A stretch of DNA of 64,000 nt, taken from NCBI GenBank assembly GCA_003135555.1, contig PLCF01000027.1, positions 6,116-70,115 on the forward strand, given 5' to 3'. Source of the DNA: Vulcanimicrobiota bacterium. GTDB lineage: Bacteria > Vulcanimicrobiota > Vulcanimicrobiia > Vulcanimicrobiales > Vulcanimicrobiaceae. Made by a program: the position numbers and the translations under genes. Under the pieces are notes generated by a model. It was given only the letters and a program-made list of their open reading frames with translations. It did no database searches and had not been told where the DNA came from. Below, piece after piece: positions 1-64,000 of this stretch (its first letter is position 1; each line of letters opens with the position of its first letter).

Positions 1-2
1 CG

Positions 3-3268
<3,266 letters not shown>

Positions 3269-3272
<4 letters not shown>

Positions 3273-4129
3273 TCGCTGAACGCCCTTCGTCGCCGCAACC
3301 GGCGCCGCAGGCATCCTCCCCCGCGGTCACCGATCTCGAGCTGCACCTGCTGCTCGAGGCGGTGTACCGCGTCTCGGGATACGACTTCCGCGAGTACGCG
3401 CCCGCGACGCTCAAGCGCCGCATCTCCGAGCGCGTGCGGGCTGAGGGGGCGACGACGATCTCCGGGCTGCTCGAGCGCGTGCTGCACGATGCGCCGGCGC
3501 TGCAGCGCTTCATCGACGCGCTGACGACCAACGTGGGCTCGCCCTTCCGCGAGCCGCAGTTCTTCACCGGGTTCCGCGACCGTGTATTGCCGCGGCTGCG
3601 AACCTTTCCGCACGTGCGCATCTGGGTGATCGGTTCGGGTGAGGACGCCTACTCGCTGGCGATCTTGCTGCGCGAGGCCGAGTTCTACCACCGCACCCGC
3701 ATCTACGCCACCGACGCCGGGGACGCGTCGATCGAGCGTGCGAAGACGGGCGCGTTCCCGATCGAGCTGCTCGACGAGTACTCCGAGCGCTACGCGCAGG
3801 CCGGGGGAACGAAGCGCTTCTCCGACTACGTCGACGTGGTCGGCCCACAGGCCGTCTTCAAGCCCGGCGTGCGCCAGCAGATCGTCTTCGCTCAGCACAA
3901 TTTGGCCTCCGACAGCTCGTTCAACGAGTTCCACCTCGTGGTCGCGCGCAACGTCGTCATGCACTTCAACCGCACCCTCGCGTACCGTGCGCACCAGGTG
4001 ATGTACGAGAGCCTCGTCCGCTTGGGCTACCTCGGCGTCTCCTCCAAAGAGACGCTGCGTTACACGCCCCACCAGCGCGCCTACGAAGAGCTCGCCGAAA
4101 CCGAACGCTTCTACCGCCGCCTGCGCTGA
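3269..4129 (+). CDS. cheR: CheR-type protein-glutamate methyltransferase
   Basis: GTG overlaps kinase stop (GTGA); 'LLLEAVYRVSGYDFREYA', 'IYATD', 'FAQHNLASDSSFNEFHLVVARNV' typical of kinase-associated CheR. Confidence 0.85.
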
Positions 4130-4136
4130 CATCCCG

Positions 4137-5042
4137 ATGCTCGAAGAACTTCCGTACGCGGCTTGGGAGACGACGAAGACGACGCTGCACCTGTGGTCGC
4201 AGGTCGTGGGGAAGATTGCGCTGCGGACGAGTTCGTTGCGCAGTCATTGGTGGAACACGACGTTGCGGCCGACGGGGCGCGGCTTGCGGACGGTGGCGCT
4301 ACGGGCCGGGGAGGTGTCGTTCGACATCGAGTTCGATTTCGTCGAGCATCGGGTAATCGTTAGCGCCAGCTCGTCGCCCGACGCAGCGGAGTTCGAGCTG
4401 CGTGACGGGTTGAGTGTCGCGGAGTTCTATGCGGCGCTCAAGGCGGCGCTGGCCGGATTCGGGATCTCGGTGCCGATCGTCGCGAAGCCCTATGGGATTG
4501 CAGGGCTGACGACGCCGTTTGCGCAGGATCGCGAGCATCATTCGTATGACGCGGTGATGGTACGGCGATGGTGGGATATCGTGCGCTGGACGTCGGACGT
4601 GTTCGAACGCTTCGCGGTCGAGTTCGTGGGGAAGCAGGGGCCGGTGCAGCTGTTTTGGCACAGCTTCGACCTGGCGCTGGGGCGCTATTCGGGGCGGCGT
4701 GCGGACGGGCCGCCGAAGTCCGATCCGGTGGAGCGCGAGGCGTACTCGCACGAGGTGATCGCCTTCGGGTTCTGGGCGGGTGATGCCAACGTACCGGCGC
4801 CGACCTACTACACCTACACCGCGCCGGAACCGGCGTCGCTGACGACCATTGCGTTGCAGCCCGAGGGCGCGGCGTGGAATGCGGCCGGCAGCGGTCACCT
4901 GGGGACGATACCGTACGACGTGATCCGGGGCGCCGCTGATCCCGAAGCGGCGCTGCTGGCGTTCTTGCGCAGCGGATACGACGCCGGGGTGCGAGCCGCG
5001 GGGTGGGATGTGGCGGCGTTGCGGCGTACCGACGTGGAGTGA
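4137..5042 (+). CDS. DUF5996-family protein
   Basis: 'W..TK.TLHLWSQVVGK', 'HWWN', 'PVQLFWHSFDLA', 'REAYSHEVIAFGFWAGD' motifs. Confidence 0.8.
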   Translation: MLEELPYAAWETTKTTLHLWSQVVGKIALRTSSLRSHWWNTTLRPTGRGLRTVALRAGEVSFDIEFDFVEHRVIVSASSSPDAAEFELRDGLSVAEFYAALKAALAGFGISVPIVAKPYGIAGLTTPFAQDREHHSYDAVMVRRWWDIVRWTSDVFERFAVEFVGKQGPVQLFWHSFDLALGRYSGRRADGPPKSDPVEREAYSHEVIAFGFWAGDANVPAPTYYTYTAPEPASLTTIALQPEGAAWNAAGSGHLGTIPYDVIRGAADPEAALLAFLRSGYDAGVRAAGWDVAALRRTDVE

Positions 5043-5884
5043 TTCGAACCCTGATCGTCGCGGCGCTCGTCGCGCTGCCTTCGGCGGCGCTTGCGCAGCC
5101 CGCGCCCTCGCCTGCGCCCTCGCCCACGCCGGTCCCCGACATCTGCTCGGGTGGACTCTCGGCGGTGGTGAGCCGGCCCACGCAGACCACGTCGGCGTGC
5201 GTGGTGAGCCGCAACCAGATTCTCCTCGAGACGGGTTATCAATCGCAGACGGTCGACTCGGCGGGCGGATCGTTCACCTTCTCCACCGTGCCGAACGCGA
5301 CGATCCGCATCGGCACCGCGCTGCGCAACGTCGAGTTCCAGGTCATTCCGCCGACCTCGATCCGCTCGGCGGGCATCAGCGCCGCGGGCGATGCCGGGGC
5401 GGGGCTGAAGTGGCAGATCGCGTCGACGCCGGCGGTCGCGTACGGCGTCAACGTGATCGCCACGGCGCCGACGGGGAGCGATCCGGCCCGTAGCCCCAAC
5501 GGCTTGGGGAGTTCGAACGCATCGACCTACACCTACAACGCCAACGTTCAAGGCTCGCTGGGCAAGGTGTTCGGCTACGGAGCGACGTTCAGCGTCGGCA
5601 GCCTCGCCTCGGCGGGAACGCGCTACACGTCGGTGATCCCGTCGCTCGACGTCACGATGTCGCTGCCTGCGTCGTGGACACTCGCCGCCGAAGCGTTTCG
5701 CGTGAGCAACGGCGAGGGGCCGGCGACGCCGTCGCATACCTGGTTCGACGTCGCGGCGGAAAAAGGCGTCGGAAACGTCCAATTCGATCTCAGCTACGGC
5801 CTCTCGAACCGCGTCGTGCCGGTGCCGGGCGCGCCCGGCGTACGGCATAGCTACGTCGGCTTCGGGCTGAGCGTCCTGCGCTGA
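5039..5884 (+). CDS. Secreted protein, probable outer-membrane beta-barrel/transporter
   Basis: GTG coupled to upstream stop; signal peptide, Pro linker, 'RPTQTTSACVV....LLETGY' motif, amphipathic strands, C-terminal YVGFGLSVLR. Confidence 0.6.
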   Translation: MIRTLIVAALVALPSAALAQPAPSPAPSPTPVPDICSGGLSAVVSRPTQTTSACVVSRNQILLETGYQSQTVDSAGGSFTFSTVPNATIRIGTALRNVEFQVIPPTSIRSAGISAAGDAGAGLKWQIASTPAVAYGVNVIATAPTGSDPARSPNGLGSSNASTYTYNANVQGSLGKVFGYGATFSVGSLASAGTRYTSVIPSLDVTMSLPASWTLAAEAFRVSNGEGPATPSHTWFDVAAEKGVGNVQFDLSYGLSNRVVPVPGAPGVRHSYVGFGLSVLR

Positions 5885-5891
5885 CGCCGGC

Positions 5892-6638
5892 GTGACCGCG
5901 GCGCCGCTGCTCGTCGCCACCGTCGGCACGGTGGGCGTGCTGCACACCCTGGTGCCGGATCACTGGGCGCCGATCGTTGTCCTGGCGCGCCAACAGGGTT
6001 GGTCGATGGCACGCACGGTGCGCACGGCGGCGCTCGCCGGCGTCGGGCACGTCGGCTCGACGCTCGCGCTGGGGCTCGTCGTTTGGCTGGCCGGAATCTC
6101 GGCAAGCGTGCGCTACGGGCACGTCGTCGACGTCGTCGCCGCGGCAGCGCTGGTCGTCTTCGGCGCCTGGGTCGCGTACGGCGGCTGGAAGGAGCTGCGG
6201 CACGACGCGCACCACTCGCATCACGGTCACGCACATCAGGACCACGCGCACCTGCACGTTCACGACGACGGCACGCGCCACGTGCACTGGCATCAGCACC
6301 ACGATGCCGACGAGCACGGCGTGCAGGGCGGCGCCGCCGTCCTGCACGTGCACGCGCACCGCGCCACCGGACGGACCGCGCTGCTGCTGATCCTAGGCTC
6401 GTCGCCGATGGTCGAAGGGATCCCGGCCTTTCTGGCCGCGTCCGCCTACGGCGCGACGGTCATCGCGATCATGGCGGCGGTGTTCGCCGCGACGACGATC
6501 GCGACGTACGTGGCAACCTGCGCGTTCGGCGTCGCGGGCCTGGCCCGCATCTCGCTGGGGCCGCTCGAGCGCTACGGCGAGGTTCTCAGCGGCGCGTTCG
6601 TCGCCGCCGTCGGCGTCTACAGCCTGCTGACGAGCTAA
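5892..6638 (+). CDS. His-rich nickel/cobalt transporter-like membrane protein (RcnA/NiCoT-like)
   Basis: 'LHTLVPDHW' motif, several TM helices, central His-rich loop. Confidence 0.7.
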   Translation: MTAAPLLVATVGTVGVLHTLVPDHWAPIVVLARQQGWSMARTVRTAALAGVGHVGSTLALGLVVWLAGISASVRYGHVVDVVAAAALVVFGAWVAYGGWKELRHDAHHSHHGHAHQDHAHLHVHDDGTRHVHWHQHHDADEHGVQGGAAVLHVHAHRATGRTALLLILGSSPMVEGIPAFLAASAYGATVIAIMAAVFAATTIATYVATCAFGVAGLARISLGPLERYGEVLSGAFVAAVGVYSLLTS

Positions 6639-6657
6639 CCGGCGTTGCGGCGTCCGC

Positions 6658-7113
6658 TCAGCGCAGCGGCGGCCCGGCCAGGCGCCGCGTCACCGGCAGC
6701 GTCACGGTCGTCGTGGTGCATCCGTTCTCGTGGCGCACCCGCAGGTCGCGGCCGAACGACGAGACCAAAAACAGCCCGCGCCGCGATTCGGCGAAGTCGC
6801 TGGGGAGCCGGACGTCGTCGATCGAGTAGCCCGGTCCGTGGTCGACGACCTCGAGGATCGCGATCGTTCCGTTCCAGCGCAGCCGCACGTCGATCGCGCC
6901 GGGCGCGTGCCGCGCGACGTTGCCCAGCAGCTCGCCGAAGATCAGCTCCGCGCCCTCGACGTCGGACTCGGCGGCAGCCTGCGCCGCCAGATAGCGCTGG
7001 AAGATCACGCGCGCATTGTTGGCCAGCGACGCGTCGGCGATGCGGAAGCTGAAACCGCGGCTGTCGGCCTTGAGGATCCAGCCCGCGGGCCCCGGCTGCG
7101 GCAGACGCTCCAC
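6658..7113 (-). CDS. Anti-sigma factor kinase-like ATP-binding protein (RsbW/HATPase_c_2)
   Basis: 'ELIFGELLGNVARHA', 'VVDHGPG', 'ESRRGLFLV'; start uncertain. Confidence 0.7.
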   Translation of the reverse strand: MERLPQPGPAGWILKADSRGFSFRIADASLANNARVIFQRYLAAQAAAESDVEGAELIFGELLGNVARHAPGAIDVRLRWNGTIAILEVVDHGPGYSIDDVRLPSDFAESRRGLFLVSSFGRDLRVRHENGCTTTTVTLPVTRRLAGPPLR

Positions 7114-7271
7114 AAGCTCCGTCTGTACCCATTAGGGGCCCGAGCATCCCGCCGCCAGGCCGGCCCGGACCGGCTCGGGGCTTCGGTAAAATCTCTGGCA
7201 ACCTGCCCGCCGGTGGAAGCGAGCATAGGAAAGTTCGTCTAAGGTTCTTCCAAGAATCGGAGGAGGGCGAC

Positions 7272-7997
7272 TTGGCCTATGAGGTGATCAAGCGGGTCAG
7301 TGGGCGCGCCTATCGGTACCGCGTCGAGAGCTTCCGCGACCCCGAAACCCGCCGCGTCCGCGGCCGCTGGACCTATTTGGGCCGCGTCGACCCCGGCGAC
7401 ATCGGGCTCCCGCAGCGGCCCGCGAAGCCCAGCTCGCGCGACCGGCTGCTCGACGCCGTCGCTCGGCTGCTGGCGACCAGCGATGCCGAGGGCCTCTCGG
7501 CCGGCGCGATCGCGCGCGAAGCGGGGGTCGCCTACGGCACGTTCTACCGCTACTTCACCGACCGCGCCCACGCCGTGCGGGAGGCGCTGCTGCGCCAAGG
7601 CCCGGCGCTGGGGGACATCGCGACGCGTTTCGGCCGCCCGCCCGCCGGCCGCGAGAACGAGCGTGCGCGCATCGGCGCCTGGCTGCAGGACGCCGCCGAC
7701 GGCGCCCGCCGTCAACCCGGCGTCGTGCGCGCGTGGCACGTCTACTCCAACAGCGACGATGCCGTCTTACGGGCGCGCCGCGAGGCGGTCGACGCGGCCG
7801 TCGATCAGCTGACGACCTACCTGGATGCGCTGCGCGCTGCGGGCGTGACCTCGATCTCGTCGTCGCGCTTCGCGGCGTACGCGCTCGTCGCGCTGGTGAT
7901 CGCGCTGGGACGCGACGCGGCGCTCGAGGACAGCATCGGGCCGGCGACGCTCGACGGGCTCATCGCGCTGGCTCACGAGCTCTGCGGGCTGGGCTGA
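7272..7997 (+). CDS. TetR/AcrR-family regulator with extra ~45 aa N-terminal module
   Basis: HTH 'RDRLLDAVARLL...AIAREAGVAYGTFYRYFTDR'; GGAGG RBS before TTG. Confidence 0.8.
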   Translation: MAYEVIKRVSGRAYRYRVESFRDPETRRVRGRWTYLGRVDPGDIGLPQRPAKPSSRDRLLDAVARLLATSDAEGLSAGAIAREAGVAYGTFYRYFTDRAHAVREALLRQGPALGDIATRFGRPPAGRENERARIGAWLQDAADGARRQPGVVRAWHVYSNSDDAVLRARREAVDAAVDQLTTYLDALRAAGVTSISSSRFAAYALVALVIALGRDAALEDSIGPATLDGLIALAHELCGLG

Positions 7998-8020
7998 GCG
8001 CAGCGGCGAACCGTCGGCGC

Positions 8021-10423
<2,403 letters not shown>

Positions 10424-10442
10424 CGTGGGGTCACGCTGCGGC

Positions 10443-10458
10443 CTGAGCCCCGTCGAAG
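10443..10458. repeat. Partial REP-like repeat core between convergent genes
   Basis: CTGAGCCCCGTCGAAG, identical to the core of copies at 16563 (reverse complement) and 51599. Confidence 0.6.
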
Positions 10459-10460
10459 GA

Positions 10461-10907
10461 TTAGAGGGTGCGCTCCATTCCTTGGTGCGGGATGTCGCAC
10501 TCGATGAACGGCGCGCCCAGCGCTGCAAAGCCGGCCCCGGCGTAGAACCCGACCGCGTGATCCTGCGCGTTGAGCGTGGCGCGCACGTAGCCGCGGCGCC
10601 GCGCGTCCTCCATCAGCGCGTCGAGCAGCCGGCGCCCGATTCCGCTGCGGCGCGCCGCCGCGCGCACGGCCATGCGGCCGATCTGCACGGTGCGTTCGTC
10701 GGCGCGGTAGTAGCGCCCGGCGGCGAGGACGTTGCCGCCGGCGTCGCGCACCAGCGCGTGCACCGCCTGGGGATCGCCGGCTTCGTCATGGCCATCGAGC
10801 TCGTCTTCGAGCGTGATGCGTTGCTCGTCGACGAACACTTCGATCCGCACGGCGATCGCCTCGGACATGCGCGCGCGGTCATCCGTTCCGAACAGCTCGA
10901 CGGTCAC
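10461..10907 (-). CDS. GNAT N-acetyltransferase (ElaA/YjcF-like)
   Basis: 'IRIEVFVDEQ', 'IGRMAV..AARRSGIGRRLL', 'LNAQDHAVGFY..GF', 'FIECDIPHQGM'; GTG start overlaps upstream stop. Confidence 0.85.
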   Translation of the reverse strand: MTVELFGTDDRARMSEAIAVRIEVFVDEQRITLEDELDGHDEAGDPQAVHALVRDAGGNVLAAGRYYRADERTVQIGRMAVRAAARRSGIGRRLLDALMEDARRRGYVRATLNAQDHAVGFYAGAGFAALGAPFIECDIPHQGMERTL

Positions 10908-11479
10908 GCGTCGCCTGCGGCGCTGCGCTCCTCGCGGCGCGCGCGATCCCAGGTCGCGCGCGTGACCGTAAACAACAGCACGTCGACGTGGCGGCCGCGA
11001 ATGACCGCGCCGCCGCGCAGCATGCGTTCCTCGCGGAACCCGACGCGATCGAGGACCGCTCGCGAGGCGACGTTCTCGGGGACGATGCAGGCTTGCACCT
11101 CGTCCAGCTCGGCGGCGCCGAAGGCTTCGTCGATCATCGCGCGCAGCGCATCGGTGGCGAAGCCTCGGCCGCGTGCCTCGGGCAACAGGCTGTAGCCGAC
11201 CTCGCCGATCCGCGGCGAGCGATCGTTGACGCGCAGCGAGATCCAGCCGACCGCGGCCACCGGGTCGCCGACCTTGACGAGCCACTCGAAGCGCCCCGTC
11301 GCGCCCGGGCGCAGCATCTTGGGGCGCGCGCGAACCTGCCGTTCGAACTCCTCGGCACGCACCCGCGGGATGTCCTGGTACCTGCGCAAGTCGGGGCCGT
11401 TGAGCACCTGCCACAGCTCGCGTGCATTGCGAGTGTCGACCGGAACCAGCGCGACGCGGTCCGCGGCGACGCCCCTCAT
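10904..11479 (-). CDS. GNAT acetyltransferase, RimJ/RimL family
   Basis: 'GEVGYSLLPEARGRGFATDAL', 'PENVASRAVLDRVGFREE'. Confidence 0.85.
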   Translation of the reverse strand: MRGVAADRVALVPVDTRNARELWQVLNGPDLRRYQDIPRVRAEEFERQVRARPKMLRPGATGRFEWLVKVGDPVAAVGWISLRVNDRSPRIGEVGYSLLPEARGRGFATDALRAMIDEAFGAAELDEVQACIVPENVASRAVLDRVGFREERMLRGGAVIRGRHVDVLLFTVTRATWDRARREERSAAGDA

Positions 11480-13149
11480 CGCGCCAGCGATGTGTCGGTG
11501 AAGGCGCGCACCAGCAGCGCGCCGGCATCGTCTTGCGTCGTCTCGAACTTGACGTGGTCGCCGGGGCGCGCGAGCACGGCGTCGGCGCTCGCGGGGTCGA
11601 CCATCGTGTAGACGGCGTGCCGCTCGCGAATGGTGAACCAGACGCGTCCGTTGGCGTAGGCGTAACGATCGAGCGTGCCGCTGACGTGACTGGCCTCGGC
11701 GGTGCTGGATGTGCGATCGCCCAGGAACGCGCGGTAGGACGCGAAGGCGTCCTGAGCCGGCGACGCGGCGCCGCTGTTGCCGACGACGACGTGACCCCCG
11801 GCGGCTTGCACGAGCGCGAGCGTCTGGAACTTCCCGTTGTCGGCGATGGCGGGCACGACCCACGTATTCTGCCCAAAAAGCGCGTAGAGCACCGGCTGGG
11901 TCGGGACCAAACGCCCTTGCTTGATGATCGGATTCCCGCCCACGGCGTCTTCGGCCGCCATCGAGTTGTACTCGCCGCCGCTCGACGTGTAGTAGACCAT
12001 CGCGCCGGTGCGGCTGTCGGTGTAGGTGAAGCCCGTCATCGACTTGTCGGTACGGCTGGGTGAGGTGTGGTCGACGAACCATACGAAGCGCCCGTCGGCG
12101 AGCAGGATCCCGAATACGTCCTCGCGCGCCGGGAGGTGGACGTCGCGCTTGGTGATGACGGAATTCCACCAGCCGTGCACGTAGCGGCCGAACCAGTCGT
12201 TGTAGTTCACCACCACGTCGGGCGGATAGACCCGGCTCACCCAGGCCGGAAGCTTGTCGAACTGCGCCCGCGGGATGCGCTCCATGGCGCCGGTCGCAGG
12301 ATCGACGATGACGACGGCGGTGACCTTTTCGCCGCTCCAGCCGATCGTCGGACGGCCCAAGGTGACCAGATAGCGCGGGTTGCCCTGCGCGTCGAGCTGC
12401 ATCGTCTCCTCGAGCAGCAGCTCGGTGCCGTAGCGCAGCCAGACGTGCCGGCGCAAGTTGTCGTTGAGCAGCGCCGAGGGGACGTACCGCAGCGGCTCGC
12501 GCGCGCGCAGCTCCGCCGGCGCGTCGGGGTTCTCGGCGTCGACGATCACGACACCCGGCGAGGTGCGGCGCGAGAACCACTGCACCAGGCCTTGGAAGTT
12601 CAGCGGCGCGACCCAGACCAAGCGCCCGTTGTCGGACTGCACGTTGTAGGTGCCGACTCGGTAGTAAGCGCCCAGCTGACCGACGACTTTCTCGCCGGCA
12701 AAGGTGGCCGACTCTTCGGGGACGACGCGGACGTGACGCGGGTCGGCAGCGGGCGCACCGCTGGTCGACGTCGTCGCGCCGGTCAGATCGCGCAGGCCGC
12801 TCGCGTCCACGACCGGCGCGACGAACAGCACCAGCGCAAACAACCCGATCCCGCCGATCGCGATGGCCAGCGGCCATACCGGCGTGCGGCGCAGCGAGAC
12901 GATCCGGCGCGATACGACCATCGTGCGGGCCGCGGCGAGCGAGGTGATCAGCACGTTGGGCAGCAGGGTGATCAGCAGCAGCGAGATGCACTGCGGGAAC
13001 ACCAGCGGCGGCAGCTCGGCATAGCAGTACAGACCGATCAACGGAACGCCCACGGCGAGGCGGCGGAGTTGCCCGCGCCACCAGCCGCGGGAGAAGTCCA
13101 GGTTGACGAGCCCCAGGCACAGGAAAACCGTCGCTAATAGCCAGATCAC
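11476..13149 (-). CDS. Conserved hypothetical membrane protein with large extracytoplasmic domain
   Basis: 557 aa ORF, N-terminal TM helices, 'LVWVAPL', translationally coupled to GNAT genes. Confidence 0.7.
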   Translation of the reverse strand: MIWLLATVFLCLGLVNLDFSRGWWRGQLRRLAVGVPLIGLYCYAELPPLVFPQCISLLLITLLPNVLITSLAAARTMVVSRRIVSLRRTPVWPLAIAIGGIGLFALVLFVAPVVDASGLRDLTGATTSTSGAPAADPRHVRVVPEESATFAGEKVVGQLGAYYRVGTYNVQSDNGRLVWVAPLNFQGLVQWFSRRTSPGVVIVDAENPDAPAELRAREPLRYVPSALLNDNLRRHVWLRYGTELLLEETMQLDAQGNPRYLVTLGRPTIGWSGEKVTAVVIVDPATGAMERIPRAQFDKLPAWVSRVYPPDVVVNYNDWFGRYVHGWWNSVITKRDVHLPAREDVFGILLADGRFVWFVDHTSPSRTDKSMTGFTYTDSRTGAMVYYTSSGGEYNSMAAEDAVGGNPIIKQGRLVPTQPVLYALFGQNTWVVPAIADNGKFQTLALVQAAGGHVVVGNSGAASPAQDAFASYRAFLGDRTSSTAEASHVSGTLDRYAYANGRVWFTIRERHAVYTMVDPASADAVLARPGDHVKFETTQDDAGALLVRAFTDTSLAR

Positions 13150-13240
13150 GCCGCTCGCCCTACGGCGCCCTCACGCCGCGCGCCTCCTAGGCGGCTTGCC
13201 GCCGCGCCGGCCGCGCGTGAATCGGCCTCCGGAGGTGCCC

Positions 13241-13537
13241 ATGGAGGTCCGCTACAGCGGGACGGTCACGACCGAGCCGCGCTTCTTCACGTCGCGACAC
13301 TCACACCGCGAGCACGAACAGTTCGACGCGCGCGCGAGCGACGGCTCGACATTTCGTGTCGTGGACAATGTCACCATCGCGCCGCGCGTCCCGGTCCATC
13401 CCGGCGACCGCGTCACGGTCCAAGGCGAGCTCATCCATCCCCGCGGCGGGCCGGCGTTGGTGCACTGGACCCACCACGACCCGCGCGGTCGCCATCCCGG
13501 CGGCTTTGTCGAGCTCAACGGCCACGTCTACGCGTGA
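13241..13537 (+). CDS. DUF3465-like small OB-fold protein
   Basis: 'HEQF', 'NVTIAPRVPV.PGD.V.V.GE', 'VHWTHHDPRGRHPGGFVELNG'. Confidence 0.7.
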   Translation: MEVRYSGTVTTEPRFFTSRHSHREHEQFDARASDGSTFRVVDNVTIAPRVPVHPGDRVTVQGELIHPRGGPALVHWTHHDPRGRHPGGFVELNGHVYA

Positions 13538-13561
13538 CGTGGCCGTTGAGCCGACGGCAGC

Positions 13562-14011
13562 TTAGCGGCGCGCTTTCTTGCGGGCCGGGGCCTTCTTCGC
13601 GGCGGCTTTGCGCGCCGGCGGAGCGGCTTTGCGTGCCGGTGCCGCCTTGGCGGTCGACTTCTTCGCGGGCGCCTTCTTGGCGGCCGACTTCTTCGCGGGC
13701 CCCTTCTTGGCGACCGCCTTCTTCGCGCCGCGCTTCGCCGTCCCGACGGCTTCTTTGAGGGCACGGCCGGCGATGAACTTCAGGACGCGCTTGGCCGGCA
13801 CGTTCACCGGTGCGCCCGTCTGGGGATTGCGCGCGACGCGTGCCGGCCGGTCGCGCACCTTGAACTGGCCGAAGGGCGTCAACTGTACCTTGTCGCCGGA
13901 TTTGAGCACCTGAGTGATGCGCTCGAGCATCGCCTCGACGATCTCGATGAGTTGTCGCCGGGGAAGCTCGAAATCGTCGGCGAGCTCTCTCGCCAGCTCG
14001 TTCTTGGTCAT
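13562..14011 (-). CDS. HU-family DNA-binding protein with long Lys/Ala-rich C-terminal tail
   Basis: 'MTKNEL', 'KVQLTPFGQF', 'RVARNPQTG', then AKKAPAKK repeats. Confidence 0.9.
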   Translation of the reverse strand: MTKNELARELADDFELPRRQLIEIVEAMLERITQVLKSGDKVQLTPFGQFKVRDRPARVARNPQTGAPVNVPAKRVLKFIAGRALKEAVGTAKRGAKKAVAKKGPAKKSAAKKAPAKKSTAKAAPARKAAPPARKAAAKKAPARKKARR

Positions 14012-14091
14012 AGGTTCCTTTCGGGGTGCGGTTCGGCCCGATGTACGAGCCGTGTTAGCGATCCTATACGCCGAAAAGGCCGAATTCCCGG

Positions 14092-14820
14092 CTATTTTCC
14101 CGCTTTTTCGCTCGCCAGTTGCTCCATCGTGACGAACCGGTAGCCGCGCGCCTTGAGGGCCGCGATGACGTGCGGCGCGAGCCCCGCCTCGTACGCGCGT
14201 TCCGCGCGATCGGGCCGTCCGCGATCGCCGTCGTGCAGCACCACGATCGCGCCGTCGCCGACCTGGCCCAGCAGCCGCTCCGCGAGCGCCCCGGGATCGG
14301 GCGCTGCGGCGGTTTCGTCGAGCATCGCGGTCCACAGCACCACCCGCAGTCCGCGCCGCCGCGCGGCGTCGAGCACGGCGGCATTGCGCGCGCCGAACGG
14401 TGGGCGCAGAAAGCGCGGCCGGCGGCCGGTCGCGGCGGCGATCGCGTCATCGCCGCCGGCGATCTCGGCATCCAGCGCGGCGCGCGTCAGCAGCACGTTG
14501 AGGTGTGCGTGCGTGTCGGAGTGATTCTCGATCTCGTCCCCGTCGGCGGCCATGCGGCGCAACAGCGCGGGCTCGCGGCGCGCGGCCCGACCGACGACGA
14601 AGAAGGTCGCCGGCACGTGCTCTCTTTCGAGCACGTCGAGCAGGTGATCGGTGACGCCGCGCGTCGGCCCGTCGTCGAAGGTGAGCGCGACGACGTGCCC
14701 GGTTCCATGCGTGATAACGGGCTCGAACGCGTTGCTGCGCGGCGACTCCACCAACTCGTACCAGCCGAACGATCCGGCGGCGAGCAGCGCTGCCGCGGCC
14801 ACCGCGCGCAGCGGGTTCAC
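14092..14820 (-). CDS. Polysaccharide deacetylase (NodB/CE4)
   Basis: TFDDGP, ATFFVVG, NHSDTH, RPPFG, IVVLHDG. Confidence 0.9.
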   Translation of the reverse strand: MNPLRAVAAAALLAAGSFGWYELVESPRSNAFEPVITHGTGHVVALTFDDGPTRGVTDHLLDVLEREHVPATFFVVGRAARREPALLRRMAADGDEIENHSDTHAHLNVLLTRAALDAEIAGGDDAIAAATGRRPRFLRPPFGARNAAVLDAARRRGLRVVLWTAMLDETAAAPDPGALAERLLGQVGDGAIVVLHDGDRGRPDRAERAYEAGLAPHVIAALKARGYRFVTMEQLASEKAGK

Positions 14821-15464
14821 GAACGCAGCAGCTTCTCCCGCGCCGCGGCGACGGTCTTCTTGAAGCGCGGCGGGCCGAACGACCGGAAGTCGTCGACCAC
14901 TTTTTGGTAGCGCCCGTCGGCGCTCGAGCTGGAGTTCAGGGTGATCAGATTCGGTACCGGTTTGTTGCGGTCGAGGTGGATGTTGTATTCACGGCCCGCG
15001 GTCGTGGCGAGATAGTGCGGGTCCGCGAACACGAAGCGATGCCGTCCCGAACGGTCGCCCGCGACCTGGGCGACGCGGATCTCGTAGATGTCGTCGGTGT
15101 TGCCGTGCAGCGGACGGCTCTGCAGCTCCCAAATGCCGTCGCGAACGAGCGCCTCGAAGGCGAACGTCACGTCGTAGCCCTCGATCGGCTCGCTGAACTT
15201 GGCCAGGCGAGTTCCGGCCCGGTTCTGCGCGACGTAGGCTGCGGTCGACTTCCCGTTGACGTTGTCGAGCGACCATTCCTCACGCGCGATCGGCCCTTTG
15301 CGGTGCAGCACGGTCTCGCTGAAATGCAGCTCGGAGCGCTGGGCGCGGACCGTCTTAACGTCGCGATAGCGCTGCGACTCGGCCGCATAGAACAGCCTCC
15401 AACTGACGACGATCCCGATAAGGGTGATGACGATCGCGAAAATCGTGGTAGGGAAGCGGCGCAT
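14817..15464 (-). CDS. Hypothetical membrane-anchored protein
   Basis: N-terminal TM helix; stop overlaps deacetylase start. Confidence 0.6.
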   Translation of the reverse strand: MRRFPTTIFAIVITLIGIVVSWRLFYAAESQRYRDVKTVRAQRSELHFSETVLHRKGPIAREEWSLDNVNGKSTAAYVAQNRAGTRLAKFSEPIEGYDVTFAFEALVRDGIWELQSRPLHGNTDDIYEIRVAQVAGDRSGRHRFVFADPHYLATTAGREYNIHLDRNKPVPNLITLNSSSSADGRYQKVVDDFRSFGPPRFKKTVAAAREKLLRS

Positions 15465-15500
15465 ACGTCCGTCTAGTACCCGCCACCGGCGGGGGTGGTG

Positions 15501-15920
15501 TCAGCGCTGGGCATCCAGGACCGCGTTGACCACGGCATCGGCCGCTTTGTTCTCCTTGCGGGGGACGTGCCGCACGTCGACTCGGCCGAACTTGCGCAGC
15601 AGGGCCTTGGCCTCGGCGTGCAGCGGGATCAGGCCGGGGTGCTTCACGCGGTACGCGCCGGAGAGCTGCCGCACGACCAGCTCGGAATCGAGTCGGATCG
15701 AAATCTCGTCGATGCCGCGCACCAGTGCGGCCTTGAGCCCCTGGATCAGGCCCGTCCACTCGGCCACGTTGTTGGTGGCGACGCCGAGAAACGTCCCGAT
15801 CTCTTCGAGCACTTCACCGTCATCGGCGAAGAGCACGGCACCCGACGCGGCGGGGCCGGGGTTACCGCGGGAGCCGCCGTCGGCGTAGAGCGTAGCCTTC
15901 ACTTCTGAGAGGGGGAACAT
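15501..15920 (-). CDS. rnhA: Ribonuclease HI
   Basis: 'YADGGSRGNPGPA', 'TNNVAEW', 'DSELVVRQ', 'HVPRKENKAAD'; start could be GTG 15902. Confidence 0.9.
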   Translation of the reverse strand: MFPLSEVKATLYADGGSRGNPGPAASGAVLFADDGEVLEEIGTFLGVATNNVAEWTGLIQGLKAALVRGIDEISIRLDSELVVRQLSGAYRVKHPGLIPLHAEAKALLRKFGRVDVRHVPRKENKAADAVVNAVLDAQR

Positions 15921-15961
15921 CACGCAACGCCCTAATACCTCCCCACCGGCTAGAGAAAAAT

Positions 15962-16038
15962 CGGGCAGTGGCGCAGCTTGGTAGCGCACCAGTCTGGGGG
16001 ACTGGGGGTCGCAGGTTCAAATCCTGTCTGCCCGACCA
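15962..16038 (+). tRNA. tRNA-Pro (anticodon GGG)
   Basis: Acceptor CGGGCAG/CTGCCCG, D-arm GCGCAGCTTGGTAGCGC, anticodon arm CCAGT-CTGGGGG-ACTGG, T-loop GTTCAAATC, encoded CCA. Confidence 0.97.
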
Positions 16039-16041
16039 ATC

Positions 16042-16075
16042 AAAAGAAACCTCGCGAAGTGCGAGGTTTCTTTTT
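16042..16075. terminator. Intrinsic terminator (probably bidirectional)
   Basis: AAAAGAAACCTCGC-GAAGT-GCGAGGTTTCTTTTT. Confidence 0.85.
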
Positions 16076-16088
16076 GTTGTTGTGTCGC

Positions 16089-16503
16089 TTACAGGTGTTG
16101 CGCGGTGAAGGGGCCGGAGGCGCCCTGGGCGGCGCGAGTGCGTCCACGTTCCTCTGACGACGCCGTCGGAACCCCACACGCCGCGATACGTCGCGGTGCC
16201 GGCGAGCCCGCTTGAAGTCGTCGCGATGATGTGCCAGCGCCACGCGATTGCGCGGCCGTTGACCAATCCGTCGGCGGAGCCGATGCCGTTGGGGCCCTTG
16301 CACGAGCCGGAGATCGCATTGCCGCTCTGCCGGAACACGCAGACCGGCGCGCTCGTCGCGACAACGACGCCACCACCGAGAAGCGTGCCCGAGACGGCCC
16401 ACGTCCCTGCAAAGTTCGCCGCATCTGCCGGGGCCGTGGCGGACGCTACGAGGGCGAATGCGGCGAGCGCGCTCGCATAACCGAGCTTGGCGATCATGTT
16501 CAT
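16089..16503 (-). pseudogene. Small secreted beta-rich protein with apparent +1 frameshift near its 3' end (or sequencing error)
   Basis: Signal peptide then 'NFAGTWAVSG...CVFRQSGNAISGSCKGPNG'; removing one G near 16126 gives PGASGPFTAQHL* ending just before the terminator. Confidence 0.55.
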
Positions 16504-16562
16504 GATCTCGCATATATCCGCGTCGCAGCGCACTCTCCTTCGGCCAGCCGCTCGCACGTAAT

Positions 16563-16640
16563 CGATCGTGGCCCATGCTTCGACGGGGCTCAGCATGAAA
16601 AAAAATGTCACCCTGAGCTTGTCGAAGGGTGAGCCACGAT
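16563..16640. repeat. Inverted pair of REP-like repeats
   Basis: 16563-16598 (reverse complement TCATGCTGAGCCCCGTCGAAGCATGGGCCACGATCG) faces 16606-16640 TGTCACCCTGAGCTTGTCGAAGGGTGAGCCACGAT. Confidence 0.8.
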
Positions 16641-16798
16641 AGACGACGAGAGTCGCGAACGACTGAGTCTCGCCGTTCCTTCCTGGCGTAGAGCGATTCG
16701 AACTCGTTCAAGGCGTCGGCATCGGATGCCGGGCGCGGGCCTTCCCATACGGCGAGATCGATGCTCATCGGACTCCATTCTCGGATATTCGGCGGCCC

Positions 16799-16836
16799 GG
16801 GGTCGCCGGTTTAAATCCAACCTGCCCGACCAATCA
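16799..16836 (+). repeat. Degenerate direct repeat of tRNA-Pro 3' end (att-like scar)
   Basis: 33/38 identical to 16005-16042. Confidence 0.75.
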
Positions 16837-17279
16837 TGGACGCCGTCTCGCCACGCGAGAACAGGGAACTCTCTTGCGAAGTCGCGCGCGGTGAAGACGC
16901 GCCGTTCGACTGCTTTGGGGGTAATGCCGACACGGGGCGTGCGGTCGTCGGAGGAGCCGGCACTTGGACCGCTGCCCGAGGCGGTTTCGGTGCAGCATAG
17001 CCCTCGCGGATCGGCTGCGGCGTAGTTGAGACCTTCGAGGCCGAGTACCCCTTGCGTAGTGCCTTGATAACATCGGGCATAACGCCATTTTCTTCAGCGC
17101 ATCTTGATTACCCACGGCGAGTCGCACGATTATTCGCAAGACGCAAAAGCATGATCTTCGCGCGACGCGGACCCTTCTTGTTTCTGGGACCGCGACAGAG
17201 CGCTACCGAAAGAATAGCGCCCGGCCTTGACAGCGACGATTCCGGCAGGCAAACCCAAGACGGCCGCCGACAAGGCGGC

Positions 17280-17594
17280 ATGAGCCGGGTCATCCGCCGA
17301 GTAACCCTTCTACCACGGCACGTCGCCACCGGGGCGGTGAAGCAATCATACTTTTCAGGTTTTATCGAAGATGCCGACGGCGTGCGCCTCGATCACTCGA
17401 ATCCTGTTCCGCCGCCGGTGGCGCTCGCGATCGTCACGTTCGGCGAACGCGAGTTTAACCTGATCCACCTGGACGGCGAGGGACGTGAGCTGACAGACAC
17501 GCGTTACGAGTCCCTCGATGATGCTCTCGCACAGGGCCTACGGGAGTTCACGATCCAGCCCGCGGACTGGGCTGTCGTCTCTGAACCCTACTGA
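17280..17594 (+). CDS. Hypothetical protein
   Basis: Globular-looking 104 aa ORF with 'LIHLDGEGRELTDTRYESLDDALAQ...EF'. Confidence 0.55.
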   Translation: MSRVIRRVTLLPRHVATGAVKQSYFSGFIEDADGVRLDHSNPVPPPVALAIVTFGEREFNLIHLDGEGRELTDTRYESLDDALAQGLREFTIQPADWAVVSEPY

Positions 17595-18465
17595 CCGAGT
17601 CGGGCCTTAATCGGCGGAGGCGGCGCGGCGGAAGACGGTGGGGTGCGTCGAGGGCGTAGGCTGATCCCGGCAGCGCCCACTCCCAGTAGTGCTCGGTGAA
17701 CGGGGTGCCCGCGTCGAAATGCTTCGATGACCAGCGGGGCAGAAAGTGCATGCGCTCATCGCCCGGAAACCACAAGGTCTCCGACGTCGCGCGCAGTTTG
17801 TCGCGATGCCAGCCGAGCCCGACCTCGGCCTCGTCGAACTGGCGAGTCAGATACTTGCGCCGCGCGTGCGTCTCGCTCAGAAAGATGTAGTGGCGCAACG
17901 GGAAGTCGCGCGGGTACCAGCGCGCTTCCCCGGACAGCAGGTGCCCCGCATGATCGCGGTTCTCCAAGCCCGCGCGGTTCTTCCACGCGCGCAACAAGAA
18001 CGGATAGCGCGGCTGGAAGAAATAGTAGCGCGTGAGGCGCCGGCGGTAGTCCTCCATGCCCCACAGATCCTCGCCCGGCTGCGGCACGAAGACGTATTCG
18101 TTGAAATGGACGCAGTTGTAGCCGGCGGCATCCGCGGCCCGCAGTCCTTGGAGGAGCGTTTGCCCGGGATCGGGTCCGCTGAGCCATTCGTCCGCGTCGA
18201 CGTGCACGATCCAGTCGTGGTCGAGCCGGTCGATGATGCGCCACTTCGCATCGAGCTGCTCGGTGAGCGAGAAGCGGCCGGTCCACGACAGGCGCTCGAT
18301 GGCAAGCAAACCGCGCCCCAGAAACTCGCGCGCAATCGCGACCGTACGATCGGCAGAGTCGTGATCGATGAGGATGACCTCACAGCCTTCGCCGATCAGA
18401 TCGGTGAGTGCGCTCCAAATGTGGGCCTCTTCGTTCCTAGCGCACATGATCGCAACGGCACGCAA
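17548..18465 (-). CDS. Glycosyltransferase family 2
   Basis: GGAGG RBS plus TTG; 'ARNEE', 'IDHDSADRT', DxD motif 'HVDADEW'. Confidence 0.85.
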   Translation of the reverse strand: MRAVAIMCARNEEAHIWSALTDLIGEGCEVILIDHDSADRTVAIAREFLGRGLLAIERLSWTGRFSLTEQLDAKWRIIDRLDHDWIVHVDADEWLSGPDPGQTLLQGLRAADAAGYNCVHFNEYVFVPQPGEDLWGMEDYRRRLTRYYFFQPRYPFLLRAWKNRAGLENRDHAGHLLSGEARWYPRDFPLRHYIFLSETHARRKYLTRQFDEAEVGLGWHRDKLRATSETLWFPGDERMHFLPRWSSKHFDAGTPFTEHYWEWALPGSAYALDAPHRLPPRRLRRLRPDSVSRVQRRQPSPRAGS

Positions 18466-18493
18466 GGCTTGTCCTCCATGGCAGCAGGTACCC

Positions 18494-19258
18494 TCAAGTA
18501 TCGAGTTCTGACACCCGTTCCACGAGCGCCTGCCGAAGCCGGGCACGATCGGGAAGCTGGTCCGGCTTCCAACACGATTCTAACATTCGGTCCCAGGAAT
18601 CTCCTGGCAGCAGCATCGACACGTCGTGCCGCCCGACCCCGAGCGACGAGTAGTAGTCGTAAAACTTGAAACCTTCGCCGTGCACGCGGTCCGAGATCTT
18701 CACCCAGGCCGCCTCGATCCCGTACGCATGCGCGAGGATCAGCCCGTGCAGCGACGAGGAGAGGATGCGCCGGCACGCCGTGAGTTGGGCGACGTACACC
18801 TCGGGTGCTGCGAACACGTCGACGATGGGGATGCCCATGCTGCGGCAACTCGCTACGAAGTCGCCATCGCGATCGACGTAGTGCGGGACGAGTCCGACCG
18901 CGTGCTCGGGCGGCGACGGCGCGATGAGGTCGGGCAACAGCAAACCGACGTCGCCCAGGACGTCGCTGCACCGAATTCCGCGCCGGGTCAGGATGTCGCG
19001 GGTGAGTTCTCCGCGCAGCGCGAGCACCCGCGCGGGCGGGTGGATACCGAGGTGCTCGGCGACGAGCCCGCAGCCCCACAACACGGAGAACTCGTCGGCC
19101 CAATGCGCGATCGAACCGATCCCGATGAGGTTGGGCGCCGGCTGCGGCGCTTCGCCGACGATTCGAACCTCACGGCCGGTGATCGCTTTGACGATGCGCG
19201 CGCCGATCACGTCGCCGACGTTGTAGGTCTGGGTGAACTGCTTGAGCCGGATGCTCAC
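18494..19258 (-). CDS. Polysaccharide pyruvyl transferase (ExoV-like)
   Basis: 'NVGD', 'IGSI', 'LRGELT', 'LVPHY', 'SSSLHGLILAHAYGI'. Confidence 0.85.
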   Translation of the reverse strand: MSIRLKQFTQTYNVGDVIGARIVKAITGREVRIVGEAPQPAPNLIGIGSIAHWADEFSVLWGCGLVAEHLGIHPPARVLALRGELTRDILTRRGIRCSDVLGDVGLLLPDLIAPSPPEHAVGLVPHYVDRDGDFVASCRSMGIPIVDVFAAPEVYVAQLTACRRILSSSLHGLILAHAYGIEAAWVKISDRVHGEGFKFYDYYSSLGVGRHDVSMLLPGDSWDRMLESCWKPDQLPDRARLRQALVERVSELDT

Positions 19259-19267
19259 GCGGGGCGC

Positions 19268-20131
19268 TTAACGAGCTCGCGCCGCGGCGACGAGGATGTT
19301 GATCGTCGCGTGTTCGGGCCACAACGCGGCGGCGCGCAGGTACGCGGCCCACTGCGCCTGCGCAGCGGCGCCCTCGGCCGGCGACGGCGGGCCCGCCAGC
19401 CGCACCTCGTCGACGGGCAGCAGCCGAAAATCACCCAGCCCGGCACCCTCCAGCAGCGCTTGCAGACTCGCCGGCGAGAAATAGTATTGATGGTCGAACA
19501 GAAACAGGCCCCAGACGTCGCCTAGTGCGAGCCGGCCCCACGATTCCCAGTTTGCGGTCTCGAAGATCATCGATCCGCCCGGACGCAGCCGCGCGCGCAG
19601 CGATTCGACGACGGCGCGCGGGTCGCGCAGGTGCTCGACCACGTCCCACATCGTGACGACGTCGAAAGCGCCCGGCGCGTCCGCAAGGTCGGCCTGCAGC
19701 TCGACGCCGTTCTCACGCGCGGCGCGCTCGCGCGCCGCCGCGCTGCGCTCGATGCCGCGGGCGTCCCAGCCCGCGGCCCCCGCCGCGCGCACGAACGTTC
19801 CGATCCCGGCGCCGAAGTCAAGCACCCGGGCTCCTGCCGGCGCGACGAGCGCGAGGAGTTCGAGTTGCTTCGCCGCGCGCGCGCGCTGGTGCTCGGGATC
19901 GCCCACGTACGTGTCCTGCGAGCGCCAGCGCATCTCCATGTATGCCAGCGACGCCTCCAGGGACGGCCGCGGCGTCTGATACGCGAGGCGGCACGCCGCG
20001 CACTCCGCGACCGCCGCGGTCATCCCGAAGCTCACCGGAATGGTGCGCGAAGCGTGGAGCGCACCGCAAAGCGGACACCCCGGCTCCTCGAGGCGCGCGT
20101 ACGAAACCCCTTCGATGACGTCGTGGATCAC
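19268..20131 (-). CDS. Class I SAM-dependent methyltransferase with N-terminal CxxC pairs
   Basis: CPLC/CAAC; 'VLDFGAGIG'; 'FDVVTMWDVVEHL'. Confidence 0.85.
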   Translation of the reverse strand: MIHDVIEGVSYARLEEPGCPLCGALHASRTIPVSFGMTAAVAECAACRLAYQTPRPSLEASLAYMEMRWRSQDTYVGDPEHQRARAAKQLELLALVAPAGARVLDFGAGIGTFVRAAGAAGWDARGIERSAAARERAARENGVELQADLADAPGAFDVVTMWDVVEHLRDPRAVVESLRARLRPGGSMIFETANWESWGRLALGDVWGLFLFDHQYYFSPASLQALLEGAGLGDFRLLPVDEVRLAGPPSPAEGAAAQAQWAAYLRAAALWPEHATINILVAAARAR

Positions 20132-20163
20132 GGCGGCGCGACGTTTCTGCCGCGCTCGAGGTG

Positions 20164-20526
20164 CTAGCCGGCCTTGCGGTGGTGCAGGATGAACTGGTTG
20201 CCTTCGGGGTCTTCGCCGAACGCCATGTGGCAGACGGGCGTATCGGTGATTTCGCCGTCGCCGTGGAGTTTTACGCCGCGCGCCCGCGCCTCGGCGACCG
20301 CTGTGGCCACGTCATCCACCGCGAACATCACGGTGCCGCCCGAGCCGGCCTCCGTCTCCTCGCTGTGGTAGAGCCCAAAACTGTTGCCGTCCGCGAACGT
20401 CCACTCGGCCAAACGTTCGGGCCACTGCGTCTCGGGCGCGGCCCCAAGCAGATCGGTGTAAAATCGCGTCTGGGCGTCGAGATCCTCGACGGTGTAGTAG
20501 GTAGCGTCGATCCCGCGAACTGCCAT
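20164..20526 (-). CDS. VOC/glyoxalase family protein
   Basis: 'FYTDLLG', 'FAVDDV', 'DPEGNQFILH'. Confidence 0.85.
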   Translation of the reverse strand: MAVRGIDATYYTVEDLDAQTRFYTDLLGAAPETQWPERLAEWTFADGNSFGLYHSEETEAGSGGTVMFAVDDVATAVAEARARGVKLHGDGEITDTPVCHMAFGEDPEGNQFILHHRKAG

Positions 20527-20540
20527 CGTTCGACCTCGCG

Positions 20541-20858
20541 CTACTTCTTGCGCCCGGCCGGTTTTTTCGCCGCGCCGCGTTTCGCGCCGCCGACCGCGTC
20601 CTTGAGGCCCTTGCCGGGTGCGAACGCCGGGACTTTGCGCGCGGCGATCTTGAGCACCGCGCCGGTCTGCGGGTTGCGCCCGACCCGCGCCTTGCGATCG
20701 CGAACGACGAAGCTCCCGAACGGAATGAGCTGCACCTTGTCGCCCTGCTTGAGCGCGGCGGTGATCTCGTCGAGGATCAGGTCGACGATCTCTCCTGCTT
20801 GACGCTTTGAAAGTTCGTGCTCGTTGGCCAGGGAGTCGACGATATCGGCTTTCGTCAC
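20541..20858 (-). CDS. HU-family DNA-binding protein (short basic tail)
   Basis: 'TKADIV', 'VQLIPFGSF', 'RVGRNPQTG', 'VPAFAPGKGLKDAV'. Confidence 0.92.
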   Translation of the reverse strand: MTKADIVDSLANEHELSKRQAGEIVDLILDEITAALKQGDKVQLIPFGSFVVRDRKARVGRNPQTGAVLKIAARKVPAFAPGKGLKDAVGGAKRGAAKKPAGRKK

Positions 20859-21023
20859 TGTTTCGTTGTACCTCAAGAGAACGGCGTACCGAAACGGCTC
20901 CGTACCCTCATGGTGCCGCTCGCTCGGGAAGGATACGCTTGCACGCCGCCCGGTCCTTCCGCTCGCGCGGCGAAAAAGGCGTGGCGCAACGCGGAAAAGC
21001 CGGAAACTGTTGTCCATTTGGAA

Positions 21024-21905
21024 ATGGATCGGATCCTCACCGCCTCCGCGGCGCACGGCACCCTCTCACTCGTGGCCGGGGTCACGTCGCGGCTCGTCGC
21101 CGAAGCGCGCGAACGGCACGACCTCGCACCGACCGCGAGCGCGGCGGTCGGCCGCCTGCTCACCGCCGCGGCACTGCTCGGCGCATCGCTCAAAGGGCGC
21201 GAGCGTTTGACGCTTCAGGTGGTCGGCGCCGGGCCGATCGGCAGCATCACCGCCGACGCGTGGAGCACCGGCGTGCAGCGGATCGGGGCACGCGCGTACG
21301 CGCGCAACGGCCGCGCCGATCTGCCGCTCAATGCGCGCGGCAAGTTCGACGTCGCCGGCGTCGTCGGCGAAGGGAAGCTGCAGGTCACCAAGACCTATGA
21401 AGTTGGCCAACCGTACAGCGGGATCGTGCCGCTGGTCTCGGGCGAGATCGGCGACGACGTCGCCGCGTACCTCGGCAACTCGGAGCAGATCCCGAGCGTC
21501 GTCGCGCTCGGTGTCCTGGCCGACCGTGACGGGATTCGGGCCGCGGGCGGCGTGATCGCGCAGGTCGGTCCGGGCGCGCACGACGCAACCGTCTCGGCGT
21601 TGGAGCGCAACGTGGCGGCGATGGCGCCGGTCACGACGCAGATCGCCGGGGGCGCCGATCCCGAAGCCCTGCTGCGCGCGGTCGCGGCTGGGCTCGATCT
21701 CAAGGTCTTCGACGCCTACGAGGTCGGCTTCGACTGCCGCTGCACGCGTGCGAAGGTCGAGACCGCGCTGCTGGGCCTGGGCAAAGACGAGTTGGCCAAG
21801 ATCGCCCGGGAACAACCCCAAACCGAGGCCACCTGCGATTTCTGCCGGGTGACCTACGTGCTCACCGCCGACGACGTCCGCAACTTGGCTCAGCGCCTGG
21901 GCTAG
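21024..21905 (+). CDS. hslO: Hsp33 redox-regulated chaperone
   Basis: 'LVSGEIGDD.A.YL.NSEQIPS'; C-terminal CRC...CDFC zinc motif. Confidence 0.93.
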   Translation: MDRILTASAAHGTLSLVAGVTSRLVAEARERHDLAPTASAAVGRLLTAAALLGASLKGRERLTLQVVGAGPIGSITADAWSTGVQRIGARAYARNGRADLPLNARGKFDVAGVVGEGKLQVTKTYEVGQPYSGIVPLVSGEIGDDVAAYLGNSEQIPSVVALGVLADRDGIRAAGGVIAQVGPGAHDATVSALERNVAAMAPVTTQIAGGADPEALLRAVAAGLDLKVFDAYEVGFDCRCTRAKVETALLGLGKDELAKIAREQPQTEATCDFCRVTYVLTADDVRNLAQRLG

Positions 21906-21910
21906 GGAAC

Positions 21911-22177
21911 CTAGTGATGCTCGGGCGTCGCCTGGGCGGCGGCCTCCGGTCCCGTCGTAGCCGCGCCGCCGATGCGCGGGCGAAATTCCTCGATGATGCG
22001 CCCGTGCCCGAGGTTGGTGTACCACCAGCCGCACTCGCAGCGCACCGGAGCGCCATGGTCGGGCGGGTACGGATACACTCGCTCGCAGCGCGGGCAGGTG
22101 AACGTCGGCCCGGGGACCGGTTCGGCGGGCGTGTAGGTGATCGGAGCCGCCGGCGGGGCGGGGTGAGGGGACGCCAT
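21911..22177 (-). CDS. Small putative zinc-ribbon protein
   Basis: CPRC...CECG; GGAGA-type RBS region downstream of tyrS. Confidence 0.55.
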   Translation of the reverse strand: MASPHPAPPAAPITYTPAEPVPGPTFTCPRCERVYPYPPDHGAPVRCECGWWYTNLGHGRIIEEFRPRIGGAATTGPEAAAQATPEHH

Positions 22178-22198
22178 GGCTTTTCCTTATCTCCAAGC

Positions 22199-23401
22199 TT
22201 ACGGGACGATGCGCACGAACTTCCGCGAGCCGACCTGCAGCACCGCTGGGCCCGCGGCGCTCCAACGAGCGGCCGGATCGCTGACCGCCGTCCCGTCGAC
22301 GCGGACGGCCCCTTCGCCGACCAGCCGCGCAGCAGCCCGCTTGGACTCGGCGAAGCCGGCAGCGACGATCAGATCGACCAGCCTCGTTCGCCCCGCCAAC
22401 GGGAGCTCCGGCATCTCGGCCGGGATCTCGCCGCGCTGAATCGTCCGCTCGAACCACTCGCGTGCCGCCCTGGCCGCGTCGGCTCCATGATAGAGCGCGA
22501 CGATATCGTGCGCGACGCGCTTTTTCTCGTCCATCGGCGAGATCGCGCCGCGCAGCAGCTGGGCTTCGAGCGCGGCGACCGCGTCGGCCGGCCACCAGGC
22601 GGCCAGCCGCGCGTAGCGCGGCAACAGTTCGTCGGGGATGCGCATCGTCTTCCCGAACATGTCGTTGGGCGAGTCGGTCAAGCCGATGTGGTTGCCCAGC
22701 GACTTCGACATCTTCTTCTGCCCGTCGATCCCCTCCAACAGCGGGACGGTGATGCAGATCTCGGGCTGCTGTCCGGCGTGCACCTGATACGGCCGGCTGA
22801 TGAGCAGGTTGAAGAGCTGATCCGAGCCGCCGACCTCCACGTCGACGTTCATCGCGACCGAGTCGTACGCGACCGCGACGGGGTAGACGAACTCGTGCAG
22901 CGCGATCGGTACGCCGCTCTCGTAGCGCTGCTTGAAGTCGTTGCGCTCGAGCATCTGCGCGACCGTCGTCTGCGCGAGCAGCTTGTAGATCTCGTCGAAG
23001 GTGAGCTTGGACAGAAAGTCGCTGTTGTGAACCAGCCGCACGCGCGACATGTCGAGCACCCTGCCGGCCTGCTCGGCGTAGGTGCGCATGTTCGTCTCGA
23101 TCTGCTCTTCGGTCACCGGCGGGCGCGCCGCGTTGCGGCCGCTGGGGTCGCCGATACGCGCGGTGAAGTCGCCGATGAGCAGGATCACGTCGTGGCCGTC
23201 GTCGACGAAGCGCTGCAGCAACCGCAAGACGATGGCGTGCCCGATGTGCAGGTCGGGCGAGGTCGGGTCGAGCCCGAGGTAGACTCGCAACGGGCGCCCC
23301 TGCTCGAGCCGCTGCACCAACTCCGGGAGCGTCTCGACGTGATCGCAACCGTCGATGAGGCGTTCCGCGCGTTCCCGCGCCGAGCGTTTAGCGTCCGTCA
23401 T
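22199..23401 (-). CDS. tyrS: Tyrosine--tRNA ligase
   Basis: HIGH ('DLHIGH'), KMSKS, 'GGSDQLFN', C-terminal S4 domain. Confidence 0.97.
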   Translation of the reverse strand: MTDAKRSARERAERLIDGCDHVETLPELVQRLEQGRPLRVYLGLDPTSPDLHIGHAIVLRLLQRFVDDGHDVILLIGDFTARIGDPSGRNAARPPVTEEQIETNMRTYAEQAGRVLDMSRVRLVHNSDFLSKLTFDEIYKLLAQTTVAQMLERNDFKQRYESGVPIALHEFVYPVAVAYDSVAMNVDVEVGGSDQLFNLLISRPYQVHAGQQPEICITVPLLEGIDGQKKMSKSLGNHIGLTDSPNDMFGKTMRIPDELLPRYARLAAWWPADAVAALEAQLLRGAISPMDEKKRVAHDIVALYHGADAARAAREWFERTIQRGEIPAEMPELPLAGRTRLVDLIVAAGFAESKRAAARLVGEGAVRVDGTAVSDPAARWSAAGPAVLQVGSRKFVRIVP

Positions 23402-25815
23402 GCTGTCGGCGAGCGAAGTTCAAAAACGGTTACGCCGCCGCCTCCCTCGTCGGCGTGGCCGTAGCGTACGTTCTGCACGAAGGGATGCGCTTTGAGATAC
23501 TCTTGCAGGCCCTTGCCCAGCAGGCCGGTCCCTTTGCCGTGGATCAACCGCAGCGGCGAGTGACCGAGCATGATCGCGTCGTCGATCCAGCGCTCGACCA
23601 GCGGCTCCGCCTCGACGAAGCGCTTTCCGCGCACGTCGATCTCGGTCTGCGCCGTGGTCGCCGCCTCGAGCGTCGCGTGGTCGGCCTTAGCTTGGGAGTG
23701 GCGCGGGTTCCCGCTTGCGGCGCGCCGGCGCAGCTCGGCCTTGGGGACCGTCATGCGCATCGCGCCGATCTGCACGAGCGCATCGTCGCCGAGGTCCTCG
23801 AGCACCGTCCCGTCCTGGTCCCACGACGTCACGTGCACGCGGTCGCCGGCGGCGATCGTTTGGGGCGCCTCGTCGTCGCGCGTGCGGGCCGGGCGCTCCT
23901 CGAGACCCAGCTCGCGGTGCATCGCGTCGAGCGTCTGGGCGAGCAGATCCGCTTGGCCGTGCGTCACGCGCGGCGGGCGGGCGGGTCGTTCGCCGCTCTC
24001 GGCGGCACGGCGTTCCAATTCGGCACTGAAGCGGCGCAGGGCTTCGGCGAGCTGCCCGTCGGCCCGCTTCGCCAGCTCGCGGCGCTCGCGTTCGAGCGTC
24101 TCGGCACGGCGGCGCGCGTTGTCCTCGAGCGAGCGCAGGTGCTGGCGCTCGCGGTCGAGCTGCTCGCGCTCGCGCGTCGCGCGGATGCGTTCTTCGCCGA
24201 CCTCCGCGAGCGCGCGTTCGTAGTCGCGCTCCTGGCTCGACAGCAACGCTTCGGCCCGCGCCATCACCGCCGGATCGAGATGCATGCGCCGCGCCAACGG
24301 GAACGCGAGCGACTGTCCGGGCGAGCCGACGTCGAGCTGATAGGTCGGTTCGTAGGTCTCGGGGTCGAAGCGTACGCTGGCGTTGGCGACGTGCCGGTGG
24401 CCGGCGCCGAAGAGCTTGAGCTCCGTTGCATGGGTCGTGGCAACCACGCGCGCGCCGCGTTCGAGAAACCGCTCCAGCACCGCGACCGCGAGCGCCGCGC
24501 CGGCGTTGGGCTCGGTACCGCTCCCGATCTCGTCGATGAGGATGAGCGTGCGTTCGCCCGCGGCGTCGACGATCTCGGCCAGCCGGCGCAAATGGGCCGA
24601 GAAGGTCGAGGTGTCCTGGGCGATCGACTGCTCGTCGCCGATGTCGGTGTACACCCGCTCGAAGCGGCCGACGGTCGCCGCGGCCGCCGGAACGTGCATC
24701 CCGCAGGCCGTCATCGCGACCGCGAGTCCGACGAGCTTGAGCGCCACGGTCTTGCCGCCCATGTTCGGACCCGAGACGATCAATACGCGCGTCTCCTCGC
24801 CCAGGTGCACCGACTGCGGTACCGCGCGCTCGCCCAACAACGGATGCCGCCCGTCGACGATCTCGATGACCGCGGCTTCAACGAGCTCCGGCGCGACGGC
24901 GTCCATGCGCTGCGCGATCGCCGCCCGCGCCGCGGCCAGGTCGAGCTCGACGTAGAGGCCGACGTTGGTCGCGACTTGGGCGGCTTCGGCCCCGACGAGC
25001 GCCGACAGCTCCGCTAGGATGCGCGCGATCTCGACCTGTTCTTGCACGCGCAGGGCCCGCACGCGATTGTTCGCCTCGAGGCTCTCGAGCGGTTCGACGA
25101 ACAGCGTCTGACCCGACGAGCTGGTGTCGTGTACGATCCCTTGTACCTGTCCGGCGAACTCGGCCTTGACCGGGACGACGTAGCGGCCGTCGCGCACGGT
25201 CACGATGGCGTCCTGGATCGCGTTGGCGTAGCGCGAAGAGCGCACGATCGCCGCCGCCCGGTCGCGCGCATCGTCTTGAGCCTGTTGCGCGGCGCGGCGG
25301 ATGCGCGCCAAGGCGGGCGAGGCGCGGTCGAGCACGTTCGCGCGCTCGTCGATGGCGTCGAAGACGCGGTTGACGATCTGCGGCAACGCTCGAAACGGCG
25401 CGCAGCGCTCGCGCAACAGCACGACCTCGGTCTCCGCCTCGCGAACCGCGCGCACGGCGGCGGCGGAGGCCGCGAGGGCGTCGGCGATCGTGCGCAGGTC
25501 GCGCGCCGCGAGAGGAACTCCGCGTCCGGCGGTCGCGACCGCGTCGTCGACGTCCTCGATGCGCTGCATTGTGAACCCGCCGCCCTGGGCCAGGGCGCGC
25601 ATCTCCGAGGTCTCGCCGACGAGCCGGCGCACCAGCGCGAAATCGCTCGCCGGCTCGCACGCCAGCGCGCGCTCGTGCGCGCGGGTGGCGTGCGTCTGCC
25701 CCGCATACCGCTCGCGGATGCGCCCGAAGTCGAGAACCTCGAGCCCGCGCTCGTCGATCAGCGTCAGCCGCGTGCGTCCGTCTGGGTCGGGGCGCGCCGC
25801 TGGGCGGCGGCCCAA
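23398..25815 (-). CDS. mutS2: Endonuclease MutS2 (start codon uncertain)
   Basis: 'SGPNMGGKT', 'DIGDEQSI', 'STFSAH', 'DEIGSGT', C-terminal Smr 'IHGKGTG'. Confidence 0.95.
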   Translation of the reverse strand: MGRRPAARPDPDGRTRLTLIDERGLEVLDFGRIRERYAGQTHATRAHERALACEPASDFALVRRLVGETSEMRALAQGGGFTMQRIEDVDDAVATAGRGVPLAARDLRTIADALAASAAAVRAVREAETEVVLLRERCAPFRALPQIVNRVFDAIDERANVLDRASPALARIRRAAQQAQDDARDRAAAIVRSSRYANAIQDAIVTVRDGRYVVPVKAEFAGQVQGIVHDTSSSGQTLFVEPLESLEANNRVRALRVQEQVEIARILAELSALVGAEAAQVATNVGLYVELDLAAARAAIAQRMDAVAPELVEAAVIEIVDGRHPLLGERAVPQSVHLGEETRVLIVSGPNMGGKTVALKLVGLAVAMTACGMHVPAAAATVGRFERVYTDIGDEQSIAQDTSTFSAHLRRLAEIVDAAGERTLILIDEIGSGTEPNAGAALAVAVLERFLERGARVVATTHATELKLFGAGHRHVANASVRFDPETYEPTYQLDVGSPGQSLAFPLARRMHLDPAVMARAEALLSSQERDYERALAEVGEERIRATREREQLDRERQHLRSLEDNARRRAETLERERRELAKRADGQLAEALRRFSAELERRAAESGERPARPPRVTHGQADLLAQTLDAMHRELGLEERPARTRDDEAPQTIAAGDRVHVTSWDQDGTVLEDLGDDALVQIGAMRMTVPKAELRRRAASGNPRHSQAKADHATLEAATTAQTEIDVRGKRFVEAEPLVERWIDDAIMLGHSPLRLIHGKGTGLLGKGLQEYLKAHPFVQNVRYGHADEGGGGVTVFELRSPTA

Positions 25816-25833
25816 ACCTTGAAGATGTTCATC

Positions 25834-27327
25834 TCAGCGCAGCCTTTCTTTGAGGAGCTCTTGCGCCAGCGCCGGGTTCGCCTTGCCGCGCGACGCCTTC
25901 ATCACCGCGCCGGTGAGGAAGCCCAGCACGTTGGTTTTTCCGGCTTTGTAGTCGGCGACGACGGTCGGGTTCGCGGCGAGCACCTCGTCGACGATCGCCG
26001 CCACGGCACCGCGGTCGCTGACCTGCGCGAGCCCTTCGCGCTCGACGATCGCCTGCGCCGAGCCGCCGTCGTGCCAGAGCGTCTCGAGAACCTGCTTCGC
26101 CGCCTTCGAATTGATCGCGCCCGAGCCGGTCAGCGCGACCAGCTCGGCGAGCGCCTCGGGCGTCACCTTGCCGTCCGCGAGGGGCGTGCCGGTCTCATTC
26201 GCCAGCCGCGCCAAGTCGCCCAGCACGAAGGCGACGACGCCTTGCGCGTTGCCGCCCGCCGCACCGACGGCGCGATCGAACCAGGCCGCCAGCGCGTGAT
26301 CGTCGACCAGCTGCGTCGCGCGCTTCGAGTCGATCCCGTGCGCATCGACGTAGCGCACGTAGCGTTCGTACGGCGTCTCGACCAGCGTCGCGCGCACGCG
26401 TTCGACCGTCTCCGCGGTCACGTCGATCGGCACGAGATCGGGGTCGGGGAAGTAGCGGTAGTCGTGCGCCTCTTCCTTCGAGCGCTGGCTGTGCGTCGTT
26501 CCGGCGGTCTCATCCCAGCCGCGCGTCTCCTGGATCACGCGCCCGCCGCTCTCGACGACCGCGATCTGACGGGCGACCTCGCTCTGGATCGCGCGCCGCA
26601 CGCTGCGGAACGAGTTCATGTTCTTGATCTCGGCCTTGGTCCCGTACTCGGCCGCGCCGCGGCGGCGGATCGAGACGTTGGCGTCGCAACGCAGCGAGCC
26701 TTCTTCCATCTTCACGTCGCTCACGCCCAGCTCGCGAAACGTCCGCGCGAGCGTCTCGAGAAACGCCACCGCTTCGTCGGCGCTGCGCAGGTCGGGTTCG
26801 CCGACGCACTCCATGAGCGGCACGCCGGCCCGGTTGAAGTCGACCAGCGACGAGGTCGCGCCGGCGAGCCGCCCGTCGGCGCTGGCATGCGTGGACTTGC
26901 CGGTATCCTCTTCGAGGTGGATGCGCGTGAGGCGGCACTCGCCGCGCGTCCCGTCTTCGAGCCAATACTGCACCGCGCCGCCGACGGTGAGCGGCATGTC
27001 GAACTGCGAGATCTGATAATTCTTAGGCATGTCGGGATAGAAGTAGTTCTTGCGGTCGAACTTCGAGTGCGGCGGGATCGTCGCTCCGAACGCCAGCCCG
27101 GCCCGAATCATGTGCTCGATCGCGGTCGCATTAGGCACCGGCAGCGAACCCGGCAGCGCAAGACACACCGGGCACACGTTTGTGTTCGGCTCGCCGCCGA
27201 ACGCGTTGGGGCAGCCGCAAAACATCTTGCTCGCCGTCTTCAGCTCGACATGACACTCGATCCCGATAACCGCTTCCCAGTTTGAAAGGCGCTCCGCCCC
27301 GGGCTGCGCGTCCGCTGTGATTGACAC
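25834..27327 (-). CDS. gatB: Asp-tRNA(Asn)/Glu-tRNA(Gln) amidotransferase subunit B
   Basis: 'VIGIECHVEL', 'FDRKNYFYPD', 'LRCDANVS', 'DYRYFPDPDL'. Confidence 0.97.
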   Translation of the reverse strand: MSITADAQPGAERLSNWEAVIGIECHVELKTASKMFCGCPNAFGGEPNTNVCPVCLALPGSLPVPNATAIEHMIRAGLAFGATIPPHSKFDRKNYFYPDMPKNYQISQFDMPLTVGGAVQYWLEDGTRGECRLTRIHLEEDTGKSTHASADGRLAGATSSLVDFNRAGVPLMECVGEPDLRSADEAVAFLETLARTFRELGVSDVKMEEGSLRCDANVSIRRRGAAEYGTKAEIKNMNSFRSVRRAIQSEVARQIAVVESGGRVIQETRGWDETAGTTHSQRSKEEAHDYRYFPDPDLVPIDVTAETVERVRATLVETPYERYVRYVDAHGIDSKRATQLVDDHALAAWFDRAVGAAGGNAQGVVAFVLGDLARLANETGTPLADGKVTPEALAELVALTGSGAINSKAAKQVLETLWHDGGSAQAIVEREGLAQVSDRGAVAAIVDEVLAANPTVVADYKAGKTNVLGFLTGAVMKASRGKANPALAQELLKERLR

Positions 27328-27329
27328 GA

Positions 27330-27659
27330 TTAGCTTACGATCTCTTTCACAATGTCGGCCACGCGATCGACAACGTCGTCCGGGGCTCTCCCAGCGGGCA
27401 CCGCACGTCGCGCGCGCCAGTCGAGAGCTTTCAGTTGGTGCGCCAAAACGGAGCCCTTCACGGGCAACCCGGCCGGAAGACCCACTTCGAAGATGTTCCC
27501 TTTCGGCTTGGTCGTGATAGGCGCGACGAACGCCAGTCCGAAAACGTCGTTGAAGCGCGCGGGGGACAGCACGAGCGCCGGGCGGCGCTTCATCTGCTCG
27601 TGGCCGGCTTGCGGATCCAAGTTCAGCACGATGAGGTCGCCACGATCCGGCGTGGTCAT
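27330..27659 (-). CDS. mazF: Type II toxin, MazF/PemK endoribonuclease
   Basis: 'PDRGDLI.LNLDPQAGHEQ.KRRPALVLSP', 'APITT', 'LDWRAR'. Confidence 0.93.
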   Translation of the reverse strand: MTTPDRGDLIVLNLDPQAGHEQMKRRPALVLSPARFNDVFGLAFVAPITTKPKGNIFEVGLPAGLPVKGSVLAHQLKALDWRARRAVPAGRAPDDVVDRVADIVKEIVS

Positions 27660-27895
27660 TCAAAGACCTCGTTTCCAACTGCCGGTCCGGTTGCCCACTC
27701 ACCGTCGGGCTTCTCTTTCACCGTCTCCAGCCACGCGGCAAGGCGCGACCCATGCCGCCGTTCAACCGCCACGCCGCCTTCGATCCGGCGCAGCGTCACG
27801 ACGTCGCCCTCACGGAGGTCGAGGTCGCGGGCCAAAGCCGCCGGGAGGCGCACCGTAAGACTGTTGCCGTACCGGGCGATCTTCGTTTCAGTCAT
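27656..27895 (-). CDS. mazE: Type II antitoxin, MazE/AbrB family
   Basis: 'KIARYGNSLTVRLP', C-terminal 'EWATGPAVGNEVF'; overlaps toxin start. Confidence 0.9.
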   Translation of the reverse strand: MTETKIARYGNSLTVRLPAALARDLDLREGDVVTLRRIEGGVAVERRHGSRLAAWLETVKEKPDGEWATGPAVGNEVFE

Positions 27896-27896
27896 G

Positions 27897-27914
27897 GTAT
27901 ATCCGAAAGTATAC
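27897..27914. promoter_or_regulatory. Putative MazE operator palindrome
   Basis: AT-rich GTATA-N8-TATAC immediately upstream of the antitoxin ATG in a GC-rich context. Confidence 0.55.
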
Positions 27915-27946
27915 ACGCCCCGTTGGGTGCCCGGCAACCTTTGCCG

Positions 27947-29416
27947 TCATGCCGGAGGCGATAGCTTTTCGGCGTGGAGGGTGGCGCGTTCGTAGGCGTG
28001 GGCGATGCCCAGCAGGGCCGGCTCGGTGAACAGCGGGCTGGTCAGCTGGAGGCCCATCGGCATCGGGCGCGTGCCGTCTTCGGGGACGACGGCGCCGCAC
28101 GGCACCGAGAGCGACGGGAGCCCGGCCAGCGATCCCGGGATCGTGTAGTAGTCCATCAGATACATGGTCACCGGATCGCTCTTGGCGTCGAACTTGAACG
28201 CCGGCGACGACGCGGCCGGCGCCGCGATGACGTCGCAGCGCTCGAAGGCCCGGGCGAAGTCCTCGGCGATGCGGGTGCGCGCCTTCTGCGCCTTGAGGTA
28301 GTACGCGTCGTAGTACCCCGAAGACAGCGCGTACGTCCCGATCAGGATGCGCCGCTTGACCTCCGGGCCGAAGCCGGCGGCACGCGTGCGCTCGTACATC
28401 TCGCCCACGTCGGCCCCGTCGACCCGCAGGCCGTAGCGCACGCCGTCGAAGCGCGCCAGGTTGGACGAACACTCGGCCGGAGCGATGAGGTAGTACGTCG
28501 CCAGCCCGTACTCGGCGGTCGGCAGCGCGACCTCGACCAACTCGGCGCCGAGCCGTCCCAGGTCGGCGTAGGCGGCCTCGTAGCAGGCCCGGCTCGCCGC
28601 GTCGAGCTTGTCGAGGCCGAACTCCTTGACGATGCCCACCCGCACGCCGCGCAGGTCGTCGCGCAGGTTGCCCGCGGTGGGTTCGACGGGGCGGTCGACG
28701 CTGGTGGCGTCGAGCGGGTCCTTTCCGGCGATCGCGTCGTAGACCAACGCGGCGTCCTCGACGCTGCGGGCGAACGGCCCGATCTGGTCGAGCGAGGAGG
28801 CGAAGGCGATCAGCCCGTAGCGCGAGACCCGCCCGTAGGTCGGCTTGAACCCAACGACGTTGCAGAACGCCGCCGGCTCGCGGATCGATCCGCCCGTGTC
28901 GCTGCCCAGCGATAGCGTCGCCGCGAAACCGCCGACCGCGGCCGCGCTGCCGGCCGACGATCCGCCCGGGACGCGCTCGGGGTCGTACGGGTTGCGCGTC
29001 TTGCCGAAGGCCGAGTTCTCGCCCGACGAGCCCATGGCGAACTCATCGAGGTTGGTCTTGCCGACCGGCAGGGCACCCGCCGCGAGCAGCCGCTGGACCG
29101 CCGTCGCGGTGTACGGCGCCACAAAGCCCTCGAGGATCTTCGACCCCGCGGTCGTGCGCGTGCCGGTCAAGCACATGTTGTCTTTGATCGCGACCGGGAC
29201 GCCCGCCAGCGGCAGCGTCTGCCCGGCAGCGACACGCTCGTCGACCCAGCGCGCCTGGGCGCGCATGAGCTCGGGCGTGGGCTGGAGGTAGGCGCCCAGG
29301 CGAGCGTCGATCTCGGCCGCGCGGGGGATCACCGCTTCGGCGATTTCGGCGGCCGTCGTGGTACGCGCGTTTACCGCCCGCGCGATCGTGCGGGCGGAAT
29401 CGCGGTTGGCGTCCAT
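27947..29416 (-). CDS. gatA: Glu-tRNA(Gln) amidotransferase subunit A
   Basis: 'IKDN', 'GKTNLDEFAMGSS', 'PGGSSAGS', 'GSDTGGSIR'. Confidence 0.97.
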   Translation of the reverse strand: MDANRDSARTIARAVNARTTTAAEIAEAVIPRAAEIDARLGAYLQPTPELMRAQARWVDERVAAGQTLPLAGVPVAIKDNMCLTGTRTTAGSKILEGFVAPYTATAVQRLLAAGALPVGKTNLDEFAMGSSGENSAFGKTRNPYDPERVPGGSSAGSAAAVGGFAATLSLGSDTGGSIREPAAFCNVVGFKPTYGRVSRYGLIAFASSLDQIGPFARSVEDAALVYDAIAGKDPLDATSVDRPVEPTAGNLRDDLRGVRVGIVKEFGLDKLDAASRACYEAAYADLGRLGAELVEVALPTAEYGLATYYLIAPAECSSNLARFDGVRYGLRVDGADVGEMYERTRAAGFGPEVKRRILIGTYALSSGYYDAYYLKAQKARTRIAEDFARAFERCDVIAAPAASSPAFKFDAKSDPVTMYLMDYYTIPGSLAGLPSLSVPCGAVVPEDGTRPMPMGLQLTSPLFTEPALLGIAHAYERATLHAEKLSPPA

Positions 29417-29719
29417 CTAGCTTTCCCCGGCGATGATCCGCGGCACGCGGAAGTATGCGCCTTGCGCTTGAGGCGCGTTCGCCAGCGCTGCGTCGCGGGT
29501 CAGCATGGTCGCCGGCCGGACCTCGTCGGCGCGCTGCACGTTGCGCGAGGGGACGACCTGCGCGGTCGCCGCGACGTGCTCGGTATCGAGCTTGGCCAAG
29601 TCGTCGACGTGCGCCATCAAGTCCCCGAGCTGGGGGCCGAAGGTCGCGATCTCGTCGTCGGTGAGGGCCAGCCGCGCCAGCCGCGCGACATGGCGGATGT
29701 CGATCCGGTCGGTTGCCAT
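29417..29719 (-). CDS. gatC: Amidotransferase subunit C
   Basis: 'HVARLARL', 'LANAP', 'YFRVPRI'. Confidence 0.95.
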   Translation of the reverse strand: MATDRIDIRHVARLARLALTDDEIATFGPQLGDLMAHVDDLAKLDTEHVAATAQVVPSRNVQRADEVRPATMLTRDAALANAPQAQGAYFRVPRIIAGES

Positions 29720-29860
29720 TGAGCCGGTGCGGATTCGCGCCGGTTCGCCTCAGCTCCGTCCGTGCGGCAACTCCTTGCTAGGCATGGTACGCGGCGATAT
29801 GCGGCGTAAAGCTATCCGCTGGATGCGGGTTCCGTGCGTGGCTTCTGCTAGGGGTTGTCT

Positions 29861-32101
29861 GTGAAACGTCTCGGGATCTCGTCCGTTCTCGCCTGCGTGG
29901 CCGCGGCGTCGCTCGCGTCGTGCGGCGGCGGCGGTTCGCACGGCACCACGCTGCCTGGGCCCGTGCCCACAACGGCCGCGGCGGCTGACTACAACGGGCC
30001 GCTCGCCGACGCGACGTTCAAGATCACGATTCCGGTGCCGAAGACCAGCTCGCAGTCGAGGCGTCCGAACTACGTGTCGTCGTCGACGACCAAGATCGTG
30101 TTCACGTTGAACAGCGACACCGTCGGACTCTCGGGCGGCGCTCTTACGACCTTCAACACCACCAACCTCGGCGCGAAGGCCGTCACGTTGAACAGCGCGA
30201 CGTGCCCAGGGAGCGGGCCGTGGACCTGCACGCTCACGATCAAGCTTCCGCCGGGCACCGACAACGTCACGATTTCGGCGCAGGACGGCTCGAGCAACAT
30301 CCTCTCGCAGCAGATCACGAACTTCACCGTCGTCAAAGCGACGGCGAACTCGTTCAGCGTCATCCTCGACGCCAATGCGGCGACGTTCACCGTTACCGCT
30401 TCATCCGGATTCTGTGCCGGAGCGTTCACGGTCTCGAACGCGCAGACGGTCCCGACGGTCGGAACGACGCCGCTGACGTTCAATGCCGCATATACCGATC
30501 CCGCGACGAAGCCGATCATCGGACCCGGGCTTCCCGTTCTCACCGTCAACGGGCATACGGACGACAACAGCGGCGCCGGATATTCCGACCCCGGCAACCT
30601 CAACACGAAGGTCAATCAATCCACCCAAAGCTACACGCTGTTCATAACGACCGGCAGCGGCACCGCCAGCGTCGCCGTCACGTCCACGCATCCGGCCGGC
30701 GACGGCCTCTCGTTCAGCTACTCGCTCAACCACAGCATCCAGGCCGGGCCGGCGCCGCCGTCCGGCCTCCTCGCGGCGATCGAGCAGACGAATACCACGC
30801 CGGGCAGCGCGGCCGGACAAGTCGATTTGATCACGATGACCAATCCCGCCGATCCGACGGGCTTCGGCGCAACCGCGACGCTGTCGCCCACCGGCGGGCC
30901 GCCGAAGGACGTCGACAACCCGCAGGACCTCGCGTTCGATGGGAACGGCGATCTGCTGGTCGCCAACGGCGGTGCGGGAAGCCCTGACTTCGGAAACTTC
31001 GCGTGTATTCCGGCCGGCGCGATCACGACCGGCGCGAACGTCGCGACGATCATCACCTCGCATGCCGACGATCCGGTCTCATTAGCGCTCGGCACCGACA
31101 GCAGCGTCGCGCTGGCAAACCTGCCTGCCGCAGCACCGTTCCACCTGGTGGAGTACCTGCTGTCGGCGTCGTATGCCGAGGCGACGTCGACGCGCGAGAT
31201 CTCGAACACTGACGTCAGCGGGCTCGGTGCCCTGAAGGTCGTCGCGCTGCCCACGACGGGCGCGAATCCTGCGGGGACGTTCGCCGTCGGCATGTCGAGC
31301 GGCGCCAACCCGCCGCCCGCTTCTTCATGCGGCGATGGAACGACCGCCGGCGACGCATCGAGGGTCGTCATCAAGCATCCTGATGGAACGACGGCCACGA
31401 TCAACGACAACAATCAGACCGTCGTCGAGCCGCTGGTCGGCTACGACGCAAACGCCGGCGTGCTCGTCATCGCGGCGAGCGGCGCGTGCAACAACCTCAA
31501 CTCGATTAGCGGCAGCACCGCCTTCCTCGATACCTGGTCGGTCGGCGCGTCGCCCGCGCAGATCAGCTCGCAGGTGATCAACGACGCCGGCGGCAGCCCG
31601 GACAGCAGCAACTTCACGATTCCCGGCGGGGGCGCCGGCGGCGGCATAGCGGTTTCGGCGAGCGGCTACGTCGCGGTCGGCGGCGCGTCCTTTTATCCTG
31701 GTAGCAACATCCAAGGACCCGAGGTGTGGGTCTTCAAGCCGGGTGCGGGAACGCGCACGGTCGATGACGGCCCGATCCCGTTCAATGCCGTGACGACCGC
31801 GAGCGGCACGAAAACATACGCGTACGGCACGCCGGGGCAGATGTTCGTCACGTCGCTGCGCTTCCTGGGCACGAGCAACAAGCTGCTCATCGGCTTCCAG
31901 AGCAACAATGCGAGCTTCCAGGGCTTCTACCTATACGACGTCGCGAACACGAGCGTTCCCGGCCCCGCGACGACCGGGCAACCCTGTACGAATACAACGT
32001 GCTATGTCGGCGCGTCCCGTACGGCAGTCGGAAAGAGCCCGACGTTTGTCGCGTTCCACGCAACGACAAATCACCCGCTGGCCGCGGCGTATAAGCCGTA
32101 G
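29861..32101 (+). CDS. Large Thr/Ser/Gly-rich lipoprotein (Ig-like N-terminal half, probable beta-propeller C-terminal half), paralog A
   Basis: Lipobox LASC-GGGG; 'RRPNYVSSST' motif; NHL-like 'PQDLAFDGNGDLLVAN'; paralog of 35755. Confidence 0.8.
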   Translation: MKRLGISSVLACVAAASLASCGGGGSHGTTLPGPVPTTAAAADYNGPLADATFKITIPVPKTSSQSRRPNYVSSSTTKIVFTLNSDTVGLSGGALTTFNTTNLGAKAVTLNSATCPGSGPWTCTLTIKLPPGTDNVTISAQDGSSNILSQQITNFTVVKATANSFSVILDANAATFTVTASSGFCAGAFTVSNAQTVPTVGTTPLTFNAAYTDPATKPIIGPGLPVLTVNGHTDDNSGAGYSDPGNLNTKVNQSTQSYTLFITTGSGTASVAVTSTHPAGDGLSFSYSLNHSIQAGPAPPSGLLAAIEQTNTTPGSAAGQVDLITMTNPADPTGFGATATLSPTGGPPKDVDNPQDLAFDGNGDLLVANGGAGSPDFGNFACIPAGAITTGANVATIITSHADDPVSLALGTDSSVALANLPAAAPFHLVEYLLSASYAEATSTREISNTDVSGLGALKVVALPTTGANPAGTFAVGMSSGANPPPASSCGDGTTAGDASRVVIKHPDGTTATINDNNQTVVEPLVGYDANAGVLVIAASGACNNLNSISGSTAFLDTWSVGASPAQISSQVINDAGGSPDSSNFTIPGGGAGGGIAVSASGYVAVGGASFYPGSNIQGPEVWVFKPGAGTRTVDDGPIPFNAVTTASGTKTYAYGTPGQMFVTSLRFLGTSNKLLIGFQSNNASFQGFYLYDVANTSVPGPATTGQPCTNTTCYVGASRTAVGKSPTFVAFHATTNHPLAAAYKP

Positions 32102-32117
32102 CGAAAGAGAGGTCACG

Positions 32118-32206
32118 TTGAGTTCACCGTTTATCGGCGAGATTCGCATGTTTGGGGGTAACTTCGCGCCGAACGGGTGGGCGTTTTGCAACGGGGCGAT
32201 CGTGCC
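32118..32206 (+). pseudogene. N-terminal fragment of a phage tail-collar protein
   Basis: RBS plus TTG, 'SSPFIGEIRMFGGNFAPNGWAFCNGAIVP'; homology to 37901/38422/38992 ends after ~30 codons. Confidence 0.8.
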
Positions 32207-32716
32207 GATGACGCGGGGGGGAGCCCCGACAGCAGCGACTTCACCTACGGTGGCGGCGGCTCGGGCGGCGGTATCGCCGTCTCGTCGACCGGCTATGTCG
32301 CCGTGGGCGGCGTAGTCGCTGGCAATTCCGCCCAAGGCCCGCTGGTTCAGGTGTACGGGCCGGGGAGCGGGACACGTGCGCTCCAAGGTGCGTCAATCCC
32401 CTTCTACGGAACGACGACGTCCGGCGGAGCGACCATGGCGTACTGCACGGTGACGTGCTTCATCACGTCGCTGCGGTTCATTACGAGCCACAAACTGCTG
32501 ATCGGTTTCCAGACCGACAAGACGGCGCTTCAGGGCTTTTACCTCTACGACGTCACGAGCCTCAACACGCCGGGTTCGCCCGGCCAACCGGTGACCGCCA
32601 GCCAGCCGTGCAATCCGTGCTACGACCTGAACGGGAACGCGTTCGGCGCCGGTCCGGCGCAGCTCGGCTTCTTCCACACCACAAACCATCCGCTCGGCGC
32701 GGCGTTCCACCCGTAA
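32207..32716 (+). pseudogene. Orphan C-terminal fragment of a third large-lipoprotein paralog
   Basis: 'DAGGSPDSSDFT...GGIAVSSTGYVAVGG...ITSLRF...KLLIGFQ...QGFYLYDV...TTNHPLGAAFHP' matches the C-termini of 29861 and 35755; no own start or signal. Confidence 0.8.
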
Positions 32717-32738
32717 CGCGAAGCAGACGAGCTACAAC

Positions 32739-32902
32739 TAGGCGCCCGGCGCGCGATCTCGGCTCCCGTCGTGGTACGCGCGTTTACGGCCCGCGCGATC
32801 GTCGCCGGGCGGACCTCGTCCGGGCCGCCCGTTCGCCGCAGTTCCGTCCCTGCGGCAACTCCTGGCTAGTCGCGGGTACGCGACCATACTGAGCGTAAAG
32901 CT
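32739..32902. repeat. Collapsed relic duplicate of gatA 5' end, part of gatC and the gatC/lipoprotein intergenic region
   Basis: 32766-32802 = 29353-29389 (36/37); 32801-32820 = 29508-29527 (19/20); 32831-32869 = 29743-29781 (35/39); colinear order. Confidence 0.85.
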
Positions 32903-33088
32903 TTCCCCGCCGGATAGGGGACCGGCGCCCGTTTGCCGTATCGGATCGCTCACGGCTCAGGGGAGACTTCTCGGAGACTTCTCGCTTGGGCTGCGCTTCG
33001 TTTAGAGGAGCACGGGCGGTTTCCGTTCGTGGCGAAGCGCCCGCTCGACGCGGGGTGCCGTGCGCGGATATCTGTAGGGGTTTGCTCT

Positions 33089-34333
33089 GTGAAACGTCTC
33101 GGTTCGGTCGGTGCGGTCCTATTCGCTGCCGCGGTGGCGCTCGTCGCGTGCCAAGGAGGCTCGACGAATCCGCCTCCGATCAACACGGGCGGTTCGCTGC
33201 TTTGGACCGCCAGCACGACGACGACGACCGTGACGCTCGGGCCCTCTAGCGGACCGACGGCGTTCAACCTGCCCAGCTCGCACGGGTTCAGCGGAACGGT
33301 GACGTTCCCGGCCCCCACGTCGGTGACCAACGCGACGCTCACGTTCACGATCCAGAATTTCCCGCCGACCGCCACCGACGGCGTCCCGGCTGCGTCGAAC
33401 GTGCGTCTACCGCAGGGAACGCGCGGCGTGCAGTCGCTGCCCGCGCACACGACGATCCTCTACGTCGGGGTCGTATCGAGCGCCGACTTCACGCTTCCGA
33501 CGGGGCTGTCGTTCTCGATTACGGTGCCGCCGTCGTTTATCACCCCGGGCAACTCCTACTACATCGCGTTCTACGATCCCAACCTCAAGGATTGGATCGT
33601 CTACGCGGGGCCCGCGGCGATCAGCGGCAGCACGGTGACCTTCACCGCGCAGGGCGGCCCGATCACCCTCAAGGCCGGCGTGCGGTACTGGTTCGCGCTG
33701 ATCACTACTGCCGTGCCGATCCCGACGCCGACGCCGACTCCGACGCCGAACGGCACCGCCAGCCCGACGCCCACGCCGACACCCGTCGGCCAAACGCCGA
33801 CACCGACGCCGACCGCGTCTCCGACGGCGACGCCCGTAGGCCAAACGCCGACACCGACGCCGACCGCGTCTCCGACGCCTACGCCCGTAGGTCAAACGCC
33901 GACGCCCACGCCGACCGCGTCCCCGACGCCTACGCCCACACCATCACCGACGCCGACGCCAACGCCAACGCCAACGCCAACGCCAACGCCGACACCGACT
34001 CCAACGCCGACTCCATCGCCGACGCCGGTACCGAACGCGCTCTCCGCCTCGCCGAACCCGACGAACGTCAACGGCACGGGCGCCGCGAACGCGCAGACGA
34101 TCACCGTCAAGGAAACCGGGTATGCCGGGACGTTCGGCGAGGTCGACACCTGCAGCGGTAAGGCGACCATCACGACCTCGAACAACCACGGCCCCACGGC
34201 CACCTACACCGTGACCGGCGTCGCCGCCGGTCAGTGCGACGCGACCTTCAGCGACAGCTTCAGCCAAACGGCCCCGGTGCACATCGTCGTCACGACCAGC
34301 GGCTTCACCATCAACAGCAAAACGCGCCACTAA
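33089..34333 (+). CDS. Lipoprotein with two beta-rich domains joined by a long Pro/Thr linker
   Basis: GTG AAA CGT CTC GG start as at 29861; lipobox LVAC; ~100 aa PT tract. Confidence 0.8.
33779..33991 (+). repeat. Coding tandem repeats: 3 x 51 bp ([17 protein letters not shown]) and (ACGCCA)5
   Basis: Units start at 33779, 33830, 33881; hexamer run 33956-33985. Confidence 0.85.
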
Positions 34334-34395
34334 CACCCTGCGCTACAATGAAACCAACACGGGTGAGAACCCAACTCGCAAGGAGCAAACCTCAG

Positions 34396-35619
34396 ATGCG
34401 TAAGATCCTGACCCTTCTCGCCATGATGGCACTTGCGGGTTGCGGCGGCGGCGGCGGAGGCACGACCTCAACGCCGGCACCGCCGGCGCCCCCCAACGCC
34501 CCGCAAGGCGACTTGGTGACCCCGCAGTTCACGTTCACCTTTGGAAAATCGGGCTCGAGCACGGCGCGGTCGCCGCAATACATCGACGGCACGAACACCA
34601 AATCGGTGACGATCACGCTCGTCAGCACCAACGGTGTCGCGACGACCGTGACCAACCCGTCGGTCTCGTCGAACGTCACCCCCCCGTGCACCCCGTGCAC
34701 GGTCCCCGGACCGCCGTCGCCGCCCGGAACCGACCGCTACACGGTGACCACCTTCGACAATACGAACGGCACCGGAAATGCGCTATCGGCCGCGACCAAG
34801 GACTTTACCATCACCGCCGGCTCGGCGAACACCGGCTTGACCATCACGCTCTTCGGTATCGTCAAGTCGATCACGATCGGCGCCCCGGCGGCGCCGAACG
34901 CCGGGACGACCCCGGCCGACGCGACCCTCACGGTGACCGCGAAGAACGCCGCCGGCGGGACGATCACCGGCACGTACGGCGACAACAGCACCGGCGCCGC
35001 CTACATCACCGGCGGCGGCCTGAACGGGACGCCGGTAACCGTCACGATCAACGAGACCGACGCGAACGGCGCGACACTGGTCGCCAGCGGCGGCGCGACG
35101 CAAAACTCGACGACCAGCGTAACGCTGCACAACGACACCGACGTCGTCAAGCTGCACTATGCGGGGCTCGCGGAGAACCAGAAGACCATCACGGCCGCGG
35201 CCACCGGGTCGACCAACGGGACCGCGAACTTCCAGCCGACGCTCCAGGCGATCACGCCGTCGAGCGGAACCGAGATCGATCTCTACGTCGACAGCACCAC
35301 CGGCGGCACCGGCTCGACCGGCAGCCAGACGTTCACCGAGGCGGGTTTCACCGGCACGTACGCTCAGAACTTCAGCTCCACGTTCACGAAGACCAGCGGC
35401 TTCAACACCGCGTGCAACTTGGTAGCGTCGATCAGCCAGTCACCTGCGGGCGTGTTCACGGCGACCGCGCCGGCTGCCGCCGCGCCGCCGACCGCCGGCA
35501 GTTGCGACCTGACGATCAACGACAACCTCACGCAAGCCGGACACACGTCCACCGCCACGACGGTGGTGACGTACACGACGTCCTCGGTCGGCGCCAGCTC
35601 CAAGAAGCGCCGGCAATAA
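34396..35619 (+). CDS. Thr-rich beta-sandwich lipoprotein (candidate fibre subunit)
   Basis: AGGAG RBS; lipobox LAGC-GGGGG; 'ARSPQYID' motif; basic C-terminus KKRRQ. Confidence 0.8.
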   Translation: MRKILTLLAMMALAGCGGGGGGTTSTPAPPAPPNAPQGDLVTPQFTFTFGKSGSSTARSPQYIDGTNTKSVTITLVSTNGVATTVTNPSVSSNVTPPCTPCTVPGPPSPPGTDRYTVTTFDNTNGTGNALSAATKDFTITAGSANTGLTITLFGIVKSITIGAPAAPNAGTTPADATLTVTAKNAAGGTITGTYGDNSTGAAYITGGGLNGTPVTVTINETDANGATLVASGGATQNSTTSVTLHNDTDVVKLHYAGLAENQKTITAAATGSTNGTANFQPTLQAITPSSGTEIDLYVDSTTGGTGSTGSQTFTEAGFTGTYAQNFSSTFTKTSGFNTACNLVASISQSPAGVFTATAPAAAAPPTAGSCDLTINDNLTQAGHTSTATTVVTYTTSSVGASSKKRRQ

Positions 35620-35630
35620 CCTGAACCCGC

Positions 35631-35664
35631 GTCGCCGCGGTCCGCTTCGGCGGATCGCGGCGGC
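35631..35664 (+). terminator. Strong GC hairpin with cUUCGg loop and no U tract (terminator or mRNA stabiliser)
   Basis: GTCGCCGCGGTCCGC-TTCG-GCGGATCGCGGCGGC; 15-bp stem with two G-U pairs. Confidence 0.6.
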
Positions 35665-35754
35665 TCGTCACCGCTCGGGCCCGGGTACGGCGGCGGCGAA
35701 TTTTTCGACCTCGGACTTCTCGTTCAGCCTGGTAGCGGCTGAGGAATGGTGCCC

Positions 35755-37881
35755 ATGAAACCGCTCGGAAACAAGGTTCTCTCTTCCGCACTCGCCTGCG
35801 TCGCTGCGGCGTCGCTTGCGGCGTGTGGTGGCGGCGGCTCGCACAGCACCGCGCTGCCTCAACCGGCACCGACCTCGGCCGCGGCGGCCGCGTACAACGG
35901 CCCGCTTTCCGACGCGACCTTCAAGATCACGATCCCCGTGCCTACGACGTCCAGCAACGCGCGGCGTCCGGCCTACGTGTCGTCGTCGACGACGAAGATC
36001 GTGTTCACGTTGAACAGCGACACGGTCGGACTCACCGGCGCGGCGCTTGCGACCTTTAACACCACCAACCTCGGAGCGAAAGCCGTCACGTTGAACAGCG
36101 CGACGTGCCCGGGGACCGGGCCGTGGACGTGCACGCTCACGATCAAGCTGCCGCCGGGGACGGACAGCGTCACGGTGTCGGCGCAGGACGGCTCGAGCAA
36201 CATCCTCTCGCAGCAGATTTCGAGCTTCACCGTCGTCAAGGCGACGGCGAACTCGTTCAGCATCACCCTCGACGCGAACGCAAACACGATGACGGTCAGC
36301 GCCTCGTCCGGGTTCTGCGCCGGTGCGTTCACCGTGGCGAGTGCGCAGACGATCCCGACCGTCGGCACCACGGCTGTCACGTTCAGTGCGTCCTACAAAG
36401 ACCTGGCGGGAAAGACGATCATCGCTCCGGGACTCCCGATACTGACCGTCAACGGGCACACCAACGACAACAGCGGCGCCGGTTACACCGACCCCGGCAA
36501 CCTCAACACGAAGGTCAACCAAGCCACCCAGACCTATACGCTGCAGATCACGACGGGCAGCGGGACCGCTGCCGTTGCGGTCGCGGCGACGCCGAATGTC
36601 GGGACCGACGGGCTCTCGTTCAACAAGACCCTCAACTACAGCTTCCAGGCGGGCCCGGCACCGCCGGCGAGCTTGCTGGCCGTGATCGAACAAACCGGCG
36701 CGGCGTCGGGGAAGATCGATCTGTTCACGGTCACGCTCGGCGCAACGGACTCGTTCACGGCGGCCTCGCCGGCGACGCTGGCGAGTACGAACCCCGGCGC
36801 AGGCCCCGACGTCGACTTCCCGCAGGACCTGCTGTTCGATCCCAACGCCGATCTGCTGATCGCGAACGGCGGCGCCGGTAACCCTGACTTTGGGAACTTC
36901 GCCTGCGTCCCCGCCGGCGCGATCACGACCGGCGCCAACGTCGCGACCGTGTTGACGACGAACATGGACGACCCCGCGTTCCTGGCGCTCGGTACCGACA
37001 GCACCGTCGCGCTGGCGAACGTCCCCGCCGCCGCGGGGGTCCACGTCGAAGAGTTCGAGCTGAGCGGAGCCTACACGCCCGACTCGGGCACGCGCAACAT
37101 CACCAACGCCACGTATCCGGGCCTCGGCGCGCTCGGCGTCATCGCCCTGCCGGCCACCGGCACGAATCCGTCCGGGAGCTTCGCCTCGTCGATCACGAAC
37201 GGCACGACGGTATCGCACATCGTGATCAAGCGCCCCGACGGGACGTCGACGCAGATCGACGACACGCACATCGTGGCAGTGTCGCTGGCGTACGACTCGT
37301 TCAACAACCAGATCGCGGCCGCCAGCTCGAACGGCACGGCCTCGTGGCTCAACTTCGTCAACCCGACCACCTTCGCGGTGGTGAAGCAGTTCACGATGCA
37401 CGACGATGGCTGCTACAGCGCCGGCGCGTGGAACAACTGTCCGCCGGGGGGTGCGGCCACCCCGACGCACGTGAGCGACATGAAAGCGAGCGTCATCGCG
37501 GCGTCCTCGAGTGGCTATGTCGCGCTCGGCGGTATCACGGCCAGCGGCGAACCCGAGGTACAGGTCTACAACCCGTCCCACGACCCCACCGGCGGGCCGA
37601 TCCCGTACGACGCGACGACGACTTCCGGCGGCCCGACCTTCGTCTACGGGAGCGCGACGATCATCGTCAGCGCGTTGCGCTTCATCACCCCAACGAAGCT
37701 GCTGGTCTCGCTGCAGTCCGATACGGCGGCCAAGCAGGGCATCTACACTTACGACGTCAGCACGCTCGTGTCGCCGTGCACCTGCTTCGACTTCAACGGC
37801 AACCAGTTCGCCAACAGCCCGAAACAAACCGGCTTCCAACAGCTGGGCAACAGTCCGCTGTCCGCGGCATACAAACCCTAA
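35755..37881 (+). CDS. Large lipoprotein, paralog B (start may be 35746)
   Basis: Lipobox LAAC-GGGG; 'RRPAYVSSST'; N-terminal half near-identical to 29861; ends PLSAAYKP. Confidence 0.8.
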   Translation: MKPLGNKVLSSALACVAAASLAACGGGGSHSTALPQPAPTSAAAAAYNGPLSDATFKITIPVPTTSSNARRPAYVSSSTTKIVFTLNSDTVGLTGAALATFNTTNLGAKAVTLNSATCPGTGPWTCTLTIKLPPGTDSVTVSAQDGSSNILSQQISSFTVVKATANSFSITLDANANTMTVSASSGFCAGAFTVASAQTIPTVGTTAVTFSASYKDLAGKTIIAPGLPILTVNGHTNDNSGAGYTDPGNLNTKVNQATQTYTLQITTGSGTAAVAVAATPNVGTDGLSFNKTLNYSFQAGPAPPASLLAVIEQTGAASGKIDLFTVTLGATDSFTAASPATLASTNPGAGPDVDFPQDLLFDPNADLLIANGGAGNPDFGNFACVPAGAITTGANVATVLTTNMDDPAFLALGTDSTVALANVPAAAGVHVEEFELSGAYTPDSGTRNITNATYPGLGALGVIALPATGTNPSGSFASSITNGTTVSHIVIKRPDGTSTQIDDTHIVAVSLAYDSFNNQIAAASSNGTASWLNFVNPTTFAVVKQFTMHDDGCYSAGAWNNCPPGGAATPTHVSDMKASVIAASSSGYVALGGITASGEPEVQVYNPSHDPTGGPIPYDATTTSGGPTFVYGSATIIVSALRFITPTKLLVSLQSDTAAKQGIYTYDVSTLVSPCTCFDFNGNQFANSPKQTGFQQLGNSPLSAAYKP

Positions 37882-37900
37882 CCGGGAGGGAGAGGAGACA

Positions 37901-38422
37901 ATGGGTCAACCTTATGTAGGCGAGATACGCATGTTCGGAGGGTCGTTCGCTCCGGCGGGGTGGATGACGTGCGACGGCCAGCTGCTCCCGATCTCCGAAT
38001 TCGACACGTTGTTCAACCTGATCGGCACGACGTACGGCGGCGACGGCCAGTCCACGTTCGCGCTGCCGAACCTGAGCGGACGGCTTCCGGTCGACATGGG
38101 CACCAGCCCCAGCACCGGGACGAATTATGCCCTCGGACAGCTGGCCGGCACCTCGACCGTCACGCTGACGACGCAGCAGATCCCGATCCACAACCACCCC
38201 GTCATCGCCGACAACAACAACGCGACGACGACCCAGACCGCGCCGAACAACGACCTCTACGGAAATGCGAGCCCGACAGCGGTGTATTCGGCGACCAACA
38301 CGCTGCACCCGATGTTCAACCTCCCGCTCCAAGGCGGCGGCCAGCCGCACGACAACATGATGCCGTATCAGGCGATCACGTTCATCATCTCGATGTTCGG
38401 CATCTTCCCGAGTCAAAACTGA
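37901..38422 (+). CDS. Phage tail-collar domain protein (MdpB-like) 1
   Basis: 'PYVGEIRMFGGSFAPAGWMTCDGQLLPI...LF.LIGTTYGGDG..TFALPNL.GR'...'HDNMMPY...GIFPSQN'. Confidence 0.9.
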   Translation: MGQPYVGEIRMFGGSFAPAGWMTCDGQLLPISEFDTLFNLIGTTYGGDGQSTFALPNLSGRLPVDMGTSPSTGTNYALGQLAGTSTVTLTTQQIPIHNHPVIADNNNATTTQTAPNNDLYGNASPTAVYSATNTLHPMFNLPLQGGGQPHDNMMPYQAITFIISMFGIFPSQN

Positions 38423-38949
38423 TGTCGAATCCATTCGTAGCAGAGATCCGGATCTTCCCGTTCAACTTCGCCCCCAAAGGGTGGGCGTTCTGCGACGGAC
38501 AGCTCCTGTCGATCTCCCAGAACACCGCGCTCTTCTCGTTGCTCGGCACGTTTTACGGCGGCGACGGAAAGTCGAACTTCGCGCTGCCGAACCTGCAGGG
38601 CTCGGTCGCGATGCACACCGACCAGTACTCCGGCGGCGGCCAATTCCCGATCGGCTCGGCGAGCGGTTCGGACACCGTCACCGTGCTGACCTCCGAGATG
38701 CCGAGCCACAACCACCTGGTGCAGTGCGACACCAACGCGCTGAACACATCGGTGACGAGTCCGAGCGGTACCGTTCCGGGGAACACCTCGCCGAACAAGC
38801 TCTATTCGGTGACCACCACCCCGTCGGCGCCGATGAGCCCGTTCATGATCGGGATCTACGGCGGCAGCAACCCGCACAACAATCTCCAGCCGTACCTCGT
38901 CCTCAACTACTGCATCGCACTCCAAGGAGTGTACCCGCCGCGCACCTAG
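38422..38949 (+). CDS. Phage tail-collar domain protein (MdpB-like) 2
   Basis: 'PFVAEIRIFPFNFAPKGWAFCDGQLLSISQNTALFSLLGT.YGGDGKSNFALPNLQG'; TGATG coupling. Confidence 0.9.
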   Translation: MSNPFVAEIRIFPFNFAPKGWAFCDGQLLSISQNTALFSLLGTFYGGDGKSNFALPNLQGSVAMHTDQYSGGGQFPIGSASGSDTVTVLTSEMPSHNHLVQCDTNALNTSVTSPSGTVPGNTSPNKLYSVTTTPSAPMSPFMIGIYGGSNPHNNLQPYLVLNYCIALQGVYPPRT

Positions 38950-38991
38950 CGCGCCGGGTAGTACGCACTGTGGAAGTAGGGAAGTAACACC

Positions 38992-39504
38992 ATGTCGAGT
39001 CCGTTTCTCTCGGAGATCAAGATCGTCTCGTTCAACTTCGCACCGAAGGGCTGGGCGCTGTGCAACGGGCAGCTGCTGCCGATCAACCAGAACCAGGCGC
39101 TGTTCTCGCTGCTCGGCACGACCTACGGCGGCGACGGCCGAGTGAACTTCGGCCTGCCGGAACTCCGCGGCAAGGTGGCGATGCACACCGGCCAAAGCCA
39201 CGTCCTGGGCGAACGCGGCGGTGAGGAAAACCACACGCTGACGCAGGGCGAGACGCCGGCCCACACCCACATACCGCAAGCCGATCCGGCAGCCGCCACC
39301 GTGTTCAACCCGATCAACCACTATCCGGCGCTCGCCGCTCCGCATCAGATCTACTCCGCGCTCGGCGGCGGCAGCCAAGCGGTGTCGATGAACCCGGCGA
39401 TGGTCACCAACACCGGCGGCAGTCAGGCGCACAACAACATGCAGCCCTACAGCGTCCTGAACTTCGTCATCGCACTCCAGGGAATTTTCCCGAGCCAAAA
39501 CTGA
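38992..39504 (+). CDS. Phage tail-collar domain protein (MdpB-like) 3
   Basis: 'PFLSEIKIVSFNFAPKGWALCNGQLLPINQNQALFSLLGTTYGGDG'...'HNNMQPY..LNFVIALQGIFPSQN'. Confidence 0.9.
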   Translation: MSSPFLSEIKIVSFNFAPKGWALCNGQLLPINQNQALFSLLGTTYGGDGRVNFGLPELRGKVAMHTGQSHVLGERGGEENHTLTQGETPAHTHIPQADPAAATVFNPINHYPALAAPHQIYSALGGGSQAVSMNPAMVTNTGGSQAHNNMQPYSVLNFVIALQGIFPSQN

Positions 39505-39569
39505 CGGTCCGGCGTGGGCGTGCCGGATCGCAATGCTCTCCACCAGCTCCAAGAGGCATAGGTAACTAC

Positions 39570-40508
39570 GTGAAACGCGCCCCCTTCTTGGGCGCCGCCG
39601 CAGCGACGCTCCTCGCCGGCTGCGGCGGCTCCCACGCAATGCGAGCGCTTCCGGGTGTCGCAGCTTCGAACCCCAATTCACCGTCCGGAAAGTTCAGCGG
39701 AACGCTGGTCCCGGTGACGCCCGATCCGATCCCCGAAAACGTGCTCAGGAGCCCGATCATCGGCGAAGCGCGGCGTTTCGACGGGAGCACCGCGCCGTCG
39801 GGCTGGATGCTTGCGCAGGGCCAGTCGATCCCGATCGCCGACAACCCGCAGCTCTTCGCGATCCTTGGCCATGCGGTCGGAGATCGTGCCAAGACGACGT
39901 TCGCGCTGCCGCATGCGGGTTTCGGCCTCATCGTCGCCGCCGTCGGGCTCTTCCCGACCAGCCCCGCGCTGTTGGCGCAATCGGGGCGGCGCATATTGTC
40001 GCGGACCGACTCGGCGGGGCCCGGCGCGCGCCCGGCCGGGATGCGGCTCCCGTCCTTGAAGCAACAAGCGGTCCTACAGACGCGGGCGGCCGCGCTCCGT
40101 CAATCGCAGCAGCTTGCGGCCGATGCACCTCGCGTGGGACGGTCCGGCGTGCAACGGTTGTCACCGGAGTTCGTCGCGCGGATCGACCTCGTGCAGGAAG
40201 ACGCGCGAACCAGCGCGTTGGCAACGCTAACCGGCGCGAACCGGGGACGCGTCGAGGGCCTCATCGACGCGATCCTGGCCGGGCGCACGACCGTACAGCA
40301 GGCCACCGTCGAGATGCGGTCGGCGCTGAGCGGAGGCGAGGCACGCGCCCTGCTCGACGTGTTCGACGGTACGCAGCGCGCGCTGCGCCAGGGATGGAAC
40401 GGCATGGAGCATCCCGATCCGCAAACGGAAGCGTCGAACTACGTCATCGCGATTGCGTTCACGCACGATCAACTGCACGCGCTGCGGACGATGGCACAAA
40501 ACGGCTGA
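39570..40508 (+). CDS. Lipoprotein containing a compact tail-collar domain plus helical C-terminal domain
   Basis: Lipobox LAGC; 'IIGEARRF....APSGWMLAQGQ.IPIADNPQLFAILG.....TFALP' directly followed by 'IVAAVGLFP'. Confidence 0.75.
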   Translation: MKRAPFLGAAAATLLAGCGGSHAMRALPGVAASNPNSPSGKFSGTLVPVTPDPIPENVLRSPIIGEARRFDGSTAPSGWMLAQGQSIPIADNPQLFAILGHAVGDRAKTTFALPHAGFGLIVAAVGLFPTSPALLAQSGRRILSRTDSAGPGARPAGMRLPSLKQQAVLQTRAAALRQSQQLAADAPRVGRSGVQRLSPEFVARIDLVQEDARTSALATLTGANRGRVEGLIDAILAGRTTVQQATVEMRSALSGGEARALLDVFDGTQRALRQGWNGMEHPDPQTEASNYVIAIAFTHDQLHALRTMAQNG

Positions 40509-40524
40509 CGCCGAAGCCCACGGC

Positions 40525-40887
40525 ATGGGTAAAATCGTCAACTTCCACCTTCCCGCCGATGACGTCGAGCGGGCGGCGACGTTCTACCGTGAAGTGTTCG
40601 GGTGGGAGTTCGCGCCGTTCGCCGGGTCGCCGGTACCGTATCTGGTGCATGAGCCGGGGGAGAACGGCGCCGGGATCCCGGGCGCGATCACCCAGCGGCA
40701 GAGCGTCGTCAAGGCGCCGACCCCGACCATCGAGGTCCACGGGATCGATCAAGTGATGATCGACGTCGCGCTGAAGGGCGGCCAGCAAGGGAGCGTCCAG
40801 GACATCCCCGGCCTGGGCCGCTTCGGCTACGCGATCGACTCCGAAGGCAACATCATCGCCCTCTTGGAGCGGACCGCCCCAGGCTGA
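40525..40887 (+). CDS. VOC/glyoxalase family protein
   Basis: 'IVNFHLPADDVERAATFYREVFGW', 'DSEGNII'. Confidence 0.85.
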   Translation: MGKIVNFHLPADDVERAATFYREVFGWEFAPFAGSPVPYLVHEPGENGAGIPGAITQRQSVVKAPTPTIEVHGIDQVMIDVALKGGQQGSVQDIPGLGRFGYAIDSEGNIIALLERTAPG

Positions 40888-40983
40888 CGGTCGCCTAGCC
40901 GGCCGCCGACGGCGGCCTACCCGGTTTTGAGTATGTAGGGCCGGCGTTCCGATCCCGTAGCCTGGGTGCGGGAGGAACCCCAC

Positions 40984-42813
40984 ATGACGAAACTCGCGGC
41001 CCTCGCGGTCGTCGCCGGCCTGACGACCGCCTCGTGCTCCGGACACGGCGCCTCCGCGGTGCTGCCCGCCGGCGGTCCGGCCGGCCTAGCCGCGGCGGGC
41101 ACGAGCAGCCCCAGCACCCAAGGCGCCCGGACCACCCGGCCGCGCTCGGTCGCGGCGGCCCCCGCCGGCTGGGCCAACACGGCGACAGCGGCCATCGTCC
41201 CGGCCAACGCCGCCGACTTGGGGCAGCTCGACCGGGCCAAGACCGTGAACGTCGTCCTCGGCCTCCAGATGCGCGACGTCGACGCCGTGAAGTCGGCCAT
41301 CGCGGCGGGCCAGCGGATGTCGCGCGAGACGTTCGTGAGCCAGTATGCGCCCTCAGCGGCGCAGGTCGGCGCGGCGGTCTCGTACTTGCAGGCGCAGGGG
41401 TTCAGCAACGTGAGCGCCGCGCCCAACAGCATGCTGGTGACGGCGAGCGCGCCGGCCGCCACGGTCGAGAAGGCGTTCAATACCGCCCTGCACGGCTTCA
41501 GCGTGAACGGCAAGTCGTTTTTCGCGAACACGCAGCCGGCCTTCGTGCCGAGCTCGCTCGGCGGGAACGTCGTCGCGGTGCTCGGGTTGACGAACGTCCC
41601 CGGCCTCAAAGCGGGCCCGTTGCAGCGCTCGCTGTCACCGCAGGACGCGATCTTTCCCCGGCAGAGCCAGCCCACGCCGTGCACGCAGAACGTCAACGGC
41701 ACGACCGGGACGCCGGTGTGCCCGCGCTTCTACGACCCGCAGACCTATAACATCACCTACGACGCGACGCGGGTCCCGGCCAGCGGCTCGGAGATCGCGA
41801 TCTTCGCGGTCGGCGATCCGACGATTGCGATCGCCGATTTCCACGACAACGAAGGGCGCTTCGGGCTCTCGCAGATCCCGGTGAACCTCGTGCACGCGCA
41901 GCCCGCGACGGCGGACATCACCGGCAACGGCGAGTGGACGCTCGACATGACCTACTCGCAGGCGATGGCGTGGGCCCCGGTGCAGATCGATCTCTACCTC
42001 GCCGGCACGTTCGCCTTCAGCGACATGACGGTGGCGATGAACCGCTGGGCCAGCGACGACGTCGCCCCGATCATGAACGCGTCGGTCGGCGGTTGCGAAG
42101 TCTTCCCGTACCAAACCGGCGACATGCTCGTCGGCGACATGATCCTGGTCGAGGCCGCGGCGCAAGGGCAGACGCTCTTCGCTTCAACCGGCGATACCGG
42201 CGGTTATTGTGGCGTCGCGGGCGTCCCGCCCAACGGCGGCGTCGGCGGTGCGCCGCTCGTCGAGTACCCGGCCTCTTCTCCGTACGCCGTGGCGGTCGGC
42301 GGGACGCAGCTCTTCAGCAACGTCGACGGCACGTATCTCGGCGAGCAGGCGTGGCAGTCGGGCGGCGGCGGCGTGAGCCAGTTCGAGTACTCGCCGTCCT
42401 GGGAGAGTCCGGCACAGCCCATCGGCACCACGCCGGCCGGATATAGCTTCCGCGGCGTCCCCGACATTGCGTTCGACGCGGCACTCGAGACCGGCGCGCT
42501 CTTGTACGAGGGCGGCAGTCAGTTCATCACCGGCGGAACGAGCCTCGCCTCGCCGCTGGCGGCCGGAACGTACGCGCGGATGCAAGGCCTGCACGCGAAC
42601 AGCCTCGGGTTCGCCGCACCGCTGCTCTACCGTGTGTTCGGTACCAGCACGCCGCAGCAGATCTCCAGCGGCCCGCCGGCGACCGAGCTGATCGGCCCGT
42701 TCCACGACGTGCTCCAAGGCACGAACGGCCTGTACACCGCGCTGCCCAAGTACGACTACACGACCGGACTCGGCAGCCTCGACGTCGCCCGCTTGCGCGC
42801 GGCACTCCAGTAA
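40984..42813 (+). CDS. S53 (sedolisin/kumamolisin) peptidase, predicted lipoprotein
   Basis: TASC lipobox-like; pro-domain; catalytic EWTLD, STGDTG, GGTSLASP; 'YDYTTGLGS'. Confidence 0.88.
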   Translation: MTKLAALAVVAGLTTASCSGHGASAVLPAGGPAGLAAAGTSSPSTQGARTTRPRSVAAAPAGWANTATAAIVPANAADLGQLDRAKTVNVVLGLQMRDVDAVKSAIAAGQRMSRETFVSQYAPSAAQVGAAVSYLQAQGFSNVSAAPNSMLVTASAPAATVEKAFNTALHGFSVNGKSFFANTQPAFVPSSLGGNVVAVLGLTNVPGLKAGPLQRSLSPQDAIFPRQSQPTPCTQNVNGTTGTPVCPRFYDPQTYNITYDATRVPASGSEIAIFAVGDPTIAIADFHDNEGRFGLSQIPVNLVHAQPATADITGNGEWTLDMTYSQAMAWAPVQIDLYLAGTFAFSDMTVAMNRWASDDVAPIMNASVGGCEVFPYQTGDMLVGDMILVEAAAQGQTLFASTGDTGGYCGVAGVPPNGGVGGAPLVEYPASSPYAVAVGGTQLFSNVDGTYLGEQAWQSGGGGVSQFEYSPSWESPAQPIGTTPAGYSFRGVPDIAFDAALETGALLYEGGSQFITGGTSLASPLAAGTYARMQGLHANSLGFAAPLLYRVFGTSTPQQISSGPPATELIGPFHDVLQGTNGLYTALPKYDYTTGLGSLDVARLRAALQ

Positions 42814-42826
42814 AGGAAGCACGACG

Positions 42827-44605
42827 ATGAAACGCCTTCTCGCACTCGCTCTCACGACCGGCGTCGCCACGGCGTCGTGCTCCGGTGGCGGCATGAGCCA
42901 CCTGCTCCCTGGTACGAACGGCGCCGGTCCGCGCACCACGCAGGCGGTGCAGCAGGCTGTCATCGCTCCGCCGGGCTGGGCCGCGACCGCAACCCGCGGC
43001 GCGACGATCCCCGCGGCAACGGATCGCGGCGCGCTCGCGCCGGCGACCCCGATGACCGTTCGGGTCGGCCTCAACCTCCACAACGAGGATCAGCTGCGCT
43101 CGCTGATCGCCGCGCGCCAGCGCATCTCGCCGTCGCAGTTCAACGCGCAGTACGGTGCGACGCCCAGCGAGGTGCAGTCGGTCGTCACCTACCTCCAAGG
43201 TCAGGGCTTCACCAACGTGCAGGCAAGCACGCAGCTGGTGAGCGCCGACGGCACCGCGGCGCAAGTCGCCAAGGCGTTCAACACCTCGCTGGAGTCGTTC
43301 CAGCTGGGCGGCGCCGCCGTGTACGTCAACACGCAGCCGGCGCTCGTGCCGGCGGCGCTCGGAAACGTCGTGTCGGCGGTACTCGGCCTGAACAACGCGG
43401 CGAAGATGGCGGTGCGCCCGAACCTGACGCGACCGCACGCGACGTGCTTTCCGACCGCGGCCCCGACCGGGCAGTGCACGCCGGCGTTCGACGCCAAAGA
43501 CGTGCAGACGTACTATGACGCGACGGCGATTCCGACCGGCTCCGCGACCACGATTGCGGTCATGGCCGAGGGCGACGTCTCCGGCACGGTGAGCGACCTG
43601 CGCTTCGCCGAAGCGAAGCTCGGGCTGCCGCAAGTCCCGGTCAACGTCGTCAAGGTCGGCCTGTCGAGCCCCGACACCGCCGGCGTAGTGGAGTGGGATC
43701 TCGACACGCAGAGCTCGACGGGGATGGCCCAGAACGTCCAGGCGCTCTACATCTACGACACGACCTCGCTCAGCGACTCCGACATCGCCAACGAATACAA
43801 CTCGTGGGTCGGTCAGGACGTCACGCAACTCGGCAACTCGTCGTTCGGCGAGTGCGAGTACCAAGCGTTCCTCGACGGCGCGATGAAGGTCGACGATCAC
43901 CTCTTCATGCAGGCTGCGGCGCAAGGCCAGACGATGTTCGTGTCGACGGGCGATACGGGCTCATCGTGCGCGCTCGCTCCGACCAACGGTGCACCGGGAT
44001 CGGGTCCGCCGATGGTCGAGTATCCCGCGGCGTCGCCGTATGTCGTCGGCGTCGGCGGCACGACGGTCGTCTCGAACTCGGCCGACTCCAGCTACGCCGG
44101 CGAAGTCGCGTGGAACGCCGGCGGCGGCGGCCTGAGCCAATTCGAGAACTCGACGAGCTGGCAGCAGGCCGTCATCCCCAGCAGCACCGGGCTCGCGGCG
44201 ACGAACCTGCGCGGTCTACCCGACATCGCGATGGCGGCCGACGCCTTCTCCGGCGCGTACAACATCTACGGCCCCAACGTCCCGAGCGTCGGCGATTGTA
44301 GCGCCGGGTGCGCGATCGGCGGCACCAGCGAAGCGTCACCACTCGCCATGGGCTCGTACTCGCGACTGATGTCCGCGCACGGCAACGCGCTCGGCTTCGC
44401 GGCGCCGCAATTCTATCGCGACTACCTGGCGAACCAGAACAGCGCGACGACGGTCACCGGACCGCCGCCGACGCAGGCGCTGGGCGGCTTCCACGACATC
44501 ATCACGGGCGGAAACGGTATGTACACGGCCCTGCCGGGCTACGACTACACCACCGGCCTCGGCGCCCTCGATCTCGCCGTAATGAACGCCCAAATCGGCA
44601 CCTGA
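42827..44605 (+). CDS. S53 (sedolisin/kumamolisin) peptidase, predicted lipoprotein, paralog 2
   Basis: EWDLD, STGDTG, GGTSEASP, 'GYDYTTGLG'. Confidence 0.9.
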   Translation: MKRLLALALTTGVATASCSGGGMSHLLPGTNGAGPRTTQAVQQAVIAPPGWAATATRGATIPAATDRGALAPATPMTVRVGLNLHNEDQLRSLIAARQRISPSQFNAQYGATPSEVQSVVTYLQGQGFTNVQASTQLVSADGTAAQVAKAFNTSLESFQLGGAAVYVNTQPALVPAALGNVVSAVLGLNNAAKMAVRPNLTRPHATCFPTAAPTGQCTPAFDAKDVQTYYDATAIPTGSATTIAVMAEGDVSGTVSDLRFAEAKLGLPQVPVNVVKVGLSSPDTAGVVEWDLDTQSSTGMAQNVQALYIYDTTSLSDSDIANEYNSWVGQDVTQLGNSSFGECEYQAFLDGAMKVDDHLFMQAAAQGQTMFVSTGDTGSSCALAPTNGAPGSGPPMVEYPAASPYVVGVGGTTVVSNSADSSYAGEVAWNAGGGGLSQFENSTSWQQAVIPSSTGLAATNLRGLPDIAMAADAFSGAYNIYGPNVPSVGDCSAGCAIGGTSEASPLAMGSYSRLMSAHGNALGFAAPQFYRDYLANQNSATTVTGPPPTQALGGFHDIITGGNGMYTALPGYDYTTGLGALDLAVMNAQIGT

Positions 44606-44614
44606 TCTCCAGCG

Positions 44615-45577
44615 TCACCCTGAGAATTTTCGTAGTCGTTCGTAAAGGGGGTCGAGCCATCGGGTGGCAAGGTGGTCGATCTCGGTTGAGGCGACGCGTA
44701 CCGTTGGGGGGCGGAACGCGTCGCCTTCACTCTTGGCATCGATCATCGCGGCCGCGCGCATCCGCTCGGTCTCGCTCGCATCCGGCGAAACACCGAAGAA
44801 CGGCAACACCTCGCTGAACACCGCATCGGGGAGCGAGTCGTATGCGACGCAGCGGGCACGCCCGGTCCCGGCGTACGCGAGTGCCGCGTTGCAGAACGCC
44901 GCCAGCATCCGCGCGCAGTACTCCAAAGGCGAGACCGATCCAAGCGCGGATGGCTCGATGCCGGCCAGGCGCGGGTCGAGCGTTCCGGGCACGATCTCTG
45001 CGCCCGGGTTTTTTTCCTGCGACCGCAGCACCGCGCGCGGTTCCCGGAACGCGAAGACCCACGGCACGTCGGGAAACGCTCGCGCAAAGAGCGGCAGATC
45101 GACGACGTGCCATGCGTGCAACTTCACGAACAACTGGTCTTCGCCGCGTTGCGGGCGGCCCAACACCCGAACCAGCGCGCGCAGCCGCCGCGCGGCAACC
45201 TCTTCGCCGAGCCCGCCTGCACGATGCAGCCTAAGGAAGCCGTCGAGAGGCTGCGGCTCGGAGAGCACGACGGCGGAGGAGAGCCGCGAGAGCATTTGCG
45301 CGATCAGCGTCGAGCCGCAGCGCGACATGTGAAAGACGAGTCCGGTCGGCTTCCCCGGCGGCAACGCGTCTGCGATCGCATCGACGACTTCGAGCGGCGT
45401 GGTGCGCGCAAACAGCCCATTGAACGGGTGCTGCATCGCACGATATACGGTCTGCTCGAAAAACGGGTCGGCGAACGGGCCGTCCACGATTGCCCAATCC
45501 AGCAGCGGTTCGGCCACGCTGCCGTGCACGCGAATCGGCGTCCACGGTTCCAGGCTCGCGACGTCTAGCGAATCCAC
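44615..45577 (-). CDS. Sulfotransferase-like protein
   Basis: 'FHMSRCGSTL' PAPS-loop-like motif, 'SEP..LD', 'FPDVPWVFAFREP'; start may be 45589. Confidence 0.7.
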   Translation of the reverse strand: MDSLDVASLEPWTPIRVHGSVAEPLLDWAIVDGPFADPFFEQTVYRAMQHPFNGLFARTTPLEVVDAIADALPPGKPTGLVFHMSRCGSTLIAQMLSRLSSAVVLSEPQPLDGFLRLHRAGGLGEEVAARRLRALVRVLGRPQRGEDQLFVKLHAWHVVDLPLFARAFPDVPWVFAFREPRAVLRSQEKNPGAEIVPGTLDPRLAGIEPSALGSVSPLEYCARMLAAFCNAALAYAGTGRARCVAYDSLPDAVFSEVLPFFGVSPDASETERMRAAAMIDAKSEGDAFRPPTVRVASTEIDHLATRWLDPLYERLRKFSG

Positions 45578-45771
45578 CGCATGATCCACGCCTGCCGCGC
45601 GTTGTCCAGGCCTCTGACGATCTCCGCGCCTTGCACGTCGCAGCCGAGCTCGGCGGCAAGGCTCAAAACCTCGCGCACGAACCGTTCCGGCTCGACGCGC
45701 CGCAGGCGCAACGCCAAGTCCGAATCGGCGTGCACGCGCTCGCGCAGCGTTCGCAGCCCGTCAGCGGACAT
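45565..45771 (-). CDS. Nif11-leader-like small helical protein
   Basis: 'LRERVHADSDLALRL....ERFVREVLSLAAELGCDV...EI' resembles the Nif11-type leader pattern. Confidence 0.55.
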   Translation of the reverse strand: MSADGLRTLRERVHADSDLALRLRRVEPERFVREVLSLAAELGCDVQGAEIVRGLDNARQAWIMRWIR

Positions 45772-45895
45772 CAGTGTTCGACGAAGTCGGAGCTCGAAAA
45801 ACGGATCGGTGAACGGTTCGTCGACGATCGCCCAGTCGACCAGCGGTTCGGCTCCGTTCGCGCGAATGCGTATCGGCGCAGGCCCTCAGCGACAT
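45772..45895 (-). pseudogene. Frameshifted N-terminal relic of a second sulfotransferase-like gene
   Basis: MSLRA/(shift)/APIRIRANGAEPLVDWAIVDEPFTDPFFE versus intact WTPIRVHGSVAEPLLDWAIVDGPFADPFFE. Confidence 0.75.
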
Positions 45896-46512
45896 CAGGA
45901 CGTCGGCGGAACCGCCGCCTCGAGCAGCTGCAGCAGGTCGTCGTCGACGATGCAGTCGACGACGAGATGGATGCGCGGGCCGGGGCCGGGGTTGTGGACG
46001 CTGTGCGCATTCGACACGTCGACGTACCAGCATTCGCCGGGAGCCATGTGCAGCGGCTCCCCGCCTAGCACGAACTCGACGCCCGGCCCCGTGACGACGG
46101 GTATGTGGAACCGCACGAAGCCGTAGTCGACGCCGATGTTGTAGTCCTCGTGTTCGAGGATGCGCGCAGCCGGGCCCAGCCTCAGCAGACGGACGGACCG
46201 TGTTTCGCATGCGATTTCGGCTAGGACGCTGCGAATCGCCGGACAGCGCTCGAGATACGGCGTGTCGAGCCAGGGCGCGGTACCGGTCGGGTCCGGTCCG
46301 AGCGTCAAACGACCGTGCGGAGAGCGCAATGGGACGCCGCTCCAATCCCCCTCGTAGTACGCGCGGTTGAAATGCGTGATCCACTCGCTCTGGTCGAACG
46401 CCAGCGCTTCGCCCGCGAGCGCGTCCGCGTCGAACGCGAACGGCAACTTCAGCCGCGACGGAAGCGCCTCGTCCTTCGACAGGTCTGTTGCATCAGGCGT
46501 CGCCAGTGACAC
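45895..46512 (-). CDS. Aspartyl/asparaginyl beta-hydroxylase-domain 2OG-Fe(II) oxygenase
   Basis: 'W..HFN..YYEGDWS', 'VRLLRL.P...ILEHED', 'RFHIPV', 'HSVHN....RIHLVVD'. Confidence 0.85.
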   Translation of the reverse strand: MSLATPDATDLSKDEALPSRLKLPFAFDADALAGEALAFDQSEWITHFNRAYYEGDWSGVPLRSPHGRLTLGPDPTGTAPWLDTPYLERCPAIRSVLAEIACETRSVRLLRLGPAARILEHEDYNIGVDYGFVRFHIPVVTGPGVEFVLGGEPLHMAPGECWYVDVSNAHSVHNPGPGPRIHLVVDCIVDDDLLQLLEAAVPPTS

Positions 46513-46535
46513 TCGGGGCCCTTCGTCGCGTCCGA

Positions 46536-46703
46536 TCAAGGTGACTTCAACTCTGCCAGGAGATCGTCTGCAGAATCGAATTTGCGCAGCCGACCGGCGG
46601 CGATGGCAGCATCGGCTTCCCGCTCCATCGCTTGCCAACGCTCCGACCAGAACCACGCTTGAGACGCGTCGACCGTGTGCTCCGGGATCAGCTCGAAACC
46701 CAT
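46536..46703 (-). pseudogene. C-terminal half of an AbrB-type antitoxin, orphan
   Basis: 'SQAWFWSERWQAMEREADAAIAAGR...FDSADDLLAEL'; no AbrB DNA-binding N-terminus or toxin next to it. Confidence 0.6.
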
Positions 46704-46782
46704 AACCGAAGAATAGCCGATATGCGGAGTTGCCGTAATGCCGCAATCTCCGTTCAGTGCAGACCGCTGCGCTTGGGCTTCC

Positions 46783-48276
46783 CTACTGTTCGACAAAATC
46801 CGGATACGCGCTCTTGGCGTAGGGGTCGTCGGAGGGCCACTCGGGGATGCGGTCGTCCCACGGCGTCGCCTCGCGCTCGGGCAGCGTCACCTCTTGGGCC
46901 ACCCCGATCTTGTGCAGCGTGGCGAGGGTCTCGACGTGCCCGGTCTGCGGGAACATGTCGAACGGCTGCACGACGCCCAGCGCGTATCCGCGCTTCGACA
47001 GATACGCCAGGTCGCGCGCGAGCGTCGCCGGATTGCACGACAGATACCACAAGTTTGGCACGCCGGCTGCCGCGATCGCGTCGAGCGTTGCTTCGTCGCT
47101 GCCTTTGCGCGGCGGGTCGAGGAACACGATCGCCGCATCCGCCAGCGCCTTCTTCCCGTCCGCGTTCGCGATGGTGCCCTCGACGCGGCCTTCGACGAAG
47201 CGCACCTGGCCCTCGACCCCGTTGAGCGCGGCGTTCTCGCGCGCCTCGCGCACGGCGGCGGGGTTCTCCTCGACGCCGACCACGTTGGCCCCGCGCGCGG
47301 CGAAGAAGATCGCAAACGTGCCGGCGCCGCAGTACAGGTCGACGATGTTGCGGTGCTTCGCGATCCCGGGTTCGAGAAACCGAAAGATCCGGCCCACCAT
47401 CTCGCTGTTGACCTGGAAGAACGATGCCGGCGAGACGCGATACTTCACGCCCTCGATCGTCTCGCTCATCTCGCGCTTGCCCCACACGTAGGCCATCTTG
47501 CTGCCCAACACCGCGTTGGCGGTGCGCGGCTCGAACGAGTTCGAGATGCCGACGACGCCGCGCACGCGACGCGCGATCGCCGGCGCCTTGTCCTTGATCG
47601 CCGGGGACTGCCGGTCGGTGGTGATCGAGAGCACCGCCTCGCCCGACGCAGCGCCCGCGCGCACGATGGCATGCTTGGCGCCCGCGAAGGCGTCGCGCGA
47701 GTCCGGTGCGCGCGCGGCCTCGTAGAGCGTGCCGATCGCCGCGTCGAGCTGCGGCAGCACCACCGGGCAAGAATCGATGCGGACCAGCGCGTGCGAGCGG
47801 GCTTGGTAGAATCCGAACGACGTCTCGCCCGCGGTTTGATCGACGACGAGCGCCATCTTGTTGCGGTAGTTGCGCGGATGCGTCATCCCGACCGGACGCC
47901 GCACGTCGGCGTTCGCGAAGCCGCCGATGCGGCGCAACGCGCTGCGGACGATCTGTTCTTTCCACGCCAGCTGCGCCGGATAGGCGAGGTGCTGCACCTG
48001 GCAGCCGCCGCACACGCCGAACACGGCGCAGAACGGTTTGGCGCGCATCTCCGACTGCGCCTCATAGCCGACGACCTCGCCGACCGCGTAGTTGGGTTTC
48101 ACCTGCGCGATGCGAACTCGCGCGCGTTCGCCCGGCAGCGGACCCGGGACGAAGACCACTAAGCCCTCGATTCGGCCGACCGCCTGTCCGTTCGCCAACA
48201 GGTCGGTGAAGCGAACGGAGGCGACGGCCCCGGGGGCCAGACCGGGCGACACGCGGCGCCCGGGATCGGTCGACAC
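46783..48276 (-). CDS. rlmD: 23S rRNA (uracil-C5)-methyltransferase
   Basis: TRAM domain, C..F..CGGC, YRNK, SFFQVN, DLYCGAG, DPPRKG, YLSCNPATLARD, DMFPQTGHVE. Confidence 0.93.
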   Translation of the reverse strand: MSTDPGRRVSPGLAPGAVASVRFTDLLANGQAVGRIEGLVVFVPGPLPGERARVRIAQVKPNYAVGEVVGYEAQSEMRAKPFCAVFGVCGGCQVQHLAYPAQLAWKEQIVRSALRRIGGFANADVRRPVGMTHPRNYRNKMALVVDQTAGETSFGFYQARSHALVRIDSCPVVLPQLDAAIGTLYEAARAPDSRDAFAGAKHAIVRAGAASGEAVLSITTDRQSPAIKDKAPAIARRVRGVVGISNSFEPRTANAVLGSKMAYVWGKREMSETIEGVKYRVSPASFFQVNSEMVGRIFRFLEPGIAKHRNIVDLYCGAGTFAIFFAARGANVVGVEENPAAVREARENAALNGVEGQVRFVEGRVEGTIANADGKKALADAAIVFLDPPRKGSDEATLDAIAAAGVPNLWYLSCNPATLARDLAYLSKRGYALGVVQPFDMFPQTGHVETLATLHKIGVAQEVTLPEREATPWDDRIPEWPSDDPYAKSAYPDFVEQ

Positions 48277-48277
48277 G

Positions 48278-48523
48278 CTACGTCGTTTTCTTCTCGTCGA
48301 GGGTCTTGATGAGCTGATTGGCCTCGTGGATGAGCGCCTGGATGCGGTCGGTCGTCTCGTCGGCGGCCGGCCGGGGCCTCAACGTCACGCGGAGCACCAG
48401 GAAGGTCAACGCGGCCGACGCACTCGCGATGCTCAGCCACACGAGGGTGCGGCCGATCGGGAATCCGGCGCGGCGTTGTTCGAGAGGTCGGTCGGTGCTC
48501 GAGGCGGTCGTCTGATCGGTCAC
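48278..48523 (-). CDS. Small single-pass membrane protein
   Basis: One TM helix plus short coiled coil; abuts rlmD start. Confidence 0.55.
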   Translation of the reverse strand: MTDQTTASSTDRPLEQRRAGFPIGRTLVWLSIASASAALTFLVLRVTLRPRPAADETTDRIQALIHEANQLIKTLDEKKTT

Positions 48524-48557
48524 GCCGCGACGCTTCGGCGGCGCACCGCTCCCGTCC

Positions 48558-49547
48558 TCACTCGCCTCCCCAGCCGAGGACTTGCGCGATCATGTGCGAG
48601 CGGTTCTTCGAGCCGGTCTTGTGCAGCAGGCTCTTGATGTGGTCTTGCACCGTCGACGACGTGATGAACAAGCGCTCCCCGATCTCGGGGATCTGCGACC
48701 CTTCGAGCAGCAGCACCAGCACCTGCGCCTCGCGCGGCGACATGGCGAAGCGCGCCGCGGCCGCGATCAACGAGTGCGGTTCGCGGTAGAGCTGCACGAC
48801 GACGCCGATGAAGTATCCGCCCGGACCGACCAGCGGCTGCGTGAGGACCAGAAGAAACGGGCTAGGCCGCGCCACTCCGGTCTTGCGCGTCGCAGGATCG
48901 GCGGTCCAGCCGCTCGTCAGCTCGCGAACGGCCTGCTCGATCCGGGGCGGTAGCCGCGTCTCGGAAACCGCCATCGCCGCGATCTCCTCCGGCAGCTCGC
49001 TCCAGCCCAGCACGATGCTCAAGCTCGGATCGAGCACGTACAGCGCGGACGTATCGTCGCGAGCCTCTTTGAGTACCTCGAGCTGCTCGCCGGCCCTGCG
49101 CTTGTCGGACTCCCGCGCCTCCAAGAGCCGCACGGACGAGAGCCGTTCCGATGCCCAGTCCAACGCGAAGACCAAGAGCCGAATCTCGGCCGACGAGAAC
49201 GGGCCGAGCTCACGCGTCCGCAACAGGGTCAGCGTCCCGAACTCGGTACGCCGGTCGCCGAACGTCAGCGCGACCCCGCTCGTGTAGCGGCCCAACCCGC
49301 GCAGGACCGGCGTGATGCGATACCCCTGGTGCGCACGGGCGTGGTGCGGGACCTGTTGGGCCCACCAGCGCCGGTCCAGCGCGCGAGTCGAAGCGACGAA
49401 TTGCTCGGGATCGCCGTCCGGGTTAAAGCTAGCAAACGCCCAGTCGCTTACGGGTACGAGCTGGACGATCGGCTCGACGATATCGCGCCGGGCGTCCGCC
49501 TGAAAGAAGCGGTCCGTGAGGGCCGATCCGGTACCCCCCACTTTCAC
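48558..49547 (-). CDS. LuxR/CsgD-type HTH transcriptional regulator
   Basis: C-terminal 'SPREAQVLVLLLEG....EIGERLFITSSTVQDHIKSLLHKTG'. Confidence 0.85.
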   Translation of the reverse strand: MKVGGTGSALTDRFFQADARRDIVEPIVQLVPVSDWAFASFNPDGDPEQFVASTRALDRRWWAQQVPHHARAHQGYRITPVLRGLGRYTSGVALTFGDRRTEFGTLTLLRTRELGPFSSAEIRLLVFALDWASERLSSVRLLEARESDKRRAGEQLEVLKEARDDTSALYVLDPSLSIVLGWSELPEEIAAMAVSETRLPPRIEQAVRELTSGWTADPATRKTGVARPSPFLLVLTQPLVGPGGYFIGVVVQLYREPHSLIAAAARFAMSPREAQVLVLLLEGSQIPEIGERLFITSSTVQDHIKSLLHKTGSKNRSHMIAQVLGWGGE

Positions 49548-49646
49548 GATGGTTTTCCCACCGGCCTCATGCTAACTTGGTTTCAGCCTTCAATCAACTC
49601 CAAAGTGCTCAAGGGACGGCTGCCTAGCGTCCATCGGAATACAATC

Positions 49647-50048
49647 GTGCTCAGTAGCTCCTTTCGCTCCTGCCTGGCTGGTATCGAACCCGCCGCGCTT
49701 CCACTCCTGGTCGCGACGCTGACGCTGATCGGATCGAGCGAACCTGTGACCATGAGTGAGATCGACGTGACGGCGATCGGCGCGCTCGAGCCGGAGCTGG
49801 TGGTCATGAACGTGGACGCGCTGACGACGGATCCTTTCGAAGCGATCCGCATGACCCGCTTTCTGCTGCGCTCGTGCATCATTGCGATATTCACGGCGCG
49901 GCTCGATCGATCGTGGGGATTTTCATTGCATCTCGCCGGCGCGAATTGTTTGCTGGCGAGCGGGAACGGCGAGGACCGCACTGCGCTGGGGCTGTTGCAC
50001 GCGATCCGCGGCGGCTGCTTCACCGACCGGGCCTTCGACGCAGCGTAA
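49647..50048 (+). CDS. Degenerate receiver-like protein (start uncertain)
   Basis: 'EPELVVMNVD', 'IAIFT', 'AGANCLL' mirror the REC fold; Asn at the apparent phospho-Asp position. Confidence 0.5.
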   Translation: MLSSSFRSCLAGIEPAALPLLVATLTLIGSSEPVTMSEIDVTAIGALEPELVVMNVDALTTDPFEAIRMTRFLLRSCIIAIFTARLDRSWGFSLHLAGANCLLASGNGEDRTALGLLHAIRGGCFTDRAFDAA

Positions 50049-50052
50049 CGCC

Positions 50053-50757
50053 ATGATCTGCAATGCGCCCGACGACCTTAGGAGCCTCGGCTGGACCGCA
50101 CCGTTCGAGGGTGTCACGCTGTCACACCACGCCCTCGCCGTCAGCGCGTCCGCCGGCGGCGACTGGGCCGAGGCGTTCCCCGTATCCGACGTCGAGCTCG
50201 CGATTTCGATCGGTGACGTGTGCGGGCACGATGCGGCAGCCTCCAAGATCATGCTCGAGTTACGCAACGAAATCCGCACTGCGGCCTTCGTCTCGCCCGA
50301 TCCGGGCGCGGTCATGCGCGCCGTCAACGATGCCTTCTATCGGCGCCTCGAGCATACGTACGCGACATCGATCTTCGCGTTGCTCGACGTCGAACGCCGC
50401 AGCCTGCTCTTCGCGAGCGCGGGCCATCCCGCACCGTTCATGATGTCGGGACGGCGAGCGAAATTCTTGGGCCCGCCGGTCAACGACCTGCCGTTGGGCG
50501 TCATGCCGGCGCTCGAGGTCACGCTGCACCGCGTCTCGGTTTACGCCGGTGCGCTCGTCGTGTTCTACACCGACGGCATCGCCGAGTTCGACCGCGATTG
50601 GATGCTCGGCGAAACCTGCCTGCAACGCGCCGTTCGGGCCGCATATCGCTCGCCGGCCACGACCGCGGCTTCCATCATCGCCGAGGAGCTGTCGCGCGTA
50701 ACCCGTTGCGTGGACGATGCCTCGATCCTGACGTTGCGCATGGGTCGCGCCGCGTGA
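50053..50757 (+). CDS. PP2C/SpoIIE-family Ser/Thr phosphatase
   Basis: 'GGDW', 'IGDVCGH', 'SAGHP', 'LPLG', 'YTDGI', 'DDASIL'. Confidence 0.88.
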   Translation: MICNAPDDLRSLGWTAPFEGVTLSHHALAVSASAGGDWAEAFPVSDVELAISIGDVCGHDAAASKIMLELRNEIRTAAFVSPDPGAVMRAVNDAFYRRLEHTYATSIFALLDVERRSLLFASAGHPAPFMMSGRRAKFLGPPVNDLPLGVMPALEVTLHRVSVYAGALVVFYTDGIAEFDRDWMLGETCLQRAVRAAYRSPATTAASIIAEELSRVTRCVDDASILTLRMGRAA

Positions 50758-51587
50758 GCCACACGCGCGCGACGTTGCTGGCGCTGTTGTTCATCCACCT
50801 CGGCGCGTTGGCCGCATTCTGGCCGGGGTTCTTCAGCTGGCCGGCGGTCGCGGTCTGCGCGATCTTGATGTACGTCACCGGCTCGATCGGGATCGCGCTG
50901 GGCTACCATCGCACCCTCACCCATCGCGGGCTGCGCTTGTGGAAGCCCTTGGAATACGCGGTGTCGATATGCGGCTGCCTCGCGCTACAGGGCTCGCCGA
51001 TCGATTGGGTCGCGACGCACCGGGCCCATCACGCGCACACCGACCGCCCCGGCGACCCGCACGACGCCACCGCGGGCTTGAGCTGGTCGCACTACCTTTG
51101 GATGGTCATGCCCAACCGCTACATGGTCACCGGCGACGAACGCTTTCGCTATGCCCCGGACTTGTATGCGGATCCCGTCTACCGGCTGATGAGCCGGTAT
51201 CAGATCGTCTTCACGCTGCTTCTCGCCGCCGTGCTGTTCGCGTTCGGGGGCGCGTCGTGGGTGATCTGGGGGATCTTCGTGCGGCTCGTAGTCGTCTATC
51301 AGTTCACCTGGCTCGTCAACAGCGCGGCGCACACGACCGGCTACCGGTCGTTTCGCACCGGCGATCGTTCGACGAACTGCTGGTGGGTGGCGCTGTTGGG
51401 CTGGGGTGAAGGCTGGCACAACAACCATCACGCCTTCCCGTTCTCGGCGCGCCTCGGGCTGCGCTGGTACGAGCTCGACGTGACCTGGCTCGCCGTGCGC
51501 GTGCTCCAAGTCCTGCGCCTCGCCGCCGACGTCAAGCAGCCGTCCGCCGCGATGCAGCGCCGCCTGCGCATCGACACCGGCCGCTAG
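50754..51587 (+). CDS. Delta-9 fatty acid (acyl-lipid/CoA) desaturase
   Basis: His boxes YHRTLTH, HRAHH, GEGWHNNHH. Confidence 0.92.
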   Translation: MSHTRATLLALLFIHLGALAAFWPGFFSWPAVAVCAILMYVTGSIGIALGYHRTLTHRGLRLWKPLEYAVSICGCLALQGSPIDWVATHRAHHAHTDRPGDPHDATAGLSWSHYLWMVMPNRYMVTGDERFRYAPDLYADPVYRLMSRYQIVFTLLLAAVLFAFGGASWVIWGIFVRLVVVYQFTWLVNSAAHTTGYRSFRTGDRSTNCWWVALLGWGEGWHNNHHAFPFSARLGLRWYELDVTWLAVRVLQVLRLAADVKQPSAAMQRRLRIDTGR

Positions 51588-51598
51588 CCCCCCATTTG

Positions 51599-51634
51599 TC
51601 AGGCTGAGCCCCGTCGAAGCATGGGCCACGATCG
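51599..51634. repeat. REP-like repeat between convergent genes
   Basis: 35/36 identical to the reverse complement of 16563-16598. Confidence 0.8.
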
Positions 51635-52111
51635 TTAGGCGACGGCGGCGTGCTCTAAGTCGATCACGTCGAGGTCGCGCTTCTCGGCGCCGGTGACGAT
51701 CTTGCCGAGGTCGAGCAGGATGATGAGCCGTTCGTCGAGCTTGCCGACGCCGCGGATGTACTCGGTGTCGACGCCGGAGATCATGTCGGGTGCCTCTTCG
51801 ATCTGCTCGAGCGGCAGCCGCAGCACTTCGGAAACCGAGTCGACGACCATGCCGATGCGCTTGGTCCCGATCTCGGTCACGACGATGCGCGTGTTCTTGC
51901 TGTGCTCGGCACGTTCCATTCCGAAGCGCGTGCGCAGGTCGATGATCGGGATGAGCTGACCGCGCAGGTTGATCACGCCTTCCATGAACTGCGGCGCGCG
52001 CGGGACGTGGGTCACCGCGACCATGCGATTGATCTCTTGGACCTGTCCGATGTCGACCCCGTATTCCTCGGAGCCGAGCTTGAACGAAACGACTTGGATG
52101 CTGTCGGTCAT
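51635..52111 (-). CDS. cheW: Chemotaxis coupling protein CheW
   Basis: 'F.LGSEEYG', 'GVINLRGQLIPIIDL', 'VDSVSEV'. Confidence 0.95.
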   Translation of the reverse strand: MTDSIQVVSFKLGSEEYGVDIGQVQEINRMVAVTHVPRAPQFMEGVINLRGQLIPIIDLRTRFGMERAEHSKNTRIVVTEIGTKRIGMVVDSVSEVLRLPLEQIEEAPDMISGVDTEYIRGVGKLDERLIILLDLGKIVTGAEKRDLDVIDLEHAAVA

Positions 52112-52117
52112 CGGTAA

Positions 52118-54112
52118 TTAAACTCCGGAGAATTCGGCGCGCGCGGCTCGCCCGTTGCCGTACGCGCCTGCGACGAGTGAATGGACGTCGATGATGAGCG
52201 AGATCGAACCATTGCCCAGGATCGTCGCACCCGAGATCCCGGCGATCCGACCGATCACGTCGGAGAGCGGCTTAATGACGATCTCTTGCTCGCCTTGGAA
52301 CGAGTCGACGACGAGGCCGACCTGGCGGCCCTGCAGGCCGACGATGACGATCATGACCTTGTCGGGGTCGCGGGGCGCCTCGAGCCGAAAGAATTCGCCG
52401 ACCCGGATCAGCGGAACGACCTGGCCGCGCAGCGTGATGACCTCGCCGCCGTGGACGGTGCGCACCTCGCCGGCATCGATGCGCTGCGACTCGATCACCG
52501 CGTCGAGCGGTATCGAGTAGAGCTCGTCGGCGACGCGCACGAGCAACGCCTGGATGATCGCCAGCGTGAGCGGCAGCTTGATGGTGAAGGTCGTGCCTTC
52601 GCCCGGAACCGTGTCGACATCGAAGACGCCCTTGAGCCGCAGCACGTTCTTCTTCACCACGTCCATCCCGACGCCGCGGCCCGAGACGTCGGTGACTTCG
52701 TTGGCGGTCGAGAAGCCCGGGCTGAAGATCAGCTCCACGATCTCGCGGTCGCTTAGGCGGTCGTCCTCGGCGATCAGCCCCATGCGCACGCCGCGCTCGC
52801 GCACGCGCGCGAGATCGATCCCCGCACCGTCGTCGGAGATCTCGACGATGACTTGATTGCCCTCGTGATAGGCGTTGAGCCGAATCGTACCGTAGCTCGG
52901 CTTGCCGCGCGACTCGCGCACCTCGGGCGACTCGATCCCGTGGTCGATGCAGTTGCGCACGAGGTGCATGAGCGGCTCGCCGACCTCGTCGACGATGGTC
53001 TTGTCGAGGTCGGTCTCGGCGCCGGCGATCTCGAGGCGGATCTCCTTCGCGCGTGCCTTGGCGAGGTCGCGGACCATGCGCGGAAAGCGGTCGAAGACCT
53101 GTCCGATCGGCACCATGCGGACCTTCATGATGCTCTCTTGGATCTCGTTGGTCGTACGCGCCAGCAGGGTCGACGATTCCGACAGGTCCTTCGCCAGCGC
53201 TATCAATCCGTTTTCGGCGCGACCGCCGGCGGCGAGCTCGCGGCCCAGCGTCGCGGCGATGTCGGAGATGCGCGTGCGGTTGATCACCAGCTCGCCGACC
53301 AGGTTGAGCAGCATGTCGAGCCGCTCGATGTCGACGCGAATGGTCTGGTTCTTGAGCCCGGCCCGTTTCTGGGCGGGCGCCGGCGCCGCGGCCGCCGCGC
53401 CGGGGAACTTCAACGGCGCGGGCAGTTCGGGTCCGGACGAGTGGCCCAGCGGTACGCCGAAAAAGAGCGCGTCGACGGCGGCTTGCGCCGACAGCGCGTC
53501 CGGCGCCGGCGCGGGCGCGGGTTCCGCTACCGCCGCGGCGGGAGCGGGCTCGGCGTCGCCGGCGTGGGCCTGCGCTTCGGCCAGCAGCCGTTCCACCTCG
53601 GCCTGAAACGCGGCGACCTGCGCGTCGTCGAGCGGGCCGAGGTCCTCGGTATCGTCGTGCTCGCCACGCGGTCCTTCGATCGCTTGCGCGGTTGAGTCGT
53701 AGACGGCCGCGAAGGCGTCGAGCCGCGCGACGTACTCGTCGACACCCTCGGGCGTCTCACCATCGGAGACCGCGGCGCGCACCAGCGCGGTGAGGACGTC
53801 GCGCCCTTCGAAGAGCAAGTTGACGCCGCCCTCGGTGAGCGGCATGCGGTCCTTGCGCAGCAGATCGTAGACGTTCTCGAGCTTGTGCGCGACCTGCTGG
53901 ACCGCTGCGAACTCCAGCATCCCGGCGCTGCCCTTGATGGTGTGCAGCGCGCGAAAGAGCGAGTTGACGATCTCGCCGTCGATCGTTGCCGTATCGGCGT
54001 ATTGTTCGAGCCGCAGCAGATCGGCGTCGATCGCCTGCAGCAGCTCGTCGGTCTCGTCGCGGAAGTACTGAACGAACTCGGTGCGGTCGAAAAAGTGATC
54101 GGAGGGGTGCAC
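52118..54112 (-). CDS. cheA: Chemotaxis histidine kinase CheA
   Basis: Hpt 'FRALHTIKG', 'LLNLVGELVI', 'HLVRNCIDHGIE', 'SGRGVGMDVV', C-terminal CheW domain. Confidence 0.96.
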   Translation of the reverse strand: MHPSDHFFDRTEFVQYFRDETDELLQAIDADLLRLEQYADTATIDGEIVNSLFRALHTIKGSAGMLEFAAVQQVAHKLENVYDLLRKDRMPLTEGGVNLLFEGRDVLTALVRAAVSDGETPEGVDEYVARLDAFAAVYDSTAQAIEGPRGEHDDTEDLGPLDDAQVAAFQAEVERLLAEAQAHAGDAEPAPAAAVAEPAPAPAPDALSAQAAVDALFFGVPLGHSSGPELPAPLKFPGAAAAAPAPAQKRAGLKNQTIRVDIERLDMLLNLVGELVINRTRISDIAATLGRELAAGGRAENGLIALAKDLSESSTLLARTTNEIQESIMKVRMVPIGQVFDRFPRMVRDLAKARAKEIRLEIAGAETDLDKTIVDEVGEPLMHLVRNCIDHGIESPEVRESRGKPSYGTIRLNAYHEGNQVIVEISDDGAGIDLARVRERGVRMGLIAEDDRLSDREIVELIFSPGFSTANEVTDVSGRGVGMDVVKKNVLRLKGVFDVDTVPGEGTTFTIKLPLTLAIIQALLVRVADELYSIPLDAVIESQRIDAGEVRTVHGGEVITLRGQVVPLIRVGEFFRLEAPRDPDKVMIVIVGLQGRQVGLVVDSFQGEQEIVIKPLSDVIGRIAGISGATILGNGSISLIIDVHSLVAGAYGNGRAARAEFSGV

Positions 54113-54135
54113 CGCGCGAAGCCGCCCGCGACGCC

Positions 54136-54744
54136 TTAGTTGTCGACGCCGAAGACGGACAGCAGTGGCTGCAGCGAGCCCGTCTCGGGGATGAGGATGA
54201 ACTGGCCGGAAACCGCCTTGTCCTTGTCGAGGAACTGCGACTCGATCAGGAAGACGTCCTGATCGGGCAGGATCGACATCAGGGTGCGAAACGCGGCCTG
54301 GATCGTGCCGTACGAGAGCGTCGGGACCGACGGGAGCAGGTTTATCCCGGTCAGCGAGATCAGCGCCGTGAGGTAGGAGCCGGCGATGATGTTGCCCAGC
54401 TCCTTGAGCGTCGAGTCGACGATCGAGTCGAAGATCTGGATGTCGCCGATGATGCGCTTGATGAAGACGTTGACGAACTCGGCGGCTTGCTCGCGGTCGA
54501 ACAGCACGACCATCTGTCCCGGCGCCTCGCCGCGCACGTACATGTGCAAGGCGGCGACGCTGCGTTCGGGGGAGCCGATCCGGTTGGAGAGGTCGCGAAA
54601 CTTGAGCACGTCGATGCGCGGCTCGGAGAGCTTCACGGTGGTGTTGAGCAACTGCGACAGCGCGGTCGCCGCGTGGCCTGCCCCGATGTTGCCGACCTCC
54701 TTGAGCGCGTCGCGCTGGAGGTCGTTGAGCTGGAGGGTCGGCAT
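54136..54744 (-). CDS. cheC: CheY-P phosphatase CheC
   Basis: 'DALKEVGNIGAGHAATALS', 'LKELGNII.GSYL'. Confidence 0.93.
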   Translation of the reverse strand: MPTLQLNDLQRDALKEVGNIGAGHAATALSQLLNTTVKLSEPRIDVLKFRDLSNRIGSPERSVAALHMYVRGEAPGQMVVLFDREQAAEFVNVFIKRIIGDIQIFDSIVDSTLKELGNIIAGSYLTALISLTGINLLPSVPTLSYGTIQAAFRTLMSILPDQDVFLIESQFLDKDKAVSGQFILIPETGSLQPLLSVFGVDN

Positions 54745-55109
54745 CAGGCGAGCACCTTTTGGATCGTCTCGAGGATCTTCGGCGGCTGGAAGGGCTTGGT
54801 GATGAACGATTTCGCGCCGGCCTGAATCGCCTCGACCACCAGCGCCTGCTGGCCCATCGACGTGCACATGATGATGCGCGCGTTGGGGTCGCCCGCCACG
54901 ATCTGCTTGACCGCCGCGATCCCGTCCATCTCGGGCATCACCATGTCCATCGTGACCAAGTCGGGCGTCAGCGCGCGGTACTTTTCGACCGCCTCGACCC
55001 CGTCTTGCGCCTCGCCGACCACCTCGTAGCCGTTCTTGGTCAGAATACCCTTGATCATCATTCGCATGACGACGGCGTCATCGACGATCAGAACTCGTTT
55101 CGCGCTCAT
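54744..55109 (-). CDS. cheY: Chemotaxis response regulator CheY
   Basis: 'VDDA..MRMMIK', 'PDLVTMD', 'SMGQQ', 'KPFQP'. Confidence 0.93.
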   Translation of the reverse strand: MSAKRVLIVDDAVVMRMMIKGILTKNGYEVVGEAQDGVEAVEKYRALTPDLVTMDMVMPEMDGIAAVKQIVAGDPNARIIMCTSMGQQALVVEAIQAGAKSFITKPFQPPKILETIQKVLA

Positions 55110-55125
55110 CGGATTGCGGTGCTCC

Positions 55126-55803
55126 TCAGGCCAAGCCGCGGTTTCGCCGTTCGGCTTGCCGCTTGTTGATGAATTCCATGATCGCTCGGTCTTCGTCGGG
55201 TTTCAGACCGTGAAACCTTAGCCCGAGCGAGCTCTTCTTGGTGCCCTCGATCCCGGCGCTGCGTTTGACCTCACCCAGGATCACCAGCGGCGCGGCGGCG
55301 GTACTGACCGCGAACCGCACCTCGACGTAGGTCTCCTTGCGCACCTCGCGGTCGACGATCAACGAGGCACCCGAGCGGCTGATGTCGGTCAATGAGGCCC
55401 GCACGTAGTCGCCCGTCCCCCGGCCGGCCGGCGCGAAGCGCCACTGCGCGGGGACGGTCGCGTCGAGCCGCACGGCCGCGCGCTGCTTGGCGCCCTCGAA
55501 GAGTTGCAGCGTCTCGACCCGCTCGGGCAGCGCGAACACCGCCGCGCTGCCCCGCACCCCGGCGCACTTGGCCGAGAAGCGGAACTTGCCCGAGAGATTC
55601 TGATAGACGAACACCGCGGTCCCGCCGACGCTCATCCCCGGCAACGCCGTGACGGCGACGCTGCGGTCGTTGAGCCCCTCCACGCAGACCGAACCCTTGG
55701 GGCCGCCGTTGGTCATCGCCAGGTCGACGAAACTGTTGGGCTGCGGCAGCTTGACCTTGAGGTCGCTCGCGCGGGGCTTGGCCCCGAATCCGAACAGGCG
55801 CAT
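55126..55803 (-). CDS. PilZ-domain c-di-GMP receptor (flagellar-brake-like)
   Basis: RxxxR 'QRAAVR' and DxSxxG 'DISRSG'. Confidence 0.8.
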   Translation of the reverse strand: MRLFGFGAKPRASDLKVKLPQPNSFVDLAMTNGGPKGSVCVEGLNDRSVAVTALPGMSVGGTAVFVYQNLSGKFRFSAKCAGVRGSAAVFALPERVETLQLFEGAKQRAAVRLDATVPAQWRFAPAGRGTGDYVRASLTDISRSGASLIVDREVRKETYVEVRFAVSTAAAPLVILGEVKRSAGIEGTKKSSLGLRFHGLKPDEDRAIMEFINKRQAERRNRGLA

Positions 55804-55806
55804 CGC

Positions 55807-57933
55807 TTACGCCACCGCTCCGACCGGCTCGAGCGCTTCCTCGGTGGTGGAGACTTGCCCGATCGACTCGACGCGCAGCCCGGGGGCGATCTCGCTGTAC
55901 GAGAGCACCACGAGCGACGGCGCCGCGCGTTCGGTGAGCCGTTTGAGGGCCAGCCGGGTCGCGGGCGAGGTCAGCACGATCGGCTGCAAGCCGGTCTGCT
56001 GCGCGTCGCTGATGCGCTTGGTGAGCGAGGCGTAGATCTTGGCCACCGTGCCGGGGTCGAGCAGCGCATAGGCGTCTTCGCCGCGCCGCACCGCTTCGCC
56101 GAGCAGCGACTCGAGCCGCGGGTCGACCGTGATGACCGAGAGCAGCCCGTTCTCGGCGTACTCGGCGCAGATGTGGCGGTTCATCGCCGCGCGCACGCGC
56201 TCGGTGAGGTAGTCGATGTCCTTGGAGGCGCGCGCTCCGTCGGCGAGATTCTCCAGGATCAGCAGCAGGTTGCGAATCGGGATGCGCTCGCGCAGCAGGT
56301 TCTGCAGCACGCGCTGCACCTCGCCGACCGTGAGCAGGTTGGGGATGAGCTCGTCGACGACGACGGGGTAGTGCTGCTTGACGTTGTCGAGCAGCGCCGA
56401 GGTCTCCTGACGCCCCAGCAGCTCGGGGGCGTGCGTCTTGATGATCTCGGTGAGGTGCGTCGCGATCACCGAGGTCGGATCGATCACGGTGTAACCCGCC
56501 ATCTCCGCATCGCCGCGGGCGCTCTCGGCGACCCACAGCGCGGGCAAACCGAACGCCGGTTCCGTCGTCGGTATCCCGTCGACCGTACCGCTGGCCGTGC
56601 CCGGGTTCATCGCGAGCAGCCGCGAGACCATCACCTCGGCGCGCGCCACTTCGAGCCCGTAGATCTTCACCAAGTAGGTCGACGGTTTGAGCTGCAAGTT
56701 GTCGCGCACGCGGATCGGCGGAACGACGATGCCGAGCTCGCGCGCGGCGTGGCGGCGGATCATGGTGATGCGCTCGAGCAGGTCGCCGCCCTGCGACACG
56801 TCGACGAGCGGGATCAGGCCGAAGCCGATCTCCAGCTCCATCGGATCGTAGGAAAGCAGCGGCACGACGGATTCCGCCGGCTTGACCGCCTGCGCGGCAC
56901 CCGCCGCTCCCGGTGCGCCCGCGCCCCGCGCTCCGGAGCCCGGCTTCATCGCCGCAGCCTTGGCCGCACCGCGGCCGCGCAGCCACAGCGCGAGCACGAT
57001 CGCCGCCATGATGAACATGAACAGCGGCGGCAGGCCGAACAGGCCGAACAGCAGCAGCAGCACGCCGGCGATGAGCAGCGCGCGCGGCTCCTGGACCAGC
57101 TGGCGCGAAAGGTCGTGGCCGAAGGAGCCTTCGGAGGCCGCGCGGGTCACGATGATGCCCGTCGCGGTGGAGATCAGCAGCGCCGGGATCTGGGTGACGA
57201 TCCCTTCGCCGATCGTCAGCAGGGTGAAGCGCTGCAGCGCTTCCATCAACGGCAGCTTGAGCTGCGCCATCCCGACGACGAAGCCGCCGATGATGTTGAC
57301 GAAGACGATGATGACCGCGGCGACCGCGTCACCGCGAACGAACTTGGACGCGCCGTCCATCGCACCGTAGAAGTCGGCCGCGCGCTGGATGTCCTTGCGG
57401 CGCTGACGCGCCTCGGACTCGGTGATGAGCCCGGCGTTGAGGTCGGCGTCGACGGCGAGCTGCTTGCCGGGCATCGCGTCGAGGGTGAACCGCGCCGCGA
57501 CCTCGGCGACGCGGCCCGCGCCGTTGGTGATGACGACGAACTGGATGACGATGAGGATCGCGAAGATCACGATCCCGACCGCGTAGTTGCCGCCGACGAC
57601 GACGTTTCCGAACGCTTCGATCACTTGGCCGGCGTAGCCGTGCAGCAAGATCGACCGCGTTCCGGTGATGTTGAGCGAGAGCCGGAACAGCGTCACGATC
57701 AACAGCAGCGTCGGAAAGACGCTAAACGCCAGCGCGTTCTCGGTGTAGAGCGTGACCAGCAGAATGATCAGCGCGATCGTGATGTTCGCCGACAGCAACA
57801 GGTCGAGCACCCACGGCGGTACCGGGACGATCATCAAGATCACGAGCACGACCGAAGCCGCGGCCACCCACGCATGGGAGGTCGAGGCCAGGCGGTCTAG
57901 CAGGCTGGGACGCGCAGGGGCGGCCGTTGCCAC
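55807..57933 (-). CDS. flhA: Flagellar export protein FlhA
   Basis: 'FPTLLL', 'RVAEVAARFTLDAMPGKQ', 'DFYGAMDGASKFVRGD', 'EPAFGLPALW'. Confidence 0.96.
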   Translation of the reverse strand: MATAAPARPSLLDRLASTSHAWVAAASVVLVILMIVPVPPWVLDLLLSANITIALIILLVTLYTENALAFSVFPTLLLIVTLFRLSLNITGTRSILLHGYAGQVIEAFGNVVVGGNYAVGIVIFAILIVIQFVVITNGAGRVAEVAARFTLDAMPGKQLAVDADLNAGLITESEARQRRKDIQRAADFYGAMDGASKFVRGDAVAAVIIVFVNIIGGFVVGMAQLKLPLMEALQRFTLLTIGEGIVTQIPALLISTATGIIVTRAASEGSFGHDLSRQLVQEPRALLIAGVLLLLFGLFGLPPLFMFIMAAIVLALWLRGRGAAKAAAMKPGSGARGAGAPGAAGAAQAVKPAESVVPLLSYDPMELEIGFGLIPLVDVSQGGDLLERITMIRRHAARELGIVVPPIRVRDNLQLKPSTYLVKIYGLEVARAEVMVSRLLAMNPGTASGTVDGIPTTEPAFGLPALWVAESARGDAEMAGYTVIDPTSVIATHLTEIIKTHAPELLGRQETSALLDNVKQHYPVVVDELIPNLLTVGEVQRVLQNLLRERIPIRNLLLILENLADGARASKDIDYLTERVRAAMNRHICAEYAENGLLSVITVDPRLESLLGEAVRRGEDAYALLDPGTVAKIYASLTKRISDAQQTGLQPIVLTSPATRLALKRLTERAAPSLVVLSYSEIAPGLRVESIGQVSTTEEALEPVGAVA

Positions 57934-58013
57934 TAGGTGACGGACTCCACGTTAGAATAATCATCGGCCGAAGCGGCCGACGCCGTGAGGACCGCTAAGC
58001 CGTCAGAACCCCG

Positions 58014-58529
58014 TCAGGTCGGGCTCGGGCACGGCACCGGCCGCCCGTTGGTCGAGATCAGACACGCGGACTGCGAAGGCCCCGGCGACGGTACGGGCGT
58101 CGGTGTCGGGCACGGGGCGGATACGCCGTTCATGCCCAGCATGCAGACGGGGACCGAGGACGGCACGGGCCCTTCGGGGACCACGGTGGGGCACGGTACG
58201 GGGCTGCCGTTGGGACCGCTGACGAGGCACCCGCTCTGCGAGGGTCCGGGGCTCACCGTCGGCTGCGGCGAGCACGGAACGGGGCCGTTGGGCCCGGAGA
58301 CGACGCAGCCGCTCTGGACGGGGCCGGGCGACGTGCTCGGCTTCGGCGTCGGGCACGGCGCCGGTGAACCGTTCGTCGCAATCAGGCAGCTCGGCGACGG
58401 CGACGGCGACGGCAGCCTGATGGTGAGCGGACCGTTGCGGCTCGAGCTCGACGGCACCAGCGATCCGCCGCCGCCCGCGCAGGCGACGACCAGAATCAGC
58501 GTACCGACCAGAAGCCCGATCCTCAGCAT
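58014..58529 (-). CDS. Pro/Ser-rich lipoprotein with five Cys-x10/11-Cys repeats
   Basis: GAGG RBS, lipobox VVAC-AGGGG, repeats C..(S/T/M/P)NG..(A/V)PC. Confidence 0.7.
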   Translation of the reverse strand: MLRIGLLVGTLILVVACAGGGGSLVPSSSSRNGPLTIRLPSPSPSPSCLIATNGSPAPCPTPKPSTSPGPVQSGCVVSGPNGPVPCSPQPTVSPGPSQSGCLVSGPNGSPVPCPTVVPEGPVPSSVPVCMLGMNGVSAPCPTPTPVPSPGPSQSACLISTNGRPVPCPSPT

Positions 58530-58772
58530 ACTGCCCTCACGGCGGGAAAACACCGAGACCAACGGCCACAGCCTTTCCCACGTTGGATTCGTCTGCCGAG
58601 CGTCCTTCAACGAATCCCCGGACGGCCGCAAAATGTACCGTGCTAGAGAGGGGTAGGTCGGACGACTAGGCATCATTGAGACGGAAGCCTGTGGTCGCAC
58701 CTACAGCGGGGGGGGAAGCTTCGAGGACATGCACTTCGGCCGAAGCGGTGTTCGGTATTGCGAGGAGGTCCC

Positions 58773-60200
58773 GTGAGCCGTTGCCACCCTTTCCGCCGCT
58801 TTGCCGTCGCGTTTGCGCTCGCGACCGCCTCGGGTGTGCTGGCTTCGGTCGCGGCGGCGCCGGCCCAGACGGCCCCGCCGCCCCGCGAGTTCGGGCGCCC
58901 GCCGTCGGGTGAGATCCCGATTCTGTTCAACGACGAGCACGTCTATTCGAAGCCCGACGTGCTCCGAGCCGGACGCGTCCTGGCCGCGCTCGTCCGCAAC
59001 GGCGTCATCATGGTCCCGCTGCGCTCGATGTTCGAGCAGCTCGGCGCGACGGTCTCCTGGGACGAGGCGACGCGGACCGCGGACGTCTCCAAGCCCGGAT
59101 CGGACGTCAAGGTCACCCTCGGCAAGCCGGTGGTCGTCGTGAACGGCGAAGACCGGCCGCTCGACGTCGCGCCGATGGTCTACCGCGGGACGGTCGTCGT
59201 GCCGGTCCGGGTGATCTCGGAGGCGATGGGGGCGTACGTGCAGTGGATCCCCGAGCGGCGCGTCGTCGTCGTTCGCATGTTGAGCGCACCGCTACCGCCG
59301 CCGCCGGCCACGCCGGTCCCGACTCCGACGCCCTCGCCGGCGCCGCGGCCGACCCCGTTGCCGGTCGTCACTCCGAGCCCGACGCCGTCGCCGAGTCCGG
59401 TCCGGTCCGAAACGTTCGTTGCCGGCGACTACCTGTTCTCGCCCAAGGTCTACAACGAGATCAGCCCCGGAAATACCGCGACCGGCTCGTACGCGCTCCG
59501 CGGCGCGATCGAATTTCCGCTGGCCGGGCTGCCCTGGATGGTCGAAGGCGACTATCGCCACTATCAGTATCCGCACACCGCGCAACAGACCGTCTCCGCG
59601 TGCGCACCGGGGACGCCGGGCCTAACCGGGTGCGGCACCGTCGTCGGCAGCCAGGTCTACCAAACCGGCAACTGCCCGTCGACGACCGACCAGGGCTGCG
59701 TGACCGTCGTCGGCTTCCAGAACATCATCGCGTTCAACGGCCTCGGGCAGGCGTACGTCCCCGCGCTGAGCGCGCAGGAGAACGAAGGCGACGTCCACCT
59801 CGGCGTTAAGATCTTCGAGCCGCGCGTCTATCTGGGCGTCGGCTACCTGACGAAGTCGTACAACTATCTGGGGCTGCCGCGCCTGTCCGGGGTCGGTTTC
59901 GGCGCCACGAAGCTGCCCGATCTCGACCGCCCGTTTTCGGTCGAGGGGAGCGCGTGGTACTACCCGAGCATCTCCGGCAACTATACCTATCCGACCACGC
60001 CGCTGCTGGGGCCGCTCTCGGCCCAGACCATCCCGCTGTCGTACAGCTATTGGAAGTATCGCGCCGGGGCAACGGTTCAGCTCGGCTCCGCGGTGTTCGT
60101 CGATTTCGGGCTCGCCGGCGAACGCGCGAACGCGCGCACCAACGCTCCGTCCAACACCACCGTGAACGCGCCGTACGCCGGGCTCGGCATCCATTTCTAA
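58773..60200 (+). CDS. Copper amine oxidase N-terminal (stalk) domain protein with C-terminal predicted beta-barrel
   Basis: GAGGAGG RBS; signal peptide; 'MVPLRSMFEQLGATVSWD', 'VPVRVISEAMGA.V.W'; PT linker; amphipathic strands ending YAGLGIHF. Confidence 0.8.
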   Translation: MSRCHPFRRFAVAFALATASGVLASVAAAPAQTAPPPREFGRPPSGEIPILFNDEHVYSKPDVLRAGRVLAALVRNGVIMVPLRSMFEQLGATVSWDEATRTADVSKPGSDVKVTLGKPVVVVNGEDRPLDVAPMVYRGTVVVPVRVISEAMGAYVQWIPERRVVVVRMLSAPLPPPPATPVPTPTPSPAPRPTPLPVVTPSPTPSPSPVRSETFVAGDYLFSPKVYNEISPGNTATGSYALRGAIEFPLAGLPWMVEGDYRHYQYPHTAQQTVSACAPGTPGLTGCGTVVGSQVYQTGNCPSTTDQGCVTVVGFQNIIAFNGLGQAYVPALSAQENEGDVHLGVKIFEPRVYLGVGYLTKSYNYLGLPRLSGVGFGATKLPDLDRPFSVEGSAWYYPSISGNYTYPTTPLLGPLSAQTIPLSYSYWKYRAGATVQLGSAVFVDFGLAGERANARTNAPSNTTVNAPYAGLGIHF

Positions 60201-60237
60201 CGCACCCCGGCGCGCCGCTATCACAGAAAGGGCCACC

Positions 60238-61239
60238 ATGAGAGCCTTCCGTCTCGCCGCACCTCTCGCGTTGACGCTCGTGTTTGGTGCGTGCTCGGGC
60301 GGCGGCAGCAGCGGCGCGCCAGTGGCTCCTATTGCAGGCCCGCTTGTCCCCGGCAGCGCGACCTTTTCGCTCAGCGTCACCGTACCGAGCAAGCTCGTTA
60401 CGGCGTCGGCGCGTTCGCCGCAATACGTCAGCCCCGGCACTGCGGCGATCGCGGTGTACGACGGGTCGACCGCCATCTACGTCGGCAACTTCAACGCGGC
60501 CGCGAACCCGCAGTTCACGACCGTGTTCGCGAAGACCGGCACGACAAGCGTCACGGGTGGAACGTGCGTGCCGGCCGGTTCGGCGTCGACGTGCACGGTA
60601 ACGATCACGACCACGATCGGCGCGCACACGTTCGATGTGATCACATATCCGGTCTCGCAAGGCGTGGCGGCGCAGGCGAGCGGCCGCGCTCCGCTCGACA
60701 TCGGCACGCTGCCCACGTTCACCGGCGTGATCTTGGCCGAAGGGGAGCTCACGGTCACCTTGAGCCCGGGGACGAACACGGGCCAAACGATCACGTTGCT
60801 GGGCGTCGCCGACCACGGAAACCTCGTCGGCCCGACCCTGACCCAGCGCCTCAACGGCAACGGGGCGCTCGTCGGGGTGATCGGGACGACCTACACGTTC
60901 ACCTACAGCATCGCGGATTCGGGCAACTTCCAGATCGTCCAACCCGGCAACTACGACAACGGCCCGGTCACGATCGCCGAGACCGACGGCAACAACATCG
61001 TAACGATGACGCCGATCTCGCAGCCCGCGCCGCCGGCGGCCGCCGCTGCGCAGTCGTTCAACGTCGTCTGCGCGAACAACGGGACGGCGACGATCACCGC
61101 GGCGGCGCAGACCAAGCCGACCGCGACGTACGCCTCGGGGCTGACGTACTCGGCGAGCAACTACGCGCCCGCGACGATCGGTACGGCGACGCTGCAATGC
61201 GTGCCGAACTCCGCCACCCTCCCCGTCACCATCCAATAA
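60238..61239 (+). CDS. Beta-sandwich lipoprotein, cluster-2 paralog 1
   Basis: Lipobox FGAC-SGGG; 'ARSPQYVSPGT'; 'YDNGPVTI'; 'YASGLTYS..NY'. Confidence 0.8.
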   Translation: MRAFRLAAPLALTLVFGACSGGGSSGAPVAPIAGPLVPGSATFSLSVTVPSKLVTASARSPQYVSPGTAAIAVYDGSTAIYVGNFNAAANPQFTTVFAKTGTTSVTGGTCVPAGSASTCTVTITTTIGAHTFDVITYPVSQGVAAQASGRAPLDIGTLPTFTGVILAEGELTVTLSPGTNTGQTITLLGVADHGNLVGPTLTQRLNGNGALVGVIGTTYTFTYSIADSGNFQIVQPGNYDNGPVTIAETDGNNIVTMTPISQPAPPAAAAAQSFNVVCANNGTATITAAAQTKPTATYASGLTYSASNYAPATIGTATLQCVPNSATLPVTIQ

Positions 61240-61249
61240 AGGTCCGCCG

Positions 61250-62212
61250 ATGAAAGCACGATATCTCGCCGTACTCACTGCTACGATCGCGCTGGCCGCG
61301 TGTGGCGGCGGCGGTGGCACGGCGCCTTCCAGCCCGGTCGCGCCGGCGGCGACTCCCACCCCTCCGCCGCCCGGTGTTGGGACCATTCCGATGACGATCT
61401 CGATTCCGCTCCGAACGACGTCCGCGTCGGCGCGCAGTCCGCGCTTCTTCTCGCCGGGCGCGGGTTCGCTCACGATCTACGACGGGTCGACGCTGATCTA
61501 CGTCGCGAACCTCGCCCTGGACAGCACTCCGGCGTTCACGACCGTCTACGCGAAGGCCGGCGGCACGAGCGTCGCTTTCGGCTCGTGCACGTTCACCAGC
61601 AGCGAAGCCACCTGCACGCTGACCCTCACGGCGACGACCGGCGCGCATAACTTCGACATCCTCGTCTATCCCGGGTCGCAGCCGGCCGGGTCGCCGCCGG
61701 CGATCACCGGCGTCATCTCGTCGGAGGGCGAGCTCTCCGTCACCCTCAACCTCGGCACCAATACCGGGCAGACGATGACGCTGCTCGGAGTCGCCGACAA
61801 GCTCATCATCGCCGGACCGGCGACCGGTCCATTCAATCAAGCAACCCAGTTCGGGTATCGGATCAACGACTCGACGAACTCGCAGATCGTACTGCCGGGC
61901 AGTGCCTACGACAACGGTCCGATCACGATCACGGCTGCTCCCGCCGGCATCGTGACGATCGCACCGAACTCGATCGCTACGCCGCCGGCGTCCGTGGGAG
62001 ACCAGAACTTCAATGTCACGTGCGTGAACTCGAACGGCGGAGCCGTGACGATCTCGGTCAACGCGCTGACGAGCCCGACGACCAGCTACGCGTCCGGACT
62101 CACCTACTCGACCAGCAACTATTCCGCGGCGACGATCGGCACGGCGCCGTTTACCTGCAACCCGAGCACCGCCACCATTCCGATCACGGTCAATTCGAGG
62201 AAGCGCACGTGA
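61250..62212 (+). CDS. Beta-sandwich lipoprotein, cluster-2 paralog 2
   Basis: Lipobox LAAC-GGGGG; 'ARSPRFFSPG'; same internal motifs. Confidence 0.8.
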   Translation: MKARYLAVLTATIALAACGGGGGTAPSSPVAPAATPTPPPPGVGTIPMTISIPLRTTSASARSPRFFSPGAGSLTIYDGSTLIYVANLALDSTPAFTTVYAKAGGTSVAFGSCTFTSSEATCTLTLTATTGAHNFDILVYPGSQPAGSPPAITGVISSEGELSVTLNLGTNTGQTMTLLGVADKLIIAGPATGPFNQATQFGYRINDSTNSQIVLPGSAYDNGPITITAAPAGIVTIAPNSIATPPASVGDQNFNVTCVNSNGGAVTISVNALTSPTTSYASGLTYSTSNYSAATIGTAPFTCNPSTATIPITVNSRKRT

Positions 62213-63153
62213 ACACCGCACGAATCGTGACTCTGGCCCTGACGCTCGCAGCAGCCGGCTGTGGGGGCGGCGGCACCACCGCGCCGTCCGTACCAGGGGC
62301 GACGGACGCACCGACGGCGACGATGTCGCTGGCCATTTCGATTCCGCAACGGACGGCGACGAGCGCCTCCGCCCGGACGCCGCGCTACGTCTCCGACGGA
62401 ACGATGGCGCTCGCGGTCTACGACGGGGCGACGCTGCTCTACGCCGGCAACCTCTTTCTCGGAACCACGCCGGCGTTCAGTACGCTCTTTGCGAAATCCG
62501 GCAGCACGACCGTCACCCCCGGCGACTGCGTCAAAGGATCGTTGTCGTCGACCTGCACGCTTACGGTCACCACGACCCCCGGACCGCATACCTTCGGCCT
62601 GACGGGGTACGCCGATCTTCAGGGCGGCGTGGTCTTGCCCGGAAGCACACAACGGACGGTGTCGGACACCGGTACGCCGCCGACGTTCACGGGCCTGATC
62701 GTCGAGGAAGGCGAGTTGTCGATGACGGCCGTCGGCGGGACCAATCCGCCGCAGACGATCACGCTGCTCGGCGTCGCCGACATCACGCAGTGGTTCGGCC
62801 CACAGACGGCCTCGTTCAACCAAACCGCGACCGTCGGCTACGAGGTCCAAGACGCGCGCTCGGGCCAGATCGTCTTACCGGGCAACGCCTACGACAACGG
62901 CCCCGTGACGATCACGGCCACGCCGAGCGGCATCCTCACGTTCACGCCGGTCTCGCAAAGCGTGCCGCCGGCGACGAACGGCTCGCAGACGTTCAACGTC
63001 ACCTGCAGCTCGGCAAACGGTGGACTCGTCACCTTCACGGCCAGCGCCGGAACCCACCCGAATGCGGCCTACGCGTCCGGGCTGACGTACTCGTCGAGCA
63101 ACTACTCCAATGGTACGCTCAGCACGAGGGGGTTCCGGTGCTTCGGGAGCTGA
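62209..63153 (+). CDS. Beta-sandwich lipoprotein, cluster-2 paralog 3 (lacks final strand)
   Basis: GTGA coupling; lipobox AAGC-GGGG; 'ARTPRYVSDGT'; ends FRCFGS*. Confidence 0.8.
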   Translation: MNTARIVTLALTLAAAGCGGGGTTAPSVPGATDAPTATMSLAISIPQRTATSASARTPRYVSDGTMALAVYDGATLLYAGNLFLGTTPAFSTLFAKSGSTTVTPGDCVKGSLSSTCTLTVTTTPGPHTFGLTGYADLQGGVVLPGSTQRTVSDTGTPPTFTGLIVEEGELSMTAVGGTNPPQTITLLGVADITQWFGPQTASFNQTATVGYEVQDARSGQIVLPGNAYDNGPVTITATPSGILTFTPVSQSVPPATNGSQTFNVTCSSANGGLVTFTASAGTHPNAAYASGLTYSSSNYSNGTLSTRGFRCFGS

Positions 63154-63191
63154 TCGCCAGACGGTAGTGCAAGCCGGCCTAGGCCTGCGGC

Positions 63192-64000
63192 ATGAAGAAG
63201 ACGATCTGGACCTGCTGGTTTCAGGGACGAGAAGCCGCGCCGCCGTTGGTCGAGAGATGCTTGAGCAGCTGGGAGCGGAATAATCCAGGCTGGGATTTCC
63301 GTTGCCTGGACGCGACTTCCATCGAACGGTACGTCCCCGTCAGGAAATACATCGACCTCGAGCGGCAGTCTTTGACCGCCGCTTCCTTGTCCGACATCGT
63401 GCGCATTCTTTTGTTGCACGAATTCGGCGGAGTGTGGGTCGACGCCACGCTGTTTTGCCATCGATCGCTGGATGACTGGCTACCCGGCATGATGGACGAG
63501 GGATTCTTTGCATTCTCTTCGCCGGCTCCGGATCGGCCGCTGTCATCCTGGTTCTTGAGTGCCGAACCCCGCAATGATCTCGTCTCGACCTGGTGCAGGC
63601 TCGTGACCGAGTACTGGGCAAACCGCGCCAGCTCGGACGACTACTTCTGGTTCCATCATCTTTTTCGCGACGCATGCGCGGCGGATCCCAGTACGGCGGA
63701 AGCATGGTCCCGAGTTCCGCGAGTCAGCGCCGACGGACCGCATGCATTGCAATTCAGCGGAACGATGGACTGGACCACGCCCGTTTTCAAGCTGACGCAC
63801 CGCCTGCCCGAAGCGGGGTCGAAGCCCGGGTGCATGCTAGAGTCTCTCCTGGCGCGCGACAGCAATGAGCATGGGGCGCCTGAGCTTGCGCCCCGAGCAG
63901 TGCCGGCACCGCGAGATTTCGCGGCGCCTAAACAGTTTGCGGCGCTGAAGGTCTCAACGGAGAATCTGGGCGACCATATCCAGATCATTGCCGGTTTGCG
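63192..64000 (+). CDS. Capsular polysaccharide synthesis (DxD glycosyltransferase) protein, apparently fused to a second domain; 3' truncated by window edge
   Basis: Translated by hand (absent from ORF track): 'IWTCWFQG...PPLVERCLSSW', 'SDIVR..LL..FGGVWVDAT', 'SSWFL', 'YFWFH', later 'ENLGDHIQ'. Confidence 0.85.
   Translation, partial: MKKTIWTCWFQGREAAPPLVERCLSSWERNNPGWDFRCLDATSIERYVPVRKYIDLERQSLTAASLSDIVRILLLHEFGGVWVDATLFCHRSLDDWLPGMMDEGFFAFSSPAPDRPLSSWFLSAEPRNDLVSTWCRLVTEYWANRASSDDYFWFHHLFRDACAADPSTAEAWSRVPRVSADGPHALQFSGTMDWTTPVFKLTHRLPEAGSKPGCMLESLLARDSNEHGAPELAPRAVPAPRDFAAPKQFAALKVSTENLGDHIQIIAGL

Follow-up and report, generated by a model that had tools for sequence, protein, structure and literature searches.

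A candidate cell-surface fibre with a phage-type collar tip, encoded by a conserved gene set in a peat-soil bacterium

What is built by a bacterial gene set in which lipoproteins, phage-type tail-collar proteins, peptidases and possible modification enzymes lie side by side? Such a set, conserved among relatives, occurs in a 64,000-nucleotide stretch (the window) of contig PLCF01000027.1 from a peat-soil bacterium. An earlier note had described it as a candidate island, ending at 46703, that assembles and tailors a surface appendage. All of the genes it named are present at approximately the coordinates it gave (Table 1), including four co-oriented lipobox proteins, here called A to D, with Thr+Ser contents of 0.23–0.31, and the set occupies the same interval between gatC and rlmD in each of the three other members of the genus fetched. 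Two points are corrected: the 55-aa open reading frame that starts at position 46703 is a separate one, the hydroxylase gene starting at about 46539–46512, and the term island is too strong, as the GC content (62–71%) is that of the flanks and the set adjoins gatC in all three of those genomes.

Table 1. Features of the locus, numbered from the first nucleotide of the window.
Feature	Position	Strand	Description
Upstream region of A	29720..29860	+	~80 bp + ~60 bp repeated upstream of B
A, 746-aa lipoprotein	29861..32101	+	N-domain with Arg loop, second beta-sandwich, propeller, no tail
Deletion scar	32118..32716	+	Collar-gene 5' end joined to 3' third of A-like gene
B, 414-aa lipoprotein	33089..34333	+	Pro-Thr linker, last Ig-like domain, conserved free tail
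C, 407-aa lipoprotein	34396..35619	+	Three beta-sandwich domains, Arg loop, free C-terminal tail
Hairpin, 15 pairs	35630..35663	+	Directly 3' of C stop codon
D, 708-aa lipoprotein	35755..37881	+	Two beta-sandwich domains (52-300), beta-propeller (303-708), no tail
Collar subunit 1, 173 aa	37901..38422	+	PF07484, HxH motif, no signal peptide
Collar subunit 2, 175 aa	38422..38949	+	PF07484; start overlaps subunit 1 stop
Collar subunit 3, 170 aa	38992..39504	+	PF07484
Collar lipoprotein, 312 aa	39570..40508	+	Tat-like K-R-x-x-F signal, lipobox, collar without needle, C-terminal part unassigned
Glyoxalase/VOC-like protein, 120 aa	40525..40887	+	Conserved core member
S53 peptidase lipoprotein a, 609 aa	40984..42813	+	Accessory
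S53 peptidase lipoprotein b, 592 aa	42827..44605	+	Accessory
Sulfotransferase-like protein, ~320 aa	44615..45589	-	No signal peptide
Nif11-like protein, 68 aa	45565..45771	-	Overlaps sulfotransferase-like start
Asp/Asn beta-hydroxylase-like cupin	45895..46539 (start 46539 or 46512)	-	H-x-D + distal His; accessory

Two features overlooked in that description are the VOC gene and the deletion scar. The scar joins about 30 collar-gene codons (PF07484 positions 1–25), out of frame and near 32205, to the final third of another A-like gene, and it is spanned by single contigs with zero differences in 4/4 runs from three studies, three of these runs being possibly the source of this DNA. The regions upstream of A and B share two repeats (29738–29817 with 32826–32906, and 29816–29874 with 33041–33102, by blastn; 80–83% identical), a motif that is confined to these two sites genome-wide and is likely a duplicated promoter. 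Similar hairpins, differing in sequence, follow C in 7 of 11 relatives; that of the window has a z of only -1.7 over 100 bases, the median of the relatives being -2.7.

The expectation that the parts co-occur in relatives is borne out by the gene neighbourhoods, in which they recur in a fixed order: the tail-bearing gene or genes, D, three collars, the collar lipoprotein and the VOC gene, the tailed lipoproteins of this conserved core being B and C. In 17 Eremiobacterota loci, which were chosen by likeness to collar 2, are related by kin and partly overlap the other genome sample, so that their counts are neither independent nor additive, D, the collars, the collar lipoprotein and the VOC gene are present throughout and C in 13; three of the four misses are short contigs and the fourth locus has a more distant N-domain-plus-tail gene in the place of C. 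The propeller of D occurs in 9 of 151 family genomes, belonging to six genera, and these are the same nine that have three consecutive full collars; C-profile matches are found in 122 of the 151. In the window, and likewise in G091 and G144, copies of D are accompanied by copies or remnants of collars, and one D paralogue of this genome (contig C16) has no adjacent collar. This co-occurrence, the tie of D to the triad and the three-subunit nature of the collars (below) make a surface appendage of lipoprotein scaffold and collar trimer the best reading, and to that extent the earlier proposal stands; the idea of a single obligatory system is not supported, since the S53 genes flank 8 of the 17 loci, the hydroxylase is in 3, and the sulfotransferase-like gene follows the collars, not the lipoproteins.

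Proteins A to D match no Pfam, NCBIfam or PHROGs family. A lipobox is present in all four, in 119 of 120 C relatives and in 112 of 120 D relatives, and A is a paralogue of D (57%). C and D/A share an N-domain, in which the first strand leads into a loop that is poorly ordered and carries a conserved Arg; B has a tail and neither N-domain nor Arg loop, C has both N-domain and tail, and D and A have the N-domain and no tail. The loop is of low confidence in the predicted models of both C (pLDDT 81.5, with residues 52–61 below 50 and tail residues 397–407 unpaired) and D (pLDDT 87). Its Arg/Lys is found in 114/114 C proteins, 104/109 D proteins and 121/133 further family members, and tail residue Arg405 is kept in 112/114 C proteins. 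Among 109 distinct lipoproteins that were classed, 15 are tail-only, 28 have N-domain and tail, 60 have the N-domain without tail and 6 have neither, with the loop motif present in 0/15, 24/28 and 46/60 of the first three classes respectively. The gene order tail-only, N-plus-tail, tip is repeated in collar-free loci (e.g. L150–L152), and many tails end no more than a few residues from the second hydrophobic position. B is likely the anchor, C the shaft, D the tip or an adaptor for the collar trimer, and A a second tip protein; four loci begin with a gene for a looped N-domain, and the operon therefore does not in every case supply an anchor lacking the loop.

We tentatively propose, at a little short of even probability, that the locus builds a cell-surface fibre in which B, C and D would be linked head to tail by predicted strand exchange and D would carry a collar heterotrimer as its binding tip. 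An alternative that we consider unlikely, yet a serious contender, is that there is no fibre, and that A to D are separately anchored surface lipoproteins with Ig stalks (and a propeller on A and D), the collar heterotrimer being presented by D or by the collar lipoprotein; the tail would then direct sorting for surface export, and the Arg loop would be structural or a site of shedding. The best structural match of the C model has a Z of 9.2 and its matches are generic Ig folds, of the kind found in ordinary tandem Ig, S-layer and cadherin domains; no type V pilin is among the top 50, a comparison that barely tests the N-domain, and the N-domain profile has no sequence link to any solved structure or Pfam family. 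The D propeller best matches that of an archaeal surface-layer protein (1l0q_A, Z 29.9, rmsd 2.5 over 288) and is similar to surface proteins functioning as monomers (1l0q_A, 8blw_B, 8ptf_A). Nor does the first-strand profile single out the tail, as a median of 33% of internal windows score equally in 43 proteins, with only B-type tails near the top tenth. Separate lipoproteins leave unexplained, however, why tail-only proteins are without the loop, why tailed genes precede tail-less N-domain genes across operons, and why tails end near the second hydrophobic position.

The three signal-less collar proteins at 37901–39504 (PF07484, E 1e-27 to 5e-27) are paralogues, one from each of three clades. 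In a quick tree of 168 collars from 56 complete triads spanning phyla, each clade has 56 members (SH-aLRT 99, 97 and 97), and every triad has one member per clade, which points to a heterotrimer; in line with the trimer of the earlier note, the collars act as a unit of three subunits. The HxH motif is present in 168/168 collars, and natural fusions total three collars, either three in one chain (L049) or one plus two (L048). L050 and L051 have one signal-less collar beside a two-collar protein with a K-R-Q-x-F signal, and L052 has the same layout, frameshifted. Three consecutive PF07484 genes are also reported, in the available part of the account, for virophage DSLV2, where they form an LPS-binding heterotrimer (PMC12724248).

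How signal-less collars would reach the surface is suggested by the collar lipoprotein (lipobox; PF07484, E 3e-13), which is likely an export carrier or anchor and may carry the collars out. Its K-R-x-x-F motif and lipobox Cys are invariant in 15/15 collar lipoproteins, and the R-x-x-F signal is present in all 15 versus 8 of 345 C, D and N-domain lipoproteins. The genome has TatC, and the signal carries one Arg, not two; the second Arg is also missing in 25 of 37 Tat-pattern matches genome-wide, some of them false. G140 has D and the triad and no collar lipoprotein. None of the 63 loci from other phyla has one either, and as a general means of export Tat hitchhiking is therefore excluded.

Those other-phyla triads have different company. 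A giant surface-type protein adjoins 47 of the 63 loci (37/40 of those of at least 15 kb), and the fixed neighbours are a GNAT (54/63) and DUF6916 (50/63). The giant protein is absent from all 17 Eremiobacterota loci, as are that GNAT type and DUF6916, including at the window locus; a search without positive control did not find DUF6916 in the 84% complete genome. A GNAT of another, RimJ-like type adjoins 7 of the 17 related loci, the window locus not among them. The fixed neighbours and the lack of an evident carrier in these phyla, together with the lack of a signal peptide (a lipobox occurs in 0/120 relatives of collar 2), are compatible with the collar trimer being a helper inside the cell or a released particle (a chaperone for D or giant proteins, a decoy or part of a weapon) kept in the operon for co-regulation. 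We regard this as improbable, as the collars have the fold of a receptor-binding fibre tip and, in this lineage, occur fused to lipoproteins that carry signals, from which it follows that collars leave the cytoplasm.

The remaining genes are more loosely associated. Both S53 peptidases have a lipobox, a PF09286 match and intact E-x-x-x-D, S-x-G-D-x-G and GGTS-x-ASP motifs, and show the prodomain, Glu-Asp-Ser triad and oxyanion Asp of sedolisin/kumamolisin enzymes (the meaning of the motifs taken partly from the available part of PMC5935664). S53 genes lie beside the collars in 6 of 16 collar-positive genomes of the genus, against a background of 1–9 copies per genome, and of 20 C-type loci that lack collars only one has an S53 gene nearby; these genes and the Asp/Asn beta-hydroxylase (PF05118, E 3e-15) are accessory. 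The sulfotransferase-like protein matches PF13469 below cut-off (E 0.003; relatives 5e-8 and 2e-7) and the Nif11-like protein matches TIGR03798 at E 0.027 (14.7 bits against a cut-off of 32.3, the query being short by the last five residues). These two genes travel together, in 12/17 and 11/17 loci, are on the opposite strand, and are missing beside triads in 62 of 63 other-phyla loci, all of which, like the weak Nif11 leader match, would fit a modified-peptide cassette in its own right (Nif11-like precursor, sulfotransferase-like enzyme, hydroxylase and maturing S53 protease) that merely adjoins the lipoprotein operon. This is quite improbable: all eight close sulfotransferase-like matches in 151 genomes are within ~6 kb of collar genes, even where no lipoprotein is near (G027, G066 and G135 have no adjacent C or D), the leader-like part of the 68-aa protein is not followed by a clear core peptide, neither a core region nor a transporter of the Nif11-leader RiPP type is seen, and the S53 enzymes are lipoproteins outside the cytoplasm that vary in number and orientation.

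That the set is a decayed prophage or tailocin remnant is highly improbable, for although the collars match phage tail families (phage minor tail proteins at 35–39%) and one broken collar copy is present, the families for capsid, sheath, baseplate and integrase are absent among the proteins scanned, as the earlier note had it, bacterial orthologues are 55–79% identical across phyla with a fixed three-clade structure, and the chromosomal site is fixed in the genus. PHROGs assigned the four collar proteins to tail families alone and had no match for the other proteins scanned (S53 b excluded). A prophage or tailocin remnant is already largely refuted; tube genes, as expected of a contractile injection system, are likewise absent among the proteins scanned, the only such families being those of tail fibres, for the collars.

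For the proposed fibre, assembly would on balance begin with a protease cutting the loop, freeing the first strand with its lipid anchor, and the tail of the preceding subunit filling the gap; B would then, with similar slight preference, stay anchored, with C as shaft (one or many copies) and D or A as tip. The three collars very probably fold in the cytoplasm into one heterotrimer like a phage tail-fibre tip, with a metal site from three HxH motifs. There is perhaps an even chance that the collar lipoprotein, through its Tat-like signal, ferries the folded trimer across the membrane as a passenger; the trimer would then probably dock on the D propeller and bind a glycan or protein at the surface of other cells or of soil particles. 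The sulfotransferase-like, Nif11-like and hydroxylase genes might conceivably modify the collars or the small protein in the cytoplasm, and it is rather doubtful that S53 is the loop-cutting enzyme. More broadly, and speculatively, Eremiobacterota may make protease-triggered strand-exchange fibres from a large, unnamed lipoprotein family (3,627 clusters at 50% identity), and in one branch the fibres may have acquired a receptor-binding tip domesticated from phage. That tip would be a heterotrimer with bound metal which, after folding and chemical tailoring in the cytoplasm, crosses the membrane whole through Tat on the collar lipoprotein and docks onto a propeller tip pilin; duplicated tip cassettes would provide spare specificities.

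Our literature search found no such lipoprotein fibre with a phage-derived tip. The closest assembly is the type V pilus (FimA/Mfa1 stalk, FimB/Mfa2 anchor, Mfa3-5 accessory/tip), which the available part of PMC13655056 describes as unique to Bacteroidia. It shares with this locus lipoprotein precursors, a conserved Arg in the loop that follows the first strand, a C-terminal tail on anchor- and shaft-like members and not on tip-like ones, and an anchor-like member without the cleavage loop. Unlike it, the present proteins have no sequence or listed structural pilin match, C comprises three domains, its short tail lying beyond an Ig-like domain, where the pilin has two transthyretin-like domains and a long, folded-back donor strand, no gingipain-type enzyme is in the locus, and a phage-type collar trimer with carrier is attached. 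The collars share with phage tail-fibre tips (the T4 gp12/gp37 collar, the long tail fibre 8kec_A, Microbacterium and Arthrobacter phage minor tail proteins) the collar, HxH needle and returning C-terminal strand, yet they are free 170-aa proteins in three fixed versions, not ends of long homotrimeric fibres. The DSLV2 proteins, likewise resembling the T4 gp37 tip, are virion components beside a minor capsid gene as far as the available text describes them, whereas here the genes are chromosomal, with lipoprotein partners and no capsid. Cellular MdpB/COG4675 triads, listed without functional study in the available parts of PMC11633204, PMC3174227 and PMC5579227, have the same three orthologous subunits, but here the gene order is permuted and the GNAT type, DUF6916 and giant protein are replaced by B/C/D, the collar lipoprotein and VOC. 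Export recalls Tat hitchhiking (available part of PMC10924467; PMC4273604, as listed), with one signal-bearing subunit beside signal-less, likely metal-binding partners, and Tat lipoproteins are a known class (available part of PMC13673990); it differs in the single-Arg K-R-x-x-F motif, and the carrier–passenger pairing here is a predicted one.

If the proposal is true, lipoprotein strand-exchange assembly extends beyond Bacteroidia, the only group with type V pili according to the available part of the 2026 paper, and MdpB-type collar triads, widespread and so far unexplained, gain a first concrete partner. Elsewhere that partner has 1,000–3,300 residues, and here it would be a 400-residue propeller with a small carrier, so that the binding target of the triad and its exit from the cell become testable in vitro. 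A further gain would be a model of attachment to surfaces or neighbours in a phylum that abounds in acid soils and has barely been cultured.

The window (G000:C94:6116-70115) comes from a 3.57 Mb genome that is 84% complete, the sequencing runs best matching its DNA are peat metagenomes, with no RNA run listed among the matches, and the named relatives found for D, C and collar 2 belong to Eremiobacterota (Vulcanimicrobiota; Ca. Elarobacter, Ca. Baltobacteraceae). All genes that the earlier note named in its surface-fibre island are present, although it had overlooked the VOC gene and a deletion scar. The GC content of the locus is the same as that of its flanks, and only the collar genes of G000 match PF07484, five counting the broken copy. 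The module is real and conserved and, as that note suggested, apparently undescribed in the literature searched: the titles listed include no functional work on a locus of this kind, nor was there a paper joining three of tail collar, sulfotransferase, hydroxylase and MdpB, nor one pairing the tail collar domain with MdpB or with DUF6916, supplements and most subscription journals lying outside the search.

Features of the locus, its surroundings and related loci (window positions unless prefixed)
Feature	Position	Strand	Remark
tRNA-Pro (ggg)	15962-16038		14 kb from locus, unlinked to it
MazF-like gene, small upstream partner	27330-27916		phrog_1936, E 1e-25; inserted between gatA and gatB
A	29861-32101		lipoprotein without tail
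Doubled depth	30797-32046		contig depth ~2x flanks in runs X2 and X3; break near 32046
Scar	32118-32716		collar 5' end joined out of frame to A-like 3' third
B	33089-34333		lipoprotein, tail only
C	34396-35619		lipoprotein, N-domain and tail
D	35755-37881		lipoprotein without tail
Collars 1-3 (triad)	37901-39504		PF07484
Collar lipoprotein	39570-40508
VOC	40525-40887		glyoxalase-like
S53 peptidases a, b	40984-44605	+
Sulfotransferase-like	44615-45589	-
Nif11-like	45565-45771	-
Hydroxylase	45895-46539	-
55-aa ORF	46536-46703	-	between rlmD and hydroxylase; stop overlaps possible hydroxylase start
Second N-domain lipoprotein trio	58758-63153		333, 320, 314 aa, behind 475-aa secreted-looking protein; middle one ends in tail-like strand; no collars
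Alternating lipoproteins	G000:C55:53726-60075		three N-domain (535-555 aa), two tail-only (166 aa)
Extra D copies	L031:8227-12023; L036:1583-6508		with broken collar (G091) or second full triad (G144)
Collar-GNAT fusion	L045:10299-11360 (G006)		full collar fused in frame to RimJ-like GNAT; the two separate in same-genus G082

A is a paralogue of D (57% over 741 residues), and both have their N-terminal region in common with C. The D model (pLDDT 87, pTM 0.80) comprises, after a disordered linker, two beta-sandwich domains followed by a propeller whose best structural match is 1l0q_A (Z 29.9, rmsd 2.5, 288 aligned), with lactonase-type propellers tying; the C model (pLDDT 81.5) has three beta-sandwich domains and a free tail, domains 2 and 3 matching generic Ig folds (Z up to 9.2). 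In both N-domains a low-confidence loop and R-x-P-x-Y come after the first strand, and the loop carries Arg or Lys in 114/114 C and 104/109 D sequences. An N-domain profile matched 3,627 clusters at E 0.001, and 133 new clusters among the matches listed keep the Arg/Lys in 121 cases and two Cys in all 133. The same profile found nothing significant among solved-structure sequences or in Pfam, and the ESM Atlas gave only leads below 0.9 for this domain and none for the C-terminal part of the collar lipoprotein. At least 14 N-domain proteins are encoded in G000, and the C profile has matches in 122 of 151 family genomes. Of 109 distinct lipoproteins, 60 have the N-domain and lack a tail, 28 have both, 15 are tail-only (loop motif 0/15) and 6 show neither feature. 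Among 3,248 called genes, the tail pattern matches 15. The tailed-then-tail-less gene order recurs in collar-free loci as well as in triad loci.

Type V pili, as described in the available part of PMC13655056, start from lipoprotein precursors cut at an Arg of the loop that follows the anchor strand; their base and stalk carry donor strands and their tips none. The lipoprotein boxes, loop Arg and tailed-then-tail-less order found here, known from sequences and models, follow the same logic, and we infer that the module would operate in the manner of type V pili, with a tip of phage-fibre type. Counting against this logic, the first gene also carries the loop in four triad loci. A first-strand profile showed no preference for the tails, a median of 33% of internal windows being equally good (43 proteins), and type V pilin is absent from the fold-search matches listed, an absence compatible with a pilin fold.

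Among solved sequences, the collars come closest to the long tail fibre of a phage (8kec_A, E 3e-5), and an HxH motif is kept in 168/168 collars; HxH motifs of T4 fibres bind metal on the trimer axis. In a tree built from 56 triads (13 from Eremiobacterota, with the window among them, and 43 others, restricted to complete triads and to rows of 150-200 residues) the collars form three clades of 56 rows, with each triad giving one member per clade (SH-aLRT 99, 97 and 97; quick search, no bootstrap). Orthologues are 54-59% identical across phyla and members within one triad 47%, and natural collar fusions sum to three collars (L048-L052). A virophage triad reportedly assembles into a heterotrimer with LPS-binding activity (PMC12724248, available text), and co-regulated gene tables for Acaryochloris list three collar genes together with an acetyltransferase next to them (PMC11633204, likewise). 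Subunit order is 1-2-3 in 13/13 Eremiobacterota triads, and 3-1-2 in 41/43 others and 1-3-2 in two, these loci having been selected by likeness to subunit 2.

The best 80 collar 2 loci in GTDB genomes include 17 from Eremiobacterota and 63 from Acidobacteriota, Pseudomonadota, Bacteroidota, Chloroflexota, Verrucomicrobiota, Actinomycetota and others. The 17 loci, which were picked by likeness to collar 2, are related to one another and overlap in part with the genomes of other samples, each contain D, the triad, the collar lipoprotein and VOC, with C in 13, the sulfotransferase-like gene in 12, Nif11-like in 11, S53 in 8, RimJ-like GNAT in 7 and the hydroxylase in 3. The co-occurrence in relatives that the earlier note asked of its appendage reading is seen for D, the triad and the collar lipoprotein; S53 and the hydroxylase are accessory. 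C, D, the collar lipoprotein, VOC and S53 occur in 0 of the 63 other-phyla loci; the usual partners of the triad there, missing from the window locus, are a GNAT (54/63), DUF6916 (50/63) and an adjoining giant Thr/Ser/Asn/Gly-rich protein (47/63; 37/40 long loci). Ig, cadherin, Calx-beta, PKD or T9SS-sorting domains are present in 14 of 15 giant proteins scanned, and neither the D nor the C profile matches any of 51. About 40 of these 51 have in common a long domain that matches no Pfam family (L094 ~1850-2500; L121 ~150-550), which reads like a beta-helix and is a candidate partner of the trimer in other phyla; one query did not find it in G000.

PF07484 is present in 24/151 family genomes and in 16/18 further genus genomes, and three consecutive full-length collars occur in nine of those 24. 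A search with the D propeller by itself, at a cut-off of E 1e-15, finds it in 9 of the 151 genomes, exactly the nine with the full triad, representing 6 genera. In all nine, one D copy ends just upstream of the triad, and their only D paralogue without a nearby collar is on contig C16 of G000; the collar lipoprotein is present in eight and missing in G140. The 151-genome tallies (PF07484, sulfotransferase-like, C profile, D propeller) include the unpublished G028, G109 and G134, and the S53 genus-genome count the unpublished G180; no claim depends on these genomes.

Collars 1-3 are without signal. The collar lipoprotein starts M-K-R-x-x-F in 15/15 aligned orthologues, and among 345 lipoproteins of the C, D and other N-domain types only 8 have the R-x-x-F signal pattern; its own collar has no needle, the domain passing directly into the returning strand. 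Tat exports signal-less partners as hitchhikers (PMC10924467) and also lipoproteins (PMC13673990), according to the available text of each, and TatC is encoded in G000. The collar lipoprotein is thus a candidate carrier, which would take the signal-less collars out via Tat as passengers. A three-subunit case of Tat hitchhiker export is reported (PMC4273604). Passenger export cannot apply in the other phyla, since these are without the collar lipoprotein. Of 37 G000 proteins with R-x-x-F and a hydrophobic stretch (a pattern only, false hits included), 25 are without the second Arg, and such one-Arg signals (R-x-x-F-L) possibly reflect a relaxed Tat motif across the lineage.

Close matches to the sulfotransferase-like gene number eight in 151 genomes (E <1e-36), and because each has collar genes within ~6 kb, three of them with neither C nor D next to them, the cassette tracks collars; weaker matches in four further genomes are without collars. 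S53 prodomains number 4 in G000 and 1-9 in each of 18/18 genus genomes, often as tandem pairs distant from collars. In 6/16 collar-positive genus genomes an S53 gene and a collar gene are at most 5 kb apart, contig ends cutting some others, and this linkage, with that in the Eremiobacterota loci, rules out S53 as an obligatory part. Kumamolisin-As prefers His, Arg or Lys at P1 (PMC5935664, available text), so S53 could be the loop-cutting enzyme, by analogy and with loose linkage.

In the scar, ~30 codons of a collar gene run into the end of an A-like one. An assembly error is ruled out, as single contigs span the junction in 4/4 runs from 3 studies. Together with a duplicated upstream region, the scar reads as a promoter-D-collar cassette that was copied and later cut down, and the D copies in G091 and G144 show that the tip cassette underwent repeated duplication within the genus. 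The doubled depth comes from either a second copy or a co-occurring strain whose sequence differs beyond A. The repeated upstream motif has only two copies in the genome, which rules out a genome-wide regulatory element, and is absent from the related loci scanned; sigma-70 and terminator scans gave no matches above chance level. A hairpin 3' of C, present in the window and in 7/11 relatives, is a lead only, and would fit a surplus of shaft transcript. Among the neighbours, the MazF-like gene is missing between gatA and gatB in the three genus relatives fetched, and the 55-aa ORF, without PHROGs or Pfam match, resembles an antitoxin remnant.

The apparently undescribed module brings together a lineage-wide lipoprotein chain and the probable collar heterotrimer found across phyla, two systems each so far unexplained. 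What the locus newly contributes is the coupling of D to the triad, together with a candidate carrier.
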